Notes under the pieces: generated by a model
What the model was told of the DNA's origin: nothing
Databases searched by the model: none
The model's input: the letters and a program-made list of their open reading frames with translations, nothing else
Translations under genes and position numbers: made by a program
Assembly (NCBI GenBank): GCA_030390025.1
Contig: CM059437.1
Span: forward strand, 24,118,001 to 24,182,000
DNA length: 64,000 nt
Direction of reading: 5' to 3'
Origin: Squalus acanthias
Lineage: Eukaryota
In this document: positions 1-64,000 of the stretch, piece by piece
Layout: each line of letters starts with the position of its first letter
How positions within the stretch are numbered: position 1 is the first letter of the stretch

Positions 1-395
1 TTCCATTATTTGAAGGGGCTGCTCCTCGATTTCTGGCTGCACTTCAGTCCCACGCTCCTGATCTTTGGTCACCTGGTGCGGAGGGGAGCGGGCAGATCGG
101 AAGACCTCCTGGTAGGACTACTCCTGGCCAAGGTCCAGGCAGTGGGCAGTCGAGGGGGTCGTTCGGCCCGACTGTCTGCCTCTCTTCCACGGCCATGTTC
201 GCGCCCGGGTGGACCTGGAGATGGAGCACGCGGTGTCCGCTGGCACGCTCGAGGCCTTCCGCGACCGGTGGCCACTTCAGGGACTGGAGTGCATTATCAC
301 CCCCGCTAATGGAATTTTAATTTAATTTATTAAGTTTCCTTTAATGTATTTTTGTTAATTTACAGTTTATTTGTTCGTACCCAAAAAGAGTACAC
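1..395 (+). mobile_element. Tx1-clade (L1 group) non-LTR retrotransposon, 3' end, copy 1
   Basis: ORF2-like C-terminus ...LFHGHVRARVDLEMEHAVSAGTLEAFRDRWPLQGLECIITPANGILI* (TAA 323-325; small deletion/frameshift near 131), AT-rich 3' UTR ending aaaaagagtacac. Clade assigned by recognition. Confidence 0.7.
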
Positions 396-404
396 CCAAT
401 GAAG

Positions 405-526
405 GCAGGGACTGGAGTGCATCATCACCCTGGCCAACCAAATTTTAATTTAAGTTGTTAAGTTTTCTTTAAAATGGTTTTTTTAGTACAGTTTATTTGT
501 TTATAGTGTGCACCAAAAGAGTACAC
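405..526 (+). mobile_element. Tx1-clade 5'-truncated copy 2
   Basis: Diverged repeat of copy 1 terminus: QGLECIITLANQILI* plus 3' UTR ending aaaagagtacac; flanked by ccaatgaag at 396-404 and 527-535. Confidence 0.7.
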
Positions 527-916
527 CCAATGAAGTACTTTTTGAAGTGTAGTAACTGTTGTAATGTCGGAAACGCGGCAGCCAATTTGCGCACAGCAAG
601 CTCCCACAAACAGCAGTGATAATGACCAAATAATCTGTTCTAGATGTTGATTGAGAGATAAACATTGGCTAGGACAGCGGGGATAACTCCCCTACTCTTC
701 TTCGAAATAGTGCCACAGGATCTTTTACATCCACCTGAGAGAGCAGACGGGGCCTCGGTTTAACATCTCATCTGAAAGACGACACCTTCGACAGTGCAGC
801 ACTCCCTCACTACTGCACTGGAGCATCAGCCTAGATTTTTGTGCTCAAGTCTTTGGAGTGGGACTTAAACCCACAACCTTCTGACTCAGAGGCGAGAGTG
901 CTACCAACTGAGCCAC
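527..916 (-). mobile_element. tRNA-headed DeuSINE (SacSINE1-like), 3' tail cut off by the Tx1 insertion
   Basis: Minus strand: gtggctcagttggtagcact...ggtttaagtccc head (A/B boxes) and Deu domain (gatgtaaaagatcc...ggcactatttcgaagaagag); collinear with the full copy at 46453-46919. Confidence 0.85.
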
Positions 917-1340
917 CAGGAGAATTAGCTGGATGTTGTGATGGGACCACTCACTGCAAGTTTCTTCTGGTTGAATGTTAAGATGGGCTCCATGGTCTTG
1001 CTCTTCTGTAGTTATCTTGTGGCTTAGAGGGCCTCTGCCTTTGTTCATTTGTGAAGCACAGGACACAATTGGCGTGGGTTATTCCCCACCCACCTTAGGG
1101 AACACTATTTGCAACTAGCTCATCTTAGGAAATCTTGAAATTTTCAAGATGTGCTGCTGGTTGGTGGAATCAGTGACTAAATGTTTAATTGTGTTCTTTC
1201 TAGGTGTTGTTGATTGTATCAGAATTCTTGGGATTGTCTTGGTACACTATGGACGAATTGTATAGTTGATTACTTAGAAACAGAGTGACTGTTATGCAGG
1301 CCGGTGGGTTTCAAACTTTTCTCTATGGAGAACCTACTGC

Positions 1341-1948
1341 AAACAACAACTTGCCTTTATACCGCACCTTCAACATAGTAAAATGTCCCAAGGCGCTTCA
1401 CAAGAGCGTTAGCAATCAAAATTTGACAGAGCCACAGAGGAGATATCAGGACAGATGACCAAAAGCTTGATCAAAGAGGTAGGTTTTAAGGAGCATCTTA
1501 AAGGAGGAGAAGTGGAGAGGTTTAGGGAGGGCGTTCCAGAACCTGCAGCCGAAGGCATTGCTGCCAATGGTGGAACGATTAAACTCGGGGCTGCGCAAGA
1601 GGCCAGAATTGGAGAACCGCAGAGATCTCAGAGGGTTGTAGGGCTGGAGGAGGTTACAGAACTGGAGAGAGGCGAAGCCCTGGAGGGATTTGAAGACAAG
1701 GACGAGAATTTTAAAATTGAGGCGTTGCGGGACCAGGAGCCAGTGTAGGTCAGCGAGCAAAGGGGTGATGGGCGAACGGGACTTGGTGCAAGTTCAGAGA
1801 GGGGCAGCAGAGTTTTGGATGCCCACAGGTTTATGTAAGGTGGAAGATGGGAGGCCGACCAGGAGAGCATTGGAATCATCGAGTCTAGAGGTAACAAAGG
1901 CATAGATGAGGGTTTCAACAGCAGATGAGCTGAGGCAGGGGTGGAGAC
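1341..1948 (-). mobile_element. L2 LINE 3' part (resumes at about 5558-5616)
   Basis: ORF remnant LADLHWLLVPQRLNFKILVL, typical of the L2 C-terminus; tail ...ataaaggcaagttgttgtt; continuation after the nested CR1 matches the other L2 copies (e.g. 31020-31070). Confidence 0.85.
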
Positions 1949-2554
1949 ATAGAAACATAGAAAAATAGGAGCTGGAGTAGGCCATTCGGTCCTTCGAGCC
2001 TGCTCCGCCATTCAATATCATGGCTGATCCTCTATCTCAATACCATATTCCCGCTCTCTCCCCATACCTCTTGTGTATAGAAATCTATCTATCTCCTTCT
2101 TAAATATATTCAGTGACTTGGCCTCCACAGCCTTCTGTGGTAGAGAATTCCACAGGTTCACCACCCTCTGAGTGAAGAAATTTCTCCTCATCTCAGTCCT
2201 AAATGTCCTACCCCGTATCCTGAGACTGTGATCCCTCATTCTAGACTCCCCAGCCAGGGGAAACATCCTCCCTGCATCCAGTCTGTCTAGCCCGGTCAGA
2301 ATTTTATACGTTTCAATGAGATCCCCTCTCATTCTTCTAAACTCTCGTGAATACAGGCCTAGTCGACCCAATCTCTCCGCATACGACAGTCCTGCCATCC
2401 CAGGAATCAGTCTGGTGAACCTTCGCTGCACTCCCTCTATGGCAAGTATATCCTTTCTTAGGTAAGGAGACCAAAACTGCACACAATACTCCAGGTGTGG
2501 TCTCACCAAGGCCCTGTATAACTGTAGTAAGACATCCTTGCTCCTGTACTCAAA
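1949..2554 (-). mobile_element. CR1 LINE 3' part (continues at 5353-5557)
   Basis: LYRALVRPHLEYCVQFWSP...RRNFFTQRVVNLWNSLP and (ctatgttt)n tail; split by a Penelope insertion. Confidence 0.9.
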
Positions 2555-5352
2555 CTCTCGACATCTCTCTTCAGCAGCACCGACGCACTCTATCTCAAAG
2601 CTGTCCGGGTCCACATTTCCATTTCATCCTTAGACTCATCCGACGCTTCAACAAAAAACGTTTCTTCTTCCTTTCCGATGTCAAGGATCGCAAGCTTCAA
2701 CAACTCTCGGACACTAACGCCCCTCCGGAACCTTCTTCCCTTTCACTTTCCTCTGACCCCCCTTCTCCCAATCTCACCCCCTGCCGCGTTTTCACTATCC
2801 CCTCTGACCTTCCCCTCTCTGACTCCGAACGATCAGTCCTCAGCAAAGGCCTGAGCTTCATCCCCTTACGCCCCCATCTCAATGAATTTCGAGCTCGGCA
2901 CGATGCTGAGCTCTTTTTCCGCCGCCTCCGTCTCCGTGCCCACTTCTCTGGCCAGGAGTCTTGCCCCCGCACGGCTGACCCTTTCTCCCGCTTTCAGAAT
3001 TCTCGTTCCACCTGGACCCCTCCCTCTGGCCTCTTACCCTCTCTAGATCTTTTCATTGCTAACTGCCGCCGTGACATCGCCCAGCTCAATTTCTCTGCTC
3101 CCCTCACTCACTCCAACCTACCTCCCTCTGAACTTGCAGCACTCCATTCTCTCCGATCCAACCCTGACATTGTCATTAAACCTGCTGACAAGGGTGGTGC
3201 TGTTGTTGTTTGGTGAACCGACCTCTACCTAGCGGAAGTTGAACGCCAACTCTCCGACACCTCCTCCTACCTCCACCTGGACCATGACCCCACTACGGAA
3301 CATCAAGCCACCGTGTCCAAGACTGTCACTGACCTCATCTCCTCTGGAGATCTTCCCCCCACGGCCGCCAACCTCATAGTTCCCCAACCCCGCACAGCCC
3401 GCTTCTACCTCCTTCCCAAGATCCACAAACAGGACTGCCCTGGTAGACCCATCGTTTCAGCCTGTTCTTGCCCCACGGAACTTATCTCTTCCTATCTCGA
3501 CTCTATTTTTTCTCCCCTTGTCCAGTCTCTTCCCACCTACATCTGTGACTCTTCCGACGCCCTCCGCCATTTTAACAGTTTCCAGTTTCCCGGCCCCAAC
3601 CGTCTCCTCTTCACTATGGACGTACAATCCCTCTACACCTCCATTCCCCACCAGGATGGCCTGAGGGCGCTCCGCTTCTTCCTTGAACAGAGGCCCAACC
3701 AGTCCCCATCCACTACCACCCTCCTCCGCCTGGCTGAACTTGTTCTCACATTGAACAACTTCTCCTTTGACTCTACCCATTTCCTCCAAATTAAAAGGTG
3801 TTGCTATGGGTACCCGCATGGGTCCTAGCTATGCCTGCCTTTTCGTGGGATATGTGGAACACTCTTTGTTCCAGTCCTACTCGGGTCCCCTCCCTCACCT
3901 CTTTTTCCGGTACATTGATGACTGTATCGGTGCCGTCTCCTGCTCTCGCCCTGAACTAGAACATTTCATTCACTATGCTTCCAATTTCCACCCTTCCCTC
4001 ACCTTCACATGGTCCATCTCCGACTCTTCCCTTCCCTTCCTCGACTTCTCCATCTCCATCTCTGGGGATAGGTTATTGACTAACATTCACTACAAGCCCA
4101 CTGACTCCCACAGCTACCTGGACTACACTTCCTCCCACCCCGCCTCCTGTAAGGACTCTATTCCATTCTCCCAGTTTCTCCGTCTCCGCCGCATCTGCTC
4201 TGATGATGCCACCTTCCATACCAGTGCTTCCGACATGTCTTCCTTTTTCCTCAACCGAGGATTCCCCTCTACCATGGTCGACACGGCCCTCGACCGTGTC
4301 CGTTCTATCTCCCGCACTTCTGCCCTCACCCCTGCCCCTCCCTCCCGGAACCACGATAGGGTTCCCCTTGTCCTCACCTTTCACCCCACCAGCCTCCACA
4401 TTCAACGGATCATCCTCCGCCATTTCCGTCACCTCCAGCGTGATCCCACCACCAAACGCATCTTCCCCTCACCTCCCCTTTCAGCATTCCGCAGGGACCG
4501 CTCCCTCCGCGACACCCTAGTCCACTCCTCTACCACCCCCAGCACCCCTTCCCCTTCGCCCGGCACCTTCCCGTGCACGTGCAGGAGATGCAACACATGC
4601 CCTTATACCTCCCCTCTTCCCACTGTCCAGGGCCCCAAACACCCCTTCCAGGTGAAACAGCGATTTACTTGTACTTCCTGCAATTTAGTATACTGTATTC
4701 GCTGCTCACGATGTGGTCTCCTCTACATTGGGAGACCAAACGCAGATTGGGTGACCGCTTTGCGGAACACCTCCGTTCAGTCCGTAAGGGGGACCCCGAG
4801 CTCCCGGTGGCCTGTCACTTTAATTCACCGCTTCACTCCCACTCTGACCTCACCGTCCTCGGCCTATTACACTGTTCCACGGAAGCGCAGCGTAAGCGCG
4901 AGGAACAGCACCTCATCTTTCGTTTAGGCACGCTACAGCCCTCTGGACTCAATATCGAGTTCAACAATTTTAGATCATAACCTCAGCTCCAATCACATTT
5001 ATATTTTATTTTTTCATCCACCCTTTTATTTGCCCCCCCCCCCCACTTTTTTTTCCTCCTAGAAGCTGGCAGCTGTCCTTCATTCTGCCAGTGGATTTCA
5101 CACTTCTTTCAGCCTTAATCTGTCACATCAACACCACCTCTTGCCTTGCATATCTCTTAATGTCTCTTAATCTCCCCTTTTGTTCCTTTATCCCCTCCCC
5201 CTTTTCCCAGCTTTATCCTGGCCTTAAATCTATTTGATTTCTGGCTCTTTCCAGTTCTAACGAAAGGTCATCGACCTGAAACGTTAACTCTCTTTCTCTC
5301 TCCACGGATGTTGTCTGGCCTGCTGAGCTTTTCCAGCGTTTTCTGTTGTTAT
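2555..5352 (+). mobile_element. Penelope-like element (Neptune-type), 5'-truncated and disabled
   Basis: KPADKGG; RT motifs [22 protein letters not shown]; Cys-rich linker PCTCRRCNTC; GIY-YIG region NLVYCIRCSRCGLLYIG; ORF end 4980. Stop at 3214-3216 and frameshifts near 3795 and 4730. 13-bp TSD tcctgt(a/c)ctcaaa at 2542-2554 and 5353-5365. Confidence 0.92.
5253..5289 (+). ncRNA. Minimal type I hammerhead-like motif in Penelope pLTR (core mutated, CUAACGA)
   Basis: AGTT-CTAACGA-A-AGGTC-ATC-GACCT-GAAA-CGTT-AACT; G5 is replaced, so likely inactive. Confidence 0.65.
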
Positions 5353-5557
5353 TCCTGTCCTCAAATCCTCTTGCAATGAAGGCCAACATACCATTTGCCT
5401 TCCTAACTGCTTGCTGCACCTGCATGTTTGCTTTCAGTGACTGGTGTACAAGGACACCCAGGTCCCTTTGTACATCTGTACATCAGCATTTCCCAATCTA
5501 TCACTATTTAAATAATACTCTACCTTTCTGTTTTTGCTACTGGAGTGGATAACTTCA
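5353..5557 (-). mobile_element. CR1 LINE, upstream part of the copy at 1949-2554
   Basis: MQVQQAVRKANGMLAFIARGFE joins in register with ...YRSKDVLLQLY across the Penelope TSD. Confidence 0.85.
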
Positions 5558-7692
5558 CAGGCGATGTTACACAGATGGAAGTAGGCAGCCTTGATGATGC
5601 AGCAGATATGGGGTCATATTATCGGGGAATCCATGTCCTAATTTCCAAAAGACATGATCAGCTACCCAAACCACAGTACTTTCATTGTAAAAAGAATGAT
5701 TACTGAGCAACAGAAACAATGTGCCATAAGTCAAGAAACAGTGACATTCAGAAATGTGCTGAAACGGACAAAGATTTGATGAGCTGGTGATGCCTGTGGG
5801 ACACCCTTGCATGCACGGAGGGTCTGGGTGTGCAAGTTTGAATGGCTATGATGAAAGCAAATGCAGTAGCTATTCTGTTCAGAGCAAGACCCCTAAAACG
5901 CAATTAGATGAATGACCAGTGAATCTATTTTCGGTGGTATTGTTCGAGGAGGAATGTTGGCCATGACGCTTGGAGATCTCCCTGTACTGGAGTGTTAGCC
6001 TAGACCGTGAGCTCAAACTCCTGGTATAGGGCTTGAAAGCACAACCGAGCCAAACTGACACACAACAATCCCCTTTACAAGGAACCGTCATTAGGCCAGT
6101 TTCTAGCAGTAAAGGCAACTATTTGACACCTATAGAAATTCCCTGCTATCCGATATAGTACAAGCAGTTTAATGGAGAGAGAGTTCAAAAGGGCGTTCAA
6201 CTCCTCTTTTACCAAAATGTTGCTTCTTGGTAACTTTACATATGCATTGAGAAGCTAAATAAATCACAGTAAAAATTGCAACTTTTGTGCTTTTATAAAA
6301 TATTGTCCATCTCAAAGGATTTTGTTATTCAGTTCAATAATACTGAAACAAACACCATCTTTCTGGGGCTTATTGCTCCCAGTTAGAATGGTCGCATCTG
6401 CTGTAAAGTAGGAACCCAGGTTTGGCCTAGGTTGTAGAGTAAGTTTTAAGCAGGGTTTTCCTATAGTATCTGGGAGCTGTGCAATACAAGGACTTCACCC
6501 ACTACAGATCTGCACTTTTTGACTTTCTACAGAATCTTTTCCATCCAGAGAAATCCTTTATGTTGCAGCAGTTTTCCCTCCCTAATTTTCTCAATTTATT
6601 TGCCCTCCTCTTCTAAAGATATCGAGGCCGATTTTCATCCCTGTTTTCAGGCAGGAATGGAGAGGTAACATGACAAATCACAGTGCAGGACTCTCTGCCC
6701 CGTGCCCATTGATGTCTGGGCCATGGCCATTTTGGTGGACCCTTGAAATAAGCAGCCTCGTAGGAACTCACCAAAAACAGACCAGCCCCCTCATTAGCCC
6801 ACACAAATCAGGGATCTACCATATCAATAGGACTCCAATGCAATTTTCAGATATCAATGTTCCTCCTCATGAAAACTGATCAAGGCCCCTCGCTGGTCAC
6901 CGGGCGGGCAATGGGCCTACCTGATGTCCACCAAGAGTGAAAAATAGCCCCATTGACTCCTTCGTTGGGGTACAAAAGGTTTACTGCCTTTCTACATGAG
7001 CTGGAACATCGTCATACCACCAACAACCGGCAGATGGCGGTGCCCTCCCGTTTATGACTTTCTCAAGGTGGGTGACTACATGGTGATGCTGTTGCTAAAC
7101 GGAACTTCCTGCGATAGGAATAATTGTGAAAATACACATTATAAGCAAATACATAAATCTGTGATTAGATTAATGCTGCCCAGAGAACAATGGACATCAG
7201 CAAGAAATCACCTTCAGTGAGTGAAGTTAAAAAGACAGACATGAAGCACGATTGTCCACCAGCACCACAAGGCTCAGCCTATGGACAATGCAAAAACAGA
7301 TGAAAAAAAGTCTTTGTTTCTTAAAAAAAAAATACTGCAACTATCAGATTTGAAGCAAATGATTGTCCTTCAGGTTAAAAAAGTGACTTCAGATTCTGAC
7401 ATAACTAAGGCAAATGATTAGTTACGACTCGTCATCTCATGACAAATTCTGAACCTACTGTGTGTGCAGCGGGATTTTCTCCCCACATATTGAACATTTT
7501 CAGGGAAATCCCTGGGGCAGTGAAAATGCCAGTTTCCGAACAGAGCTGAGTGATAACAAGTCAGTTGCCCTGATTATAAACACTTCTGAAATCATTTGGT
7601 CAGCAAAGCCAATATTTACATAATTAACCTGGCACATTTCTAATGAGTGGGAAAGTGTTTAGGGACTTGAGCCCACAACCTTCTGACTCAAA

Positions 7693-9192
7693 AAGAATCT
7701 AGGGAAGAGATAGCAGAGGCATTACTACGCATATTTAATAATTCGTTAGAAAAAGGTGTAGTGCCAGAGGACTGGCGGATAGCTAACGCAATACCAATAT
7801 TTAAGAAGGGGGATAGAACATGTCCAGGGACTTATAGACCAGTCAGTTTAACATTGGTGGTAGGAAAAATAATGGAATCTCTACTAAAGGAGAAAATAGA
7901 AGAACATCTAGAAACCAAAAATATAATAATAGTCAGCATGGATTTCAAAAGGGAAAGTCTTGCTTGACCAACCTCATTGAATTTTTTGAAGTGGTAACAG
8001 AGAGTAGACAATGGTAATGCAGTAGATGTAATTTACCTGCATTTTTCATTAAGGTACCCCATAATAGACTGATGAACAAGGTCAGAGAGTGCAGAGTCAG
8101 GGGACAAGTAGCAGAATGGATTGCTGGCTGGCTTCAGGACAGAAAGCAGAGTAGGAGTAAAGGGTAGCTATTCACAGTGGCAGAAGGTGGGTAGTGGTGT
8201 TCCACAAGGATCAGTGCTGGGACCACTGCTGTTCACAATTTACATTAACAATTTAGACTTAGGAATCAAAAACACAATTTCTAAATTTGCAGATGACACC
8301 AAATTGGGGGGATAGTCAATACTGAGGAGGACTGCAACAAATTACAGGAGGACATTAATAAACTTGCAGAATGGACATATAATTGGCAAATGAAGTTCAA
8401 CACAGGTAAATGTGAGATCTTACATTTTGGTAGGAAGAATAGGCAGGTTACATCACTTGGAGGGTGCGAGCCTAGGTGGGGTAGAGGAACAAAGGGATCT
8501 TGGAGTACAAATACACAAATCACTAAAAGTTGTGCCACAGGTTAGCAAGGCCATAAAAAAAGCAAACCAAGCCCTAAGGTTTATTTAGAGAGGTACAGAA
8601 TTGAAAAGTAGGGAAGTTATGCTAAACCTGTATCAAACCTTGATTAGACCACACTTAGAGTACTGCGTACAGTTCTGGTCGCCCTATTATAAAAAGGATA
8701 TAGAGGCACTGGAGAGGGTGCAGAGAAGATTTACAAGGATGATACCAGAAATGCGAGGGTATACGTATCAGGAAAGGATGAACAGGCTGGGTCTCTTTTC
8801 TCTTGAAAAGAGAAGGCTGAGGGGTGACCTAATAGAGGTCTTTAAAATTATGAAAAATTTTGATCGAGTGGATACAGAATGTTTCCACTTGTGGGGAAGA
8901 GCATAACTAGAGGCCATCAAGATAGTCACCAAGAAATCCAATAGGAAATTCATAAGAAACTTCTTTACCCAGTGTTGAGAATGTGGAACTTGCTACCACA
9001 GGGAGTGGTTGAAGCGAATAGTACAGATGCATTTGAGGGGAGGCTAGACAAGCATATGAGGGAGAAGGGAATAGAGGGTTATGCTGATAGAGTTAGATGA
9101 GGAAAGACAGGAGGGAGGCTCGTGGGGAGCATAAACGCTGGCATGGACTGGTTGGGCCGAATGGCCTGTTTCTGTGCCGTATATCCTGTGTA
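7693..9192 (+). mobile_element. CR1 LINE fragment (RT and 3' end)
   Basis: [46 protein letters not shown]; frameshifted. Confidence 0.9.
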
Positions 9193-10721
9193 AAAGGGGA
9201 TTACCATCAACTGAGCTAAATTGACTCATCCACTGCTAAATACATTTTTTGAAATAGAAAGAGGAACTACTTAAAGTGACTGCACATATTGGATATTTTC
9301 TTAGAATTTTATTGATTGTGTGTGTACACTTTGGTACTTGGACAGAATTTCAAATACAGCAATAATTCATGCCACAAAATTGTACTACTGCATGATTTTA
9401 CAATAAACCCCAAAATATACATTTACCTTACATATCAATCATATATATACATAAAATTATGCAGCTTTCACCATCATTCTAAGTTCATAACTGAGAAGAT
9501 ATGACACAATGGGCTTCAGCATAAAGATTTGTGGGACAAAGAAATTAAGTTTATTCATGTATATGTACAACATAATGGTCACTTGGTCTGTTTCAATCTG
9601 GTGCTATAATTGTGCATTTCCTGTTAAGGTGATGATTGAATTATTTTCATCAGTGAATTGGATGAATTTTTGTACCTAGAGTAGCACACTTTTAAAATGA
9701 GGACATTGATAACTTATTAAATATATATATTTATTCTGTGTAATGTGGTTACCCTGCACTGCAGCCTCCTCTACATTGAGCTATAATTTAGCCACACTCC
9801 TCTCATCACTTAATTCGTGTTTTTTTTTTAAAAGAAGCATTCATAAGAATTTTTGTATTCATTTTAAGAAAAATTAAAGCGATTAAGGCTAGTTTCTGGA
9901 TGAAAATATTATCAAAAAGCCTTTTCCAAATTAGTCTATTATTGTTTGTACAGTTCAATCTAAATATTGTGAAGACTGTGTGGCAGCATTTTTTGTTGTA
10001 ATTGTCACTTACCTTTTGGTGGAGAAAAATGCTATAGATATCACTCGGTACTACCGTGATGTACAGCTAAAAGATGCTTCTAAAATAAATACCATGAAAC
10101 TCTCATAAATCAGGAGCTGGTGTCAATTTCATGGTTAAAAGTCAATTAAAAACTAGGAATTATTTTTAAAACTGGGGTAGTTATATTAGGAGAAAAATTA
10201 AAACCTTACTATTGTATCTATCAGATGACACTTCCCTCTGATCCACTGGTCCGAATGTCATGTTGTAACATTGCACAATCTGGCCGACCACAGAAGCCGA
10301 TGTTAGCTTTCCCTCCCCCAACCAATCAAAATAGAATACGTGTTTGTAATTAGCAAAGAGTAAACAAGATCTTTCTATTCCCTTCTGGGCTATGGAGAGT
10401 AGCAAGTTTTGGGGCAATGCTCAGTCTCAAAGCATAGCACACGTACATTTTACTGACTACTATTGTGGGCTGCAGAGCAAAATATGACAAATAGTGTGTT
10501 AGACCAGACAGCTGTACGCTGAGGATTTAATGCAGATTATAGGATATTTCTCTAACCGAGGAGCATTGTAGGATTTATAGTCAACTATGTCAGTTCAGAG
10601 CACTGCAGAAGGCATTAGTTTCCATTGTGAGGTCAGAGCCCACAGGTGTCTGTCCCGACATTAGAGGCCAGCAATCTTTCGCTACTGACCTTGATAACTC
10701 CCCAAGATTCCAGTCATATTT

Positions 10722-11052
10722 AGAAAGAAAACATGCGTGTGTATAGAACCATATCACACCCCAAAGCGTTCTCCAACCATGAATTATTTTTGAAGTGCAG
10801 TAACTGTTGTGGGTAAATGCAGCATCAAATTTGTATGCGGCAAGTTCTCAAAACAATAAATGAGACGAATAACCAGTGAATCTGTTTTTGGTGGTGTTGG
10901 TTGGGGAGAAATGCTGGCTGGAACACCAGGGATCTTTAACATTTACTGGAACAGGCAGATGAAGGCTTGTTATTATAGCTCATCCAAAAGACAGCATTCC
11001 CCCCCAGTACATCACTGAAGCGTAAGCCTAGATTATGTATCAAGTCCTGGAA
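10722..11052 (-). mobile_element. Degenerate DeuSINE
   Basis: Diverged match to the 46453-46919 family (tttttgaagtgcagtaactgttg, gatctttaac, agcctagatt). Confidence 0.6.
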
Positions 11053-11077
11053 TGGCAAACACACCATCAACTTAGAC

Positions 11078-11383
11078 AAATCACAGAATCCCCACAGTGC
11101 AGATAGAGGCCATTTCGGCCCATCGAGCCTGCACCGACACATATCCCACCCTATCCCCACGTATTTAATCCCCCTAACACTAAGGGTCAATTTATCATAG
11201 CCAAATCAACCTAACCCGCACATCTTTGGACTGTGGGAGGAAACCGGAGCACCCGGAGGAAACCCACGCAGACACGGGGAGAATGTGCAAACTCCACACA
11301 GACAGTCACCCGAGGCCGGATTCGAACCCGGGTCCCTGGCGCTGTGAGGCAACAGTGCTAACCACTATGCCACCATGTTGCCC
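11078..11383 (-). mobile_element. HE1 (V-SINE) shark SINE
   Basis: tRNA head ggtggcatagtggttagcact...gggttcgaatcc; V-domain tgtggagtttgcacattctccccgtgtctgcgtgggtttcctccggg; CR1-like tail. Confidence 0.85.
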
Positions 11384-11542
11384 AGATAACACAGATGTTC
11401 AAGCAGGATGAGGTCATCCAAAGCCCTCAACTGGTTTGAGCTTGTGAAGTGTAAATTAGGTCCCAAGACCCAGACTGACTGAATGCAGCAGAACAAGACT
11501 ACCTCCTTCAGGGATTCTCACACTGCTTCTTCTGGTGCTGGC

Positions 11543-11566
11543 GGGGGGGGGGGGGGGGGGGGGGGG
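11543..11566. repeat. poly-G tract (24 nt)
   Basis: Uninterrupted run of 24 G. Confidence 0.95.
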
Positions 11567-11637
11567 AAAGAGGGCCTGATGCTAGATTCAGGCTGCATTT
11601 ACACTATACTTGTGTTGTTGCAAAGGGAAACTACTTT

Positions 11638-12498
11638 CATTTGCAGATGACACCAAATTGGTAGGCATAGTTAACAGAGGACTGCGACAAATAAAAGATG
11701 TTAAACTTACAGATTGGCCGTGTAAATGACACATGAATTTAAATATAGATAAGTGTGTGTTTGTGCAGTTTGGTAGGAGGGATAAGGAGGCCACATATTC
11801 CTTGGAAAACAAGAATCTAAATGGGGTAGAGGCACAAAGGGATCTCAGGGTACAGATACACAAATCAGTTAAAGCAGCAACGCAGGTTAAAGCCATGAAC
11901 ACTGCAAACAAAACACTGGGGTTCATTTCTAGAGGAATAGAATTCAAAAGCAGAGAAGCTATGCTAAACTTATATAGAACCTTGGTTAGACCAAACTTAG
12001 CACTGTGAACAGTTCTGGTCTCCATATTACAAAAAGGTTATCAAAGCTCTAGAGAAAGTGAAAAAAAGATTGACCAGGATGATACCAGAACTGAGAGGAT
12101 ACAACTATCCGACTGAACATGCTGGGGCTCTAAAAGAGAAGACAGAGGTGACCTAACAGAGGTCTTGAAAATTATGATGGAATTCGATAGTGTAGAAGTA
12201 GAGAAGAAGCTTCCACTTATGGGGGAGTTCAAAACTAAGGGCCATGAATATAAGATAGTCACTAATAAATCCAATAAAGAATTCAGGAGTAACCTCTTTA
12301 CTCAGAGTGGTGAGAATATGAAACTCGCTACTATTAGGCGAATAGCATAGATGCTTTTAAGGGAAAGCTAGATAAGTACATGAGGGAGAAAGGAATATGT
12401 CGCTAGGGTGAGATGAAGTAAATAGAGTGGGAGGAGGCTTGTGTGATGCACAAACATAGGTCGAATGGCCTGTTTCTGTGCTATAAATTCTATGTAAT
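11638..12498 (+). mobile_element. CR1 LINE fragment
   Basis: [28 protein letters not shown]; degraded 3' end. Confidence 0.85.
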
Positions 12499-15441
12499 AA
12501 TTTCCACTTGAATGCATCCTTAAAGGCACATTATCCTGTATAGAATCTTCTAAATAGGAATATGGTTGAATTGTGACAAAGGCATAACTAGTTTGCCAAA
12601 TTAATTTGGAAGCGACTTTGCTATCATGGAAACATCCTGCAATTTCCTCCATAATCCCAGTGTGCATATACTCAGTCTACTGATCATTGTAGTTAGTAGC
12701 ACTGTTCCGGGTACTATAATAACTGTACACAGTCAATCTTGCACAGTTTTCAGTGGGAGACAACAGAACAGTAATACAAAGATTACAAGTAAATTGAAGT
12801 TTTTTTAAAAAAAAACTTCTTTTAACCCCACAACTCAGAACAAGTACATTTATAAACTAATGAATTTTGAGAATTGAACTTTGTCTCCTAAAAATAAAGA
12901 GGATAAGTTATAAATAGTCTACCCATATTAACTCAAAGTTGCTTTTGCTTTGAAAAAAAAATTTAATTAACCAGTAATTTGAATTAAGCAATACAAAATA
13001 GCACAAGAGGCAGTTTGTGCTGGAAAAAAAAATTCAAATAGGACTTTTCTGTTATAAATACTTAAAAAAAAGCATACAAGAGCTGGCAGCCAGACCCTAA
13101 TTTTGGCTTAGCTATACATTCCGAGTTGGTCAGTTTTATCTTTGAAAAAGACAAAAGGAATTCTTATCAAACTAACAGCAGTTGTTGTGTCAATGCTAAA
13201 CAGTATTACACATTTAAAGTCAAGATCTCAAATTTGGTTCGATTGTGAAAACCAGTAACAATCAGCGGTTTTTGATTTGCTTAGATCTTTAGCACAATGG
13301 AAATCAAATTGGTACATACGATCCAAGTTACCAAATATGCAGACAAAAAATATAGATTTATAGAATTCCTTCTTTCTGCTTTTTAATTTATGGGACAAGA
13401 ACATTTCTTGGAACTATGAACAGAAATGGACATCTTTCTTTCTGTTCCTTCCATTTCAAAATGGAGATAGTATTGTACAGAACAATTTTCACATCTATAT
13501 TACAAAGAACTTTTGCATTCCTATGTTCTACTGTAGTGTGTGCTCGAAATGTACCAGTGGAATGAAAAATTTCTGATCTATGTTTTGCTAAATAAATATG
13601 GTAACCAAGGATATTGCACAATCGGAAATAAATGACTGGACCTTCCTCCAAGCTTATAGTCTGGATTCTGTGAGGCATAGAGTGTCTCAGCTTAGATTAT
13701 AACATGAACTGCGTGTGTCCAAAGTAAATTGATACTGTTTTCAATGACCTCACAATGACGTGATTAATTAATTACACTTAATGGTTAAGACATGTATGGT
13801 TTGCATATTAATTTAATATAGTGCAAAAATGGGATTATAGGAAAGAACATGATTAAGATATCAAAATTCTTCTTCAATACATATGTTTGATATCCTACAG
13901 ACCAGAGAGCAGTACTGACCATATGCTGTACAACATTAAACAGAATGACTTCTCAACGGAGTTCAGAACTAGCAAAGGGGTGAGGAAAAGCAGACAAAAG
14001 AAAATGGAATTCCCGATTTTATATCAGGACATCCCAGTCACACCTGAACAATACACCTTTACAACATAACTGAATATATTATATCTGTATCTGAATACAT
14101 TTTAAATAAATCTGTATGATATTTGTAACCAAGACATTTTAAATAATTGCTTGATTGCAACCATTAAGTTACAGTTGGATCTTGCTGCCAAGAGTGACTG
14201 ATCCCTGGGAAATATTACTGAAAGGAAATGACACTCCCCTAATCAAACAGAGGGCACTTACAGTAATCTGTTCAGGTCATACCCAATGCCCAGAAAGTAC
14301 AAAACTAATATGCATGACAGGAATACAGACGCATCACCAAGCACAATTAAGACACGGGCTGTAACACTTGTTTGATGCTCCAATGCACAATGCCATGGAG
14401 TGGTAGGATGTGGGTCTGTGCAGCAATTCCCCACATGGTAAGTTACCTGAGCTTCAAAGCTAGGTTCCTTTGCAAGAAAAGGTAAAAAGATAATCGCCAC
14501 CCTGAGCTGCTCTCTCATTCCTCCAAGAAACTTTGCACAGGCCAATAGGTAGGCTACCTTCCCACCTTCATTGGCTGAGGACTGGTGTGGGGACAGGGAA
14601 ACAATTTAAAAAGGCAAAAATTAACATTTAAAATTTAATTACAAAGGCTATGGAGACAACAAAACTTGCTATCAAACTTAATAAATGCTGGGACAGGAAA
14701 ATGTTTGCCCTAGAACCACAAGATTCTCTGACATAGGGGCCTCATTAAAAAATATTTTGAGTTTGCACTGAGAAATGTGGTTGAAGTGCTTATGCTTCTT
14801 AGCCAGGCTGCAACATTGATAACCTGTCTTACTATAGCAGACATTCCTCTGGATGGCTGACTATTAGAAATTATGACAAGGATCATGCGAGAGATTCAGC
14901 CGTCAGTTCTCACCTAGTTGCAAGTATTCATTGAAAATGAGTGGAACAAAAAAAACCCTCCCTGAATAACTATGAATTATAAGTGTCCCTTTTATAGAAA
15001 GCTGATTAAAACCATCTAGCTATAATATATTTAAAGTCTTGCAATATAGTGTGCGCTTCTTGCAAATGTCACACTTGCTTCCTGTAACACTTTTCCCATC
15101 ACATGTTGTTGATAACACTATTGTTATAAAACAGCACATCCTACGATTCAACATGAGCAGCGCCATGGGCAATCTGTCATTTTATAAATATTAAATTCGT
15201 CTTTAAAAAAAAAAAACTTCTTTGTAGTCACTTATAAATTTGAATTAAAATACAATTGTAACTGACCTCTGGGGAAAATGATCCAGTCATCAATGTAATA
15301 TACCTCAAACTTTCAGCTGAGGCTGTGATATTCGAAAAAAGAGCAGCATAGGTTTAATTTGCAATGGATTTGAACATCTAAAATCAATCTTTCATAGGAC
15401 AAAATAGAATGTCTTGAATAAAATATATACATCAGGAAATA

Positions 15442-16329
<888 letters not shown>

Positions 16330-16984
16330 TTAAAAAAAAATAACAGATATTGGATAATACTTGCACATATATAATTCCTCCTCACGTCAAATTAACTCAG
16401 TGTCTCACAAAATGAATTACTTCTGAAGTGCAGTGACAATCACAATAGTCCTTCACTCCAACATAGATATTACTTATGGGTCCCAAAAGGTAGTCTTGGA
16501 GAGTTTCCAGAGTTGTTGCTGTTGTAAATAAGGTGAAAATATTTGCTGGATTTTAAAATGATTTTCAGAAGAATTACATCTTACTTCCAAAAATCAGGTT
16601 ATTTAAACGAGAAGTGGTTGCTTTTATCCACACTAACATTGGGAGAAGGGGTGGGGAGGAAAAAAGAAAAATGTTTTCACACAGAAACATTAATGTAGAG
16701 ATCGTTAACTGCTCCTTTAGCAATAAAGTGCTAAAAAAAACCAGATGTCTGAATCATCCTAGCGGAATGGCACGGATTCCTCCCCACAAAACAAAGGCCA
16801 ATAATTAACACTTTGGATAAGATGCTCTGATTATGCTGTTGGCTTTTTTTGAACATCCATGTACTGTTCTATTTAAAGCCTGAAGGCTCTGTGGGATAAT
16901 GACCATGAAAAGATAGTTTATCTGGAGTGTGACAAGAGACCCTCACACTCAGAAATAAAATACATTACAAAAATTAGACCTCAC

Positions 16985-17095
16985 CAGGATGGCTTCCACT
17001 TGACAATTTTGCACTTGATGCTTTAGACGCACTCGCTCCATGCACCGTGCATGTACACCTTCCATTCTCAGTCTGTGGAGGGCTTCCAACTTCAT
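16985..17095 (-). CDS. RUNDC1: RUNDC1 exon 4
   Basis: 111 bp; tttcacag acceptor and GTGAGG donor; phase 1-1; DEVGSPPQTENGRCTCTVHG... resembles the human DEVGSPLQT segment. Not in the ORF track. Confidence 0.9.
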
Positions 17096-19429
17096 CTGTG
17101 AAATGAAAACGTGTGTGTAAAGACGACAGTACTTTGGTGAAATTCTTAGGTAGGCACTTCAGTAGGGCTTTCAGGGCTTTTAAACAGCAGATTTCATGGC
17201 GTCAGGACATGTTATTGTACTGACTGGGGAGAAAGCTAAGATTTTAATTCCAGGGTATTAGTAAAGCAAATTAATATATGAACAGGGCTCATATTGATTT
17301 AAGATTAGAATCAAAGTTACACATCACCCATCACTTATGACCTTTGAGACTTGGTAATAAAATGGCTTCTGGCAGTTTGTGTTGACATGACCCGATAACC
17401 TAGAATGGACCATGTCAGATCCCCCTCCCGAACCCGCCAAGTTAAACAGACAAACAGCAATGTAAAATGTATGTTGCTGAACAGAGTCCTTTTCTGGTTA
17501 TAGTTCAGATGATAACAGATTATAGGTTCGGAAGACCCAGAAACACCCTCTATACTTTTTGTGGGAAAGAAAAGGAGATCAAGAACAAGTATTATGACAT
17601 TTCACATTTGAAAATTCTTTTGCTAGTTGCATTTTTGACTGTTTAATTTCACATGCTTGGCACACACACTTTCTGGTGCACAGCTCATTTACAAAATAAA
17701 AAAAGGACATTGGAGATTTTTGTTGGTTGAGGGGTAAGGGCGGTTAAGGACCTGTGTTCCCTAGCAACAAAATTGTCTGCTGTCGAGCACTAATTCTTTG
17801 TATGTGCAACATAAAAATTCTTAAGATTTTAGTTACAAAACTTTTTCTAATGTGTTGCTCAGCCTTTTATCCAACTGGATATTGGTCAAAGGCTCTAACA
17901 AATAGATTCTGGTCTTCCCCGCCAGATAAATTAGCTCTAATACAATGTGTCTCTCAAATGTCTCAAAGTGTTTCATATGAATTACTTTGAAGGGCAATGG
18001 CATGGCATACAAGCAAAGACAGCAGGTATCTTTGCACACAAACAGCAATGAGATGGATGACCAGTTAAGTGTATTTTTGATGGTGTTGGTTGAGGTAATT
18101 CGGGCAGGAGATTGGAAAAATTTCCTGTTCTCTGAAAAATGCCACGAGATCTTTAACGTCCACCTGAAGAGGCAGATGAGGCCTTGATTTAACAAATCAT
18201 CCGAAGGAGTTAGTATGTTCACCTCCCTGGAAAGTAGTAACGTGTGAAAATAAAAGTGCACATTCAATTCATTTTAGATCCTGAGCAGCACACTCAATCA
18301 AGTTTGGGATTTCAGATTATTGACAAACTACTGGAATTAAAGTAACTAAATTTAAACTCTCAAAACCACTAACAAAATATATATATTTTTAAATTGGTCA
18401 TATACTCCCTTTGAGTATTTTGTTCCCTTTCCCAAGTTTCTCACCATGTACAATTCCAGGCTAAGAGGCCAGTGATTTGGCCATAGCTGCGCCCCAATTG
18501 AGTGCATGAGAGCAACCTGATCACTCTTCCACCAATTTTCCCCTTCTCTCTGTGAGGAAGTTTGGCCTCTGCTCAGCAATTCTTCACAACAGTAAGGTTG
18601 AGATTGAGAATTCCACAGGAATGTCTGTAGCCACAAACTACTGTCCTGCTACTACTTGGTATAGTGTCTCGAGGTTATAAAATAATGCAACTCCACAACA
18701 TCCCATCAAAATAAATCTTTAACCTGTAAAGATTCAATTTAATCTCTTAAAAATGGTGGCAGTTAATTGGGCTTTTACTCAAAAAAGTAGGAGTTTTGAA
18801 CCCTTTAAAGATATACATTGAAAAAAAAGTATTTAAGTGGTGCTGACAGAGGAGAAAATTTAAATTTTGTGACTTGAATTCCAGTAGTGTGCCAATATTC
18901 TGAAACCACAAACTTGAATGTACTTTTTATTGCTAATAATTGCATTAACTATGAAATTGTTTCAGAGATACTGTCTGTCCAGTCAACTGGGTAAATTCTA
19001 CTCCCAGTAATGTGCAGTGCAAAATTACAAAAACATCCACTCCCAGACTACTTCTGATCAGTAGTAATACATAAAAACTTGAGAACAAGGTGTCCGAGAC
19101 ACTGGTAAAAGTACAATATCACCCTATATAATAATTACAATTATGTGGAAATTCAGGTGAATACAGTTGTTTTAAATGTTCCTACCCCCATAAGGCAAGA
19201 AAATGCCAAATTTGTCTAATCTATGGGGTTTTGGATTCCTGTTTCTATGACTTCAAAATAGATGGTTTCAAAATGGCTCCCTCACATCCCTCACTGCCAC
19301 CCAAGGTTTTTGTAATTTGCTCTATTACTCCGAGAACATAGTGTATAAAATATAAAAAGAAAATGAAAAGCCAAGTTCTAAATAGCAAATATTTTCTGCA
19401 AATACATGTTAGATAAAATATTAACAGTT

Positions 19430-19553
19430 TAATGGTTTTCATTCTAGCCTTGGTGTATTCCACTGTACAATCATAAGAAAAGTGCCTGTCATTATTGAAA
19501 ATCTCATTATGATTGTACAGTGGAATACACCAAGGATAGAATGAAAACCATTA
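19430..19553. repeat. 47-bp inverted repeat with 30-nt spacer
   Basis: 19430-19476 versus 19507-19553, one mismatch. Confidence 0.9.
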
Positions 19554-20146
19554 TCCACCTGAACTATACCTTAAGAGAACAGCTAGCAAACAATTTGTTT
19601 TCAGAAATATCCTGGTCTGTAACCATCTACTAGGATGTGTGCAAGAATAGCTCAGTGTGGTCTCCATTAATATTTCCACCCTCCCTGTAGAGAGGTACCT
19701 GGTCCACAAACCCAGAACCTATCACTCTCTGTCTTGGTGTGCTGATCCTAGAAGCATGTCATTCAGCAAAATTTAAATACAAATAAAAAAGTAAAATCAT
19801 GCAAATGCTGGAAACCTGAAACAAAAACAGAAAAGACTTGGCTCTGAAGAAGGGTACAAGCCCAAACGTCGACTGTCTAGTCCATAGATGCTCTGCATTT
19901 CCAGCTTTTTCTGATTTTATTTCAAATAAAATTACTTAGGCAAAAGGGGAACACAATTAATTTGCTCTACTTCACAAGAGCACAAGAACACAAAATCTAT
20001 TCATCTAATTTTACTTGCATATCAAAAGAATTGAGACTTGAAACTTTATAAGTATATAATTCCCATTTCAATCCTAGGCTAATTGATCTAGAGATCAATG
20101 AGTGTAATAAACGCCAGTGGCTATTGAGATCAGCACAATAGATCTA

Positions 20147-20473
<327 letters not shown>

Positions 20474-20649
20474 TCAATATAACTGGCCACTACGAGGTTT
20501 AGACAACACTCCTGATTATCCCTCCTCCTGTGGGCAGAGACAGGGGTCTGTGTGCAAAGTCTCTGCTCTCTTTCCACCCCAATATATATTTGATATGTGG
20601 TGAATTACAGCTGCAAACTGGAGTCTTGCCATTATACAGCCCAACACCA

Positions 20650-21095
20650 TGTGTCAGCCTTGGCTCAGTGGCACCACTCACCGGAGTCAGAAAGTTGTGG
20701 GTTCAAGCCCCACTCCAGAGACAAGCACACAATCTAGGCTGGCACTTCTGTGCAGTACTGAGGGAGTGTTGCACTGTCAGAGGTGCCGTCTTTTGGATGA
20801 GATGTTAAGCCTGCCTTTCAGGTGAACGTAAAAGATCCCACAGCACTATTTGAAGAACAACAGGGGAGTTCTCCCAGTATCTTGGCCAAAATTTATCCCC
20901 CAATCAATATCACAAACAGATAATCTGGTCATTTATAATAATTGCTGTTTGTGGGAGCTTGCGGTGTACAAATTGGCTGCTGTGTTGCATACATTACAAC
21001 AGTGACTACACTTCAAAAGTACTTCAATGGCTGTAAAGTGCTGTGGAATATCCCGAGGTGAAAGGCGCTATATAAATGCAAGTCTTTTTTTTTTC
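20650..21095 (+). mobile_element. DeuSINE (SacSINE1-like), near full length
   Basis: tRNA head, Deu domain and tail aaaggcgctatataaatgcaagtct. Confidence 0.85.
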
Positions 21096-21110
21096 TTAGC
21101 TGATGTTACT

Positions 21111-21330
21111 TAGGAACATAGGAACAGAAGTAGGCCGTTCCACCCCTCAAGCCTGTTCCGCCATTCAATTAAATCATGGTTGATCTGTATCGTAACTCCA
21201 TCTACCCGTCTTGGTTCCGGAACCTTTAAAACACTTGCCAACAAAAATCTATCAATCTGTTTTGAAATTTTCAATTGATCTAGTCTTAGCAGCTTTTTGG
21301 AGGAGACAGTTCCAGATTTCCATTACCCTA
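21111..21330 (-). mobile_element. CR1 3' end
   Basis: (ttcctatg)n tail and ttgaatggcggaacaggcttgagggg terminal stem region. Confidence 0.8.
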
Positions 21331-21376
21331 GTAGTTTAATTAGTTGTTGAGGTACATCAACAACTAATTAAACTAC
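21331..21376. repeat. Perfect 20-bp hairpin, 6-nt loop
   Basis: gtagtttaattagttgttga-ggtaca-tcaacaactaattaaactac. Confidence 0.9.
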
Positions 21377-21539
21377 GCTTTATACTATTGGTCGGTTATC
21401 TTGAAGCTTAGGAAGGTCCAAGTCTAAACACGGAGGCTATTGGAATCTTAGTGCAGTTATTATTGGTTGATTATGCCTCTAGACTAAATTGATCATGGAT
21501 GAAATGAGAAAATATGTCTGCAGTACACCATGACTTTCA

Positions 21540-21746
<207 letters not shown>

Positions 21747-22550
21747 TCAAACGGACATCCCCAGTGTGTTTTCAAATACTCAAGAATAAAAAAATACACA
21801 ATTGTAGACTCTATCCCATGACCAAAACTGTCCAAGCGTTGAGAAAACTGCAGACTTACTATCAAAAAACAAATACATATCCATAGATTGCATAGAAACC
21901 AAAGAAACTATTTAAAAATATACCTTTTCATTGAATCCAGAACTTTGAGAAAAAAAAAATCGGAATGTCTGAATATTGACAATGAATTAGATTAAGTGAA
22001 CCAAGCTGGAAAATACTGAGCGAAAGTTAACAAAATACATCAAATGCAGCTACATCCAACTGTGAAAACCTGATAAATGCAAACTGTTGGGACAGGATAA
22101 AGCAATAGCAAGGGTTATCAGTTGAACTATATGATTTGTGGTGACAGTTCTGTTGAACTTAACCCTTTCAATGCTGAATATTCTAGTAACTTTAAAAATA
22201 TCAATTTAATTTTTATCTTAACATTTACAAAAATACCCTAATTTTGCAATTTTTAAATATGGAATATAGTAAGCTAGAAATAATGGACAAGACCTCTCCC
22301 CCAAACCCCTGTTCAAACTAGCACTCCCCACTCTCCTCTCCAATTTCATGCTGGGACATATCTGCCCTCTTCCAATTTTATGCTGGTTTGGTCGTTTCTC
22401 TCCCTTCTCCAACTTCACACAGGCACTCCCCCACCTTGCTTCTCCTCCTTACCCATGAACTTACCCAACCCATCTTCTAACTGCTGTCACTAATTCGCTT
22501 TCTCTCATGTTCCTACAGACATAGGCCAATGAACACCACTGGACCTCATT

Positions 22551-25042
22551 GGAACATAGGAACAGGAGTAGACCATTCAGCCCCTCAAGCCTGTTCCGCC
22601 ATTCAATGAGATCATGGCTGATCTGCGACCTAACTCCATATACCCGCCTTTGGCCCATATCCCTTAATACCTTTGGTTAATAAAAAGCTATCAATCTCAG
22701 ATTTAAAATTAACAATTGATCTAGCATCAATTGCCATTTGCGGAAGAGAGTTCCAAACTTCTACCACCCTTTGTGTGTAGAAGTGTTTCCTAATTTCACT
22801 CCTGAAAGGTCTGGCTCTAATTTTTAGACTATGCCCCCAGTCCTAGAATCCCCAACCAGCGGAAATAGTTTCTCTTGATCTACCCTATCTGTTCCCCTTA
22901 ATATCTTGAAAACTTCGATCAGATCACCCCTTAACCTTCTAAATTCTAGGGAATACAACCCTAATTTGTGTAATCTCGCCTCGTAACTTAACCCTTGAAG
23001 TCCAGGTATCATTCTGGTAAACCTACGCTGCAGTCCCTCCAAGGACAATATATCCTTCATTAGGTGTGGTGCTCAGAACTGCTCACAGTACTTCAGGTGT
23101 GGTCTAACCAGGGTTTTGTATAGCTGTAGCATAACTTCTACCCCCTTGTATTCTCGTCCTCTAGATATAAAGGCCAGCAATCCATTAGCCTTTTTGATTA
23201 TTTTCTGTACATGTTCATGACATTTTAATGATCTATGTACCTGGACCCCCAAGTCTCTTTGGACATCCACTGTTTTTAGCTTTTCACCATTTAGAAAGTA
23301 CCCTGTTCTATCCTTTTTAGGTCCAAAGTGGATGACCTCACATTTGCTTACATTGAAATCCATTTGCCACAGTTTTTCCCATTCACTTAATCTATCAATA
23401 TCCCTTTGTAATTTTATGCTTTCATCTACACTGCCTACAATGCTGCCTATCTTTGTGTCATCGGAAAATTTGGATATATAACTTGCTATGCCATCATCTA
23501 AGTCGTTAATAAATATTGTGAATAGTTGAGGCCCCAACACAGATCCCTGCGAGACACCACTAGTCACATCCTGCCAATGAGCACCTACCCATTATCCCGA
23601 CTGCCTGTCTCCTGCCGCTCAGCCAATTTCCTAACCAGGTCAATAATTTGCCTTCAATTCCGTGACTTCTACCTTAGATAACAGTCTCTTATGAGGGACT
23701 TTATCAAATGCCTTCTGGAAGTCCATATAAATAATATCCATAGACATTCCGCTGTCCACTATTTTAGTCACCTCTTCAAAATATTCAATCAGGTTTGTCA
23801 GGCATAACCTACCTTTCACAAATCCATGCTGGCTCCCTCTGATCTACTGAAAATTGAGAGGTGTTCAGTCACCCTATACTTAATTATAGATTCCAGCTAT
23901 TTCCCGACAACAGAGGTTAGGCTAACTGGACTACAATTCCCTGGTTTCCCTCTCTCGACATTCTTAAATAGCGGAGTGACATGCGCAATTTTCCAATCTA
24001 AAGGAACGGTTTTTGAATCTAGAGAACTTTGGAAGATTATAGTTAGGGCATCTGCAATGTGCTCACCTACTTCCTTTAAACCCCTGGGATGGAAACCATC
24101 TGCTCCTGGGGATTTGTCACTCTTTAGTGTCATTATTTTCTTCTTTACTGTTATTTTACTTACATTAATTTTATTGAGTCCCTGTCCCCAATTCAATATT
24201 AGTTTCCTTGGGATTTCCGGCATGCTATCCTCTTCTTCTACTGTAAATACTGACACAAAGTAATTATTCAACATTTCCGCCAGTTCCTTATCATTGACAA
24301 TATCACCGCTTTCAGTTTTTAAGGGACCAAAATTGCTCCTGACTACCCTCTTTTTCCGAATGCAATTGTAAAAATTCTTCATATTGATTTTGATATCCCT
24401 TGCAAGTTTCTTTTCGGACTCCCTTTTTGTAGCTCTTACTATCTGTTTTGTGACCCTTTGCTATTCTTTGTATTTTTCCCATTCGCCAGGATCTGTGCTC
24501 TTTTTTGCATGCTTTTTCTTTTAGTTTTATGCCTTACCTCTTTAATCGTCCATGGCGGTTTTTTTTGGCAAGTAGAACTCTTGCCTTTCAGGGGTACAAA
24601 CTGGTTCTGTATCGCATTAGATTCTTTTTTAAACATCTTCCACTGATGATCTGTCGTTTTACCCATCAACAGATTTGCCCAGTTTATTGTGGACAGTCTC
24701 TGCCTCATCCCGTTGAAGTCAGCCTAACCTAAATCTAGAATCTTAGTAGCTGTTTCGCATTTCTCCCTTTCAAACACTACGTTGAGCTCGATCATGTTAT
24801 GATTGCTATTGGATAAATGTTCACGCACAGTTGGGCTGTTAATTAAATCTGGCTCATTACTAAATCTAATATGGCTTGCCCCCTTGTTGCCTCTAGGACA
24901 TATTGTTGTAGAAAACTATCCCGGACACAGTCAAGAAATTTACTACCTTTCTGACCGGTGCTAGTCTGCTTATCCTAATCTATATGAAAGTTAAAATCCC
25001 CCATTAAAACCACTCTGCCTTTGCTACACGCTTGTCTAATCT
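22551..25042 (-). mobile_element. CR1 LINE, about 2.5 kb (partial EN, RT, 3' end)
   Basis: KSPGADGFHPR, DWKIAHVTPLFK, SGVSQGSVLGP, KFSDDTK; stops and frameshifts. Confidence 0.92.
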
Positions 25043-28000
25043 TGATGGCTTCAATCACCGGTACACCCTGCTCTACTAGCACACATCCCGGTTACCCAGC
25101 CAGCTGAGGCCCAACATGAACATATGCGTGGCAGACCAAAGTCGGAGTATAACCCTACCCCACACCCACCCAACATATGGCACTCTGCCTGCAGCACTGC
25201 ACTTCCAAGCCATGCTAGCTTCAAACCCCAACAGTACCAGCCCTGAGGCAGCACCAGCCCCACCCACCACCATCCAGCCTTGGGCCCGAGTCTAGTCAGT
25301 CACCTGCAGCCCCTAACACAACATTGTAATGGATCCTGCTGTGTCCTACCTCATATTTTGAGATAGAACAGTCAACATATGCTTTTCCTGCACCCAGAGA
25401 CAATCCAAAATATTTATTTCAGACAAATAAAAACCTGCTGCTGAAAACAAGCCTGCAGATTATAGAAGGAAGGGAAGGAGTTCAACAGTTCTGAAGTTGT
25501 AGGGGGAATAAAAGTGAAATAAAACTAAATTAACTTAAATAATCATTTTCAAAAAATCTTATCAAACATAAGCTCAAGAGTCCTAGAGCAGAACATGCTC
25601 ATGCAGGGCAAGCAATTCAGACTTGCAGCTTTCTGTTTATGGCATACAAGGACCATAGACATGCAAATTACATTTTTGACAGTTCCTGAACCATGCACAC
25701 TGTAGTCTACTACTCTTGAATCAAAGTCGCTTAATTCAAATTCTCAGTTAATTCAGTCATTTTAGCACAAAATTTCCACTTTGCGGTGTTATTTACATTA
25801 CTTAATTCAAATTACTGGATAATTCAATTGTTAGTGCAAAAAATGACTGAAATGCCAGTAATTTGTGTTCACAACATTTTCATTTGTTATGCAAAAAAAT
25901 TAAACTTTGAATGTAAACTTACCAAACCTTCCTGTAGTTCAGGCAGGATCAATAAGAAAACAGAAGATTAGATTCATTTGATATATTACAATTACATAAT
26001 TTGATTCAAATTTCAGGTGTTTTTAAGTCAGCAATCTCAGCTTCTTTGAAATTCATGTTCCTGTTTATTTATTGAACCATGCTACATGTGTAACATTTTC
26101 AATCCTGTGTCTGAACACAAATCAGAATGGAAAATGTTGCCATTTGCAATTTTGGCCGGTTGCTGATACTTTTGCCTGTTGTGATTACGCTTTAGGATTG
26201 CTGCTGATTACGTTTAGAAATGTATTGGATCTCACATCTGCAGTACTTACTTTTCTTTGATCCAAAGAACTTTGTAATTTATGGCTCCTTGAATTGACAT
26301 ATATTAAAAAAAAACATTTCCCATTAAAATTATAATTCAATGCGTCACAATTTTGTGAAAGACTCAATATTAAACATTTAAAATGTAACATGGAAAAATG
26401 AAAATTACATTGATCTATCTATGTCACTTGTCTGAGATTACTACTGTTCGGATATCACTTATGATACTACCCTTAATATCACACCTGTATGTATAATACA
26501 TAGTAGCAATTCCACTAAAGTAGGTAGGTTGGGTTGTTATTAGTATTGAGGCCAAAGTTGAGTAATGGAAAATCAGTCTTTTTTTTTAGAAATTTGAGTG
26601 AAAAGTACACATCACTAAGGTTGGCTGGGGGCGGGGGAAGAGCACAGCAAAAACAGAAAAAATGTTAATACTCATCAGCATTTTTTGTTTACATGTTAAC
26701 TGCAGAGTACACACCTGAATCGTTATAACCTGCCTTTTCTCTTTACAGATGCCGACTGACTGGTGTGTATTTCTGGCTTTTTTCCATTTTTATGTCAGAT
26801 TTCCAGCCTTTTCAGTTTGTCCTTTTTATTTTACAGTAGTAGGTAATGTAGGCTTTGGCTTCAAACATCCAGCAACCGCAATATTCTGAATATTTGATTT
26901 GCAGTTACAATTTTAATATATTTATGACAATGCAAATAAGCATTCAAAATACACTTGTTTTCTCAAGTCTATTACTCTGAATAGTATGACTTTAAAAAGA
27001 TTAACCTTGATTATCTTGTTGATATACATGCCAAGTGACTTTAATCCAACCATTCAGAAAATGCAATAACAAGTATGGTAATAATTCCCTTGAGAATTCC
27101 AATCAGTTTGGGGGGAAAAAAATTTAATTACTGAGAGAGAGGACTGCGCATGTCATAAGGCACTGTGCGTTTATTTAGAACCATTTAATGAAATCTCAAT
27201 TATCTGCATCTTTCTTCAGAAACTTCAACGTGCAATTTGTGGAGGCAGTATCCAGATACTTTCATCTTCGAAATATAGTACATCTGCACAACTTCTCTTT
27301 GACACCTGGGATTATTCTCACGATGGCAATGTGCTGAATATGCACAATACAATCTGAGGTAGGACAATTATTTGTTGACATCTGTTAAACATACAGATAA
27401 GAAATACATTCTGCAATTAACATTCTAAAAAATTGCTGATGAGCAAATTGCTGGTATATTAACAAGCTGTATCACAGATTATTAGAATGCTAGTTAAGAC
27501 CCACAATTCTACTCATGATTTATTCTGGATCGCAACAGGGTCATCAACAAGAGGCACTAATCACAGCCAAATAGCTTGCCTATATGGAGGAACAGTTAGA
27601 GTGACTTGGAGCTATTGACTACTTTTAGAACTGTGTTAGCTTGCCAACCTTTCCGCTGGGGATCAGTGTATTGCACTGGGGGACCTAATGAGGGAAGAAA
27701 AATAATTGGAAAATAGAAACATGAGTACAGCATATAATGTGCTTTCCAATAGAATTCTTACATTATGGACTCTGATTTAAGATCCACAGAACCACAAATG
27801 GTCGCATGAATTACAGCAACAATTCTGCTAAATTAATGAATTGTAACGAGTAAAATAGTTTTGGCCGAATGCCTTAAATAAATGTTTGTGCTGCAATATT
27901 TGCACAATGACTTCTATGACATATATAGACAAAAGTAAATTAGGTGAAGGTTATAATGCAGCATCAGTAGATTCTTCAATACATTAGTAAATGTACATCT

Positions 28001-28741
28001 AATTATCCAGAATCACATTTGATATACAAGTGGTAATGACAGGTAATTTTACACAAGTAACTGGTGACAGGTAATAGAATAGCTAATGACTACTGAATTT
28101 TGTACAGCGACAGTCTGGTACACTGAACCCATATCATATAGCCAGGTGAAACTTATATTGTCAGGTAGTGTCTTTGAAATTCAGTCCACTATAATGACCG
28201 GTAGGTATGCGATACAAACAGGTTAAAATCTCAATTGCCTAGCTAAGAAGGAGCTTTGTATAACGCAGGTGATAGCTAACAAAAGTATTTAAAAAAAATT
28301 GAGCTGTGCATTTTGTTACAGCGAATTTTCAATTAAGAATATGCAATTAGAAGTAGGCCAGCGTGGCAGATCTGGGAATTTTCATGTACTCTCAAGTTAC
28401 AAATTGGCAAAGAGTTGTTGAGCCAAAGCCAAAAAGCGTAGGTGGGGGGGGTGGAACATGCCCTGGTAACAATGAGGTTATGGAGTGGAGGGGCACCCAG
28501 CAGATGGTTTTAAGCATTTCAGATTTGTAATGTATCTCATGTAATTAGTTTGTTGTGCATCGTGTGATACTGTGAACTTTCCAATAATTTTTATTCCAGA
28601 AAAAGTTGGGCTTTTATATATTTTTTAAAAAGAGCTGCATTCAAATTTGGCCATTAGTCTTTAAAGGTGGAGTTTGTGAATCAAGCTCCTGCGGCTGGTT
28701 GGGTGAAGCAGATGTCCCGAGTACAGGGGGCACATCCTTAC

Positions 28742-29122
28742 CGCATTGTCCGGCTGCTGCCCATCCAGTGCCCGGGTAACGAAGGGTTGCGGGCAGCCTT
28801 TGAAGGCGAAATCCTCCAGCTCCTTCAGCAGCCGCTCCTTCTGGTCACTCTGAGCGTTGACGATCTGCTTGAGGCGGAACTGGACCTGGGCGAAGTGCGA
28901 GGTGAGGGCGAGCAGCGACGAGTTCAGCAGCTCCTGCTCGCCCTCCAGCCGTTGCATCTTCTCCGCCATCACCGCCGCTCCGCTCACCAGGCCGGCTTCG
29001 GGCGGCCCGGCTCGCTCCTTCTCCTTCTTCCCCTCTTCCTCCTCGGGGCTCGCCACCGCCCCGACCGGGGCCCACCGCTCCCCGGCCAGCCTCTCGGAAT
29101 CCGACAGAGACATGTCGTCCAT
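28742..29122 (-). CDS. RUNDC1: RUNDC1 exon 1 (coding part)
   Basis: 381 bp; RWAPVGAVA and LLALTSHFAQVQFRLKQIV..ELEDFAFKGCP are RUNDC1 signatures; donor GTAAGG; lies in a CpG-rich island. The five exons sum to 1710 bp (569 aa plus stop). Confidence 0.95.
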
Positions 29123-29177
29123 CCTTAGCCCTCGATATTCGCGGCTCTTCCAACGGCTTCAAAACAACCAGAAACCG

Positions 29178-29235
29178 GCCGCCATTTTGCGGAAACAGCG
29201 TGCGTCTGACGTCATGACGCAACGCCATCACGTCA
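29178..29235 (-). promoter_or_regulatory. RUNDC1 proximal promoter motifs: YY1/TISU-like and CRE/ATF sites
   Basis: GCCGCCATTTTG 29178-29189; palindromic TGACGTCA 29207-29214; TGACGCAA 29215-29222; TCACGTCA 29228-29235; at the CpG island edge. Confidence 0.6.
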
Positions 29236-29258
29236 CTACCATGACATCACTCAGTAGC

Positions 29259-30192
29259 CATGATGTGGAGATGCCGTTAGACTGGGGTGGACAAATGTGA
29301 GAAGTCGCAGAACACCAGGTTATAGTCCAACAGCTTTATTTGAAATCACAAGCTTTCGGAGCGCTGCTCCTTCATCAGGTAAAGTGAAGAGATTCATATA
29401 GGCACAGCATATATAGTCAGAGAACACTGCCAGAAGATTACAGTTAATCTTTCCAACTGCCATTTATCACACCTCGGCAGAGAGATAATCACGGCAATCA
29501 AAGGTGTGGATGGTGTCCAAACAGGTCAGTCAGGAAAACATTACATCAAAGACAATGAGGTGGGGTCACAAGGGGTCAAATGTGGCAGATGCTGGGGTCT
29601 GTATGGAAAACAAAAAACTTTTTTTGCTGGAAATCACAGCAGGTCCGGCCGCATCTGTGTAGAGAGAACAAGCCAACGACGACTCGAGTCTGGATGACTC
29701 TACGTCAGGTGGGGTTACATGTAGCGTGACATGAACCCAAGATCCCGGTTGAGGCCGTCCTCATGGGTGCGGAACTTGGCTATCAGTTTCTGCTTGACGA
29801 TTTTGCGTTGTCGTGTGTCTCGAAGGCCGCCTTGGGGAACGCTTACCTGAAGATCGGAGGCTGAATATCCTTGACTGCTGAAGTGTTCCCCGACTGGGAG
29901 GGAACACTCCTGCCTGGCGATTGTTGTGCGGTGTCCGTTCATACGTTATCTCAGTGTCTGCATGGTCTCGCCGATGTACCATGCTCCGGGGCATCCTTTC
30001 CTGCAACGTATGAGGTAGACAACGTTGGCCGAGTCACATGAGTATGTACCATGTACCTGGTGGGTGGTGTCCTCACGTGTGATGATGGTATCTGTGTTGA
30101 TGATCTGGCATGTCTTGCAGAGGTTGCCGTGGCCGGGTTGTGTGGTGTCGTGGTCGCTGTTCTCCTGAAAGCTGGGTAATTTGCTGCGAACG
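29259..30192 (-). mobile_element. Penelope-like element (second family), 5'-truncated
   Basis: GIY-YIG remnant NVVYLIRCRKGCPGAWYIGETMQTLR..MNGHR..VGEHF..GLNRDLG; perfect 13-bp TSD atcactcagtagc at 29246-29258 and 30193-30205. Confidence 0.9.
29346..29382 (-). ncRNA. Minimal type I hammerhead ribozyme motif (intact core)
   Basis: Minus strand TTAC-CTGATGA-A-GGAGC-AGC-GCTCC-GAAA-GCTT-GTGA; palindromic AGCU stem III as in dimerising PLE hammerheads. Confidence 0.75.
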
Positions 30193-30385
30193 ATCACTCA
30201 GTAGCAACCAGGCTTTGGTGGCCACCAGGTAAATCCAGGGGTGCAAGACCATTCAGCCCCTCCTGGTTAAACTATTCGGAATGACCCTAAGGTCCCCCCC
30301 ACATTTCAGAATCCAGTTAACTGATTGCCTCCCCTTGCTCTATCTGAGACTCCATTCAATGTTCTGATCACTCTTTGGCTGATAC

Positions 30386-31632
30386 CAACAATAACTTGCA
30401 TTTATATAGCTCCTTTGGTCGTAAAACATCCCAAGGCACTTCACCGGAGCGATATCAAACAAAATTTGACACCGAGCCACCTAAAGAGATATTAGGACAG
30501 GTCACCAAAAGCTTGGCCAAAGTGGTAAGTTTTACCGAGCGTCTTAAAGGAAGAGAGTGATGCGGAGAGGTTTAGGGAAGAAATTCCAGAGATTAGGGCC
30601 CAGGAAGCTGAAGGCACAGCCGCCAATGTCGGAACGAAAAAAAAAAAATCGGGGATGCGCAAGAGGCCAGAATTGGAGGAGTATAGATATCTCGGAGGGT
30701 TGTAGGGCTGGAGGAGGTTACAGAGATAGGGAGGGGCGAGGCCATGGAGGGATTTGAAAACAAGAATGAGAATTTTTAAAATCGAGACGCTGCCGGACCA
30801 GGAGCCAATGTAGGCCAGCGAGCACAGGGGTGATGGGTGAACGAGACTTGGTGCAAGTTAGGATCTGGGCAGCAGAGTTTTGGATGACCTCAAGTTTATA
30901 GAGGGTACAAGGTGGGAGGCTGACCTGGATAGCATTGGAATAGTTGAGTCTGGAAGGTAATGAAGGCATGGATGAGGGTTTCAGCAGCAGATGAGCTGAG
31001 GCAGGGGCGGAGACAGACAATGCTACAGAGGTGGAAGTAGGCAGTCATGGTGATGGAGAGGATATGGGGTCAGAAGCTCAACTCAGGCCAGATAGGATGC
31101 CAAAGTTGCGAAAAGTTTGGTTCAGCCTCAGAGAGTGGCCAGGGAGAGGGATGGAATTGGTGACTAGGGAATCAGAGTTTGTGGCAGGGACCAAAGACAA
31201 TGGCTTCGGTTTTCCCAATTTAATTAGAGGAATTTTTTGCTCATCCAACACTGGATGTCAGACAAGAAGTGTGACAAATCAGAGGCAGTGAAGGGGTCGG
31301 GATAGGTGGTGGTGAGGTAGGGCTGGGTGTTGTCAGTGTGGAACCGGATGTTGTGTTTTTGGATGATGTTGCCAAGGGGCAACATGTAGATGAGAAATAG
31401 GAGGGGGCCAAGGACAGATCCTTGGGTGTTTTCAGAGGTAATGATGCGGGAGCGGGAAGAGAAGCCATTGCAAGAGATTTTCTGGCTACAACTGATAGGA
31501 ATGGAACCAGACAATGGCATGCCCACCCAGCTGGACAACGGAGGAGAGGCGTTGGAGGAGGATGGTGTGGTCAACCATTTCAAAGGCTGCAGACAGGTCG
31601 AGAAGGTTAAGGAGGGATAGTTCACCACAGTC
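30386..31632 (-). mobile_element. L2 LINE fragment
   Basis: [40 protein letters not shown]; tail ctatataaatgcaagtt. Confidence 0.88.
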
Positions 31633-32175
31633 CTAAATTTTCTTTGTATTAGTTTAAACCTGTAACCCCCTGGTCCTAATTTAAAGTAAATCTTCTGGGT
31701 TTATCTTTCCATATCATTTACAAACATGTCCACCTCTATAACATCTCTTGGATATCTCCTTTGAGGTTGGAGAGCCCACGTTTCTCCAGTCTTTTCTCAT
31801 TACGGAGACTTTTAATATTGGGGATCACCTTGGTTCTTCTTTGCACTGCCTCCAGTTTGATGAGGGAGTAGGGTTGTGCTCTTGCACAGGGAAGCTTAAG
31901 TTTCTTAGAGGTTTATGAAGCACTTTTCCCCCCTTTCCTATAGCAAGGCTATATGATCACAGGAGAGCAGCAAACCCAAGCCTAATCTTGTTGTCACACA
32001 ACATCTACACACAAGCACTTAACAGCAAGGTCCCTGGATAGCAATCAGGAATAGAAACCGTGTCTAATTTGTTTTCCTTTTACAAGCCCAGGGATGCAGA
32101 GGCGAACTTTAGTGGTACCTGCCCTCATCACAGTTCAGAGGTCAAACTTGGAATTCTCCTGGACTGTTTACTTAA

Positions 32176-32645
32176 AAGACTTGCATTTATATAGCACCTT
32201 TCACAACCTCAGGATGTCCAAAGCACTTTACAGCCAATTAAAGTAATTTTGAAGTGTTGTAGCTATTTTGGTGCACTTTTGAAGTGTTGTAATGTAGAAA
32301 GTGCAGCAGCCAATTTGCGCACACCCCACAAACAGCAATATGATAATGACCAGATAATCTGTTTTAGTTATGTTGGTTGAGGGATAAATATTGAACAGGA
32401 CACTGGGAAGAACTCACCTGCTCTTCTTTGAAGTAGTGCCATGGAATTTTTAAAATCCTCCTGAGAGGGCAAATAGGTCCTCAATCTAACGTTTCATCCG
32501 AAAAATGGCACCTCCGATAATGCAGCACTCCATTGGTACTGCACTGGAGTGTCAGCCTAGATTTTGTGCTCAAGTCTCTGGAGTGGGACTTGAAACCACA
32601 ACCTTCTGACTCAGAGGTGAGAGTGCTACCCACTGAGCCGACACT
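32176..32645 (-). mobile_element. DeuSINE (SacSINE1-like)
   Basis: Head, Deu domain and tail collinear with the other copies. Confidence 0.85.
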
Positions 32646-33761
32646 GTACTTGTACATTTGACAGTATTTCTGAAGTTTTTGTTGGTTTTATGAGCTGAAA
32701 TAACCATTGCTCAGATTTTGTCAGTCAAAAATATATGTATTTTTTAAACATACTTGCTAATGGTTTTCAGCACTGTTCAGGGGGTGGAAAAACAGCTGAT
32801 CTGGGATTGTATTGTGGCTCACTTCCTCCGTGCATGCACTAAAACATTACACAGGTACAGGGGATATTTTCCAAGCCCCAGCCATTTTTGATACTTTATT
32901 TGGTGCATTTTGTGCTATTTTGGAGGTTACCAGAATTCTGCTTTTCAAGTGAGAAAGGTTTACTGATATTTTAAGTATAAAAATAAAAGTAGTTGTAGGA
33001 ACTGCAATATAACTTTATAGAGTAAAATTAAAATAAATGTATTAATGCCCACTGCGAACGTACAGGGAAATCTGGCTCCAGCCTGGGTTTTGCAATCTAG
33101 TATACTCTTATTGATTTACCTTATTCCTCACATTTCATGTTGACTGCTCTAATATGGACTAATGTACACGCTCTTTCCCTGGTAACAAAGGGACCTCACC
33201 TATGTGTGCGCAAACAAACCAAAAACAGTAAGTTACAGAACATAATCAGGCACTATGACTCACACACAAATAAGCCAATGGTTCACAGTAGCTGTAGTAA
33301 AATCCTAAATGAGAAACAATGTAATTTGTTCTAATTAAATAAAACTCACCACCTCTTCTGCCCCACTCTTTATTCCCAAACTCCGGAAATTCTGTAAGTG
33401 CAATGAAAGGAATGCTCAATAACGCCAATTAATACTTCTTGCCAGGGAACATCTTCCTTATCTCAAAAAGTAGTTACAACTAGTCTTGAAAAAAAAACGT
33501 CACTCAATACAACAGCTGGGCAAATCCCAAAAAGTTTGTTTGAAGAAAATTTTAAAAGCTGCATTTTAGCAGCTTCCTTGTTATGTACAACATCTTTGCA
33601 GACAAACACTGAATAAAAGTATTGTTAACTGAATCTCTCAGAAACCATCAGCTCAGCTTAAACCTATTCTTCCCCAAATTTGTACACAACCAACAGTGGG
33701 AAACAAAACTGGTTTAACAACCTTCAATACCACCTACTAACCATCACAGTAAAAAAAAACC

Positions 33762-33873
33762 TAACTGATTTGATTGGTCCTGACAGTTTTCAGTTGTGCT
33801 TTCCAACTGATCTAATTGGTTCAGTTGACAACTTTTAATCCCAATGAAAAGGTTGTTTTTTTATGAACGGTTG
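33762..33873. promoter_or_regulatory. Cluster of MYB (YAACKG) and CCAAT motifs
   Basis: taactg 33762, cagttg 33791, caactg 33804, cagttg 33822, cggttg 33868; attgg 33773 and 33815; ccaat 33841. Confidence 0.4.
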
Positions 33874-34223
33874 ACAAGCTGACACATAGGTTGTCAATTT
33901 ACAAAACTGAAGGTTACCAGATACTTCACAAACAAGAGAAATGTTCTGTTTATCTCGTGCTTTATTTTAACTATAAAATTGTGCTCGTGGACTTAAAAAA
34001 ATGGCTTAGCTTCCTGTAATGTTGTCTCCTGTTCTATTATAATGCTTCTCAAGTAATGGTTTGCATATTTTATTAAATGTTTTTGTGAAAAATATCTAAA
34101 CATATCTATTATGCAGGTTCGCTGGTTCAATTTTAAATTAAAATTTACAACGAAATGACCATATTTAGAAGGGTTTCTTTATTTTGCTTTAAGAAGTTGT
34201 TTGAACAGTTGAGAATTTACTAG

Positions 34224-34460
34224 TACCATAGCAAAATACTGGGGATGCTGGAAAATTGAAACAACAACAGAAAACGCTGGAAAAACTCAGCAGGCCAGGC
34301 AACATCGGTGGAGAGAGAAACAGAGTTAACGTTTCAGGTCGAAACCCTTCGTCAGAACTCAGTTCAGTGACGAAGGGTTTCGACCTGAAACGTTAACTCT
34401 GTTTCTCTCTCCACGGATGTTGCCTGGCCTGCTGAGTTTTTCCAGCGTTTTCTGTTGTTG
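34224..34460. mobile_element. Fold-back Penelope pLTR mini-insertion
   Basis: 94-bp arms (34261-34354 and 34368-34461, one mismatch); 14-bp TSD tgagaatttactag at 34210-34223 and 34461-34474; homologous to 5250-5352. Confidence 0.88.
34323..34360 (-). ncRNA. Minimal type I hammerhead ribozyme motif (intact core)
   Basis: Minus strand GAGTT-CTGACGA-A-GGGT-TTCG-ACCT-GAAA-CGTT-AACTC: 5-bp stem I, UUCG-capped stem II, palindromic ACGU stem III, GUU triplet. Confidence 0.78.
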
Positions 34461-35028
34461 TGAGAATTTACTAGGCCTGGTGAACGAATCATCCTCAGTG
34501 CGGGAAGGAGAGGTGCTTCCGTGTTATATCGAGAGGTTTGCTGCAGCTTTTCTCTTGTGTATGTTAATTCAGATCCCTCCTACTGTCGGTTTCAGTAACT
34601 CCTCCATGATGTCATTTGGGGGGGAAAAAAAACGTTATTTTATTTTTGAATCAACAGAAAGTATTAAACGTCTTTTTAAATAGTTTTAATTTTTGAGAGC
34701 CAAACAGAAAACAAGGCAATTACTTTTGACAGACGCTTTTTGCACATATAATGGATGCATCTTACCTGCTTGATTTATTTGAATCTTATCTAACTTTGTG
34801 GAGGGATATCTAATCTGCTTTCACAAATGCACACATCTTCTATTTATTTAATTTAAGAGAAGTATGGTCCCACAGTGTTTTGATACAAAATGGAGCGTTG
34901 GTTTGTGAAACTCGAGGCAGGAATTTGTTTTCGAATATGTTTAACCAATCGATGAGACAGAACGGCAGGGGTCACGTTCGTTGTAAGGCTCAGACTTGCA
35001 GTCTTGTGTGCATTTGGCAGCTCCGGCG

Positions 35029-35219
35029 ATGGAGGGCAGCGCTTGGCTGCCGCTGTGGCTTTCCATTTCAGTCTGGGACGAGAGCTTCTGGCTTCCTCAC
35101 AACGTCAGCAGGGCACAGCTGGAAGATTCGCAGAACCCGTTCTACCCCCGGCTCAAGGATCTGTACTTTCTTCTGCCCTGGACTTGGGCGATCTACGTGT
35201 TGCGGCTTCTCTTTGAAAG
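35029..35219 (+). CDS. Ceramide synthase (CERS5/CERS6-like), exon 1
   Basis: 191 bp; MEGSAWLPLWLSISVWDESFWLPHNVS...YPRLKDL...LRLLFER; FWLP-N-x-S glycosylation motif; donor GTAAAG; CCAAT at 34945 upstream. Confidence 0.9.
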
Positions 35220-35735
35220 GTAAAGGGAGAGAGGGGGGGGGAATACACCCATGAGCAGAGTATGGCAAATTCAATCTTGTGTACGTGGATTTTTTTTTGG
35301 CAAGCTAGCACTCCCTTTTTACATAGGTTGTAAACTTCTGATGAACTATGTTTTGAAAGTACTTTATTTGGGAATTTCACTTTAAGCGAACCGCCCCCCC
35401 AACCAACCAAAAAAAAAAGACATCCTCATAATTGAAAAAGCGAGGCTGTGTCAGCTCAGCTCGAAACTCCCAACTTTACAAGTAGATGCCCTGGCAGTGT
35501 TCCGCCGACAGACGTCGCCAGGCAATTGCAGTTTATATACAGTGTCCATGCATGAACAGCCGTCTGACACTTGCAATCATAGACTCTTACAGCACAGAAG
35601 GAGGCCATTCCGCCCATCGTGTGTGCCCGTACTGGCTCTTTTTAAAGAGCTAGCCAGCTAGTCCCACACCCCTGCTCTTTCCCATAACGCTGCAATTTAT
35701 TCCCTTTCAAGTTGGTTTCATTTTTTTTAACAATT

Positions 35736-37131
35736 ACAACTTGAATTTATATAGCACCATTGACGTAGTAAAACATTCCAATGCGCTCCACAGGAGCGTT
35801 ATCCAACACAATTTGACACCGAGCCACATGAGATAATAGGACAGGTGGCCAAAGAGGTAGATTTTAAGGAGCCCCTTAAAGGAGGAGAGGCGGAGAGGTT
35901 TAGGGAGGGAATTCCAGAGCTTGGGGCCTCGGCAGCTGAAGGCACAGCCACCAATGCTGGAGTGATTTTGAAATAGGAAATGTGCAAGAGGCCAGAATTA
36001 GAGGAGTGCAGATATCTCGAGGGGGGGGAGGGTGGTTGTGGGGCTGGAGGAGGTTACAGAGATGGGGAGGGGTGAGGCCATGGAGGGATTTGAAAACAAG
36101 GATGAGAATCTTTAAATTGAGGCGATGCCAGACTGGGAGCCAATGTAGGTCAGAGAGCACAGGGGTGATGGGTGAACAGGACTTGGTGCGAGTTAGGATA
36201 TGGGCAGCAGAGTTTTGGAGGAGCTCAAGTCAATGGAGTGTGGAAGATGGGAGGCCTGACCAGGAGAGCATTAGGATAGTCAAGTCTAGAGGTAACAAAG
36301 GCATGGATGAGGGCTTCAGCAGCAGATGAGCTGAGGTGGGGCGGGGTCGGGCTATGTTACAGAGGTGGAAGTAGGCAGTCTTGATGATGGCACAGATATG
36401 TGATCGGAAGCTCCTCTCGGGGTCAGATACGACACCAAGGTTGTGAATGGTCTCTTTCAGCCTCAGACAGTTGCCAGGGAGAGGGATGGAATCAGTGGCT
36501 AGGGAACGGAGATTGTGGCGGGGACCAAAGACAATTGCTTCGATCTTGCCAATATTTAGTTGGAGGAAATTTCTACTCATCCAGTACTGGATGTTGGAGA
36601 AGCAGTCTGACAATTTAGAGACAGTGGAGGGGTCGAGGGAGGTGGTGGTGAGGTAGAGCTGGGTGCCGTCAGCGTACATGTGGAACCTGACGTTGTGTTT
36701 TTGGATGATGTCACCAAGAGTCAGAATTTAGATGAGAAATAGGAGGAGGCCAAGGATAGATCCTTGGGGGACTCCAGAGGTAACGGTGTGGAAGCGGGAA
36801 GAGAAGCCGTTGCAGTTAATTTCTGGCTAAGACTGGCTAAATAAGAATAGAACCAGGCGAGTGTAGTCCCAGCTGGACGACGGAGGTGTGGCTTTGGAGG
36901 GTATGGTGTGATCAACCGTGTCTAAGGCTGCAGACAGGACGAGGAGGGTTAGTTTACCATGGTCACAGTCACGTCGGATGTCATTTGTGACTTTGATCAG
37001 GGCCGTTTCAGTACTGTGGCTGCGGCGGACACCTGATTGGAAGGATTCAAACATGGAGTTCCGGGAGAGCTGGGCACAGATTTGGGAGGCGACAGCACTT
37101 TCATGAACTTTGGAGAGGAAAGGGAGGTTGG
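35736..37131 (-). mobile_element. L2 LINE fragment
   Basis: FQSG..HSTETALIKVTND, YADGTQLY, LHWLPVWHR. Confidence 0.9.
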
Positions 37132-38831
37132 AATAATAAAAATTATAAAGGGTGCAATTAATTTATGTTACAGTTGATATTTGCCAATGGATAATACATC
37201 ATTAAGTTGGAACATGTAGTGTCCTTCCATTATATCTTAAGTTTCAATGAATAAAGTTAAAACAAAATTTTGGATTGTAGCTCCACTAAAACTAATGAAC
37301 ACCTAATAATGAAAGGAGATACTTGTTGTTAAATCGCGTTTATTGTTAAAATGTATTATCATCTGCAAAGTTTTTTCCCCCCATTTTGTTGCTAATTTTC
37401 TTTGCTGCCCACCTCATCTAAAGGCATTAACTCCCTGCTGGGTACAGCTAAATGCTCTGTGGTGTACCTCACCCAAATGCCCATTATTCATGTGTGACCC
37501 TAGACAATGACTGTTAGTAACTTATTTGAATGTTGGGGTATCACAGCCAAACCCAATCCCATCCTCACTCAACCTCCATGCACATGCTTTACCAGCAGTG
37601 ATCCCTGGATAGCAATCAGAAATCAAACCTGGGCCCTTCTACAGCTCCGCTACCTCCTGGGTAAACTTGCTCAGACATTGGGATTGATCCGTGAAGTTTG
37701 AAAAGCTGGCAAAGTTATGGTACATGCAGGGTCACATCACACTCGCATGTACATACGCCAGACCAGTCAGGGTCCACATGATGTCAACTTTCTTTAACTT
37801 TAGAAAGTATATGAGGCATATATGGATGGTTGCATACATTTAGGAAGCATTACATAAAATCAGGAGTGAGACTATTACTTGGGTGGCAACACGCAGCGAT
37901 GGCAGACTTGGGACACTGGGACATGTGAGAGGGAGTTTCAAATTTACTTTGGTGTCTGGTATTAAACTGCATATTTAAGTATTATTTTGGTCAAGTTCCC
38001 TCGATCAAGAAGGACACAATTTCGATCCCTGTTCTGTGCCGAGTTAGTGGATCTAAAAATTGGGAGAGATGTAAGACGAGTTGCTAATTCGTTATTATCC
38101 ATTTTACAGTATCGCACAAAGTCAAAATTACCCCCACTGTCTCAGTTCAGAGTAGGATAAAATATTTCAACATAAGGCCATGGCCCACATGGAAATATGC
38201 CATTTGACATGGTTTGTTCAATAAGTTAGCAAAGGCAATGAAGGCATCTGCAGTATCCAGGTTTAGAATCAGCACAGCAGCAATGAATGACATTCCCTGC
38301 ACATATGCTAGATCAGGCAGTTCCTACTAGGCAGTTCAAGTAATGGCTACTTGGGTGAGGTACTGAAGGATGGATGGGATTCTCAGCAAACTTGTCCCTC
38401 TCTAATCAGTGAGTGCCGAGGCCACTTGTACTGCTGGCCTGGCTGAGATCAGCTAACACCTGAAGCTAAAACTTGGGACCTTCCTGCTCTAGGTGGCTTA
38501 GATACTCATTGTGCAAACTCAATAATCCATGAGAGACCCTTGTCAGTAACTTTCTGTGATCAACTACATGAAGATTAAGAGCAAACTGAACCTTTTCCGT
38601 GAGGTGCTTCTTGCCTCTGTCCCGTGGTGACTTACCCCATCTTGAATGTCTAAAAATGGAGTTGTGTATTAAATTTGCAGGACCAAGTCAATACCAAATA
38701 CGTAAAGAATTCTGATTTGTACCTTGTCCCCTCTCCCAGTAAAACCATTACAGGTTCAGTAATTGAGCCAAAACTAAGGATTGCAAATAGCACCTTCATA
38801 TCTCCAAGCCCAATGATTCTTGCCAACATAA

Positions 38832-39600
38832 AATCATAGAATTTTACAGAACAGAAGGAGACTATCTAGCCCCTTGCAGCTATGCCAACTCTCTGAATGA
38901 GCAATCCAATTCCCTTCTCTTTCCCCATACCCCTTTGTAAATTTCTCTTTTTCAAATATTTATCCATTTCCCTTTTTAAAAGCTACCAACAACAACAACT
39001 TGCATTTATATAGAATCATAGCGCCTTTAACCTAATAAAACGTCCCAAGGCACTTCACAGGAGCGTTACCAAACAAAATTTGACACCGAGCCACATAAGG
39101 CGATATTAAGGAGCGTCTTAAAGGAGGAGAGAGAAGTGGAGAGATTTAGGGAGGGAATTCTAGAGCTTAGGGCCGAGGCAGCTGAAGGCACGGCCTCCAA
39201 TGGTGGAGCGATTGCCATTGTTTCTGGTAGTGCATTGCATGTCCTAGCATTTTTCTCAGTTTATGAAAATAATTTCTTAACATCTCTCTTTGTTCTTTTG
39301 GCGAGCACCTTTAATTTATTCTCTCTAGCTACAAATTCACCACCTAGTGGAAATAGTTTTTCCTAATTTAGCTTATCAAAATGCTACATAATTTTGAACA
39401 TCTTTTTCAAATCTCTTACTCTTTTTTCATTTGAGCAGAGAAGGTTACCAGATTCTTCAGTTTCTCCTCATATATACGAATCATTTTAACAAATTGCTTC
39501 TGTACCCTCTCCATGGATTTGACATCCTCGCTAAAACTGAACATAACATAATAATGGGAACAATATACTAATGGGAACCTAACCAATGTATCAGTTTAGC
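38832..39600 (-). mobile_element. Old CR1 3' fragment with nested L2 3' end (about 38986-39212)
   Basis: CR1 tail (tatgattc) and degraded body interrupted by a caacaacaacttgcatttatatag L2 tail. Confidence 0.6.
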
Positions 39601-39761
39601 ATTTCTGCATTAACAAATACAGCTCCATATAAGGTGAATTTAATGAGATTCTTCCCTTGTCCCTATCAGTCTTTACCCACAGACCAGTACAACTCTCCTA
39701 CTCTGTTATCTTATCGATAGTTTCACTCTTCTATTCATCGAGTGAAACTTGTAATTATAAA

Positions 39762-40410
39762 TTACAAAGCGATTGGCTTTATTACAAAGGGATTGGAGTG
39801 TAAGAGTAGGGAAATCTTTCTGCAGTTGTATAGGACCTTGATGAGATGACACCTGGAGTACTGTGCACAGTTTTGGTCCCCTTACCTAAGGAAGGATATA
39901 CTTGCCTTGGAGGGAGTGCAACGAAGGTTCACCAGACTGGTTCCTGGGATGAGCAGATTGTCCTATGAGGAGTGATTGAGAAGACTAGGCCTATATTCCC
40001 TAGAGTTTAGAAGAATGAGAGGTGATCTCATTAAAACATAGAAGATTCTTAAGGGGCTTGACAGGGTAGATGCAGGGAGGATGTTTCCCCTGGCTGGGGA
40101 GTCTAGAACCAGGGGTCACAGTCTCAGAATAAGGGGTTGGCCATTTAGGACTGAGATGAGGAGAAATTTCTTCACTCAAAGAGTTGTGACTCTTTGGAAT
40201 TCTCTACCCCAGAGAGCTGTGGATGCTCAGTCGTTGAGTATATTCAAGACAGAGCTCGATAGATTTTTGGATACTAAGGGAACCAAGGGATATGGGGATA
40301 ATGCGAGAAGGTGGAGTTGAGGTAGAAGATCAGCCATGATCTTATTGAATGGCGGAGCAGGCTCGAGGGGCCAAATGGCCTACTCCTGCTCCTAATTCTT
40401 ATGTTCTTAC
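39762..40410 (+). mobile_element. CR1 3' part
   Basis: MFPLAGESRTRGHSLRIRG..RRNFFTQRV; (ttcttatg)n tail. Confidence 0.9.
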
Positions 40411-40569
40411 GTACCTCTTAGCTCTTCGTTGTGCTATGCAATGCAAAGATGTGGGATCAAACTCACATTTCCCCACTTGGTGAGTTTCAACCTCTACATT
40501 GCTGTCAATGGGAGTTGCTGGGCAGAGGCATTAGGGAGAGAGAGAAAACTGGAAGGCAAATCTCCTAAA

Positions 40570-40657
40570 TACTAGCTGCTGACTGTATAGTACTATTGAC
40601 AAATAGTGGTGGGAGAATGTAGAGCACTACTGACAAATATCATTGGCAGACTATATA
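40570..40657 (+). repeat. Degenerate ~34-bp minisatellite, segment 1
   Basis: Units of the form gactgtagagcactattgacaaatattagtggca. Confidence 0.7.
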
Positions 40658-40659
40658 GT

Positions 40660-42440
40660 ACACTGATCCTGCAAGTTTGTTAACAACAACACCTTGTACT
40701 TTGTCACAGTCTTCCTCAGTATTAATTATACTCCCCAATGTGGTGTCGCCTGCAAATTTTGATACTGTACTTCCGATTTCCGAGTCCAAATCATTTATGT
40801 AAACACTCAACAACAGTGGTCCTAGCACCGATCCCTGTGGAACACCACTTCCCACCTTCCTTTAGTCTAAGTAACTACCTTTAACCCCTGTTTCATAGCC
40901 AGTTAGCTATCCATTCTGCTACTTGCCCCCGGCTCCACATGCTCTTACCTTAGTCATGAGTCTACTATGTAGTACCTTATCGAAGGCCTTTTGGAAATCC
41001 AAGTATATTACATTCACTGCATTACCTATGTCTACTCTTTCTGTTACTTCAAAAAATTCAAGAAGATTGGTCAAGCATGATCTTCCCCTTTGAAATCTGT
41101 GCTGACTATTATAGTCTTATTATAGGTTTCTAGATGTTTTCTATTATATCTCTGGTAAAGATTCCATTATCTTTCTTACTACCAACGTTAAGCTGATTGG
41201 TCTATAGTTCCCTGGACTTTTTCTATCTCCCTTTTTAAAATATAGAAATAACATTACCCGGCACTATTCCCTTTTCTATTGAATTTTAATACATTTACCT
41301 CTGCTATCTCTTCCCTAGTTTCTTTTAGTATGCGCGGATGCAATCCACCCGGACCAGGCGTTTTATCTGCTCTAATTATGACTAGTTTATCAATTATCTC
41401 TCACCTTTCTATCTTAAATGTCCTGATATTTTTTTTAAATCTCTTTTTTAATGTCATGTGCATCACATAGAAACATAGAAACATAGAAACTAGGAGCAGG
41501 AGTAGGCCATTCGGCCCGTCGAGCCTGCTCCACCATTCAATACGATCATGGCTGATCATCCAAATCCAGTACCCTGTCCCTGCCCCTTCACACAGAATCC
41601 CCATCGAGCCTGCACCGACACATATCCCACCCTATCCCCGTAACCCCACATATTTAATTCCCCCTAACATATCCCATCCTATCCCTATAACCCCACATAT
41701 TTAATCCCCCCTAACACTAAGGGTCAATTTATCATAGCCAAATCACCTAACCCACACATTTTTGGACTGTGGGAGGAAACCGGAGCACCCGGAGGAAACC
41801 CACGCAGACACGGGGAGAATGTGCAAACTCCACACAGACAGTCACCCGAGGCCAGATTCGAACCCAGGTCTCTGGCGCTGTGAGGCACCATTGCTAACCA
41901 CTATGCCACCGTGTTGCCCTGGTGAAAACTGAGGCAAAGTAACTATTCAATATTTATGCCATTTCACTGTAATTACTTGTGAGTTTATCTTGTGCATCCC
42001 TTAATGGCCCTATCCCTATCTTAATTTTTCATTTGTTATTTATGTGTTTGTAGAAGACTTTACTATTTTTATATTCATTGATAATTTAATTTTGTAGTTC
42101 CTCTTTGCTGTCCTAATTTTTTTAAACTTTTTTCCTAACCTCTTCATATTCCCTTTTATCATCCTCTCCTTTTTTGTCCATGTACTTAGTGTATGTTTTT
42201 TTCTTTAGTTTCAGTTTTTCCCCTTTTTTCTTTATTCATCCATGATGTTTTATAATTGGTTAGTTTGTTCTTGCTTTTTAGCAGAATATATTTCCCCTGA
42301 ACACTCTCGCTTACCTTTTTAAAATAATTCTCACTGCTGTTCTATCTCTTTGTTTGTCAATTTAAAAAAAAAAGTTTATCCCTAATTCAATTCGCATCCC
42401 CTCAAAATTAACTTTTTTTTCTCAATCTATTACTTTAAAA
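40660..42440 (-). mobile_element. Old CR1 fragment interrupted at 41466-41919
   Basis: [20 protein letters not shown]; the body resumes at 41920. Confidence 0.8.
41466..41919 (-). mobile_element. HE1 SINE (41591-41919) joined to a CR1 3' end (41466-41590)
   Basis: HE1 head and V-domain, internal ~49-bp tandem duplication, then CR1 terminal stem and (ctatgttt)n tail. Confidence 0.82.
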
Positions 42441-42618
42441 AAAAAAGAGGAAATGCTATTTTTTAAATAGTATCTTTCAAAAGGGAATTAGGTACATACT
42501 TGAACAGGGGAAAAATTTGCCATGTTATGGGGAAAGAGCAGGGGAGTGGAACTAATTAGATAGCTCTTTCAAAGAGCCGGCACAAGCATGATTGGCTAAA
42601 TGGCTGTATGATTCTATG

Positions 42619-42740
42619 ACTATAGATCACCACTGACAAATATTAGTGGCAGACTGTAGAGCACTATTGGCAAATACTATTAGACTGTAGAGTGCTATTG
42701 ACAAATATTAATGGCAGACTATAGAGCACTATTGACAAAT
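42619..42740 (+). repeat. ~34-bp minisatellite, segment 2 (segment 3 at about 45198-45231)
   Basis: About four units gact(a/g)tagagcactattgacaaata..; a further unit follows the LINE tail. Confidence 0.75.
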
Positions 42741-45197
42741 TGAATGTACTCTGGGTGAGGGACTTCAATGTCCACCACCAAGAGTGGCTTGGTAGCACCA
42801 CTATTGACTGAACTGGCCGAGTCCTGAAGGACATAGCTGCCAGACTGGGCCTGCAGGAGGTGGTGAGAGAACCAACACAAGGGAAAAACCTACTTGACCT
42901 CATCTTCACCAATCTACCTGTCGCAGCTGCATCTGTCCATGACAGTATTGGTAGCAGTGACCACCACACAGTCCTTGTGGAGATGAAGTCCCGTCTTTAC
43001 ACTGAGGATACCCTCCATCGTGTTGTGTGGCACTACCACCTTGCTAAATGGGATCAATTCAGAACAGATCTAGCTGCTCAAAACTGGGCATCCATGAGGT
43101 GCTGTGGGCCATCAGCAGCAGCAGAATTGTATTCCACCACAATCTGTAACCTCATGGCCCAGCATATCCCTCACTCTATCATTAACATCAAGCCAGGCGA
43201 CCAACCGTGGTTCAATGAGGAGTGTAGAAGAGCATGCCAGGAGCAGCACCAGGTGTACCTAAAATAAGGTGCCAACGTGGGGAAGCTGCAACACAGGACT
43301 ACATGCACACTAAACAACGGAAGCAGCATGCAGAGATAAGCGATCCTACAATCAACAGATCAAATCAAAGCTCGCAGCCCTGCCACATCCAGTTGTGAAT
43401 GGTGGTGGACCATTAAACAACTGACTAGAGGAGGAGGCTCCATGAACATCCCCATCTTCAATGATGGCGGATCCCAGCTCGCAAGTGCAAAAGACAAGGC
43501 TGAAGCGTTTGCAACCATCTTCAGCCAGAAGTGCCAAGTGGATGATCCATCTCGACCTCCTCCTAAGGTCCCCACCATCACAGAAGCCAGTCTTCAGCCA
43601 ATTCGATTCACTCCACATGATATCAAGAAACGGCTGAGCGCAATGGATACAGCAAAGGCTATGGGCCACAACAACATCCCAGCTGTCGTGCTGCTCCAGA
43701 TCTTAAGCTGCGCCTCTAGCTAAGCTGTTCCAGCACAGCTTCAACACTGTCATCTACCCGACAATGTGGAAAACTGCCCAGGTATGTCCTGTCCAGAAAA
43801 AACAGGACAAATCGAATCCAGCCAATTACCGCCCCATTAGTCTAGTCTCAATCATCAGCAGCGTGTGATAGATGGTGTTGTTGACAGTACCATCAAGCGG
43901 CACTTACTCACCAATTACCTGCTCACATGTTCAGTTTGGGTTCCGCCAAGACCACCCAGCTCCAGACCTCATTATAGCCTTGGTCCAAACATGGACAAAA
44001 GAGCTGAATTCCAGAGGTGAGGCGAGAGTGACTGCCCTTGACATCAAGGCAACATTTGACTGAGTGTGGCATCAAGGAGCCCTAGTAAAATTGAAGTCAA
44101 TGGGAATTCAAGGAGGAAAACTTTCCACTGGCTGGAGTCATACCTAGCACAAAGGAAGATGGTTGTGGTTGTTGGAGGTCAATCATCTCAGCCCCAGGAC
44201 ATCGTTGCAGGAGTTCCTCAGGGCAGTGTCCTAGGCCCAACCATCTTCAGCTGCTTCATCAATGACCTTCCCTCCATCATAAGGTCAGAAGTGGGAATGT
44301 TCACTGATGATTGCACAGTGTTCAGTCCATTCGCAACTCCTCAGATAATGAAGCAGTCTATGCCCGTATGCAGCAAGACCTGGACGACATTCAGGCTTGG
44401 GCTGATAAGTGGCAAGTAACATTCGCGCCACACAAGTGCCAGGCAATGACTATCTCCAACAAAAGAGCATCTAACCACCGCCCCTTGACAGTCAATGGCA
44501 TTACCATCGCCAAATCCCCCACCATCAACATCCTGGGGGTCACCGTTGACCACAAACTTAACTGGACCAGCCACATAAATACTGTGGCTACAAGAGCAGG
44601 TCAGAGGCTGGATATTCTATGGCGAGTGTCTCACCTTCTGACTCCCCAAAGCTGTTCCACCATCTACAAGGCACAAGTCAGGAGTGTGATGGAATACTCT
44701 CCACTTGCCTGGATGAGTGCAGTTCCAACAACACTCAAGAAGCTCGACACCATCTAGGACAAAGCAGCCCACTTGATCGGCACCCCATCCACCACCTTAA
44801 AACATTCACTCCCTCCACCACTGGCCCACCATGGCTGCAGTGTGTACCATCTACAAGATACACTGCAGCAACTCGCCAAGACTTCTTCAACAGCACCTCC
44901 CAAACCCAACGACCTCTACCACCTAGAAGAACAAGGGCAGCAGGTGCATGGGAACATCATCACCTCCAAGTTTCCCTCCAAGTCACACACCATCCTGACT
45001 TGGAAATATATTGCCGATCCTTCATAGTCACTGGGTCAAAATCCTGGAACTCCCTCCCTAACAGCACTGTGGGAGTACCTTCACCACACGGACTGCAGCG
45101 GTTCAAGAAGGTGGCTCACCACCCCCTTCTCGAGGGCAATTAGGGATGGGCAATAAATGCTGCCAGTGACACCCACATCCCAGGAACTAATAAAAAA
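42741..45197 (+). mobile_element. CR1-clade LINE of a distinct family (EN, RT, 3' end)
   Basis: [53 protein letters not shown]; 3' end tagggatgggcaataaatgc...aataaaaaaaa. Confidence 0.9.
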
Positions 45198-46147
45198 AAT
45201 ACTAGTGACAGACTGTAGAGCACAACTGACGGATTTTTGTCAGCAGATCACTTGTCTGTTTGCAATTGATTTTCTTTTCCCCTCCTCAAGCATCTTCTCT
45301 TCTGGTGATGAGGGAATGGTCTGGAAATCTGCTTCCAGGCTGGCTCTACCAATGACACCCTGTAGTTACCTACATGAGAGGATCCTCAGACCAGTCTGGG
45401 GTGACAGGCTATTCAATTTATCCCTCCCGGTGGGAAAGCACGTGGCCTTCACTCAGTACCTCAGATGTGTTGGCGAGTTGTGACACGAACATGTGTCCTA
45501 CCACTTCATGGTATCACCCAATGACTGAAAATTCTCCTTTTCTAAATAGTTCTAAAATTCTTCTAAAATTCTATCAACAGCAGACATGATTTTTAGGCCT
45601 AATTGCCTTTTCCTGTTTCTAAAAATTCTTATAATTGAGAGCTGATATTAGATTTTGATGTTATAACTACGTTACCTATGCTTGTTATTTCACTGTTGTT
45701 TTTTTTTCTTTGTGCCAGATGGTCTTTATCACAGGACTTCAATATATTATGCACACAATAATATACTTGTGTATAATATATGCACTATACACAATGGAAA
45801 TCACATAATTGTGTATTATTCTACAGGCATCCCATTTCTATATGCGGTGTCATATACTAATAAATTGTAACATTGCTGAGAAATCTCAACATTGTATAAA
45901 TGTTATTTTAGTTTAACTGGTTTAATGTAGGTTTCACAGAGCTGCAGCAGTATCTGACACAATCCATGATGGTCTCTGACAAATGCCATGGTCATATTTT
46001 GGTCAGATTCACTGCAGTCCCATCAGATGTGGAAACACAGAGTCACGGGGTTATTTTCACTGTATTTAAAATAACTGCGTTCTGGTGGTATGCTGTGTTA
46101 CTTGTGCTTATTGGTGTATTCTCAAAATTTCTGTTTTATGGTTGTAG

Positions 46148-46253
46148 GTTTATTGCAACACCATTTGCTAAGTCTCTTGGAGTAGACTGTCGGCCAATTC
46201 AGAAGGCTCAGCAAAACATTGTTCTGGAAAAAGTGTTCAAAGATATAACTACG
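46148..46253 (+). CDS. Ceramide synthase exon 2
   Basis: 106 bp; tgtag and GTGAGA; FIATPFAKSLGVDCRPIQKAQQNIVLEKVFKDITT. Confidence 0.92.
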
Positions 46254-46452
46254 GTGAGATTATATTGACCGAGTCTTAGAACTAATTATTACAAAGAAGA
46301 ACTTACGTTAAATAAATATATTTGCAGCAAATGTTTACAAATATAGAAAATGAACTGTTTGTTTCTAAAATTAAGTGTCTCATTTTTCATAATACTCAGC
46401 AACAACAACTTGCATTTATATAGCTCTTTTTAATGTAGAAAAATGATCCAAA

Positions 46453-46919
46453 GAAAGAAAGACTTGCATTTATATAGCACCTTTCATGACCACCGGATGT
46501 CCCAAAGCGCTTTACAGCCAATGAAGTACTTTTGAAGTGTAGTCGCTGTTGTAATGTAGGCAACGCGGCAGCCAATTTGCGCACAGCAAGCTCCCACAAA
46601 CAGCAATGTGATAATGACCAGATAATCTGTTTTTGTTATGTTGTTTGAGGGATAAATATTGGCCAGGACACCGGGGATAACTCCCCTGCTCATCTTCGAA
46701 ATAGTGCCATAGGATCTTTTACGTCCGCCTGAGAGGGCAGATGGGGCCTCGGTTTAACGTCTCATCCGAAAGGCGGCACCTCTAACAGTGCAGCGCTCCC
46801 TCAGCACTGCTTTGGACTGTCAGCCTAGATTTTTGTGCTCAAGTCTCTGGAGTGGGACTTGAACCCACAACCTTCTGACTCTGAGGCGAGAGCGCTACCA
46901 ACTGAGCCACAGCTGACAC
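46453..46919 (-). mobile_element. DeuSINE (SacSINE1-like), full length, inserted in an L2 3' end
   Basis: Best-preserved copy; contains the intact site tttacag-ccaatgaag-tactttt. L2 pieces flank it at about 46399-46452 and 46920-47490. Confidence 0.88.
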
Positions 46920-47490
46920 TGAGAGATGTAATCAGACATAAAATGGACATCAGGCTAAAGAAGGAGATATTAGGAGGGGTGACCAAAAGTTTGGGAAAAG
47001 AGGTGGGTTTTAAGAAGGGTCTGAGAGGAAGAGGGCAGTGGAGGGGCTTAGGGAGGGAATTCCAGAGTGTGGGGCCTAGCTTGCTGAAGGCGTGGCCAAC
47101 AATGGTGGGGTGAAAGGAGGAAGTGATAGTCAGAAGAATGGAGAGTTTTGGGAGGGTTGGGGTAGTAGGGCTGGAGAAGGTTACAGAGATGGGGAGGGGT
47201 AAGGCCATGAAGGGATTTAAACACGTGAATGAGAATTTCAAATTTGAGGCATTGGGGAACCAGAAGCCAATTTCGGTCAGCAAGGGCAGGAGTGATGGGT
47301 GAACGGGACTTGATGTGGATAGGATATGGAGAGCAGAGTTTCGGATGAGCTGAAGATTACAGTTTGTGGAGGATGTGAGGTCAGGCAAGATAGCCTTAAA
47401 ATAATTGAGCCTGGAAGTGACAAAGTCATGGCTGAGTACTTCAGCAGCTGCTGCGCTGAGGCAGGGCGACGGTGGAAATGTTATGATGGC
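46920..47490 (-). mobile_element. L2 LINE fragment
   Basis: FVTSRLNY..IRNSA..GHAFSKLGPTLWNSLP. Confidence 0.8.
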
Positions 47491-48007
47491 TTCTGGTGAA
47501 ATCACCCATATATTTTATATGGTGAGGTGCAACTTTGTACCGGGTTTATTTTCCCTTGCTCAAAATCAGTGACTTTTTTTTAAGGATACTGCACTTCAAA
47601 TCTACTTTGAGACTTTCAGGTCAGTATTTTTAGTGGCTTGTTTTGAGTATATTTTTACCTTGCTGAACACCTGTGGTAATGAATTTCAAAATCACGAATG
47701 GCCGAATTGACATCTAGGAAAAGATCCTAGTTGACTCTATGGAGCTGCTTGCTGCACCCTTTGCTAAACAGCCTACCGTTGTATTAAAAATATGCTATGT
47801 CTCCATGAGGCTGCTGTAGGATTGTCACAAATCTGATTTCTCTTACCAGGTAGTAGAGCTTCCAACTTTCTTTGGTATAACAAAAGATAGTTATTATATC
47901 AAAGGACTACCGGTAGTTTACTATGCCTATTGGGAACTTGTAATCCAGAGAAATCATTTTCGATACTTATCATCAATTTTATGTGGTCATTTTTAATCAT
48001 CTTGTAG

Positions 48008-48138
48008 GAACCTGGCAAAAATCATCTGACTCGTTTGGCAAAACAGCTGGATTGGGATACAAAGAAAGTGATACAATGGTTCAAGCTGCGGCGATACCAG
48101 GACAAACCAAGTCAACTGACAAAGTTCTGCGAGAGCAT
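48008..48138 (+). CDS. Ceramide synthase exon 3 (Hox-like domain)
   Basis: 131 bp; tgtag and GTAACT; EPGKNHLTRLAKQLDWDTKKVIQWFKLRRYQDKPSQLTKFCESM. Frame not shown in the ORF track. Confidence 0.93.
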
Positions 48139-48379
48139 GTAACTGAATCTTGCCATACCACATTTTCTAATGTACAGTTCTGAGAACTCAAAAATATTCT
48201 GTTTTCTTCACCTGTGGCGAGTTGTTTTTTTTCCAGCAATTTCCCCATTTCATACCCCACCCGTGGCTGAGCGTGTGGGTGGATGACACTCCCAGATCCC
48301 TGCCAATGCCACTCTGCAAGCAGTCCCCAGGGGCTGCTATGTTTCTACTGCTGATTTCCTTTGCATCTGTGCTTCATTT

Positions 48380-48868
48380 GAATCATAGAAATTTACGGCA
48401 CAGAAGGAGGTCATTCGGCCCATCGTGTCTGTGCTGGCTGAAAAAGAGCTATCCAGCCTAAGCCCACTTTCCAGCTCTTGGTCCGTAGCCTTGTAGGTCA
48501 CGGCACTTCAAGTGCATATCCAAGTACTTTTTAATAGAGATGAGCGTTTCTGCTTCTACCACCCTTTCAGGCAGTGAGTTTCAGACCCCCACCACACTCT
48601 GGGTGAAAAAAGTTCACCTTTACTCCCCTCTAATCCTTCTACCAATTACTTTAAATCTTTTCCCCCTCGTTATTGACCTCTCTGCTAAAGGAAATAGGTT
48701 CTTCCTATCCACTCTATGCTCTTCATAATTTTATACACCTCAATTAAGTCTCCCCTCAGCCCCCTCCTGTTCCAAAGAAAACAACCCCAGCCTATCCAAT
48801 CTTTCCTCACAGCTAAAATTCTCCAGTCCTGGCAACATCCTCGTAAATCTCCTCTGTACTCTCTCTAG
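48380..48868 (-). mobile_element. CR1 3' part
   Basis: Typical 3' terminus and body (gggttgttttctttggaacag). Confidence 0.8.
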
Positions 48869-50051
48869 AATAAAATTTGTACAGATTGGGTCAGGATTTG
48901 GATTGACATAGATTGTTTTTCATATGAAGGTAGCATGGTGGAGACAAGTGTGTCCAAGTACTAGCATATGGCGCTCTCTGCACTTCTTGATCTCAGCAAT
49001 GCAGAGGTCAGAGATCTGAGGGAAGAATTGGGGGAAGAGTCCTGAATAGGCTCTGCTTGCACGCCTCCTAGCAGCTGGCCCGAGTGGTCATGACGAAAGC
49101 CTGGGAGCTGGTCATCCTTCCAGTGGGAGGTCCATGGCCAGGGAGGCGAAAGTGAAAGTAAAATTGTGGGGCTGGGTAGAGGTAGATGAAATTAGTGAGT
49201 TATTTAATGAGACGAAAATTTTACAAGTTTTTAATGAGACAGTTTTTATAAGGTCGCATTATGTAATGGCACCCAAACATTTGATGACCGCGTGGAAATT
49301 ATAGGTGTAGCAAAATCAAAACATTGGGTAGAAATTGGCCTTCATTGCACCCGTTTTATGGGTCTAAAATGGATGCAACGAGGCCCAATTTCAGGCACCA
49401 ACGTCCTGTGCCCCAAGGACACCTAAAAGTATCTGACCTGAAATTGGGTTGGGCCATTTTTCAAGCAGACCTGGCAGCCACCTAAAACAGGCATTACATC
49501 CCTTACATATGCAAATGTAGAGCTTAACGCCCGTCTCGGGTCCCCTCACAGATATTGGGTTGCGATGAGCGGGGCAGGTGTCAGGCCTGGCCCGCTCGGG
49601 ATTCTTCAGCAGCCTAAGCAGCAGCTGCCAACTAAAAAAAACATTTTTAAAACCTTCATGAGGAGCAAGAGTACTCCTCCCAATGCACAGCACTCCTGAC
49701 GGCCACGATCGGCCTCTCTCCCGTTGTTCTCTTTCCCCCCCCGCCCGTTGTTTACCTGAGGCCACTGCTGGCGAGGCAGACAGCTTGAAATTAGTTGCTG
49801 CAAAAGGACGAGCTGCCTGTGTAGGTGTGACACGCACCTGCTGCTCACCCACATTATTTAGATGAGGCCTGAGGCCCAATTTCAGGCCGGCCTCGGGCTT
49901 CCCATGCTGTGCAGCACCGGTTCAAAAACAGTATTAGTCGTCCAATATTAGTTCTAACTTGGCCAAGCTAAAAATTGAGTAGGCTAGAGAAGCTTAACCT
50001 TCCAGTACTGCCAGGATCTTCAGTTCTAAGCAGTGGGAGAACTACTGAGAC

Positions 50052-50425
50052 TAGGGTTGCCAACCCTCCAGGATTGCCCTGGAGTCTCCAGGAATTAAAG
50101 ACTAATCTGCAGGACACTGCTGTGAGCAACCCTGGAGAGAAATCATTGGGGCATTAAACATTTTCATTGAACACTTTTCTTTATTAGTTATAAAAAATAT
50201 CAGATATGGTGGGGTGGTGGGAGTCTGTTTGACTGACAGTCAAGAATCATCCATTGGGTATTGAATAGCCTATTCGTTTTCCAATCGGCATGGGAAGTTG
50301 GTGCATTGTGCGGATGGACGGGTTGGTTGACCAATGGCAGGAGTGTGGGAGAGGGTAGCGGTAGGAGGCAGGAGGTAATGTGGTGACACCTCCAGGAATA
50401 TGTCCAACCAGAGATGGCAACCCTA
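50052..50425. mobile_element. Non-autonomous hAT-type DNA transposon (MITE)
   Basis: TIRs tagggttgcca...tggcaacccta; perfect 8-bp TSD actgagac at 50044-50051 and 50426-50433. Confidence 0.85.
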
Positions 50426-50672
50426 ACTGAGACTGGCCAATACTGAGAACCGGTGCAATGCAGGTTACTCCATAGGATACTGAGTGAATACGCAATTAAT
50501 TTCCCGAGCTGTGGGTCTTTTCTATGGTAGTTTGTTATTTATAATAGCGAATAAACAACAGTGAGCAATAGTTTAATGTGGAAATAACAAACTCAAAGGC
50601 ATGCATTTAAAGAAAAATGTTTCTGTACAATGTTTCACTGTGTTAGTAAAGCTTTGATTTTTCTCCTTGTAG

Positions 50673-50730
50673 GTGGAAGTTCAGTTTCTATCTATGGGCC
50701 TTTTCATTCAGTTTTTATCACCTGTCAAAG
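50673..50730 (+). CDS. Ceramide synthase exon 4
   Basis: 58 bp; ttgtag and GTAAGG; WKFSFYLWAFSFSFYHLSK. Confidence 0.92.
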
Positions 50731-50869
50731 GTAAGGAAACAAATCAGTTTAATCCCAATTATTTAGCTTGGAACATGTACCGGCAATCGTTTGCCACATG
50801 TGTGGAAAATAGATTTTTCGGGGTCACGTAGAATTTGAATTTTTTTTAAATTTCCATGTCAGTTTTCTC

Positions 50870-51280
50870 CACTCTTGACCTCTCTTCTCTTGAAGGCGTT
50901 CGCTCCTTGCAGGTTCCACAGGCGCTGGTCGCCATCTGGTACCTCACTCAAGTGGCCATGATTGAAGGCTGAGCCTCGGTGGTGACTGTCAGCGAGCTGT
51001 TAGACTGCCAGGGGTATCACAGCTGAGTCTGATCATGTTTCGTTCAAGCTTCACATTCACAGCAGTAGTTGTTGGATGGCAATGAGAAGTGAGAACCCTG
51101 GCTGAATTCCCCCCCCCATCCCAATTTAGTAGCATTGAAGCCAGGTGTAGCCTTGCCCCATTCTGTTTCCCTGCCTGAGATCAGCTAACTCAGTGCAGAC
51201 CAGGGATCAAACCTGGGGTCTTGTTGGGCTGTGTGGCTTAGCAAAACTCACTAGATAAACTCACTTAAGCTCTCGGGGGA
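50870..51280 (-). mobile_element. Ancient SINE-like repeat (related pieces at about 31955-32170, 37420-37630, 38330-38520, 59150-59420)
   Basis: Recurrent motifs tgagatcagctaactcag, gtacctcac(c/t)caa, ggtatcacagc, ggatagcaat; B-box-like ggtttgatccc on the minus strand. Confidence 0.5.
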
Positions 51281-51632
51281 TCTTTGTTTCTGAAAGCTCT
51301 ATTTGCCCAGCGCAATTGCACAAATTTACAGATTCGTTAATCTATAATCGGTACCCAGTCTACAACTCCAGCACAAACATTTGTTTCTGGCAGCCTAATA
51401 CTCAGGAGCCAAACAGCCTAGCTGGGATTCTGCCAGATTATTTTGTGCCAGTGCTTAAACGTCGACTGTTGCAAACAGGGTGAGCATCAGTAGGATTTTC
51501 CGAAATCCTTGGGCAAGCTTGTTTAAGTCAGTGTCTGAAGTGTAAATCATTTTCTTTGCTCGGTCTTGTGATTAGTTTTAAAGTTGGTACTTCACTTGTT
51601 TTTCTTGCTAGGCACTAATCTTGTGTCTGAAT

Positions 51633-52958
51633 TCATAGAATCATAGAATGGTTACAGCACAGAAGGAGGCCATTTGGCCCGTCGAGCCCGTGCCGGCTCT
51701 CTGCAAGAGCACTTCAGCTAGTCCCACTCCCCCGCTCTTTCCCCATAGCCCTGCAACTTTTTTTTCCTTCAGGTACTTATCCAACTCCCTTTTGAAAGCC
51801 ACGATTGAGTCTGCCTCATCACCCTTTCAGGCAGTGCATTCCAGATCCTAACCAAACATTTTTCCTCATGTCGCCTTTGGTTCTTTTGCCAATCACCTTA
51901 AATCTGTGTCCTCTGGTTCTTAACCCTTCTGCCAATGGCAGCAACAGTTTCTCTCTATCTACTCGGTCTAGACCCCTCATGATTTTGAACACCTCTATCA
52001 AATCACCTCTCAACCTTCTCTGTTCCAAGGAGAACAACCCCAGCTTCTCTAGTCTACCCATGTAACTGAAGTCCCTCATCCCTGGAACCATTCTCGTAAA
52101 TCTTTTCTGCACCCTCTCTAAGACCTTTACATCCTTCCTAAAGTGCGGTGCCCAGAATTGGACACAATACTCCAGTTGAGGCCGAACCAGTGTTTTATAA
52201 AGGTTCATCATAACTTCCTTGCTTTTGTACTCTATGCCTCTGTTTATGAAGCCCACGATCCCGTATGCTTTTTTAATCGCTTTCTCAACCTGCCCTGCCA
52301 CCTACAACGATTTGTGCACATATACCCCCAGGTCTCTCTGTTCTTGCACCCCCTTTAGCATTGTACCTTTTAGTTTATATTGCTTCTCCTCGTTCTTCCT
52401 ACCAAAATGTATCATTTCGCACTTTTCTGCGTTAAATTTCATCTGCCACTTGTCCGCTCATTTCACCAGCCTGTCTTATGTCTTCTTGAAGTCTATCATC
52501 ATCCTCCTCACTGTTCACTATACTTTCAAGTTTTGTGTCACCTGCAAATTTTGAAATTGTGCCCTGTACACCCAAGTCCAAGTCATTAATATACATCAAG
52601 AAAAACAGTGGTCCTAGTACCGACCCCTGGGGAACACCACTGTATACCTTCCTCCAGTCCGAAAAACAACCGTTCACCACTACTCTCTGTTTCCTGTCAC
52701 TTAGCCAATTTCGTATCCATGCTGCCACTGTCACTTTTATTCCATGGACTTCAACTTTGCTGGCAAGCCTATTATGTGGCACTTTATCAAGCGCCTTTTG
52801 GTAGTCCATGTACACCACATCAACTGCATTGCCCTCATCAACCCTCTCTGTTACCTCATCAAAAAACTCGATCAAGTTAGTTAAACACGATTTGTCTTTA
52901 ACAAATCGTGCTGGCTTTCCTTAATTAATCCATACTTGTCCAAGTGATTGTTAATTCA
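51633..52958 (-). mobile_element. CR1 LINE fragment
   Basis: [38 protein letters not shown]; (ctatgatt)n tail. Confidence 0.92.
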
Positions 52959-53063
52959 TGTATGTATTTAGAAAAAAGTTCTCTATAAAAAGATTTTTTT
53001 TTTAATTGCTTTATCCTGCACGTATAATTTTTAAAATTTGTGTATACTTTTTTTTCCCCACAG

Positions 53064-53114
53064 AGTCCCTGGCTGTGGGATAGCAGAGAGTGCTGGTACA
53101 ACTATCCCTTTCAT
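53064..53114 (+). CDS. Ceramide synthase exon 5
   Basis: 51 bp; cccacag and GTGAGA; SPWLWDSRECWYNYPFH. Confidence 0.93.
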
Positions 53115-53204
53115 GTGAGAATTATTTTATTATGTCTTGATTAACATTAATGATGTGGTGGCACAACAATGCCTTTTGCACCCTGTGATCCCAGATAAAA
53201 ATAA

Positions 53205-53810
53205 AAAGACTTGCATTTATATAGCGCCTTTCACAGGATGTTCCAAAGTGTTGTCACTGTTGTAATGTCAGAAACGTAGCAGCCAATTTGAGCACAGAAA
53301 GCTCCCACAAACAGCAATGTGATAAAGGCCAGATAATCTGTTTTTGTTATGTTGATTAAGGGATAAATATTGGCCAGGACATTCACCTGCTGTTCTTCAG
53401 AATAGTCATGATGCGGAGATGCCGGTGTTGAACTGGGGTGGACAAAATTGAGAGGTCGCACAACACCAGGTTATAGTCCAACAGTTTTATTTGAAATCAC
53501 AAGCTTTCGGAGCTATCGATTGCTCCTTCCTAGCTCCGAAAGCTTGTGATTTCAAATAAAACTGTTGGACTATAACCTGGTGTTGTGCGACCTCTCAACT
53601 TCAGAATAGTGCCATGGGATCTTTTACATTTACCTGAGAGAGCAGACTTCTCCTCTGAAAAATGGCACCTCCGACAGTGCAGCACCCCCTCAGCACTGCA
53701 CTGGAGTGTCAGCCTAGATTTTTGTGCTCCAGTCTTTTGGAGTGGGATTTGAATCCACAACCTTCTGACTCAGAGGTGAGAGTGCTACCCACTGAGCCAC
53801 AGCTGACACC
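53205..53810 (-). mobile_element. DeuSINE interrupted by a Penelope mini-insertion
   Basis: Collinear with 46453-46919 apart from the 53407-53598 insert. Confidence 0.85.
53407..53598. mobile_element. Fold-back Penelope pLTR mini-insertion (family of 29259-30192)
   Basis: Perfect 68-bp arms 53448-53515 and 53531-53598, 15-nt loop; 12-bp TSD cttcagaatagt at 53395-53406 and 53599-53610; same terminus (catgatg(c/t)ggagatgccg) as 29259. Confidence 0.9.
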
Positions 53811-55237
53811 TAAAAAATGAGTTCCTGGTCGTGGCTCTGTCATTGTAAGGGAAAAATAAACATTGGGAGGGCTATCATTGGTCAATGTCTTGCACCTCGC
53901 AGTGGTTAATTGAGCGTAGCAAATTCATTTATTACTCACCTCTGCAGTGGGGGACGGTGGGACGGGGGGAGAAGGCAGAGGCATAGCCCTGCAAAAGGAT
54001 TCCTTTGTTATTCTGAGAAGAGCCCTTGTCCTATCATTGCACTCTGAGCGTTGCTAATAGAGGGTCTGCGCAGTACCACACTTATGGTCTGCTTCACACT
54101 ACTACAGCTCAATCCCTACTTCACCTTGGCAGTCCAATGTGCAAATTATATTTAATTACTTAATCACAGTGGCCTCCCCTGGATTCCTGCAAAAGTCTAA
54201 ACAACAGCTTTTTCCACTCAACAAGCAGAAATTGCATTTTTCTCCATACACATGCAGAGAATGTTATAGAAATGACTTTTACATATTCATTGGTAATTTC
54301 TTGATTTTTTTTTTTTCCTTTCTGACATTTAGGCCAGTTACATGCTTTCTTATACTTAACTAAAACTAAAATTGTTGTTTTCGTTGTACTCAGCTCTATT
54401 TTTTTAATGAAAGTACTCTCAACCTACATCTACTTTCTTGCCCGAGCGATCTCCATACATAGGAACGTGTTAATTGCTGATCTTGCTGCTGGCGAGTCTG
54501 CCAATCTGACCAGTTTGACCAGCTCCAAGCTTCCAACATTTTTTTCAGGTCAAGCCAGATTCTTTCACCTGCACACATCCAGTCGGAGAACAGCTTCATG
54601 TTCTCATCTGAAAAAGATAAACTAAGACTCGCTTTGTTCTGTGTAACCAAATTCATAAATTACTTTTCATTAGAATACATCCAAAAACTTTAAAAGATAG
54701 CAGCAGTAAGTTATTCAACTTTCTAAGTTATTTTCAGGGTAGAGTATATGTTAGTTTTAAGTTAGCATATTATTTAAACGCTGATGAGAAGTGGGGAGAA
54801 CTTCCCTCCAAAATCTTAGCCAAATGGAAAATCTGGTTTTATTTGGTTGTGTCAAGGACCCCCACTACAGAATAAATGTGTGTCCTGTGGTATGCGTCTG
54901 ATAATACACTTGCTCACTGGGTGCAGAACGGAAGAACATTCCATTTATCCAGCTTTGTTCACTTTGATGACCAGACATGCAAAGGACTGGGTGACCATGT
55001 GTTGTCCTAAAAATGGGTTTGTGTCCAGCCAGGCTGATGTGGTGAAAGAGTCCTCATTTTACCAACCATAACGCTTCTAGATGAAACAAGCTTGGACAAT
55101 ATCAATCTAGATCCTCGTGCGTGCAAGGCAACAGGACAAAACCACCCAGAATTGGCAAAAAGAGTCACGAGGTTGGATGACATGGAAAACAAAAGCTATA
55201 TTGATGAAGTATGTTTTCCTGAGGTTAGAAAGAAAAA

Positions 55238-55685
55238 AAAGCTTGCATTATTATAGCATCTTATCACGTAGTCAGGACATCCCAAAACACTTCACATATA
55301 ATGAATGATCTTTTGGAAGTGCAGTCACTTTTGTTATGTAGCCGTATACAACAGCCAGTTTGCACACACCAAGATCCCACAAACAGCAAACAAGGTTAAT
55401 GATCATTTTAATCTGTTTTTGCTGGTATTGGTTGATAGGAGAATGTTGGCTAGGGCACCCTGTACTTCTTCCAATAGTGCCATGGGATCTTCTACATCCA
55501 CTTGAACAGGTAGACAGGCCCTGGTTTAACATCTCATCTAAAGTGTGGCACCTCTAACAATGCAACATTCCCTCAGAATTTCATTTGAAGTGCCAACTTA
55601 ATTATTATATGCTTAAGCCCTGGAATGGGGCTTGAATCCACAACTTCTGGCTCAAAGGCAAGAGTGCCAACAACTGAACAAAGCT
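55238..55685 (-). mobile_element. Diverged DeuSINE
   Basis: Tail, Deu domain and head recognisable. Confidence 0.75.
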
Positions 55686-56057
55686 AGAAAATGCTGGAGA
55701 TACTCAGCAGGTCAGGCAGCATCTGTGAAGAGAGAAACAGAGTTAACGTTTCAGGTCGATGACCTTTTGTCAGAACTGGAAAAAAGCAGGAAATGGAACA
55801 GATTTTTAAGCAAGTGCAGGGGCAGGGAAAGGGGGGAGGGGATGAAAGAACAAAAGCCCCTCCCCCCTTTCCCTGCCCCTGCACTTGCTTAAAAATCTAT
55901 TCCATTTCCTGCTTTTTTCCCAGTTCTGACAAAAGGTCATCGACCTGAAACGTTAACTCTGTTTCTCTCTTCACAGATGCTGCCTGACCTGCTGAGTATC
56001 TCCAGCATTTTCTGTTTTTATTTCAGATTTCCAGCATCTGCAGTATTTTCTTTTTGT
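55686..56057. mobile_element. Fold-back Penelope pLTR mini-insertion (family of 2555-5352)
   Basis: Arms of about 156 bp (55686-55841 and 55857-56013), 15-nt loop; 14-bp TSD aactgaacaaagct at 55672-55685 and 56058-56071; hammerhead-like core CTGACAA in both arms. Confidence 0.9.
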
Positions 56058-56714
56058 AACTGAACAAAGCTGTAGGGTAAAGGTACATTGTTGGACCGCA
56101 GTATAGAGAACGTTGTCTTGCATGTAACATGTATTACCTGTGACTTTGTGTTTGATGCTGACATTGGGTTCAACAAATGGAAAAGAGCTGCAGTCCCCAC
56201 CACTGACACTATTCACCGAATTGAGCAGTATTAAAAATAAAAGTTGAAAACTGGTACAAAAATTAAAAGTTTTTCAGTCTACTTTTGAGAAATATCCAAG
56301 TTCTATATAAACAGAAGTCGAACAAAAACTGAGCAGCATGGTAGGTGATTTTTGACCTCCTCATGATTTAACATTTGGGTGATTATCCTTTGCAAATCAG
56401 TGGTAACATAAACCCTGACTTTAACTTGGTTTAGTTACTGGCGGGCGTCCTTCTTTGCTGCTCAGAAGAGCAGGTTAAAATTGTAGCCTGCGGGATCGGT
56501 GTGGGACATCGGTGGGTGAGTTCCATGGGCTGTTTCCGCCAGGTGGGCAGGGTTTTTTTTTTAAAAAGCCCAATTGTTTGAGAAACACAATCATTGATGA
56601 CCATTTAGATTACTTTTTTAAGTGACTTTAAGAAAATATTGGCACCATTCAAAATAAAAAGAAGAAAATTACTTGAGAACTGAAAGTTAAATCCTGTTTT
56701 TTTTTCTTTCAAAG

Positions 56715-56807
56715 GAACTTTCATTTGACGTCTACATACATTTCATGATGGAATTTGCTTTCTATGGGTCACTGATATTTTCACAGTTTTTTGATGTTAA
56801 AAGAAAG
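56715..56807 (+). CDS. Ceramide synthase exon 6
   Basis: 93 bp; tttcaaag and GTAAGG; ELSFDVYIHFMMEFAFYGSLIFSQFFDVKRK. Confidence 0.93.
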
Positions 56808-57928
56808 GTAAGGCTGACACTGACCTCTCTGGTCAAATGATGATGCTCACACACACACCTTCTATTGTTGTTTCTTTAAAATAGCAGTCAAGATGATGAC
56901 ATTAGTGATGGTGTCTGGTGTTCAAATGCCTGCTTGAATCTAACACGTGCTGAGTTTTTCCAACACTCAGTAGGGTCACTCGATGGGATGCCGAGTCCAG
57001 CTCACCTAAAGTACCTCCTTGTTGGTTGAGTTTGAAGCAAGATTGGTGTCAACATCACAGAGAAACATATGACTCACACACCTGACTATGCCCAGTTGAA
57101 ATCAGTGGTGTGGAAACATAGTCTAGAAGGGAAAACATGTGGGAGGCTAAAACTGAGCCTGTGCTGCAGGGATCCAATACCACATTTGTCCAATTGGCAG
57201 ATTGAACTGAATAACAGTGGAGTACCTTATACAATATGATGTATCCTATCCAATGGGTCTCGGGCATGGTTTCTATTTATAGCTTGGCTATAATCAGAAA
57301 TAAATAATAAACACTAATGTAGTGGAAATTAGTGCTTTATTGTTTTTAATAAGTTAAAATCTAACCTTCCCATTATTTAGTTATGTTTTGCACTATTTAT
57401 TTTAATTTTTCAACCTGTTTTAGTCTTGCTTGCAGGACAAATTCACTAATGTGGTTGTTGTGTCTGTAAGTGGGATGTATTCCTAGTAATTCCTCATGTC
57501 TCATTCCTCAAATCTTAATTATGACGGTGGACATAAACATCAGAGGCAAAAGAGAACCTTATTTTAAAAAAATTCAGTCTCTACCATTGTTTGATTTTAA
57601 TCAGGGAAATTAGTTTGGGTATTTCTGATTGTTTCCCTGGATTGTGATTCTGTTATAGTTGTTGGGAGTTTAAACAGTCATTGCTTTCTATCATGCCCTA
57701 ATAAGTAATGAAAGTTGTTTGTGACAGGTGTTCTATTGGGGTGTTTTCATGGAGCACAAAAGTGCGTACCATGGAACCTCATGGAATTGAATAAAAGAAT
57801 GAAAATATGAAATAAAAGTCACGAATGCATCATAAACCATATTTTCCTTCGAAAGAAAGGTCAGATTACAAGCACAACCACTGATCTTTTTGGCACTTGC
57901 CCTCTTGTGTAAATACCTCACTGCATAT

Positions 57929-58432
57929 AAGAACATAAGAAATAGGAGCAGGAGCAGGCCATTTGGCCCCTCGAGCCTGCTCCGCCATTCAATAAGATCA
58001 TGGCTGATCTTCTACCTCATCTCGACTTTCCTGCACGATCCCCATATCCCTTGATTCCCTTAATATTCAAAAATCTATCGATCTCTGTCTTATATACTCA
58101 ACAACTGAGCCTCCACAGCCCTCTGGGGTAGAGAATTCCAAAGATTCACCACACTCTGAGTGAAGAAATTTCTCCTCATCTCAGTCCTAAATGGCCGACC
58201 CCTTATTCTAAGACTGTGACCCCTGGTTCTCAACTCCCCAGCCAGGGGAAACATCCTCCCTGCATCTACCCTGTCGAGCCCTGTAAGATTTTTGTATGTT
58301 TCAATGAGATCACCACTCATTCTTCTAAACTCTAGAGAATATAGGCCTAGTTTACTCAATCTCTCCTCATAGGACAATGACCCCATCTCAGGAACCAGTC
58401 TGGTGAACCTTTGTTGCACTCCCTCTATGGCA
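57929..58432 (-). mobile_element. CR1 3' part
   Basis: IEGVQQRFTRLVP..RRNFFTQSVVNLWNSLP. Confidence 0.9.
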
Positions 58433-58666
58433 ATACACCATAGTCCAAAGTTCCTCTCTGCAGGCGACATGCCACAGGCTTACAAGCTCCTCCCTCGACA
58501 ACATGCAGACTAGAAGTGACACATGGATAGTCCCCGCAATGCATTCACAGCCCTCTGCAGCACTCGCATGTCTGGAGAACCTAAACTACGGATTTGGATT
58601 TGACCTCAAATTATTAAATAAACATTGCAATCTGACCACATCTCCACACATGGAATGGACCTGCAT

Positions 58667-59097
58667 ATATGAGGAAAGGTTGAGCAGGTTGGGCCTATAC
58701 TCATTGGAATTTAGAAGAATGAGAGATGATCTTATTGAAACATATAAGATACTGAGGGGGCTTGACAGGGTAGATGCAGAGAGGATGAAATCTAGAATGC
58801 GGGGGCACAGTTTTAGAATAAAGGGTCGCCCTTTTAGAACTGAGATGAGGAGGAATTTCTTCTCTCAGAGGGTCGTAAATCTGTGGAATTCTCTGCCCCA
58901 GAGAGCTGTGGAGGCTGGGTCATTAAACACATTTAAGGTGGAGATAGACAATTTTTTGCAAGATAAGGAGTGAAGGGTTATGGGGAGCGGGCGGGGAAGT
59001 GGCTTTGAGCCCAAGATCAGCCATGATCTTATTGAATGGCGGAGCAGGCTCGAGGAGCCAAGTGGCCTATTCCTGCTCCTATTTCTTATGTTCTTAT
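58667..59097 (+). mobile_element. CR1 3' part, inverted relative to 57929-58432
   Basis: YEERLSRLGLYSLEFRRMR..RRNFFSQRVVNLWNSLP; (ttcttatg) tail. Confidence 0.9.
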
Positions 59098-61478
59098 ATC
59101 TGTAACTTCAGTGCCATCCTCAAAATAAATTTGTTTGCTATGATTCTATTTAGGTAAGTGTGTTAAACTATATTCCAGTGTGGTGCTGAGCAGTGCAGGC
59201 CAGGAATGCCTGTCTGTGGCCTGTTCTGACTTAGCAGGTCTCAGCAGGGACACTAAAATTCACCTCAATGCCTCTGGATTTGGGAGGAGTAAAGGCAGGC
59301 AGGATTCTTTCTGCTGATCATTAACTAGTGATTCTTGTAGGAAACTGCATGTGCACAGACATCAGGTGAAGACAGGATTAGATTTTGCTGTGTAGTTCCA
59401 TCATGGTCGAGTACCCCGCTGGCACTCGAAGTTTGATTTTTTTTTTCCGGCCGCGTCCCACCAGCTTTTCCAGCGGATCTAGGGCGGATGGGCCTGACCA
59501 ATTGCTCAGGGACAAACTATGATGTGTCCCATTCCTGTCTTCCCTCCAAGCACCACCCCACCCCACTGCCGCCGTGCCATTTTCTGGTGGGCAAGTCCAG
59601 CAACGAAAAATGTACCCACCCATATGTAAGTGGGTGCATGTAAATGACATGCCAATGAGAAAAATATGTCCTCCAAGGTATTTCTGGCATTTGTGTCAGC
59701 TGGATGTAAAGCTCCACTTGTTGGGTCCAGGGATTCGGTGTTTAACGGTGTAATGTATTATCACATGGTTTGTCAATCTGGCACGATCTCCGTTAGAAAA
59801 ATTGCTTTCTTCTGCTCACGAATTACTTTATTTTGAGCTTGAACATTCTCATCTGCACTTTCGGTCTCAATCATGTTATTGGCCTTAAAAAGCATCTCCA
59901 CCCGCTCAGTGTAAGAACTGAATGGTTCGTGAGCTCAGTCATACATGCCGAGGCTTCCGATGAATCCCGTAGGCGCAGTCATGTTGTCCCGATCCTGTTG
60001 AGCAGTGACTCAGCACGCTACCTGTGAGAATCAACACCGCTGTTGCTGTGTATACATACACGTGACGGCGAAGCACAGACAATTCTGCATCAACATTAAC
60101 AGTAAAAATTCGCAAAAAAATTCAGTTTAGGTGTTACAAATTCACCTTAAACTTTTCCACTTGAAGGTTGTGTCCTTCCATGATCCCTAAAAATGGCTTT
60201 GGGATCCCATTCTCGTCGCCAAAAATGTAATATATGTGGGTAGAACAAATGAAGGACAGAAACGGGATGAATTGCCAGTCAAGGTGCTTGTTTACTAGGC
60301 CAGAGCGAATTAAGCATGCTCATACTAAACCATGTGCTAATACATTACAAGCGGGTAGGTGGGGAGAGCAAAAGGATGATGCTGGCAGCAAGGGCAGGTG
60401 TTATGGCTAGACAAATTGTGGGAGGGGAGGGAATTTTAACAATTTTGCTGGGATCTTTGAGACTACATAGAATATACAGCACAGAAACAGGCCATTCAGC
60501 CCAACCAGTCCATGCCGGCATTTATGCTCCACTTGAGCCTCCTCCCGTCCTTCCTTGTCTAATTCTGAGACTGCGGCAACCTTCACATGCAGCTGAGGCT
60601 CTATGACTCCGGTATGTTAATGACCCTGGGGCCAGAGATTTGGTCAGGGTCAGGGCAACTCCATGGCAAGTGGAAGTCCTGCCCCGCTCGCAATACACCC
60701 CAATTGGACAATCCAGGCTTCACTGATCAGGCTCACACTTGAGTAAATTACTGGACAAGTGTGGTGCCTGTCAAACCATATCCTACCAAGTCACTGCCTT
60801 CAGGAGGCAGGGGAGGGGAGGGGTGGAGTGGGGTGCGGGGGGAGAGAGAAAATTGGGACGGGGGAAAGATGAAGCAAAATACAAATTGAGGAAACGGATT
60901 CTGTCCCCAGAATATCAAACAAAAACGTCTTGAGCGTTGGGACTTTTTTTAACAAATGCTATGCTTTTAACCTTGGTGCTTATTCTTCCCCTGCCTTTTA
61001 GCACTCCCCATCTCCACCACCCAAAGTGTGGAATGCTGCCCTCTAATTCTGGTTCATTGCACTTTTCTGAACGGTGTACTGTAAACTGAGGGATGGGAAA
61101 AATTGGGAGGGGTAGTGCAGGTAAGTAGTGATCGAATGAACATCAACAGCAATCTGAGGAAGTTTTGCATTTACTGATTACAATTCTAAGGAAGTTCCAA
61201 AAGACGGTACCTCGAACAATGCAGCACTCCCTCAGTACTACACTGGAGTGTCAATCTAGATAAAGTGCTCAAGCTCCTGGTACGGGGCTCAGACTCATCT
61301 GACCCGAGAGCAAGAGTATTGGGCACAAGCTCGGGTCCCTTAGCTGGGACTGCAATCTACAGCCTATTACATTATTAGTGGGAACACCACTCACTGAGCC
61401 AACCGACTATCCGACAAGTGCGCTGAAACGAGTCAAGATCCAAATAATCTGGGTTACCTTTCACTTCTTTGTCTTTAG

Positions 61479-61607
61479 GATTTTGTTGTCATGTGTGTCC
61501 ATCATCACGTCACCATTCTGCTGCTTACAATCGCTTATGTTGCCAACATGACACGGGCAGGGAGCATTATTCTCCTCTTGCATGATGCAGCTGACATTGT
61601 TTTAGAG
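61479..61607 (+). CDS. Ceramide synthase exon 7 (Lag1p motif, TLC domain); gene continues beyond the window
   Basis: 129 bp; ctttag and GTAGGT; DFVVMCVHHHVTILLLTIAYVANMTRAGSIILLLHDAADIVLE, with the catalytic His-His and HDxxD. Confidence 0.94.
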
Positions 61608-62101
61608 GTAGGTGTAAGAAATAGGCATTGAAGATGGAACATTTTATAATCAGTTAATGTTTCTGCTAAGCCACAGTTTTCCATAGTTACACTACAGATC
61701 CTCCCACAAGGGTATACATTACACACACAATATGTGTATCACTTACAGTCTAATGGAGTGATGAAAACAGCTCTTCAAAACTGCTGTTAAAAGATGGCAG
61801 ATTCAAATGTATTTGGCTCAATAGTTAAATTACTGTAACCAGGTCCCAGGTGTCTGCTTTCATTCAGCTAAATTGAAGGTATTGTATTTTTTTTTTAAAC
61901 CATTAGAAATGACAACTCAGAAGGCAGCCAGTTGACTCATCCGACTGGGCCAATATTTGCTCTTTAACTGGCCCTGTCTACTCTAATCCCTCTCTCTCTA
62001 TTCTTTCTATTCTTCCTTTTCAAATACTTATCCAATCTGCTTTTAAACGAGGTGACGTTTCTGTCCCAAAGCCACCTGTGGTAAAGCAGACTATGTTCTA
62101 A

Positions 62102-64000
62102 CAACAATATAAAAGCAAAAATACTGCGGATGCTGGAAATCTGAAATAAAACCAGAAAATGCTGGAAATGCTCAGCAGATCAGGCAGCACCTGTAGAGAG
62201 AGAAACAGAGTTAACGTTTCAGGTTGATGACCCTTTGTCCGTTGCCTTCGTCTCTGTGCCCACTTCTTTGGCCAATAGTCTTCCCCCCCCCCCCTACACA
62301 GCTGACCCTTTCTCCCATTTTCAGAATTCTCATTCTACCTGGAGCCCTCCCGTTGGCCTCTTACTCCCTCTAGATCTTTTCATTTAGAACTGCTGGCGTG
62401 ACATCAGCCATCTCAGTTTCTCTGCTCCCCTCTCTCACTCCAGCCTACCTCCCGCTGAACTTGCAGCACTCCATTCTCTCAGATTCAACCCCAACATTGT
62501 CATTAAACCTGCTGACACGGGTGGCGCTGTTGTTGTTTGGCGAACCGACCTCTACCGTGCGGAGGCTGAACGCTAACTCTCTGACGCCTCCTCCTACCTC
62601 CCCCTGGAACATGACCCCACTACCGGACATCAAGCCATCATTTCCAAGACTGTCACTGACCTCATCTCCTCTGGAGAACTTCCCTCCAAGTCCGGCACCC
62701 TCAGTTCCCCAACCCCGCACAGCACGCTTCTACATCCTTCCCAAGATCCACAAACAGGTCTGCCCTGGTAGACCCATCGTTTCAGCCTCTTCTTGCCCCA
62801 CTGAACTGATTTCTTCTTATCTCGACTCTTTTTTTCTCCCCTTGTCCAGTCTCTTCCCACCTACATCCGCAACTCTTCCGACGCCCTCCGCCACTTTAAC
62901 AGTTTTCAGTTTCCTGGCCCCAACCGTCTCCTTTTCACTATGGACGTCCAATCCCTCTACACCTCCATCCCCCACCAGGACGGCCTGAGGGCGCTCCACT
63001 TCTTCCTTGAACAGAGGCCCAACCAGTCCCCATCCACCACCACCCTCCTCCGCCTGGCTGAACTTGTTCTCACAATGAACAACTTCTCCTTTGACTCCAC
63101 TCACTTCCTCCAAATCAAAGGTGTTGCAATGGGAACCCGCAGCGGTCCTAGCTATGCCTGCCTTTTCGTGGGATATGTGGAACACTCTTTGTTCCAGTCC
63201 TACTCAGGTCCCCTCCCTCACCTCTTTTTCCGGTACATTAGTGACTGTACCGGTGCCGTCTCCTGCTCTCGCCCTGAACTAGAAAATTTCATTCACTTTG
63301 CTTCCAATTTCCACCCTTCCCTCACCTTCACATGGTCCATCTCCAACTCTTCCCCTCCCTTCCTCGACTTCTCTGTCTCCATTTCTGGGGATAGGCTATT
63401 GACAAACATTCACTATAAGCCCACTGACTCCCACAGCTACCTGGACTACACTTCCTCCCACTCCACTTCCTGTAAGGACTCGATTCCATTCTCCCAGTTT
63501 CTCCGTCTCCGTTGCATCTGCTCTGACGATGCCACCTTCCATACTAATGCTTCCGATATGTCTTTCTCTTTCCTCAACTAAGGATTCCCCTCTACCGTGG
63601 TTGACATGGCCCTCAACCGTGTCCATTCTATTTCCCACACTTCTACTCTTCCCCCCTTCCCCTCCCTCCCAGAACCACGATGGGGTTCCCCTTGTCCTCA
63701 CCTTTCACCCCACCAACCTCCACATTCAACGGATCATCTTCCGTCATTTCCGCCACCTCCAGCGTGATCCCACCACCAAACACATCTTCCCCTCCCCTGC
63801 CCTTTAAGCATTCCGAAGGGACTGCTCCCTCCGCAACTCCTTGGTCCACTCCTCAATCACCCCAACACTCCTTCCCCTTCCCACGGCACCTTCCCATGCA
63901 AGCGCAGGAGATGCAACATCTGCCCTTTTACCTCCTCCCTTCTCACTGTCCAGGGCCCCCAAATACTTTTTCCAGATGAAACAGCGATTTACTTGTACTT
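62102..64000 (+). mobile_element. Penelope-like element (same family as 2555-5352) with an inverted pLTR at its 5' side; runs off the window
   Basis: 62102-62239 is the pLTR in reverse; 62240 onward is collinear with about 2919-4675. RT core changed to YISD; multiple frameshifts and stops. Confidence 0.9.

Follow-up and report, generated by a model that had tools for sequence, protein, structure and literature searches.

Tx1L of Xenopus laevis (ORF2 = YTX2_XENLA, protein P0022) combines an APE endonuclease, a reverse transcriptase (RT) and a zinc-binding end, and the same combination is found in the retrotransposon family of the shark Squalus acanthias described here. Tx1L sits in a DNA transposon according to the available portions of two reports (PMC4494074, PMC1950540) and is described as highly specific for one Tx1D site, whereas the shark family uses a 6-bp word genome-wide and has only about 6% of its copies (5/84 listed loci) in its preferred transposon. 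Also comparable is Tx1-9_AMi of crocodilians, a Tx1 family that favours Harbinger DNA transposons and enters them close to their 5' end (Kojima, 2015, PMC4494074). In the part of that paper available, this site lies about 300 bp from the Harbinger end and exceeds Kojima's threshold for a target, more than 20% of flanks being of one sequence type; the shark family lies about 170-185 bp inside its host and stays below that threshold. The same portion of text mentions no long duplication for Tx1-9_AMi, while one is seen in the shark family. A Harbinger-targeting Tx1 and arrays separated by target site duplications are already published, and a short target motif and a preferred host are each known in kind.

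The locus studied here lies at the start of a 64,000-nt stretch of S. acanthias DNA, referred to as the window, whose features are collected in Table 1. Judged from its sequence, the element is a non-LTR retrotransposon of the Tx1 clade (L1 group), as the sequence-only reading had proposed, and the Tx1L ORF2 matches of near-full-length relatives confirm this. These relatives are about 6.5 kb long, with an ORF1 and an ORF2 bearing endonuclease, RT and a zinc-binding end; the separate ORF1/ORF2 layout was seen in four copies (L124, L126, L129, L131). Most blocks of the endonuclease, RT and C-terminal region are 43-64% identical to Xenopus Tx1L ORF2, with weaker blocks at 26-42%. ORF2 matches Tx1L ORF2 with E 3.6e-116 (53%) and human L1 ORF2p weakly (E 4e-23, in a different database). 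Pfam matches comprise Exo_endo_phos and RVT_1. Two further ones stay under the curated cut-off: zf-CCHC (E 0.005), for the zinc knuckle of ORF1, and zf-RVT (E 1.6e-5), for the C-terminal zinc-binding motif of ORF2. The family also has 5' truncation, a fixed 3' end and a target duplication.

The first unit, E1, consists of the frameshifted end of ORF2 (matching Tx1L ORF2 residues 1188-1231 by tblastn, E 1e-8) and a short 3' UTR, and terminates in AAAAGAGTACAC without poly(A); it is 84% identical to the near-full-length copy L126. E1 ends in aaaagagtacac at 384-395, and E2 ends with an identical aaaagagtacac. The two units agree in 96 of 130 aligned columns, reading CIITPANGILI and CIITLANQILI respectively, and fall in separate clades of a FastTree tree with modest support. 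The arrangement E1-CCAATGAAG-E2-CCAATGAAG-SINE agrees in positions and letters with the earlier description.

Table 1. Features of the stacked insertion and of the intact SINE copy in the window
Feature	Position	Strand	Remark
E1	1..395	+	5'-truncated Tx1-clade LINE; its 400 bp include 5 bases upstream of the window
Terminal TACAC	391..395	+	Equals the five letters preceding the duplication at empty target sites (106-junction frequency table)
CCAATGAAG, middle copy of the 9-bp target duplication	396..404	+
E2	405..526	+	122-bp 5'-truncated copy from another lineage of E1's family
CCAATGAAG, 3' copy of the 9-bp target duplication	527..535	+
Interrupted SINE, head and body	536..918	-	Tail resumes upstream of the window
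Intact SINE copy	46451..46920	-	TTTACAG-CCAATGAAG, missing the family motif by one base

The interrupted repeat, which we take to be a DeuSINE/SacSINE1, is 89% identical to the intact copy across 399 bp. Its tRNA-like A and B boxes were recognized by eye, and ARAGORN found no tRNA in it. A DeuSINE-like (SacSINE1-like) SINE is described in sharks in the accessible text of one study (PMC5499810). At about 46511-46542, the intact copy reads tttacag-ccaatgaag-tacttttgaagtgtag (that is, tttacag-ccaatgaag-tacttttg), which bears out the proposal that the 9-mer is SINE sequence duplicated by insertion. The word CCAATGAAG occurs four times within the window, against a chance mean of 1.16, and its match at 14566 is non-SINE. 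The SINE tail predicted at the 5' junction of E1 was recovered upstream of the window as ...AAAGCGCTTTACAC / ...GCGCTTTACAC CAAATGA TA, followed by E1; the 5' duplicate there is imperfect (CAAATGATA).

Two genic features lie near these repeats. Some 1.16 kb before the first base of the window lies the first coding exon of ribosomal protein L27 (L031:8757-8837, minus strand), and the stacked insertion with its SINE lies immediately upstream of the GC-rich promoter region of this gene. Within the window, 46149-46253 is exon-like with splice sites at both ends; it is putatively coding and may resemble a ceramide synthase.

The suggestion that the SINE is the family's chosen target did not survive a tabulation of flanks, whose outcome is one that the sequence-only reading had itself named as refuting. 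A search of the 3.7-Gb genome for the end motif CARAAGAGTACAC gave 898 matches, where a control gave 106. The first 100 of the 898 gave 99 distinct ends; BLAST found the element upstream of 86, corresponding to 84 loci, and among the 13 of 99 ends without it, one (L158) is a true insertion of 17 bp. The SINE site occurs at none of these 84 position-ordered loci, and none of the other 40 copies closest to E1 has it, their flanks being unrelated; the SINE stays below Kojima's 20% of flanks. Allowing at most one mismatch, the element end followed by CCAATGAAG has six matches at five loci genome-wide, four of which are SINE. A family sequence-specific for the SINE tail would account for these four loci at exactly one SINE position, and the SINE consensus equals the motif save one base, but only about 0.005% of the 76,928 exact sites of that consensus (TTTACAGCCAATGAAG, with TTTACAG) are filled, and all four filled copies depart from the consensus TACAG, reading TACAC, TACAC, TACTC and TGCGG before the duplicate. 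We regard such specificity as very improbable: the SINE is not the family's target, and landing in it is only rare. The window's interrupted copy has TTTACAC, against TTTACAG in the intact one, and this TACAC in place of TACAG probably made it a target. The genome holds 445 sites of the TTTACAC variant; no element was present at 20 sampled, and by arithmetic the motif alone predicts about 0.6 filled variant sites, with two seen, one of them the query itself.

What the family recognizes is a shorter word. At 106 junctions with a called duplication, drawn from 177 loci or arrays after dropping 71 without a confident one, the bases at -6 to -1 are T (82), T (96), A (97), C (99), A (99) and C (99), i.e., 77-93% per position. 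Identity between the 5' and 3' copies spans -5 through the ninth downstream base and then stops sharply, and the motif persists at the 81 junctions left after removing repeat-host sites. Insertion takes place just 3' of (T)TACAC, and the 9 bp that follow are duplicated. With GTACAC also forming the last letters of the element, a length of either 9 or 14 bp can be assigned to the duplication: a nick after TACAC would make it 9 bp, a nick before TACAC 14 bp. At three loci, position -1 is G on the 5' side but C on the 3' side, which weakly favours a 9-bp duplication and an RNA-encoded TACAC, most loci having been selected by their 3' ends. About 2.0 million TTACAC sites are present in the genome.

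Three loci illustrate the variety of such insertions. The 17-bp insertion at L158 comes from the very end of the element and has a flawless TACAC and 9-bp duplicate. L137 is a 17-bp satellite with TTTTACAC in each unit and two separate family insertions. At L040, two truncated copies face apart with about 1.2 kb between them and stray terminal 12-mers nearby, an arrangement that is possibly an inversion.

One host is entered more often than chance predicts, a repeat that we take to be Harbinger-like in view of a weak Myb/SANT match (Myb_DNA-bind_4, E 7e-4, below cut-off); it has a sharp 5' boundary, GGGCTAGAAATT. Its site, about 170-185 bp inside and with TCAAAGGGT as its 9-mer, accounts for 5 of the 84 listed loci and 4 of the 40 best copies, enriched yet below Kojima's 20%. 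It has 1,404 exact sites in the genome, and among the first 100 of them the element occupies 5 (about 5%). A second repeat, presumably CR1-like, takes three of the 84 listed loci. We examined 43 stretches around full-length heads and could place all but a few. At nine loci in the Harbinger-like site, about 125-150 bp of downstream host sequence is repeated before a full-length element; in L126, L129 and L277 both host copies share private variants, and the host duplication is therefore local. The remaining full-length heads are mostly those of lineages housed in different repeats; GAGGAACAC and GGGGGCAC are examples of their ends.

Several of these relatives deserve mention in their own right. 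Seven loci (L284-L286, L289, L291-L293) represent a young lineage about 91-92% like L126 and ending in GAGGAACAC; it lies behind ACAACAC in a different repeat and includes full-length tandems. The five letters at its end follow its own target, just as TACAC does in the window's family. A further seven (L130, L131, L134, L278, L281, L288, L290) belong to lineages placed within leader regions of further repeats; in front of L131 stand another element end and a 223-bp duplicate containing TATAAAA, and some of the leader-sited lineages have an extended 3' end holding a second TTACAC. L283 and L294 (G000:C19) form a head-to-tail full-length array with about 135 bp of Harbinger-like host between copies, and their compared 3' region is nearly identical to that of a young-lineage copy.

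Stacking of the kind seen in the window is common. Head-to-tail arrays occupy 12 of the 84 listed loci, or about 10% after correction for extra ends, and their units derive from different lineages. By arithmetic, independent insertion (about 2,000-5,000 insertions, or about 1,800-3,000 ends, over about 2.0 million TTACAC sites) predicts 0.1-0.25%. The sequence-only reading had taken the two units of the window for independent insertions and not for a local duplicate; the latter half holds, while the former is doubtful with arrays some 40-100 times commoner than independent insertions would give. Sites of arrays have no better motif scores than those of single copies (p 0.29), and the hot Harbinger-like site (2/13 arrays) shows the same array rate as ordinary sites.

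The anatomy of the arrays is equally telling. Neighbouring units share their 5' truncation point in 13 of 25 resolved pairs (chance 1.1%) and start differently in the other 12, the window's pair included. In 11 same-start pairs, the units differ by 2.3% in the first 28 nt and by 20% in the last 70 nt, against 9.2% between unrelated singles over the same first columns; none of the same-start pairs aligned is a plain duplicate, the tails being only 72-89% alike. Two arrays carry a foreign middle spacer. The composite of element end, TCAAAGGGT and a short unit recurs at six dispersed loci with four or five different upstream tails, and a seventh locus is similar; the two resolved composites lie whole inside a different local 9-bp duplication. 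A second foreign junction was found once. In these counts, L085 (no spacer; internal rearrangement), L137 (separate satellite sites) and L133 (segmental repeat) are not arrays, the 5' ends of L055 and L142 are left out, and the pair at L128 was scored by eye. Twelve matches on C27 resembled a target array but proved to come from one insertion copied by segmental tandem duplication in units of 13.7 kb. This repeat (L078-L081, G000:C27, 5.79-6.15 Mb) is 99.6% identical between neighbours, with one short insertion per unit, and no Rfam or tRNA match was found in it.

We infer that the array excess, the shared truncations and the foreign spacers favour one linked integration episode over R1-style later re-insertion. 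For E1 and E2 themselves, stacking in a single such episode, with RT starting afresh, from the same nick, on another RNA, is slightly better than an even bet (about 0.55). The endonuclease would nick beside TTACAC and RT would copy a family RNA. The truncated first cDNA would then copy the 9-nt top-strand overhang, bringing its 3' end to the original nick beside TTACAC, and this unsealed end could prime on a second family RNA. If second-strand synthesis had begun, the new cDNA would pair with the first unit and inherit its 5' truncation; if it had not, as presumably in the window, the units would start at different points. The foreign-spacer composites would fit the same switch at a spacer carried by the RNA. 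In full-length copies, the same pairing with downstream DNA would duplicate the 125-150 bp of Harbinger-like host, and this segment may supply their putative promoter. Taken together, a LINE that writes multi-RNA arrays in single events, whose full-length copies capture a host promoter region by the same step and whose lineages, sharing one short endonuclease motif, gain different home repeats (such as Harbinger-like and CR1-like ones) through RNA ends and not through their nuclease, is a tentative proposal to which we give somewhat less than even odds.

The alternative with published precedents holds that separate insertions came later and used again the TTACAC and 9-mer that a resident copy has at its 5' end, which is how R1 behaves in 28S rDNA; the resident would attract the next insertion through open chromatin or RNA-DNA pairing, and the new cDNA would complete its 5' end on the resident. 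Such events are on record, in the accessible portions of the papers concerned, for R1 (PMC2718515), Drosophila dimers (PMC5932611) and SINEU-3 (PMC4494074). This course accounts equally for shared 5' starts and suits units of different lineages, and duplications are slightly less diverged in arrays (5/128, 3.9%) than in singles (37/576, 6.4%), a difference that is not significant. It nevertheless needs a 40- to 100-fold attraction to filled sites that the site sequence does not show, the uniform array rate at hot and ordinary sites speaks against it, and most of the six foreign-spacer composites would require re-hits plus tail replacement. We consider it possible, though not probable. Local duplication by slippage between direct repeats, with later gene conversion altering one tail, would explain identical 5' starts and a shared spacer, but the lack of any plain duplicate among the aligned same-start pairs and the many pairs with different starts count against it, and foreign spacers are impossible under it; we judge it largely refuted.

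Our tests are neutral between a single episode and later insertion attracted by a resident copy. In a comparison of polarity, the upstream unit is the chimera in three pairs, the downstream unit in one, and seven are uninformative; a change-point regression for this polarity gave conflicting signs and is confounded by body similarity between lineages. G at -6 occurs in 2 of 106 targets, and re-use of the 5' site by either model is compatible with this. The window's own pair belongs to the class least diagnostic for coupling because its starts differ. Site hotness varies at least 20-fold, and unrecognized hot sites could raise the independent expectation. Contigs of related organisms aligned at the window locus and at the five-unit array L002 break in repeats, and none spans an array; a contig of organism H, which leads out of the final L002 unit to its flank, is silent on order.

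These arrays bear on how 5' ends are joined and the first strand is sealed in non-LTR elements. With some 2,000 insertions or more and a share of about 10%, natural arrays should run to hundreds, and their shared truncations and traceable tails amount to a record of the joining and sealing steps. They suggest that tandem copies with an intervening duplicate need not imply independent insertions, contrary to how the papers cited here read such dimers. Within the radiation, lineages with relaxed and with strict targeting are about 90% alike, and this series lends itself to asking whether nuclease or RNA sets the target. An RNA starting inside the duplicated host segment and reading past GAGTACAC would fit promoter capture and RNA-guided host choice. 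In a literature search that did not extend to Repbase or to most of the subscription literature, no paper came up on Tx1 elements that target SINEs, on Tx1 targets in sharks, on re-priming arrays or on arrays of such anatomy.

What stands out in this Tx1 family is its unusually high rate of mixed-lineage arrays; its short motif and its preference for a transposon host are both known in kind. The R1 arrays of Drosophila 28S rDNA are similar in having head-to-tail units with one target duplication between them (Stage and Eickbush, 2009, PMC2718515). Re-hits are expected for R1, whose single target is saturated, and the accessible text of that study reports neither shared truncation points nor foreign spacers; the shark family has both, and forms about 10% arrays despite millions of free sites. 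Dimers of transposable elements arising by double insertion carry a target duplication at the junction (McGurk and Barbash, 2018, PMC5932611), as does tandem SINEU-3 (PMC4494074), and the available portions of these papers ascribe both to site preference and sequential insertion; jockey dimers have clearly distinct truncations in six of ten cases (PMC5932611). In the shark family, by contrast, half of the pairs share their truncation yet differ in the tail. R2 offers a different parallel: in the end-to-end template jumping that Bibillo and Eickbush are said to have described in 2004, RT reportedly proceeds onto a second RNA in one event and leaves no target duplicate between units. The shark units, unlike the products of R2 jumps, are separated by a 9-bp duplicate, and the likeness lies in the second RNA.

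What the first reader, a model, noticed from the sequence alone, without database searches (positions are those of the whole stretch)
35029..61607. Divergent CERS5/6-type ceramide synthase next to RUNDC1: possible third ohnolog lost in mammals
Seen: seven in-frame GT-AG exons (191/106/131/58/51/93/129 bp) encoding a Hox-like plus TLC ceramide synthase, starting 5.9 kb from the RUNDC1 start in divergent orientation. From recall: the 106/131 exon split is the CERS5/6 pattern rather than CERS2/3/4. Human RUNDC1 lies at 17q21 near G6PC1 on the HOXB chromosome, with no CERS gene beside it, whereas CERS6 lies near G6PC2 (2q, HOXD chromosome) and CERS5 at 12q13 (HOXC chromosome). Inference: this may be the HOXB-paralogon member of the CERS5/6 quartet from vertebrate genome duplication, retained in sharks.
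Basis: partly seen in the sequence, partly recalled or inferred. Interest (0 to 1): 0.75.

Follow-up and report, generated by a model that had tools for sequence, protein, structure and literature searches.

The report
Extra ceramide synthase kept in sharks
Sharks, rays and chimaeras carry an intact seventh ceramide-making enzyme gene, a sister of human CERS5 and CERS6 that most likely dates from the ancient vertebrate genome doublings and seems to be missing from most bony vertebrates.

Summary
Observation confirmed exactly: seven GT-AG exons give 253 open codons, 5,907 bp from the RUNDC1 start. Exons 8-10 lie beyond the window.

The protein is 96.8% identical to a sawshark 'CERS6-like' and only 50-53% to CERS5/CERS6. 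Orthologues are named in 17 sharks, rays and chimaera, several with separate CERS5 or CERS6 on other chromosomes. They form a long-stemmed clade (100/100) outside CERS5 and CERS6. Nesting with shark CERS6 or CERS5 is rejected (AU p 0.020, 0.018).

In little skate, Cers6-3 lies beside Rundc1 on HoxB-bearing chromosome 27, one of four copies of ancestral linkage group B. All catalytic residues are kept, and read depths fit a spliced transcript.

Two refinements. A probable orthologue survives in sturgeons and paddlefish. The apparent loss covers most bony vertebrates, not just mammals (search-limited). Branching order against lampreys is unresolved.

Verdict: a real, database-annotated but apparently undescribed third CERS5/6-type ohnologue; a new member of a known kind.

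The parts
35029..35219 (+). CERS-X coding exon 1: N-terminal luminal Trp cluster, N-glycosylation sequon, TM1
   Evidence: tblastn of orthologue P0107, 97%
46148..46253 (+). exon 2 (106 nt), start of the Hox-like domain
   Evidence: contig cover in 4 of 4 runs laid
48008..48138 (+). exon 3 (131 nt), Hox-like domain and basic CoA-entrance residues
50673..50730 (+). exon 4 (58 nt), TM2 with Tyr149 (human CerS6 Tyr142)
53064..53114 (+). exon 5 (51 nt), luminal loop
56715..56807 (+). exon 6 (93 nt), TM3 with Tyr196 (CerS6 Tyr189)
61479..61607 (+). exon 7 (129 nt), Lag1p motif: His218/His219, His245, Asp246, Asp249 (CerS6 His211/212, His238, Asp239, Asp242)
34937..35028 (+). conserved upstream stretch with an ATG that is out of frame here (92 nt before the start) but modelled as an in-frame 29-31 aa extension in five other elasmobranchs; probably 5' UTR, uORF or promoter
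15442..29122 (-). RUNDC1 coding span, the synteny marker; divergent neighbour
28501..29500 (.). CpG island over RUNDC1 exon 1 (GC 0.52-0.64, CpG obs/exp 0.78-0.98)

Best explanation
The gene (here CERS-X) is an intact, expressed third member of the CERS5/6 subfamily. It arose in the early vertebrate whole-genome duplications as the copy on the HoxB-bearing descendant of ancestral linkage group B. It changed quickly early on, has since been strongly conserved in all cartilaginous fishes, probably survives in sturgeons and paddlefish, and appears lost in most other bony vertebrates. Most likely working mechanism: an ER-membrane sphinganine N-acyltransferase using the CerS6 ping-pong reaction. 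His218 attacks acyl-CoA to form an acyl-histidine, helped by His219. The sphingoid base then binds in the Tyr/Asp/Arg side pocket and takes the acyl chain, giving (dihydro)ceramide, most likely C14-C18 because the TM6-TM7 cap loop is of the CERS5/6 type. Shown: gene structure, orthologues, separate paralogues, skate linkage, conserved residues. Inferred: WGD origin, enzyme activity, chain length, sturgeon orthology, losses.
For: Orthologues in 17 named chondrichthyan species; 18 of 272 fetched proteins are closest to X, 17 named as chondrichthyan and one unnamed in the chimaera cluster. Tree: X 100/100 with stem 1.4; CERS5 98/95 and CERS6 92/88 each contain their own chondrichthyan members. 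Nesting rejected. With CERS4 and Ptychodera as outgroups, X lies inside the vertebrate CERS5/6 group, 90/91. Skate supplement (PMC10115646, SI Table 10): Cers6-3 bait at Leri_27C 16.03-16.04 Mb, Rundc1 at 16.04-16.05 Mb, HoxB genes at 5.2-5.4 Mb; Cers6-2 on Leri_40C. SI Table 3 lists LER2, 40, 7 and 27 as the four linkage-group-B copies. His211, His212, His238, Asp239, Asp242 and Trp318 equivalents are kept in 16 of 17 X proteins (the other has a gap); Tyr142, Tyr189 and Arg275 in 17 of 17 (roles from PMC11919693, sections 9-10). One contig depth at exons 2, 3 and 7 in 3 of 4 runs, and 11.9/11.4 in the fourth. Of 7 listed exon differences in another species, 6 are synonymous. X and the sturgeon-paddlefish protein share 19 exclusive sites, against 1 (X with CERS6) and 2 (X with CERS5).
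Against: Deep order is unresolved. X+Y as sister of CERS6 (p 0.116), as sister of CERS5 (p 0.14) and as a branch older than the hemichordate split (p 0.081) are all not rejected. X shares 13 exclusive sites with Ptychodera. X+Y support is only 91/73 and joins two long branches. No amphioxus, tunicate, hagfish or full CERS2/3 sequence was in the trees. Published pairings conflict: skate SI Table 3 pairs LER27 with LER7, whereas PMC10972751 pairs Hox A/B and C/D. That skate 'Cers6-3' is the X orthologue P0282 rests on position, not on a sequence check. All 16 X proteins that cover the site carry Arg at CerS6 Trp21; Ala at the matching CerS5 Trp29 cuts activity by over half (PMC11742613, passages). 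Exon-exon joints were not displayed because repeats swamped the table, and the runs' RNA label is a guess.
Confidence: 0.8

Rival explanations
1. CERS-X is older than the vertebrate genome duplications: a chordate or deuterostome duplicate that already sat on linkage group B, of which only the HoxB-chromosome copy survived.
For: AU test does not reject X+Y outside Ptychodera plus vertebrates (p 0.081). 13 exclusive X-Ptychodera sites. X+Y falls outside both lamprey genes (86/68).
Against: The best trees put X inside the vertebrate group (SH-aLRT 91; 90/91). A long stem alone pulls a branch rootwards. It needs more losses, in lampreys and in three gnathostome copies.
Confidence: 0.1
2. CERS-X is an early gnathostome small-scale duplicate of CERS5 or CERS6 that moved next to RUNDC1, landing on the HoxB chromosome by chance.
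For: Sister positions to CERS6 or CERS5 are not rejected. Microsynteny with CERS5/6 neighbours (paralogous flanking genes) was not shown.
Against: Chance landing on the one paralogous chromosome of 40 that completes the set is unlikely. Introns are retained, so it is not a retrocopy. X shares only 1-2 exclusive sites with either gene.
Confidence: 0.08
3. It is a recent shark-specific duplicate, a mis-named CERS5/CERS6 orthologue, or a decaying pseudogene.
For: Databases call it 'ceramide synthase 6-like'; only 7 of about 10 exons are visible here; the conserved Trp21 is lost.
Against: Present in chimaera, sharks and rays at 83-97% identity. True CERS5 and CERS6 coexist. Nesting rejected. Mostly synonymous changes.
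Confidence: 0.02

Closest known systems
Human CerS6 (PDB 8QZ6/8QZ7/9EOT) and CerS5, the C16-ceramide synthases
   Same: Hox-like plus TLC architecture, E 1.7e-119 over residues 8-352; same exon junctions; all active-site residues; CERS5/6-type ESWE-x-x-GP cap loop; N-glycosylation sequon.
   Different: Only 50-53% identity, while shark CERS5 and CERS6 are about 80% identical to each other. 27 of 174 positions near-invariant in CERS5/6 are fixed for another residue, including W21R, F209C, C236L, W302G and F304I. The dimer motif ends in Asp in 11 of the 16 X proteins that have it. Different chromosome. No activity data.
RefSeq/UniRef 'ceramide synthase 6-like' of chondrichthyans (e.g. XP_055513144 skate, XP_042199314 chimaera) and 'Cers6-3' of the little skate annotation
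   Same: These are the orthologues: 83-97% identical to the window protein.
   Different: Automatic names only; no paper found that treats them as a distinct gene.
Acipenseriform 'ceramide synthase 6-like' (XP_041087344 Polyodon, XP_058862750 Acipenser ruthenus)
   Same: Also outside CERS5 and CERS6; groups with X (91/73; 90/79); 19 exclusive shared sites; short C-tail; on small records (9.3 and 13.9 Mb).
   Different: Only 47% identical to X; keeps Trp21 (Polyodon); chromosome neighbours unknown, so it could instead be the fourth (HoxA-side) copy.
Ohnologues retained in cartilaginous fishes and lost in most bony vertebrates (e.g. wnt6b, cspg5)
   Same: PMC10115646 counts 68 differentially retained cases, 24 of them kept in chondrichthyans plus ray-finned fish, and reports faster evolution on beta segments. 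PMC13450315 reports 135 shark-only ohnologues.
   Different: Whether CERS-X is in those lists could not be seen: the gene lists were not in the files I could read.

Membership tests
Ceramide synthases (CerS/LASS, TLC clade) | TLC domain with Lag1p motif, paired His and two Asp | tested here: met
Ceramide synthases (CerS/LASS, TLC clade) | Side-pocket and TM7 residues (Tyr142, Tyr189, Arg275, Trp318) | tested here: met
   Arg275 and Trp318 seen in orthologues only, as those exons are outside the window
Ceramide synthases (CerS/LASS, TLC clade) | C-terminal DxRSDxE dimer motif | tested here: inconclusive
   exact in 5 of 17 X proteins, last residue Asp in 11, absent from one short isoform; outside the window itself
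Ceramide synthases (CerS/LASS, TLC clade) | Acyl-CoA:sphinganine N-acyltransferase activity | not testable with these tools
   needs an assay
Hox-CerS, CERS5/6 subfamily | Hox-like domain between TM1 and TLC | tested here: met
Hox-CerS, CERS5/6 subfamily | Closer to CERS5/6 than to CERS2/3/4 in sequence, cap loop and tree | tested here: met
   50-53% vs 42% to goat CERS4; tree 90/91; atlas top hits CERS5/6 at 0.97 vs CERS2 at 0.91. Only one partial CERS4 was available; no CERS2/3 sequence in trees
Hox-CerS, CERS5/6 subfamily | Conserved N-terminal Trp box (CerS6 Trp9, Trp14, Trp21) | tested here: not met
   Trp9 and Trp14 kept; Trp21 is Arg in 16 of 16 covering X proteins
Hox-CerS, CERS5/6 subfamily | C14-C16 acyl-CoA preference | not testable with these tools
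   cap loop suggests it; TM4/5/7 changes may shift it
CERS6 orthologues | Groups with chondrichthyan CERS6 | tested here: not met
   AU p 0.020; separate CERS6 in the same species
CERS5 orthologues | Groups with chondrichthyan CERS5 | tested here: not met
   AU p 0.018
Vertebrate 1R/2R ohnologues | Paralogues on chromosomes from the same ancestral linkage group | tested here: met
   skate chr 27 (direct), chr 40 (direct for Cers6-2), chr 7 (inferred from gene-ID range)
Vertebrate 1R/2R ohnologues | Duplication after the invertebrate split and before the bony/cartilaginous split | tested here: inconclusive
   lower bound met (chimaera, rays, sharks; probably sturgeons); upper bound favoured but not proven, p 0.081
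Vertebrate 1R/2R ohnologues | Single pro-orthologue in amphioxus or tunicate on linkage group B | not tested

The most novel reading that the evidence does not exclude
CERS-X is a neofunctionalised seventh vertebrate ceramide synthase. A burst of change (stem 1.2-1.5 substitutions per site) was then frozen across all cartilaginous fishes, rewriting the TM4/TM5/TM7 helices that form the acyl tunnel and the N-terminal lipid-binding Trp box while leaving catalysis intact. It would therefore make a ceramide class that CerS5/6 do not (another chain length, hydroxylation or sphingoid base), or act mainly as a regulatory dimer partner, serving a membrane need that most bony vertebrates dropped.
Probability: 0.3. 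Interest if true: 0.68.

Novelty: new member of a known kind. Interest (0 to 1): 0.5.

Why it matters
The ceramide field counts six CerS genes and treats CERS5/6 as a pair. A third, ancient member changes the family's history: the jawed-vertebrate ancestor had at least seven. It also supplies a natural variant with a CERS5/6-type cap loop but different tunnel-forming helices, a direct test of what sets acyl-chain length in a drug-target enzyme (CerS6). It adds a metabolic enzyme to the list of ohnologues kept by sharks, and may help pair the four Hox-chromosome copies. The impact is moderate: shark-retained ohnologues are a known phenomenon, and the gene is already in RefSeq under an automatic name.

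Tried and rejected
No genome is held, so CERS5/6 and exons 8-10 could not be sought in this organism. A direct homologue search with exon 1 could not be made. The representative search with exon 1 gave 52 weak hits of 37-49% identity and no X orthologue, but led to the paddlefish protein. The atlas search with exon 1 was uninformative. The run search listed no holder on record as RNA. I laid 4 of 23 listed runs on 45900-62100 only; joints, loose ends and pieces were swamped by repeats, and exon 1 was not covered. AlphaFold on a 6-row alignment gave pLDDT 54.9, so it was not used and no fold search was run. The first 54-row careful tree did not finish; its quick tree is, where I mislabelled Acipenser P0209 as CERS5 (it is CERS6). 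Later trees used 23-28 of the roughly 340 proteins held. Sturgeon and paddlefish gene location was not found: PMC10199039 supplements had 0 hits and the paddlefish preprint passages gave no chromosome sizes. Tissue profile was not obtained: the catshark supplement was unreadable. Whale shark supplements gave 0 hits, with 12 of 24 files not searched. The 11-residue specificity paper is not held. PMC8302630 had no Hox terms. Earlier scan findings: none. Rejected readings: retrocopy (introns present), CERS2/3/4 type (loop, identity, exon break), pseudogene, and the 30-residue N-terminal extension of some RefSeq models as real coding sequence here (out of frame).
Full report
OBSERVATION. The seven exons are exactly as described: 191/106/131/58/51/93/129 nt between 35029 and 61607, all with GT donors, AG acceptors for exons 2-7, and 253 uninterrupted codons. 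The RUNDC1 ATG is at 29122 on the opposite strand, 5,907 bp away. Exon 3 matches Homeodomain weakly, exon 7 the TLC domain, and the neighbour's last exon the RUN domain. The full-length orthologue hits only these seven exons, so the last three exons lie beyond the window. About a third of the window is repeated within itself, largely LINE- and SINE-like by its reading frames.

EXPRESSION. I laid 4 of 23 listed runs (labelled 'RNA?', a guess) on 45900-62100. Depth is one figure per contig. It was identical at exons 2, 3 and 7 in X2 (79.5), X9 (72.1) and X13 (474.5), and 11.9/11.9/11.4 in X5. The bin holding part of exon 3 had 8.8/1.25/7.99/50 against 8.2/1.2/7.5/49.1 expected from exon-only cover. 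The bin holding exon 6 matched in X2 and X13 (12.6 vs 12.9; 77.1 vs 77.2) but was higher in X5 and X9. This fits spliced transcripts, although the joints themselves were crowded out by repeats. Of 7 listed exon differences in X9, 6 are synonymous; 792 table rows were not shown. In skate, Cers6-3 appears as a promoter bait in the embryonic fin HiChIP table.

WHAT IT IS. The protein is 96.8% identical over 253 residues to a Pristiophorus japonicus 'CERS6-like' (P0107) and 50-53% to the best CERS5/6. The P0107 cluster has 27 members; the 15 listed are all sharks and batoids. Mustelus and Callorhinchus milii (82.9%) have it too, making 17 named species. The same species carry separate genes on other records: Heptranchias X 37.8 Mb vs CERS6 101.2 Mb; Chiloscyllium punctatum 67.5 vs 123.7; Carcharodon 54.6 vs 153.3; Scyliorhinus torazame X 135.7, CERS6 406.2, CERS5 46.3; Callorhinchus X 10.6, CERS5 5.3. 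Shark CERS5 and CERS6 are 79-80% identical to each other and 50-53% to X.

TREES. With 28 rows (LG+C20+F+G4), X is 100/100 on a stem of 1.4 with short tips. CERS5 (98/95) and CERS6 (92/88) each hold their own chondrichthyan members. X with shark CERS6 is rejected at p 0.020 and X with chondrichthyan CERS5 at p 0.018. Deeper order is open: sister to all CERS6 p 0.116, to all CERS5 p 0.14, older than the hemichordate split p 0.081. Removing the sturgeon rows collapses the base to a polytomy. With CERS4 and Ptychodera as outgroups, the best tree keeps X inside the vertebrate CERS5/6 group, 90/91. A divergent 'CERS6-like' of paddlefish and sturgeons (Y) joins X at 91/73, flagged as long branches meeting. 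X and Y share 19 exclusive sites, X and CERS6 1, X and CERS5 2, X and Ptychodera 13. I rate Y as the bony-fish orthologue at about 0.75.

SYNTENY. In the little skate supplement (PMC10115646, file 2, searched by term; part 1 read), Cers6-3 is at Leri_27C 16.03-16.04 Mb, in the 10-kb bin beside Rundc1, and HoxB genes are at 5.2-5.4 Mb of the same chromosome. Cers6-2 is on Leri_40C with Arf3 and Tarbp2 (that these are human 12q13 genes is recalled). Cers6-1 and Cers6-4 have IDs in the range of HoxD genes (Leri_7C) and Nostrin. This last placement is inferred from IDs only, and genes labelled Smarcd1 and Lima1 fall in the same range, so the automatic names are imperfect. SI Table 3 gives LER2, 40, 7 and 27 as the four copies of linkage group B. 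Three CERS5/6-type genes thus sit on three of four paralogous chromosomes, the pattern expected of ohnologues. Human CERS5 at 12q13.12 and CERS6 on 2q are from PMC2211742 (passages); RUNDC1 at 17q21 is recalled. The skate table pairs LER27 with LER7, which would make X the 2R sister of CERS6. The hagfish paper (PMC10972751, passages) pairs Hox A/B and C/D, which would make X the sole survivor of the other 1R copy and matches my best tree. I cannot decide between them.

LOSS. Three searches listed the best 120 of 244, 625 and 690 hits. Of 272 proteins classified, 18 were closest to X, 4 to Y, 248 to CERS5/6 anchors and 2 had no hit. None from mammals, birds, reptiles, amphibians, lungfish, coelacanth, gar, bowfin, bichir or teleosts was X-like. 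This is limited evidence: the sturgeon protein itself was missing from the top 120, so another fast-evolving orthologue could be hidden.

HOW IT WORKS. Human CerS6 uses a ping-pong mechanism with His211 as nucleophile and His212 as activator. Its sphingoid pocket is Tyr142, Tyr189, Asp239, Asp242 and Arg275, and its acyl tunnel is formed by TM4, TM5 and TM7 and capped by the TM6-TM7 loop (PMC11919693, passages and sections 9-10). All these residues are kept in X (numbering checked against 8QZ6), and the cap loop is CERS5/6-like rather than CERS4-like. I therefore infer an active ceramide synthase (about 0.9) with a default C14-C18 preference (about 0.6). Against simple redundancy, 27 of 174 positions near-invariant in 37 CERS5/6 proteins are fixed differently in X, many in TM4, TM5 and the start of TM7, plus Trp21 to Arg. 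The matching CerS5 Trp29 to Ala cuts activity by more than half (PMC11742613, passages). Which of these residues line the tunnel was not determined; the predicted model was too poor.

KNOWN OR NEW. The gene is in RefSeq as 'ceramide synthase 6-like' and in the skate annotation as Cers6-3. Searches for a description found none: 'CerS7' gave one unrelated paper; ceramide synthase + cartilaginous fish + gene loss gave 0; no paper listed contained 'ceramide synthase'; the single such paper listed has one mention and concerns glycosyltransferases (listing only). The CerS6 phylogeny paper (PMC6315813, part 1 and passages) has no mention of shark or lamprey, and the DxRSDxE paper (PMC8789539, passages) none of shark or fish. 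The library lacks most subscription papers. The skate paper's 68 differentially retained ohnologues and the 135 shark-only ohnologues of PMC13450315 (outline, passages, one supplement with 0 hits) could include it, and I could not see those lists.

VERDICT. It is wider in retention (all chondrichthyans, probably sturgeons) and wider in loss (most bony vertebrates) than proposed. New member of a known kind; interest 0.5.

Noticed in passing
window 34937-35028 (+): An upstream ATG whose first 18 codons are identical to the N-terminal extension of Carcharodon, Stegostoma and Cetorhinus models is out of frame here by a small indel. The stretch is conserved at DNA level across sharks and rays, so it may be a regulatory uORF or promoter element, and those RefSeq extensions may be mis-modelled.
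   Followed up: partly
P0053, P0080, P0297 (Polyodon, Acipenser): A very divergent acipenseriform CERS5/6-type gene (branch about 2 substitutions per site) with intact catalytic residues where covered. Only one copy per species was retrieved despite the sturgeon genome duplication; both listed paddlefish models skip the catalytic exon.
   Followed up: partly
P0090 (Callorhinchus XP_042200125), P0098 (Huso), P0262 (Scyliorhinus torazame): Named 'ceramide synthase 6' or '6-like' by NCBI but group with CERS5 in the trees; database names in this subfamily are unreliable.
   Followed up: yes
P0116/P0317 and P0224 (Petromyzon): Two lamprey CERS5/6-type genes; one groups weakly with CERS5 (88/78), the other is basal. 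Their chromosomes could date the CERS5/CERS6 split to 1R or 2R.
   Followed up: partly
window 15442-29122 (-): RUNDC1 appears intact, with five exons and a CpG island at exon 1. In human the head-to-head neighbour is PTGES3L (recalled), so the CERS-X slot is occupied differently in mammals.
   Followed up: partly
window 2913-4676 and 62233-64000: Two copies, 90% identical over 1.77 kb, of a retroelement with reverse-transcriptase-like reading frames; many other LINE and SINE fragments fill the introns.
   Followed up: no
window 55700-56000 and 34250-34450: Short inverted-repeat elements, heavily represented in all four runs laid where covered (55638-56178 bin); probably a high-copy shark repeat.
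   Followed up: no
PMC10115646 SI Table 3 vs PMC10972751 Extended Data Fig. 8 legend: The two papers pair the four Hox-bearing chromosomes differently (B with D vs A with B).
   Followed up: partly
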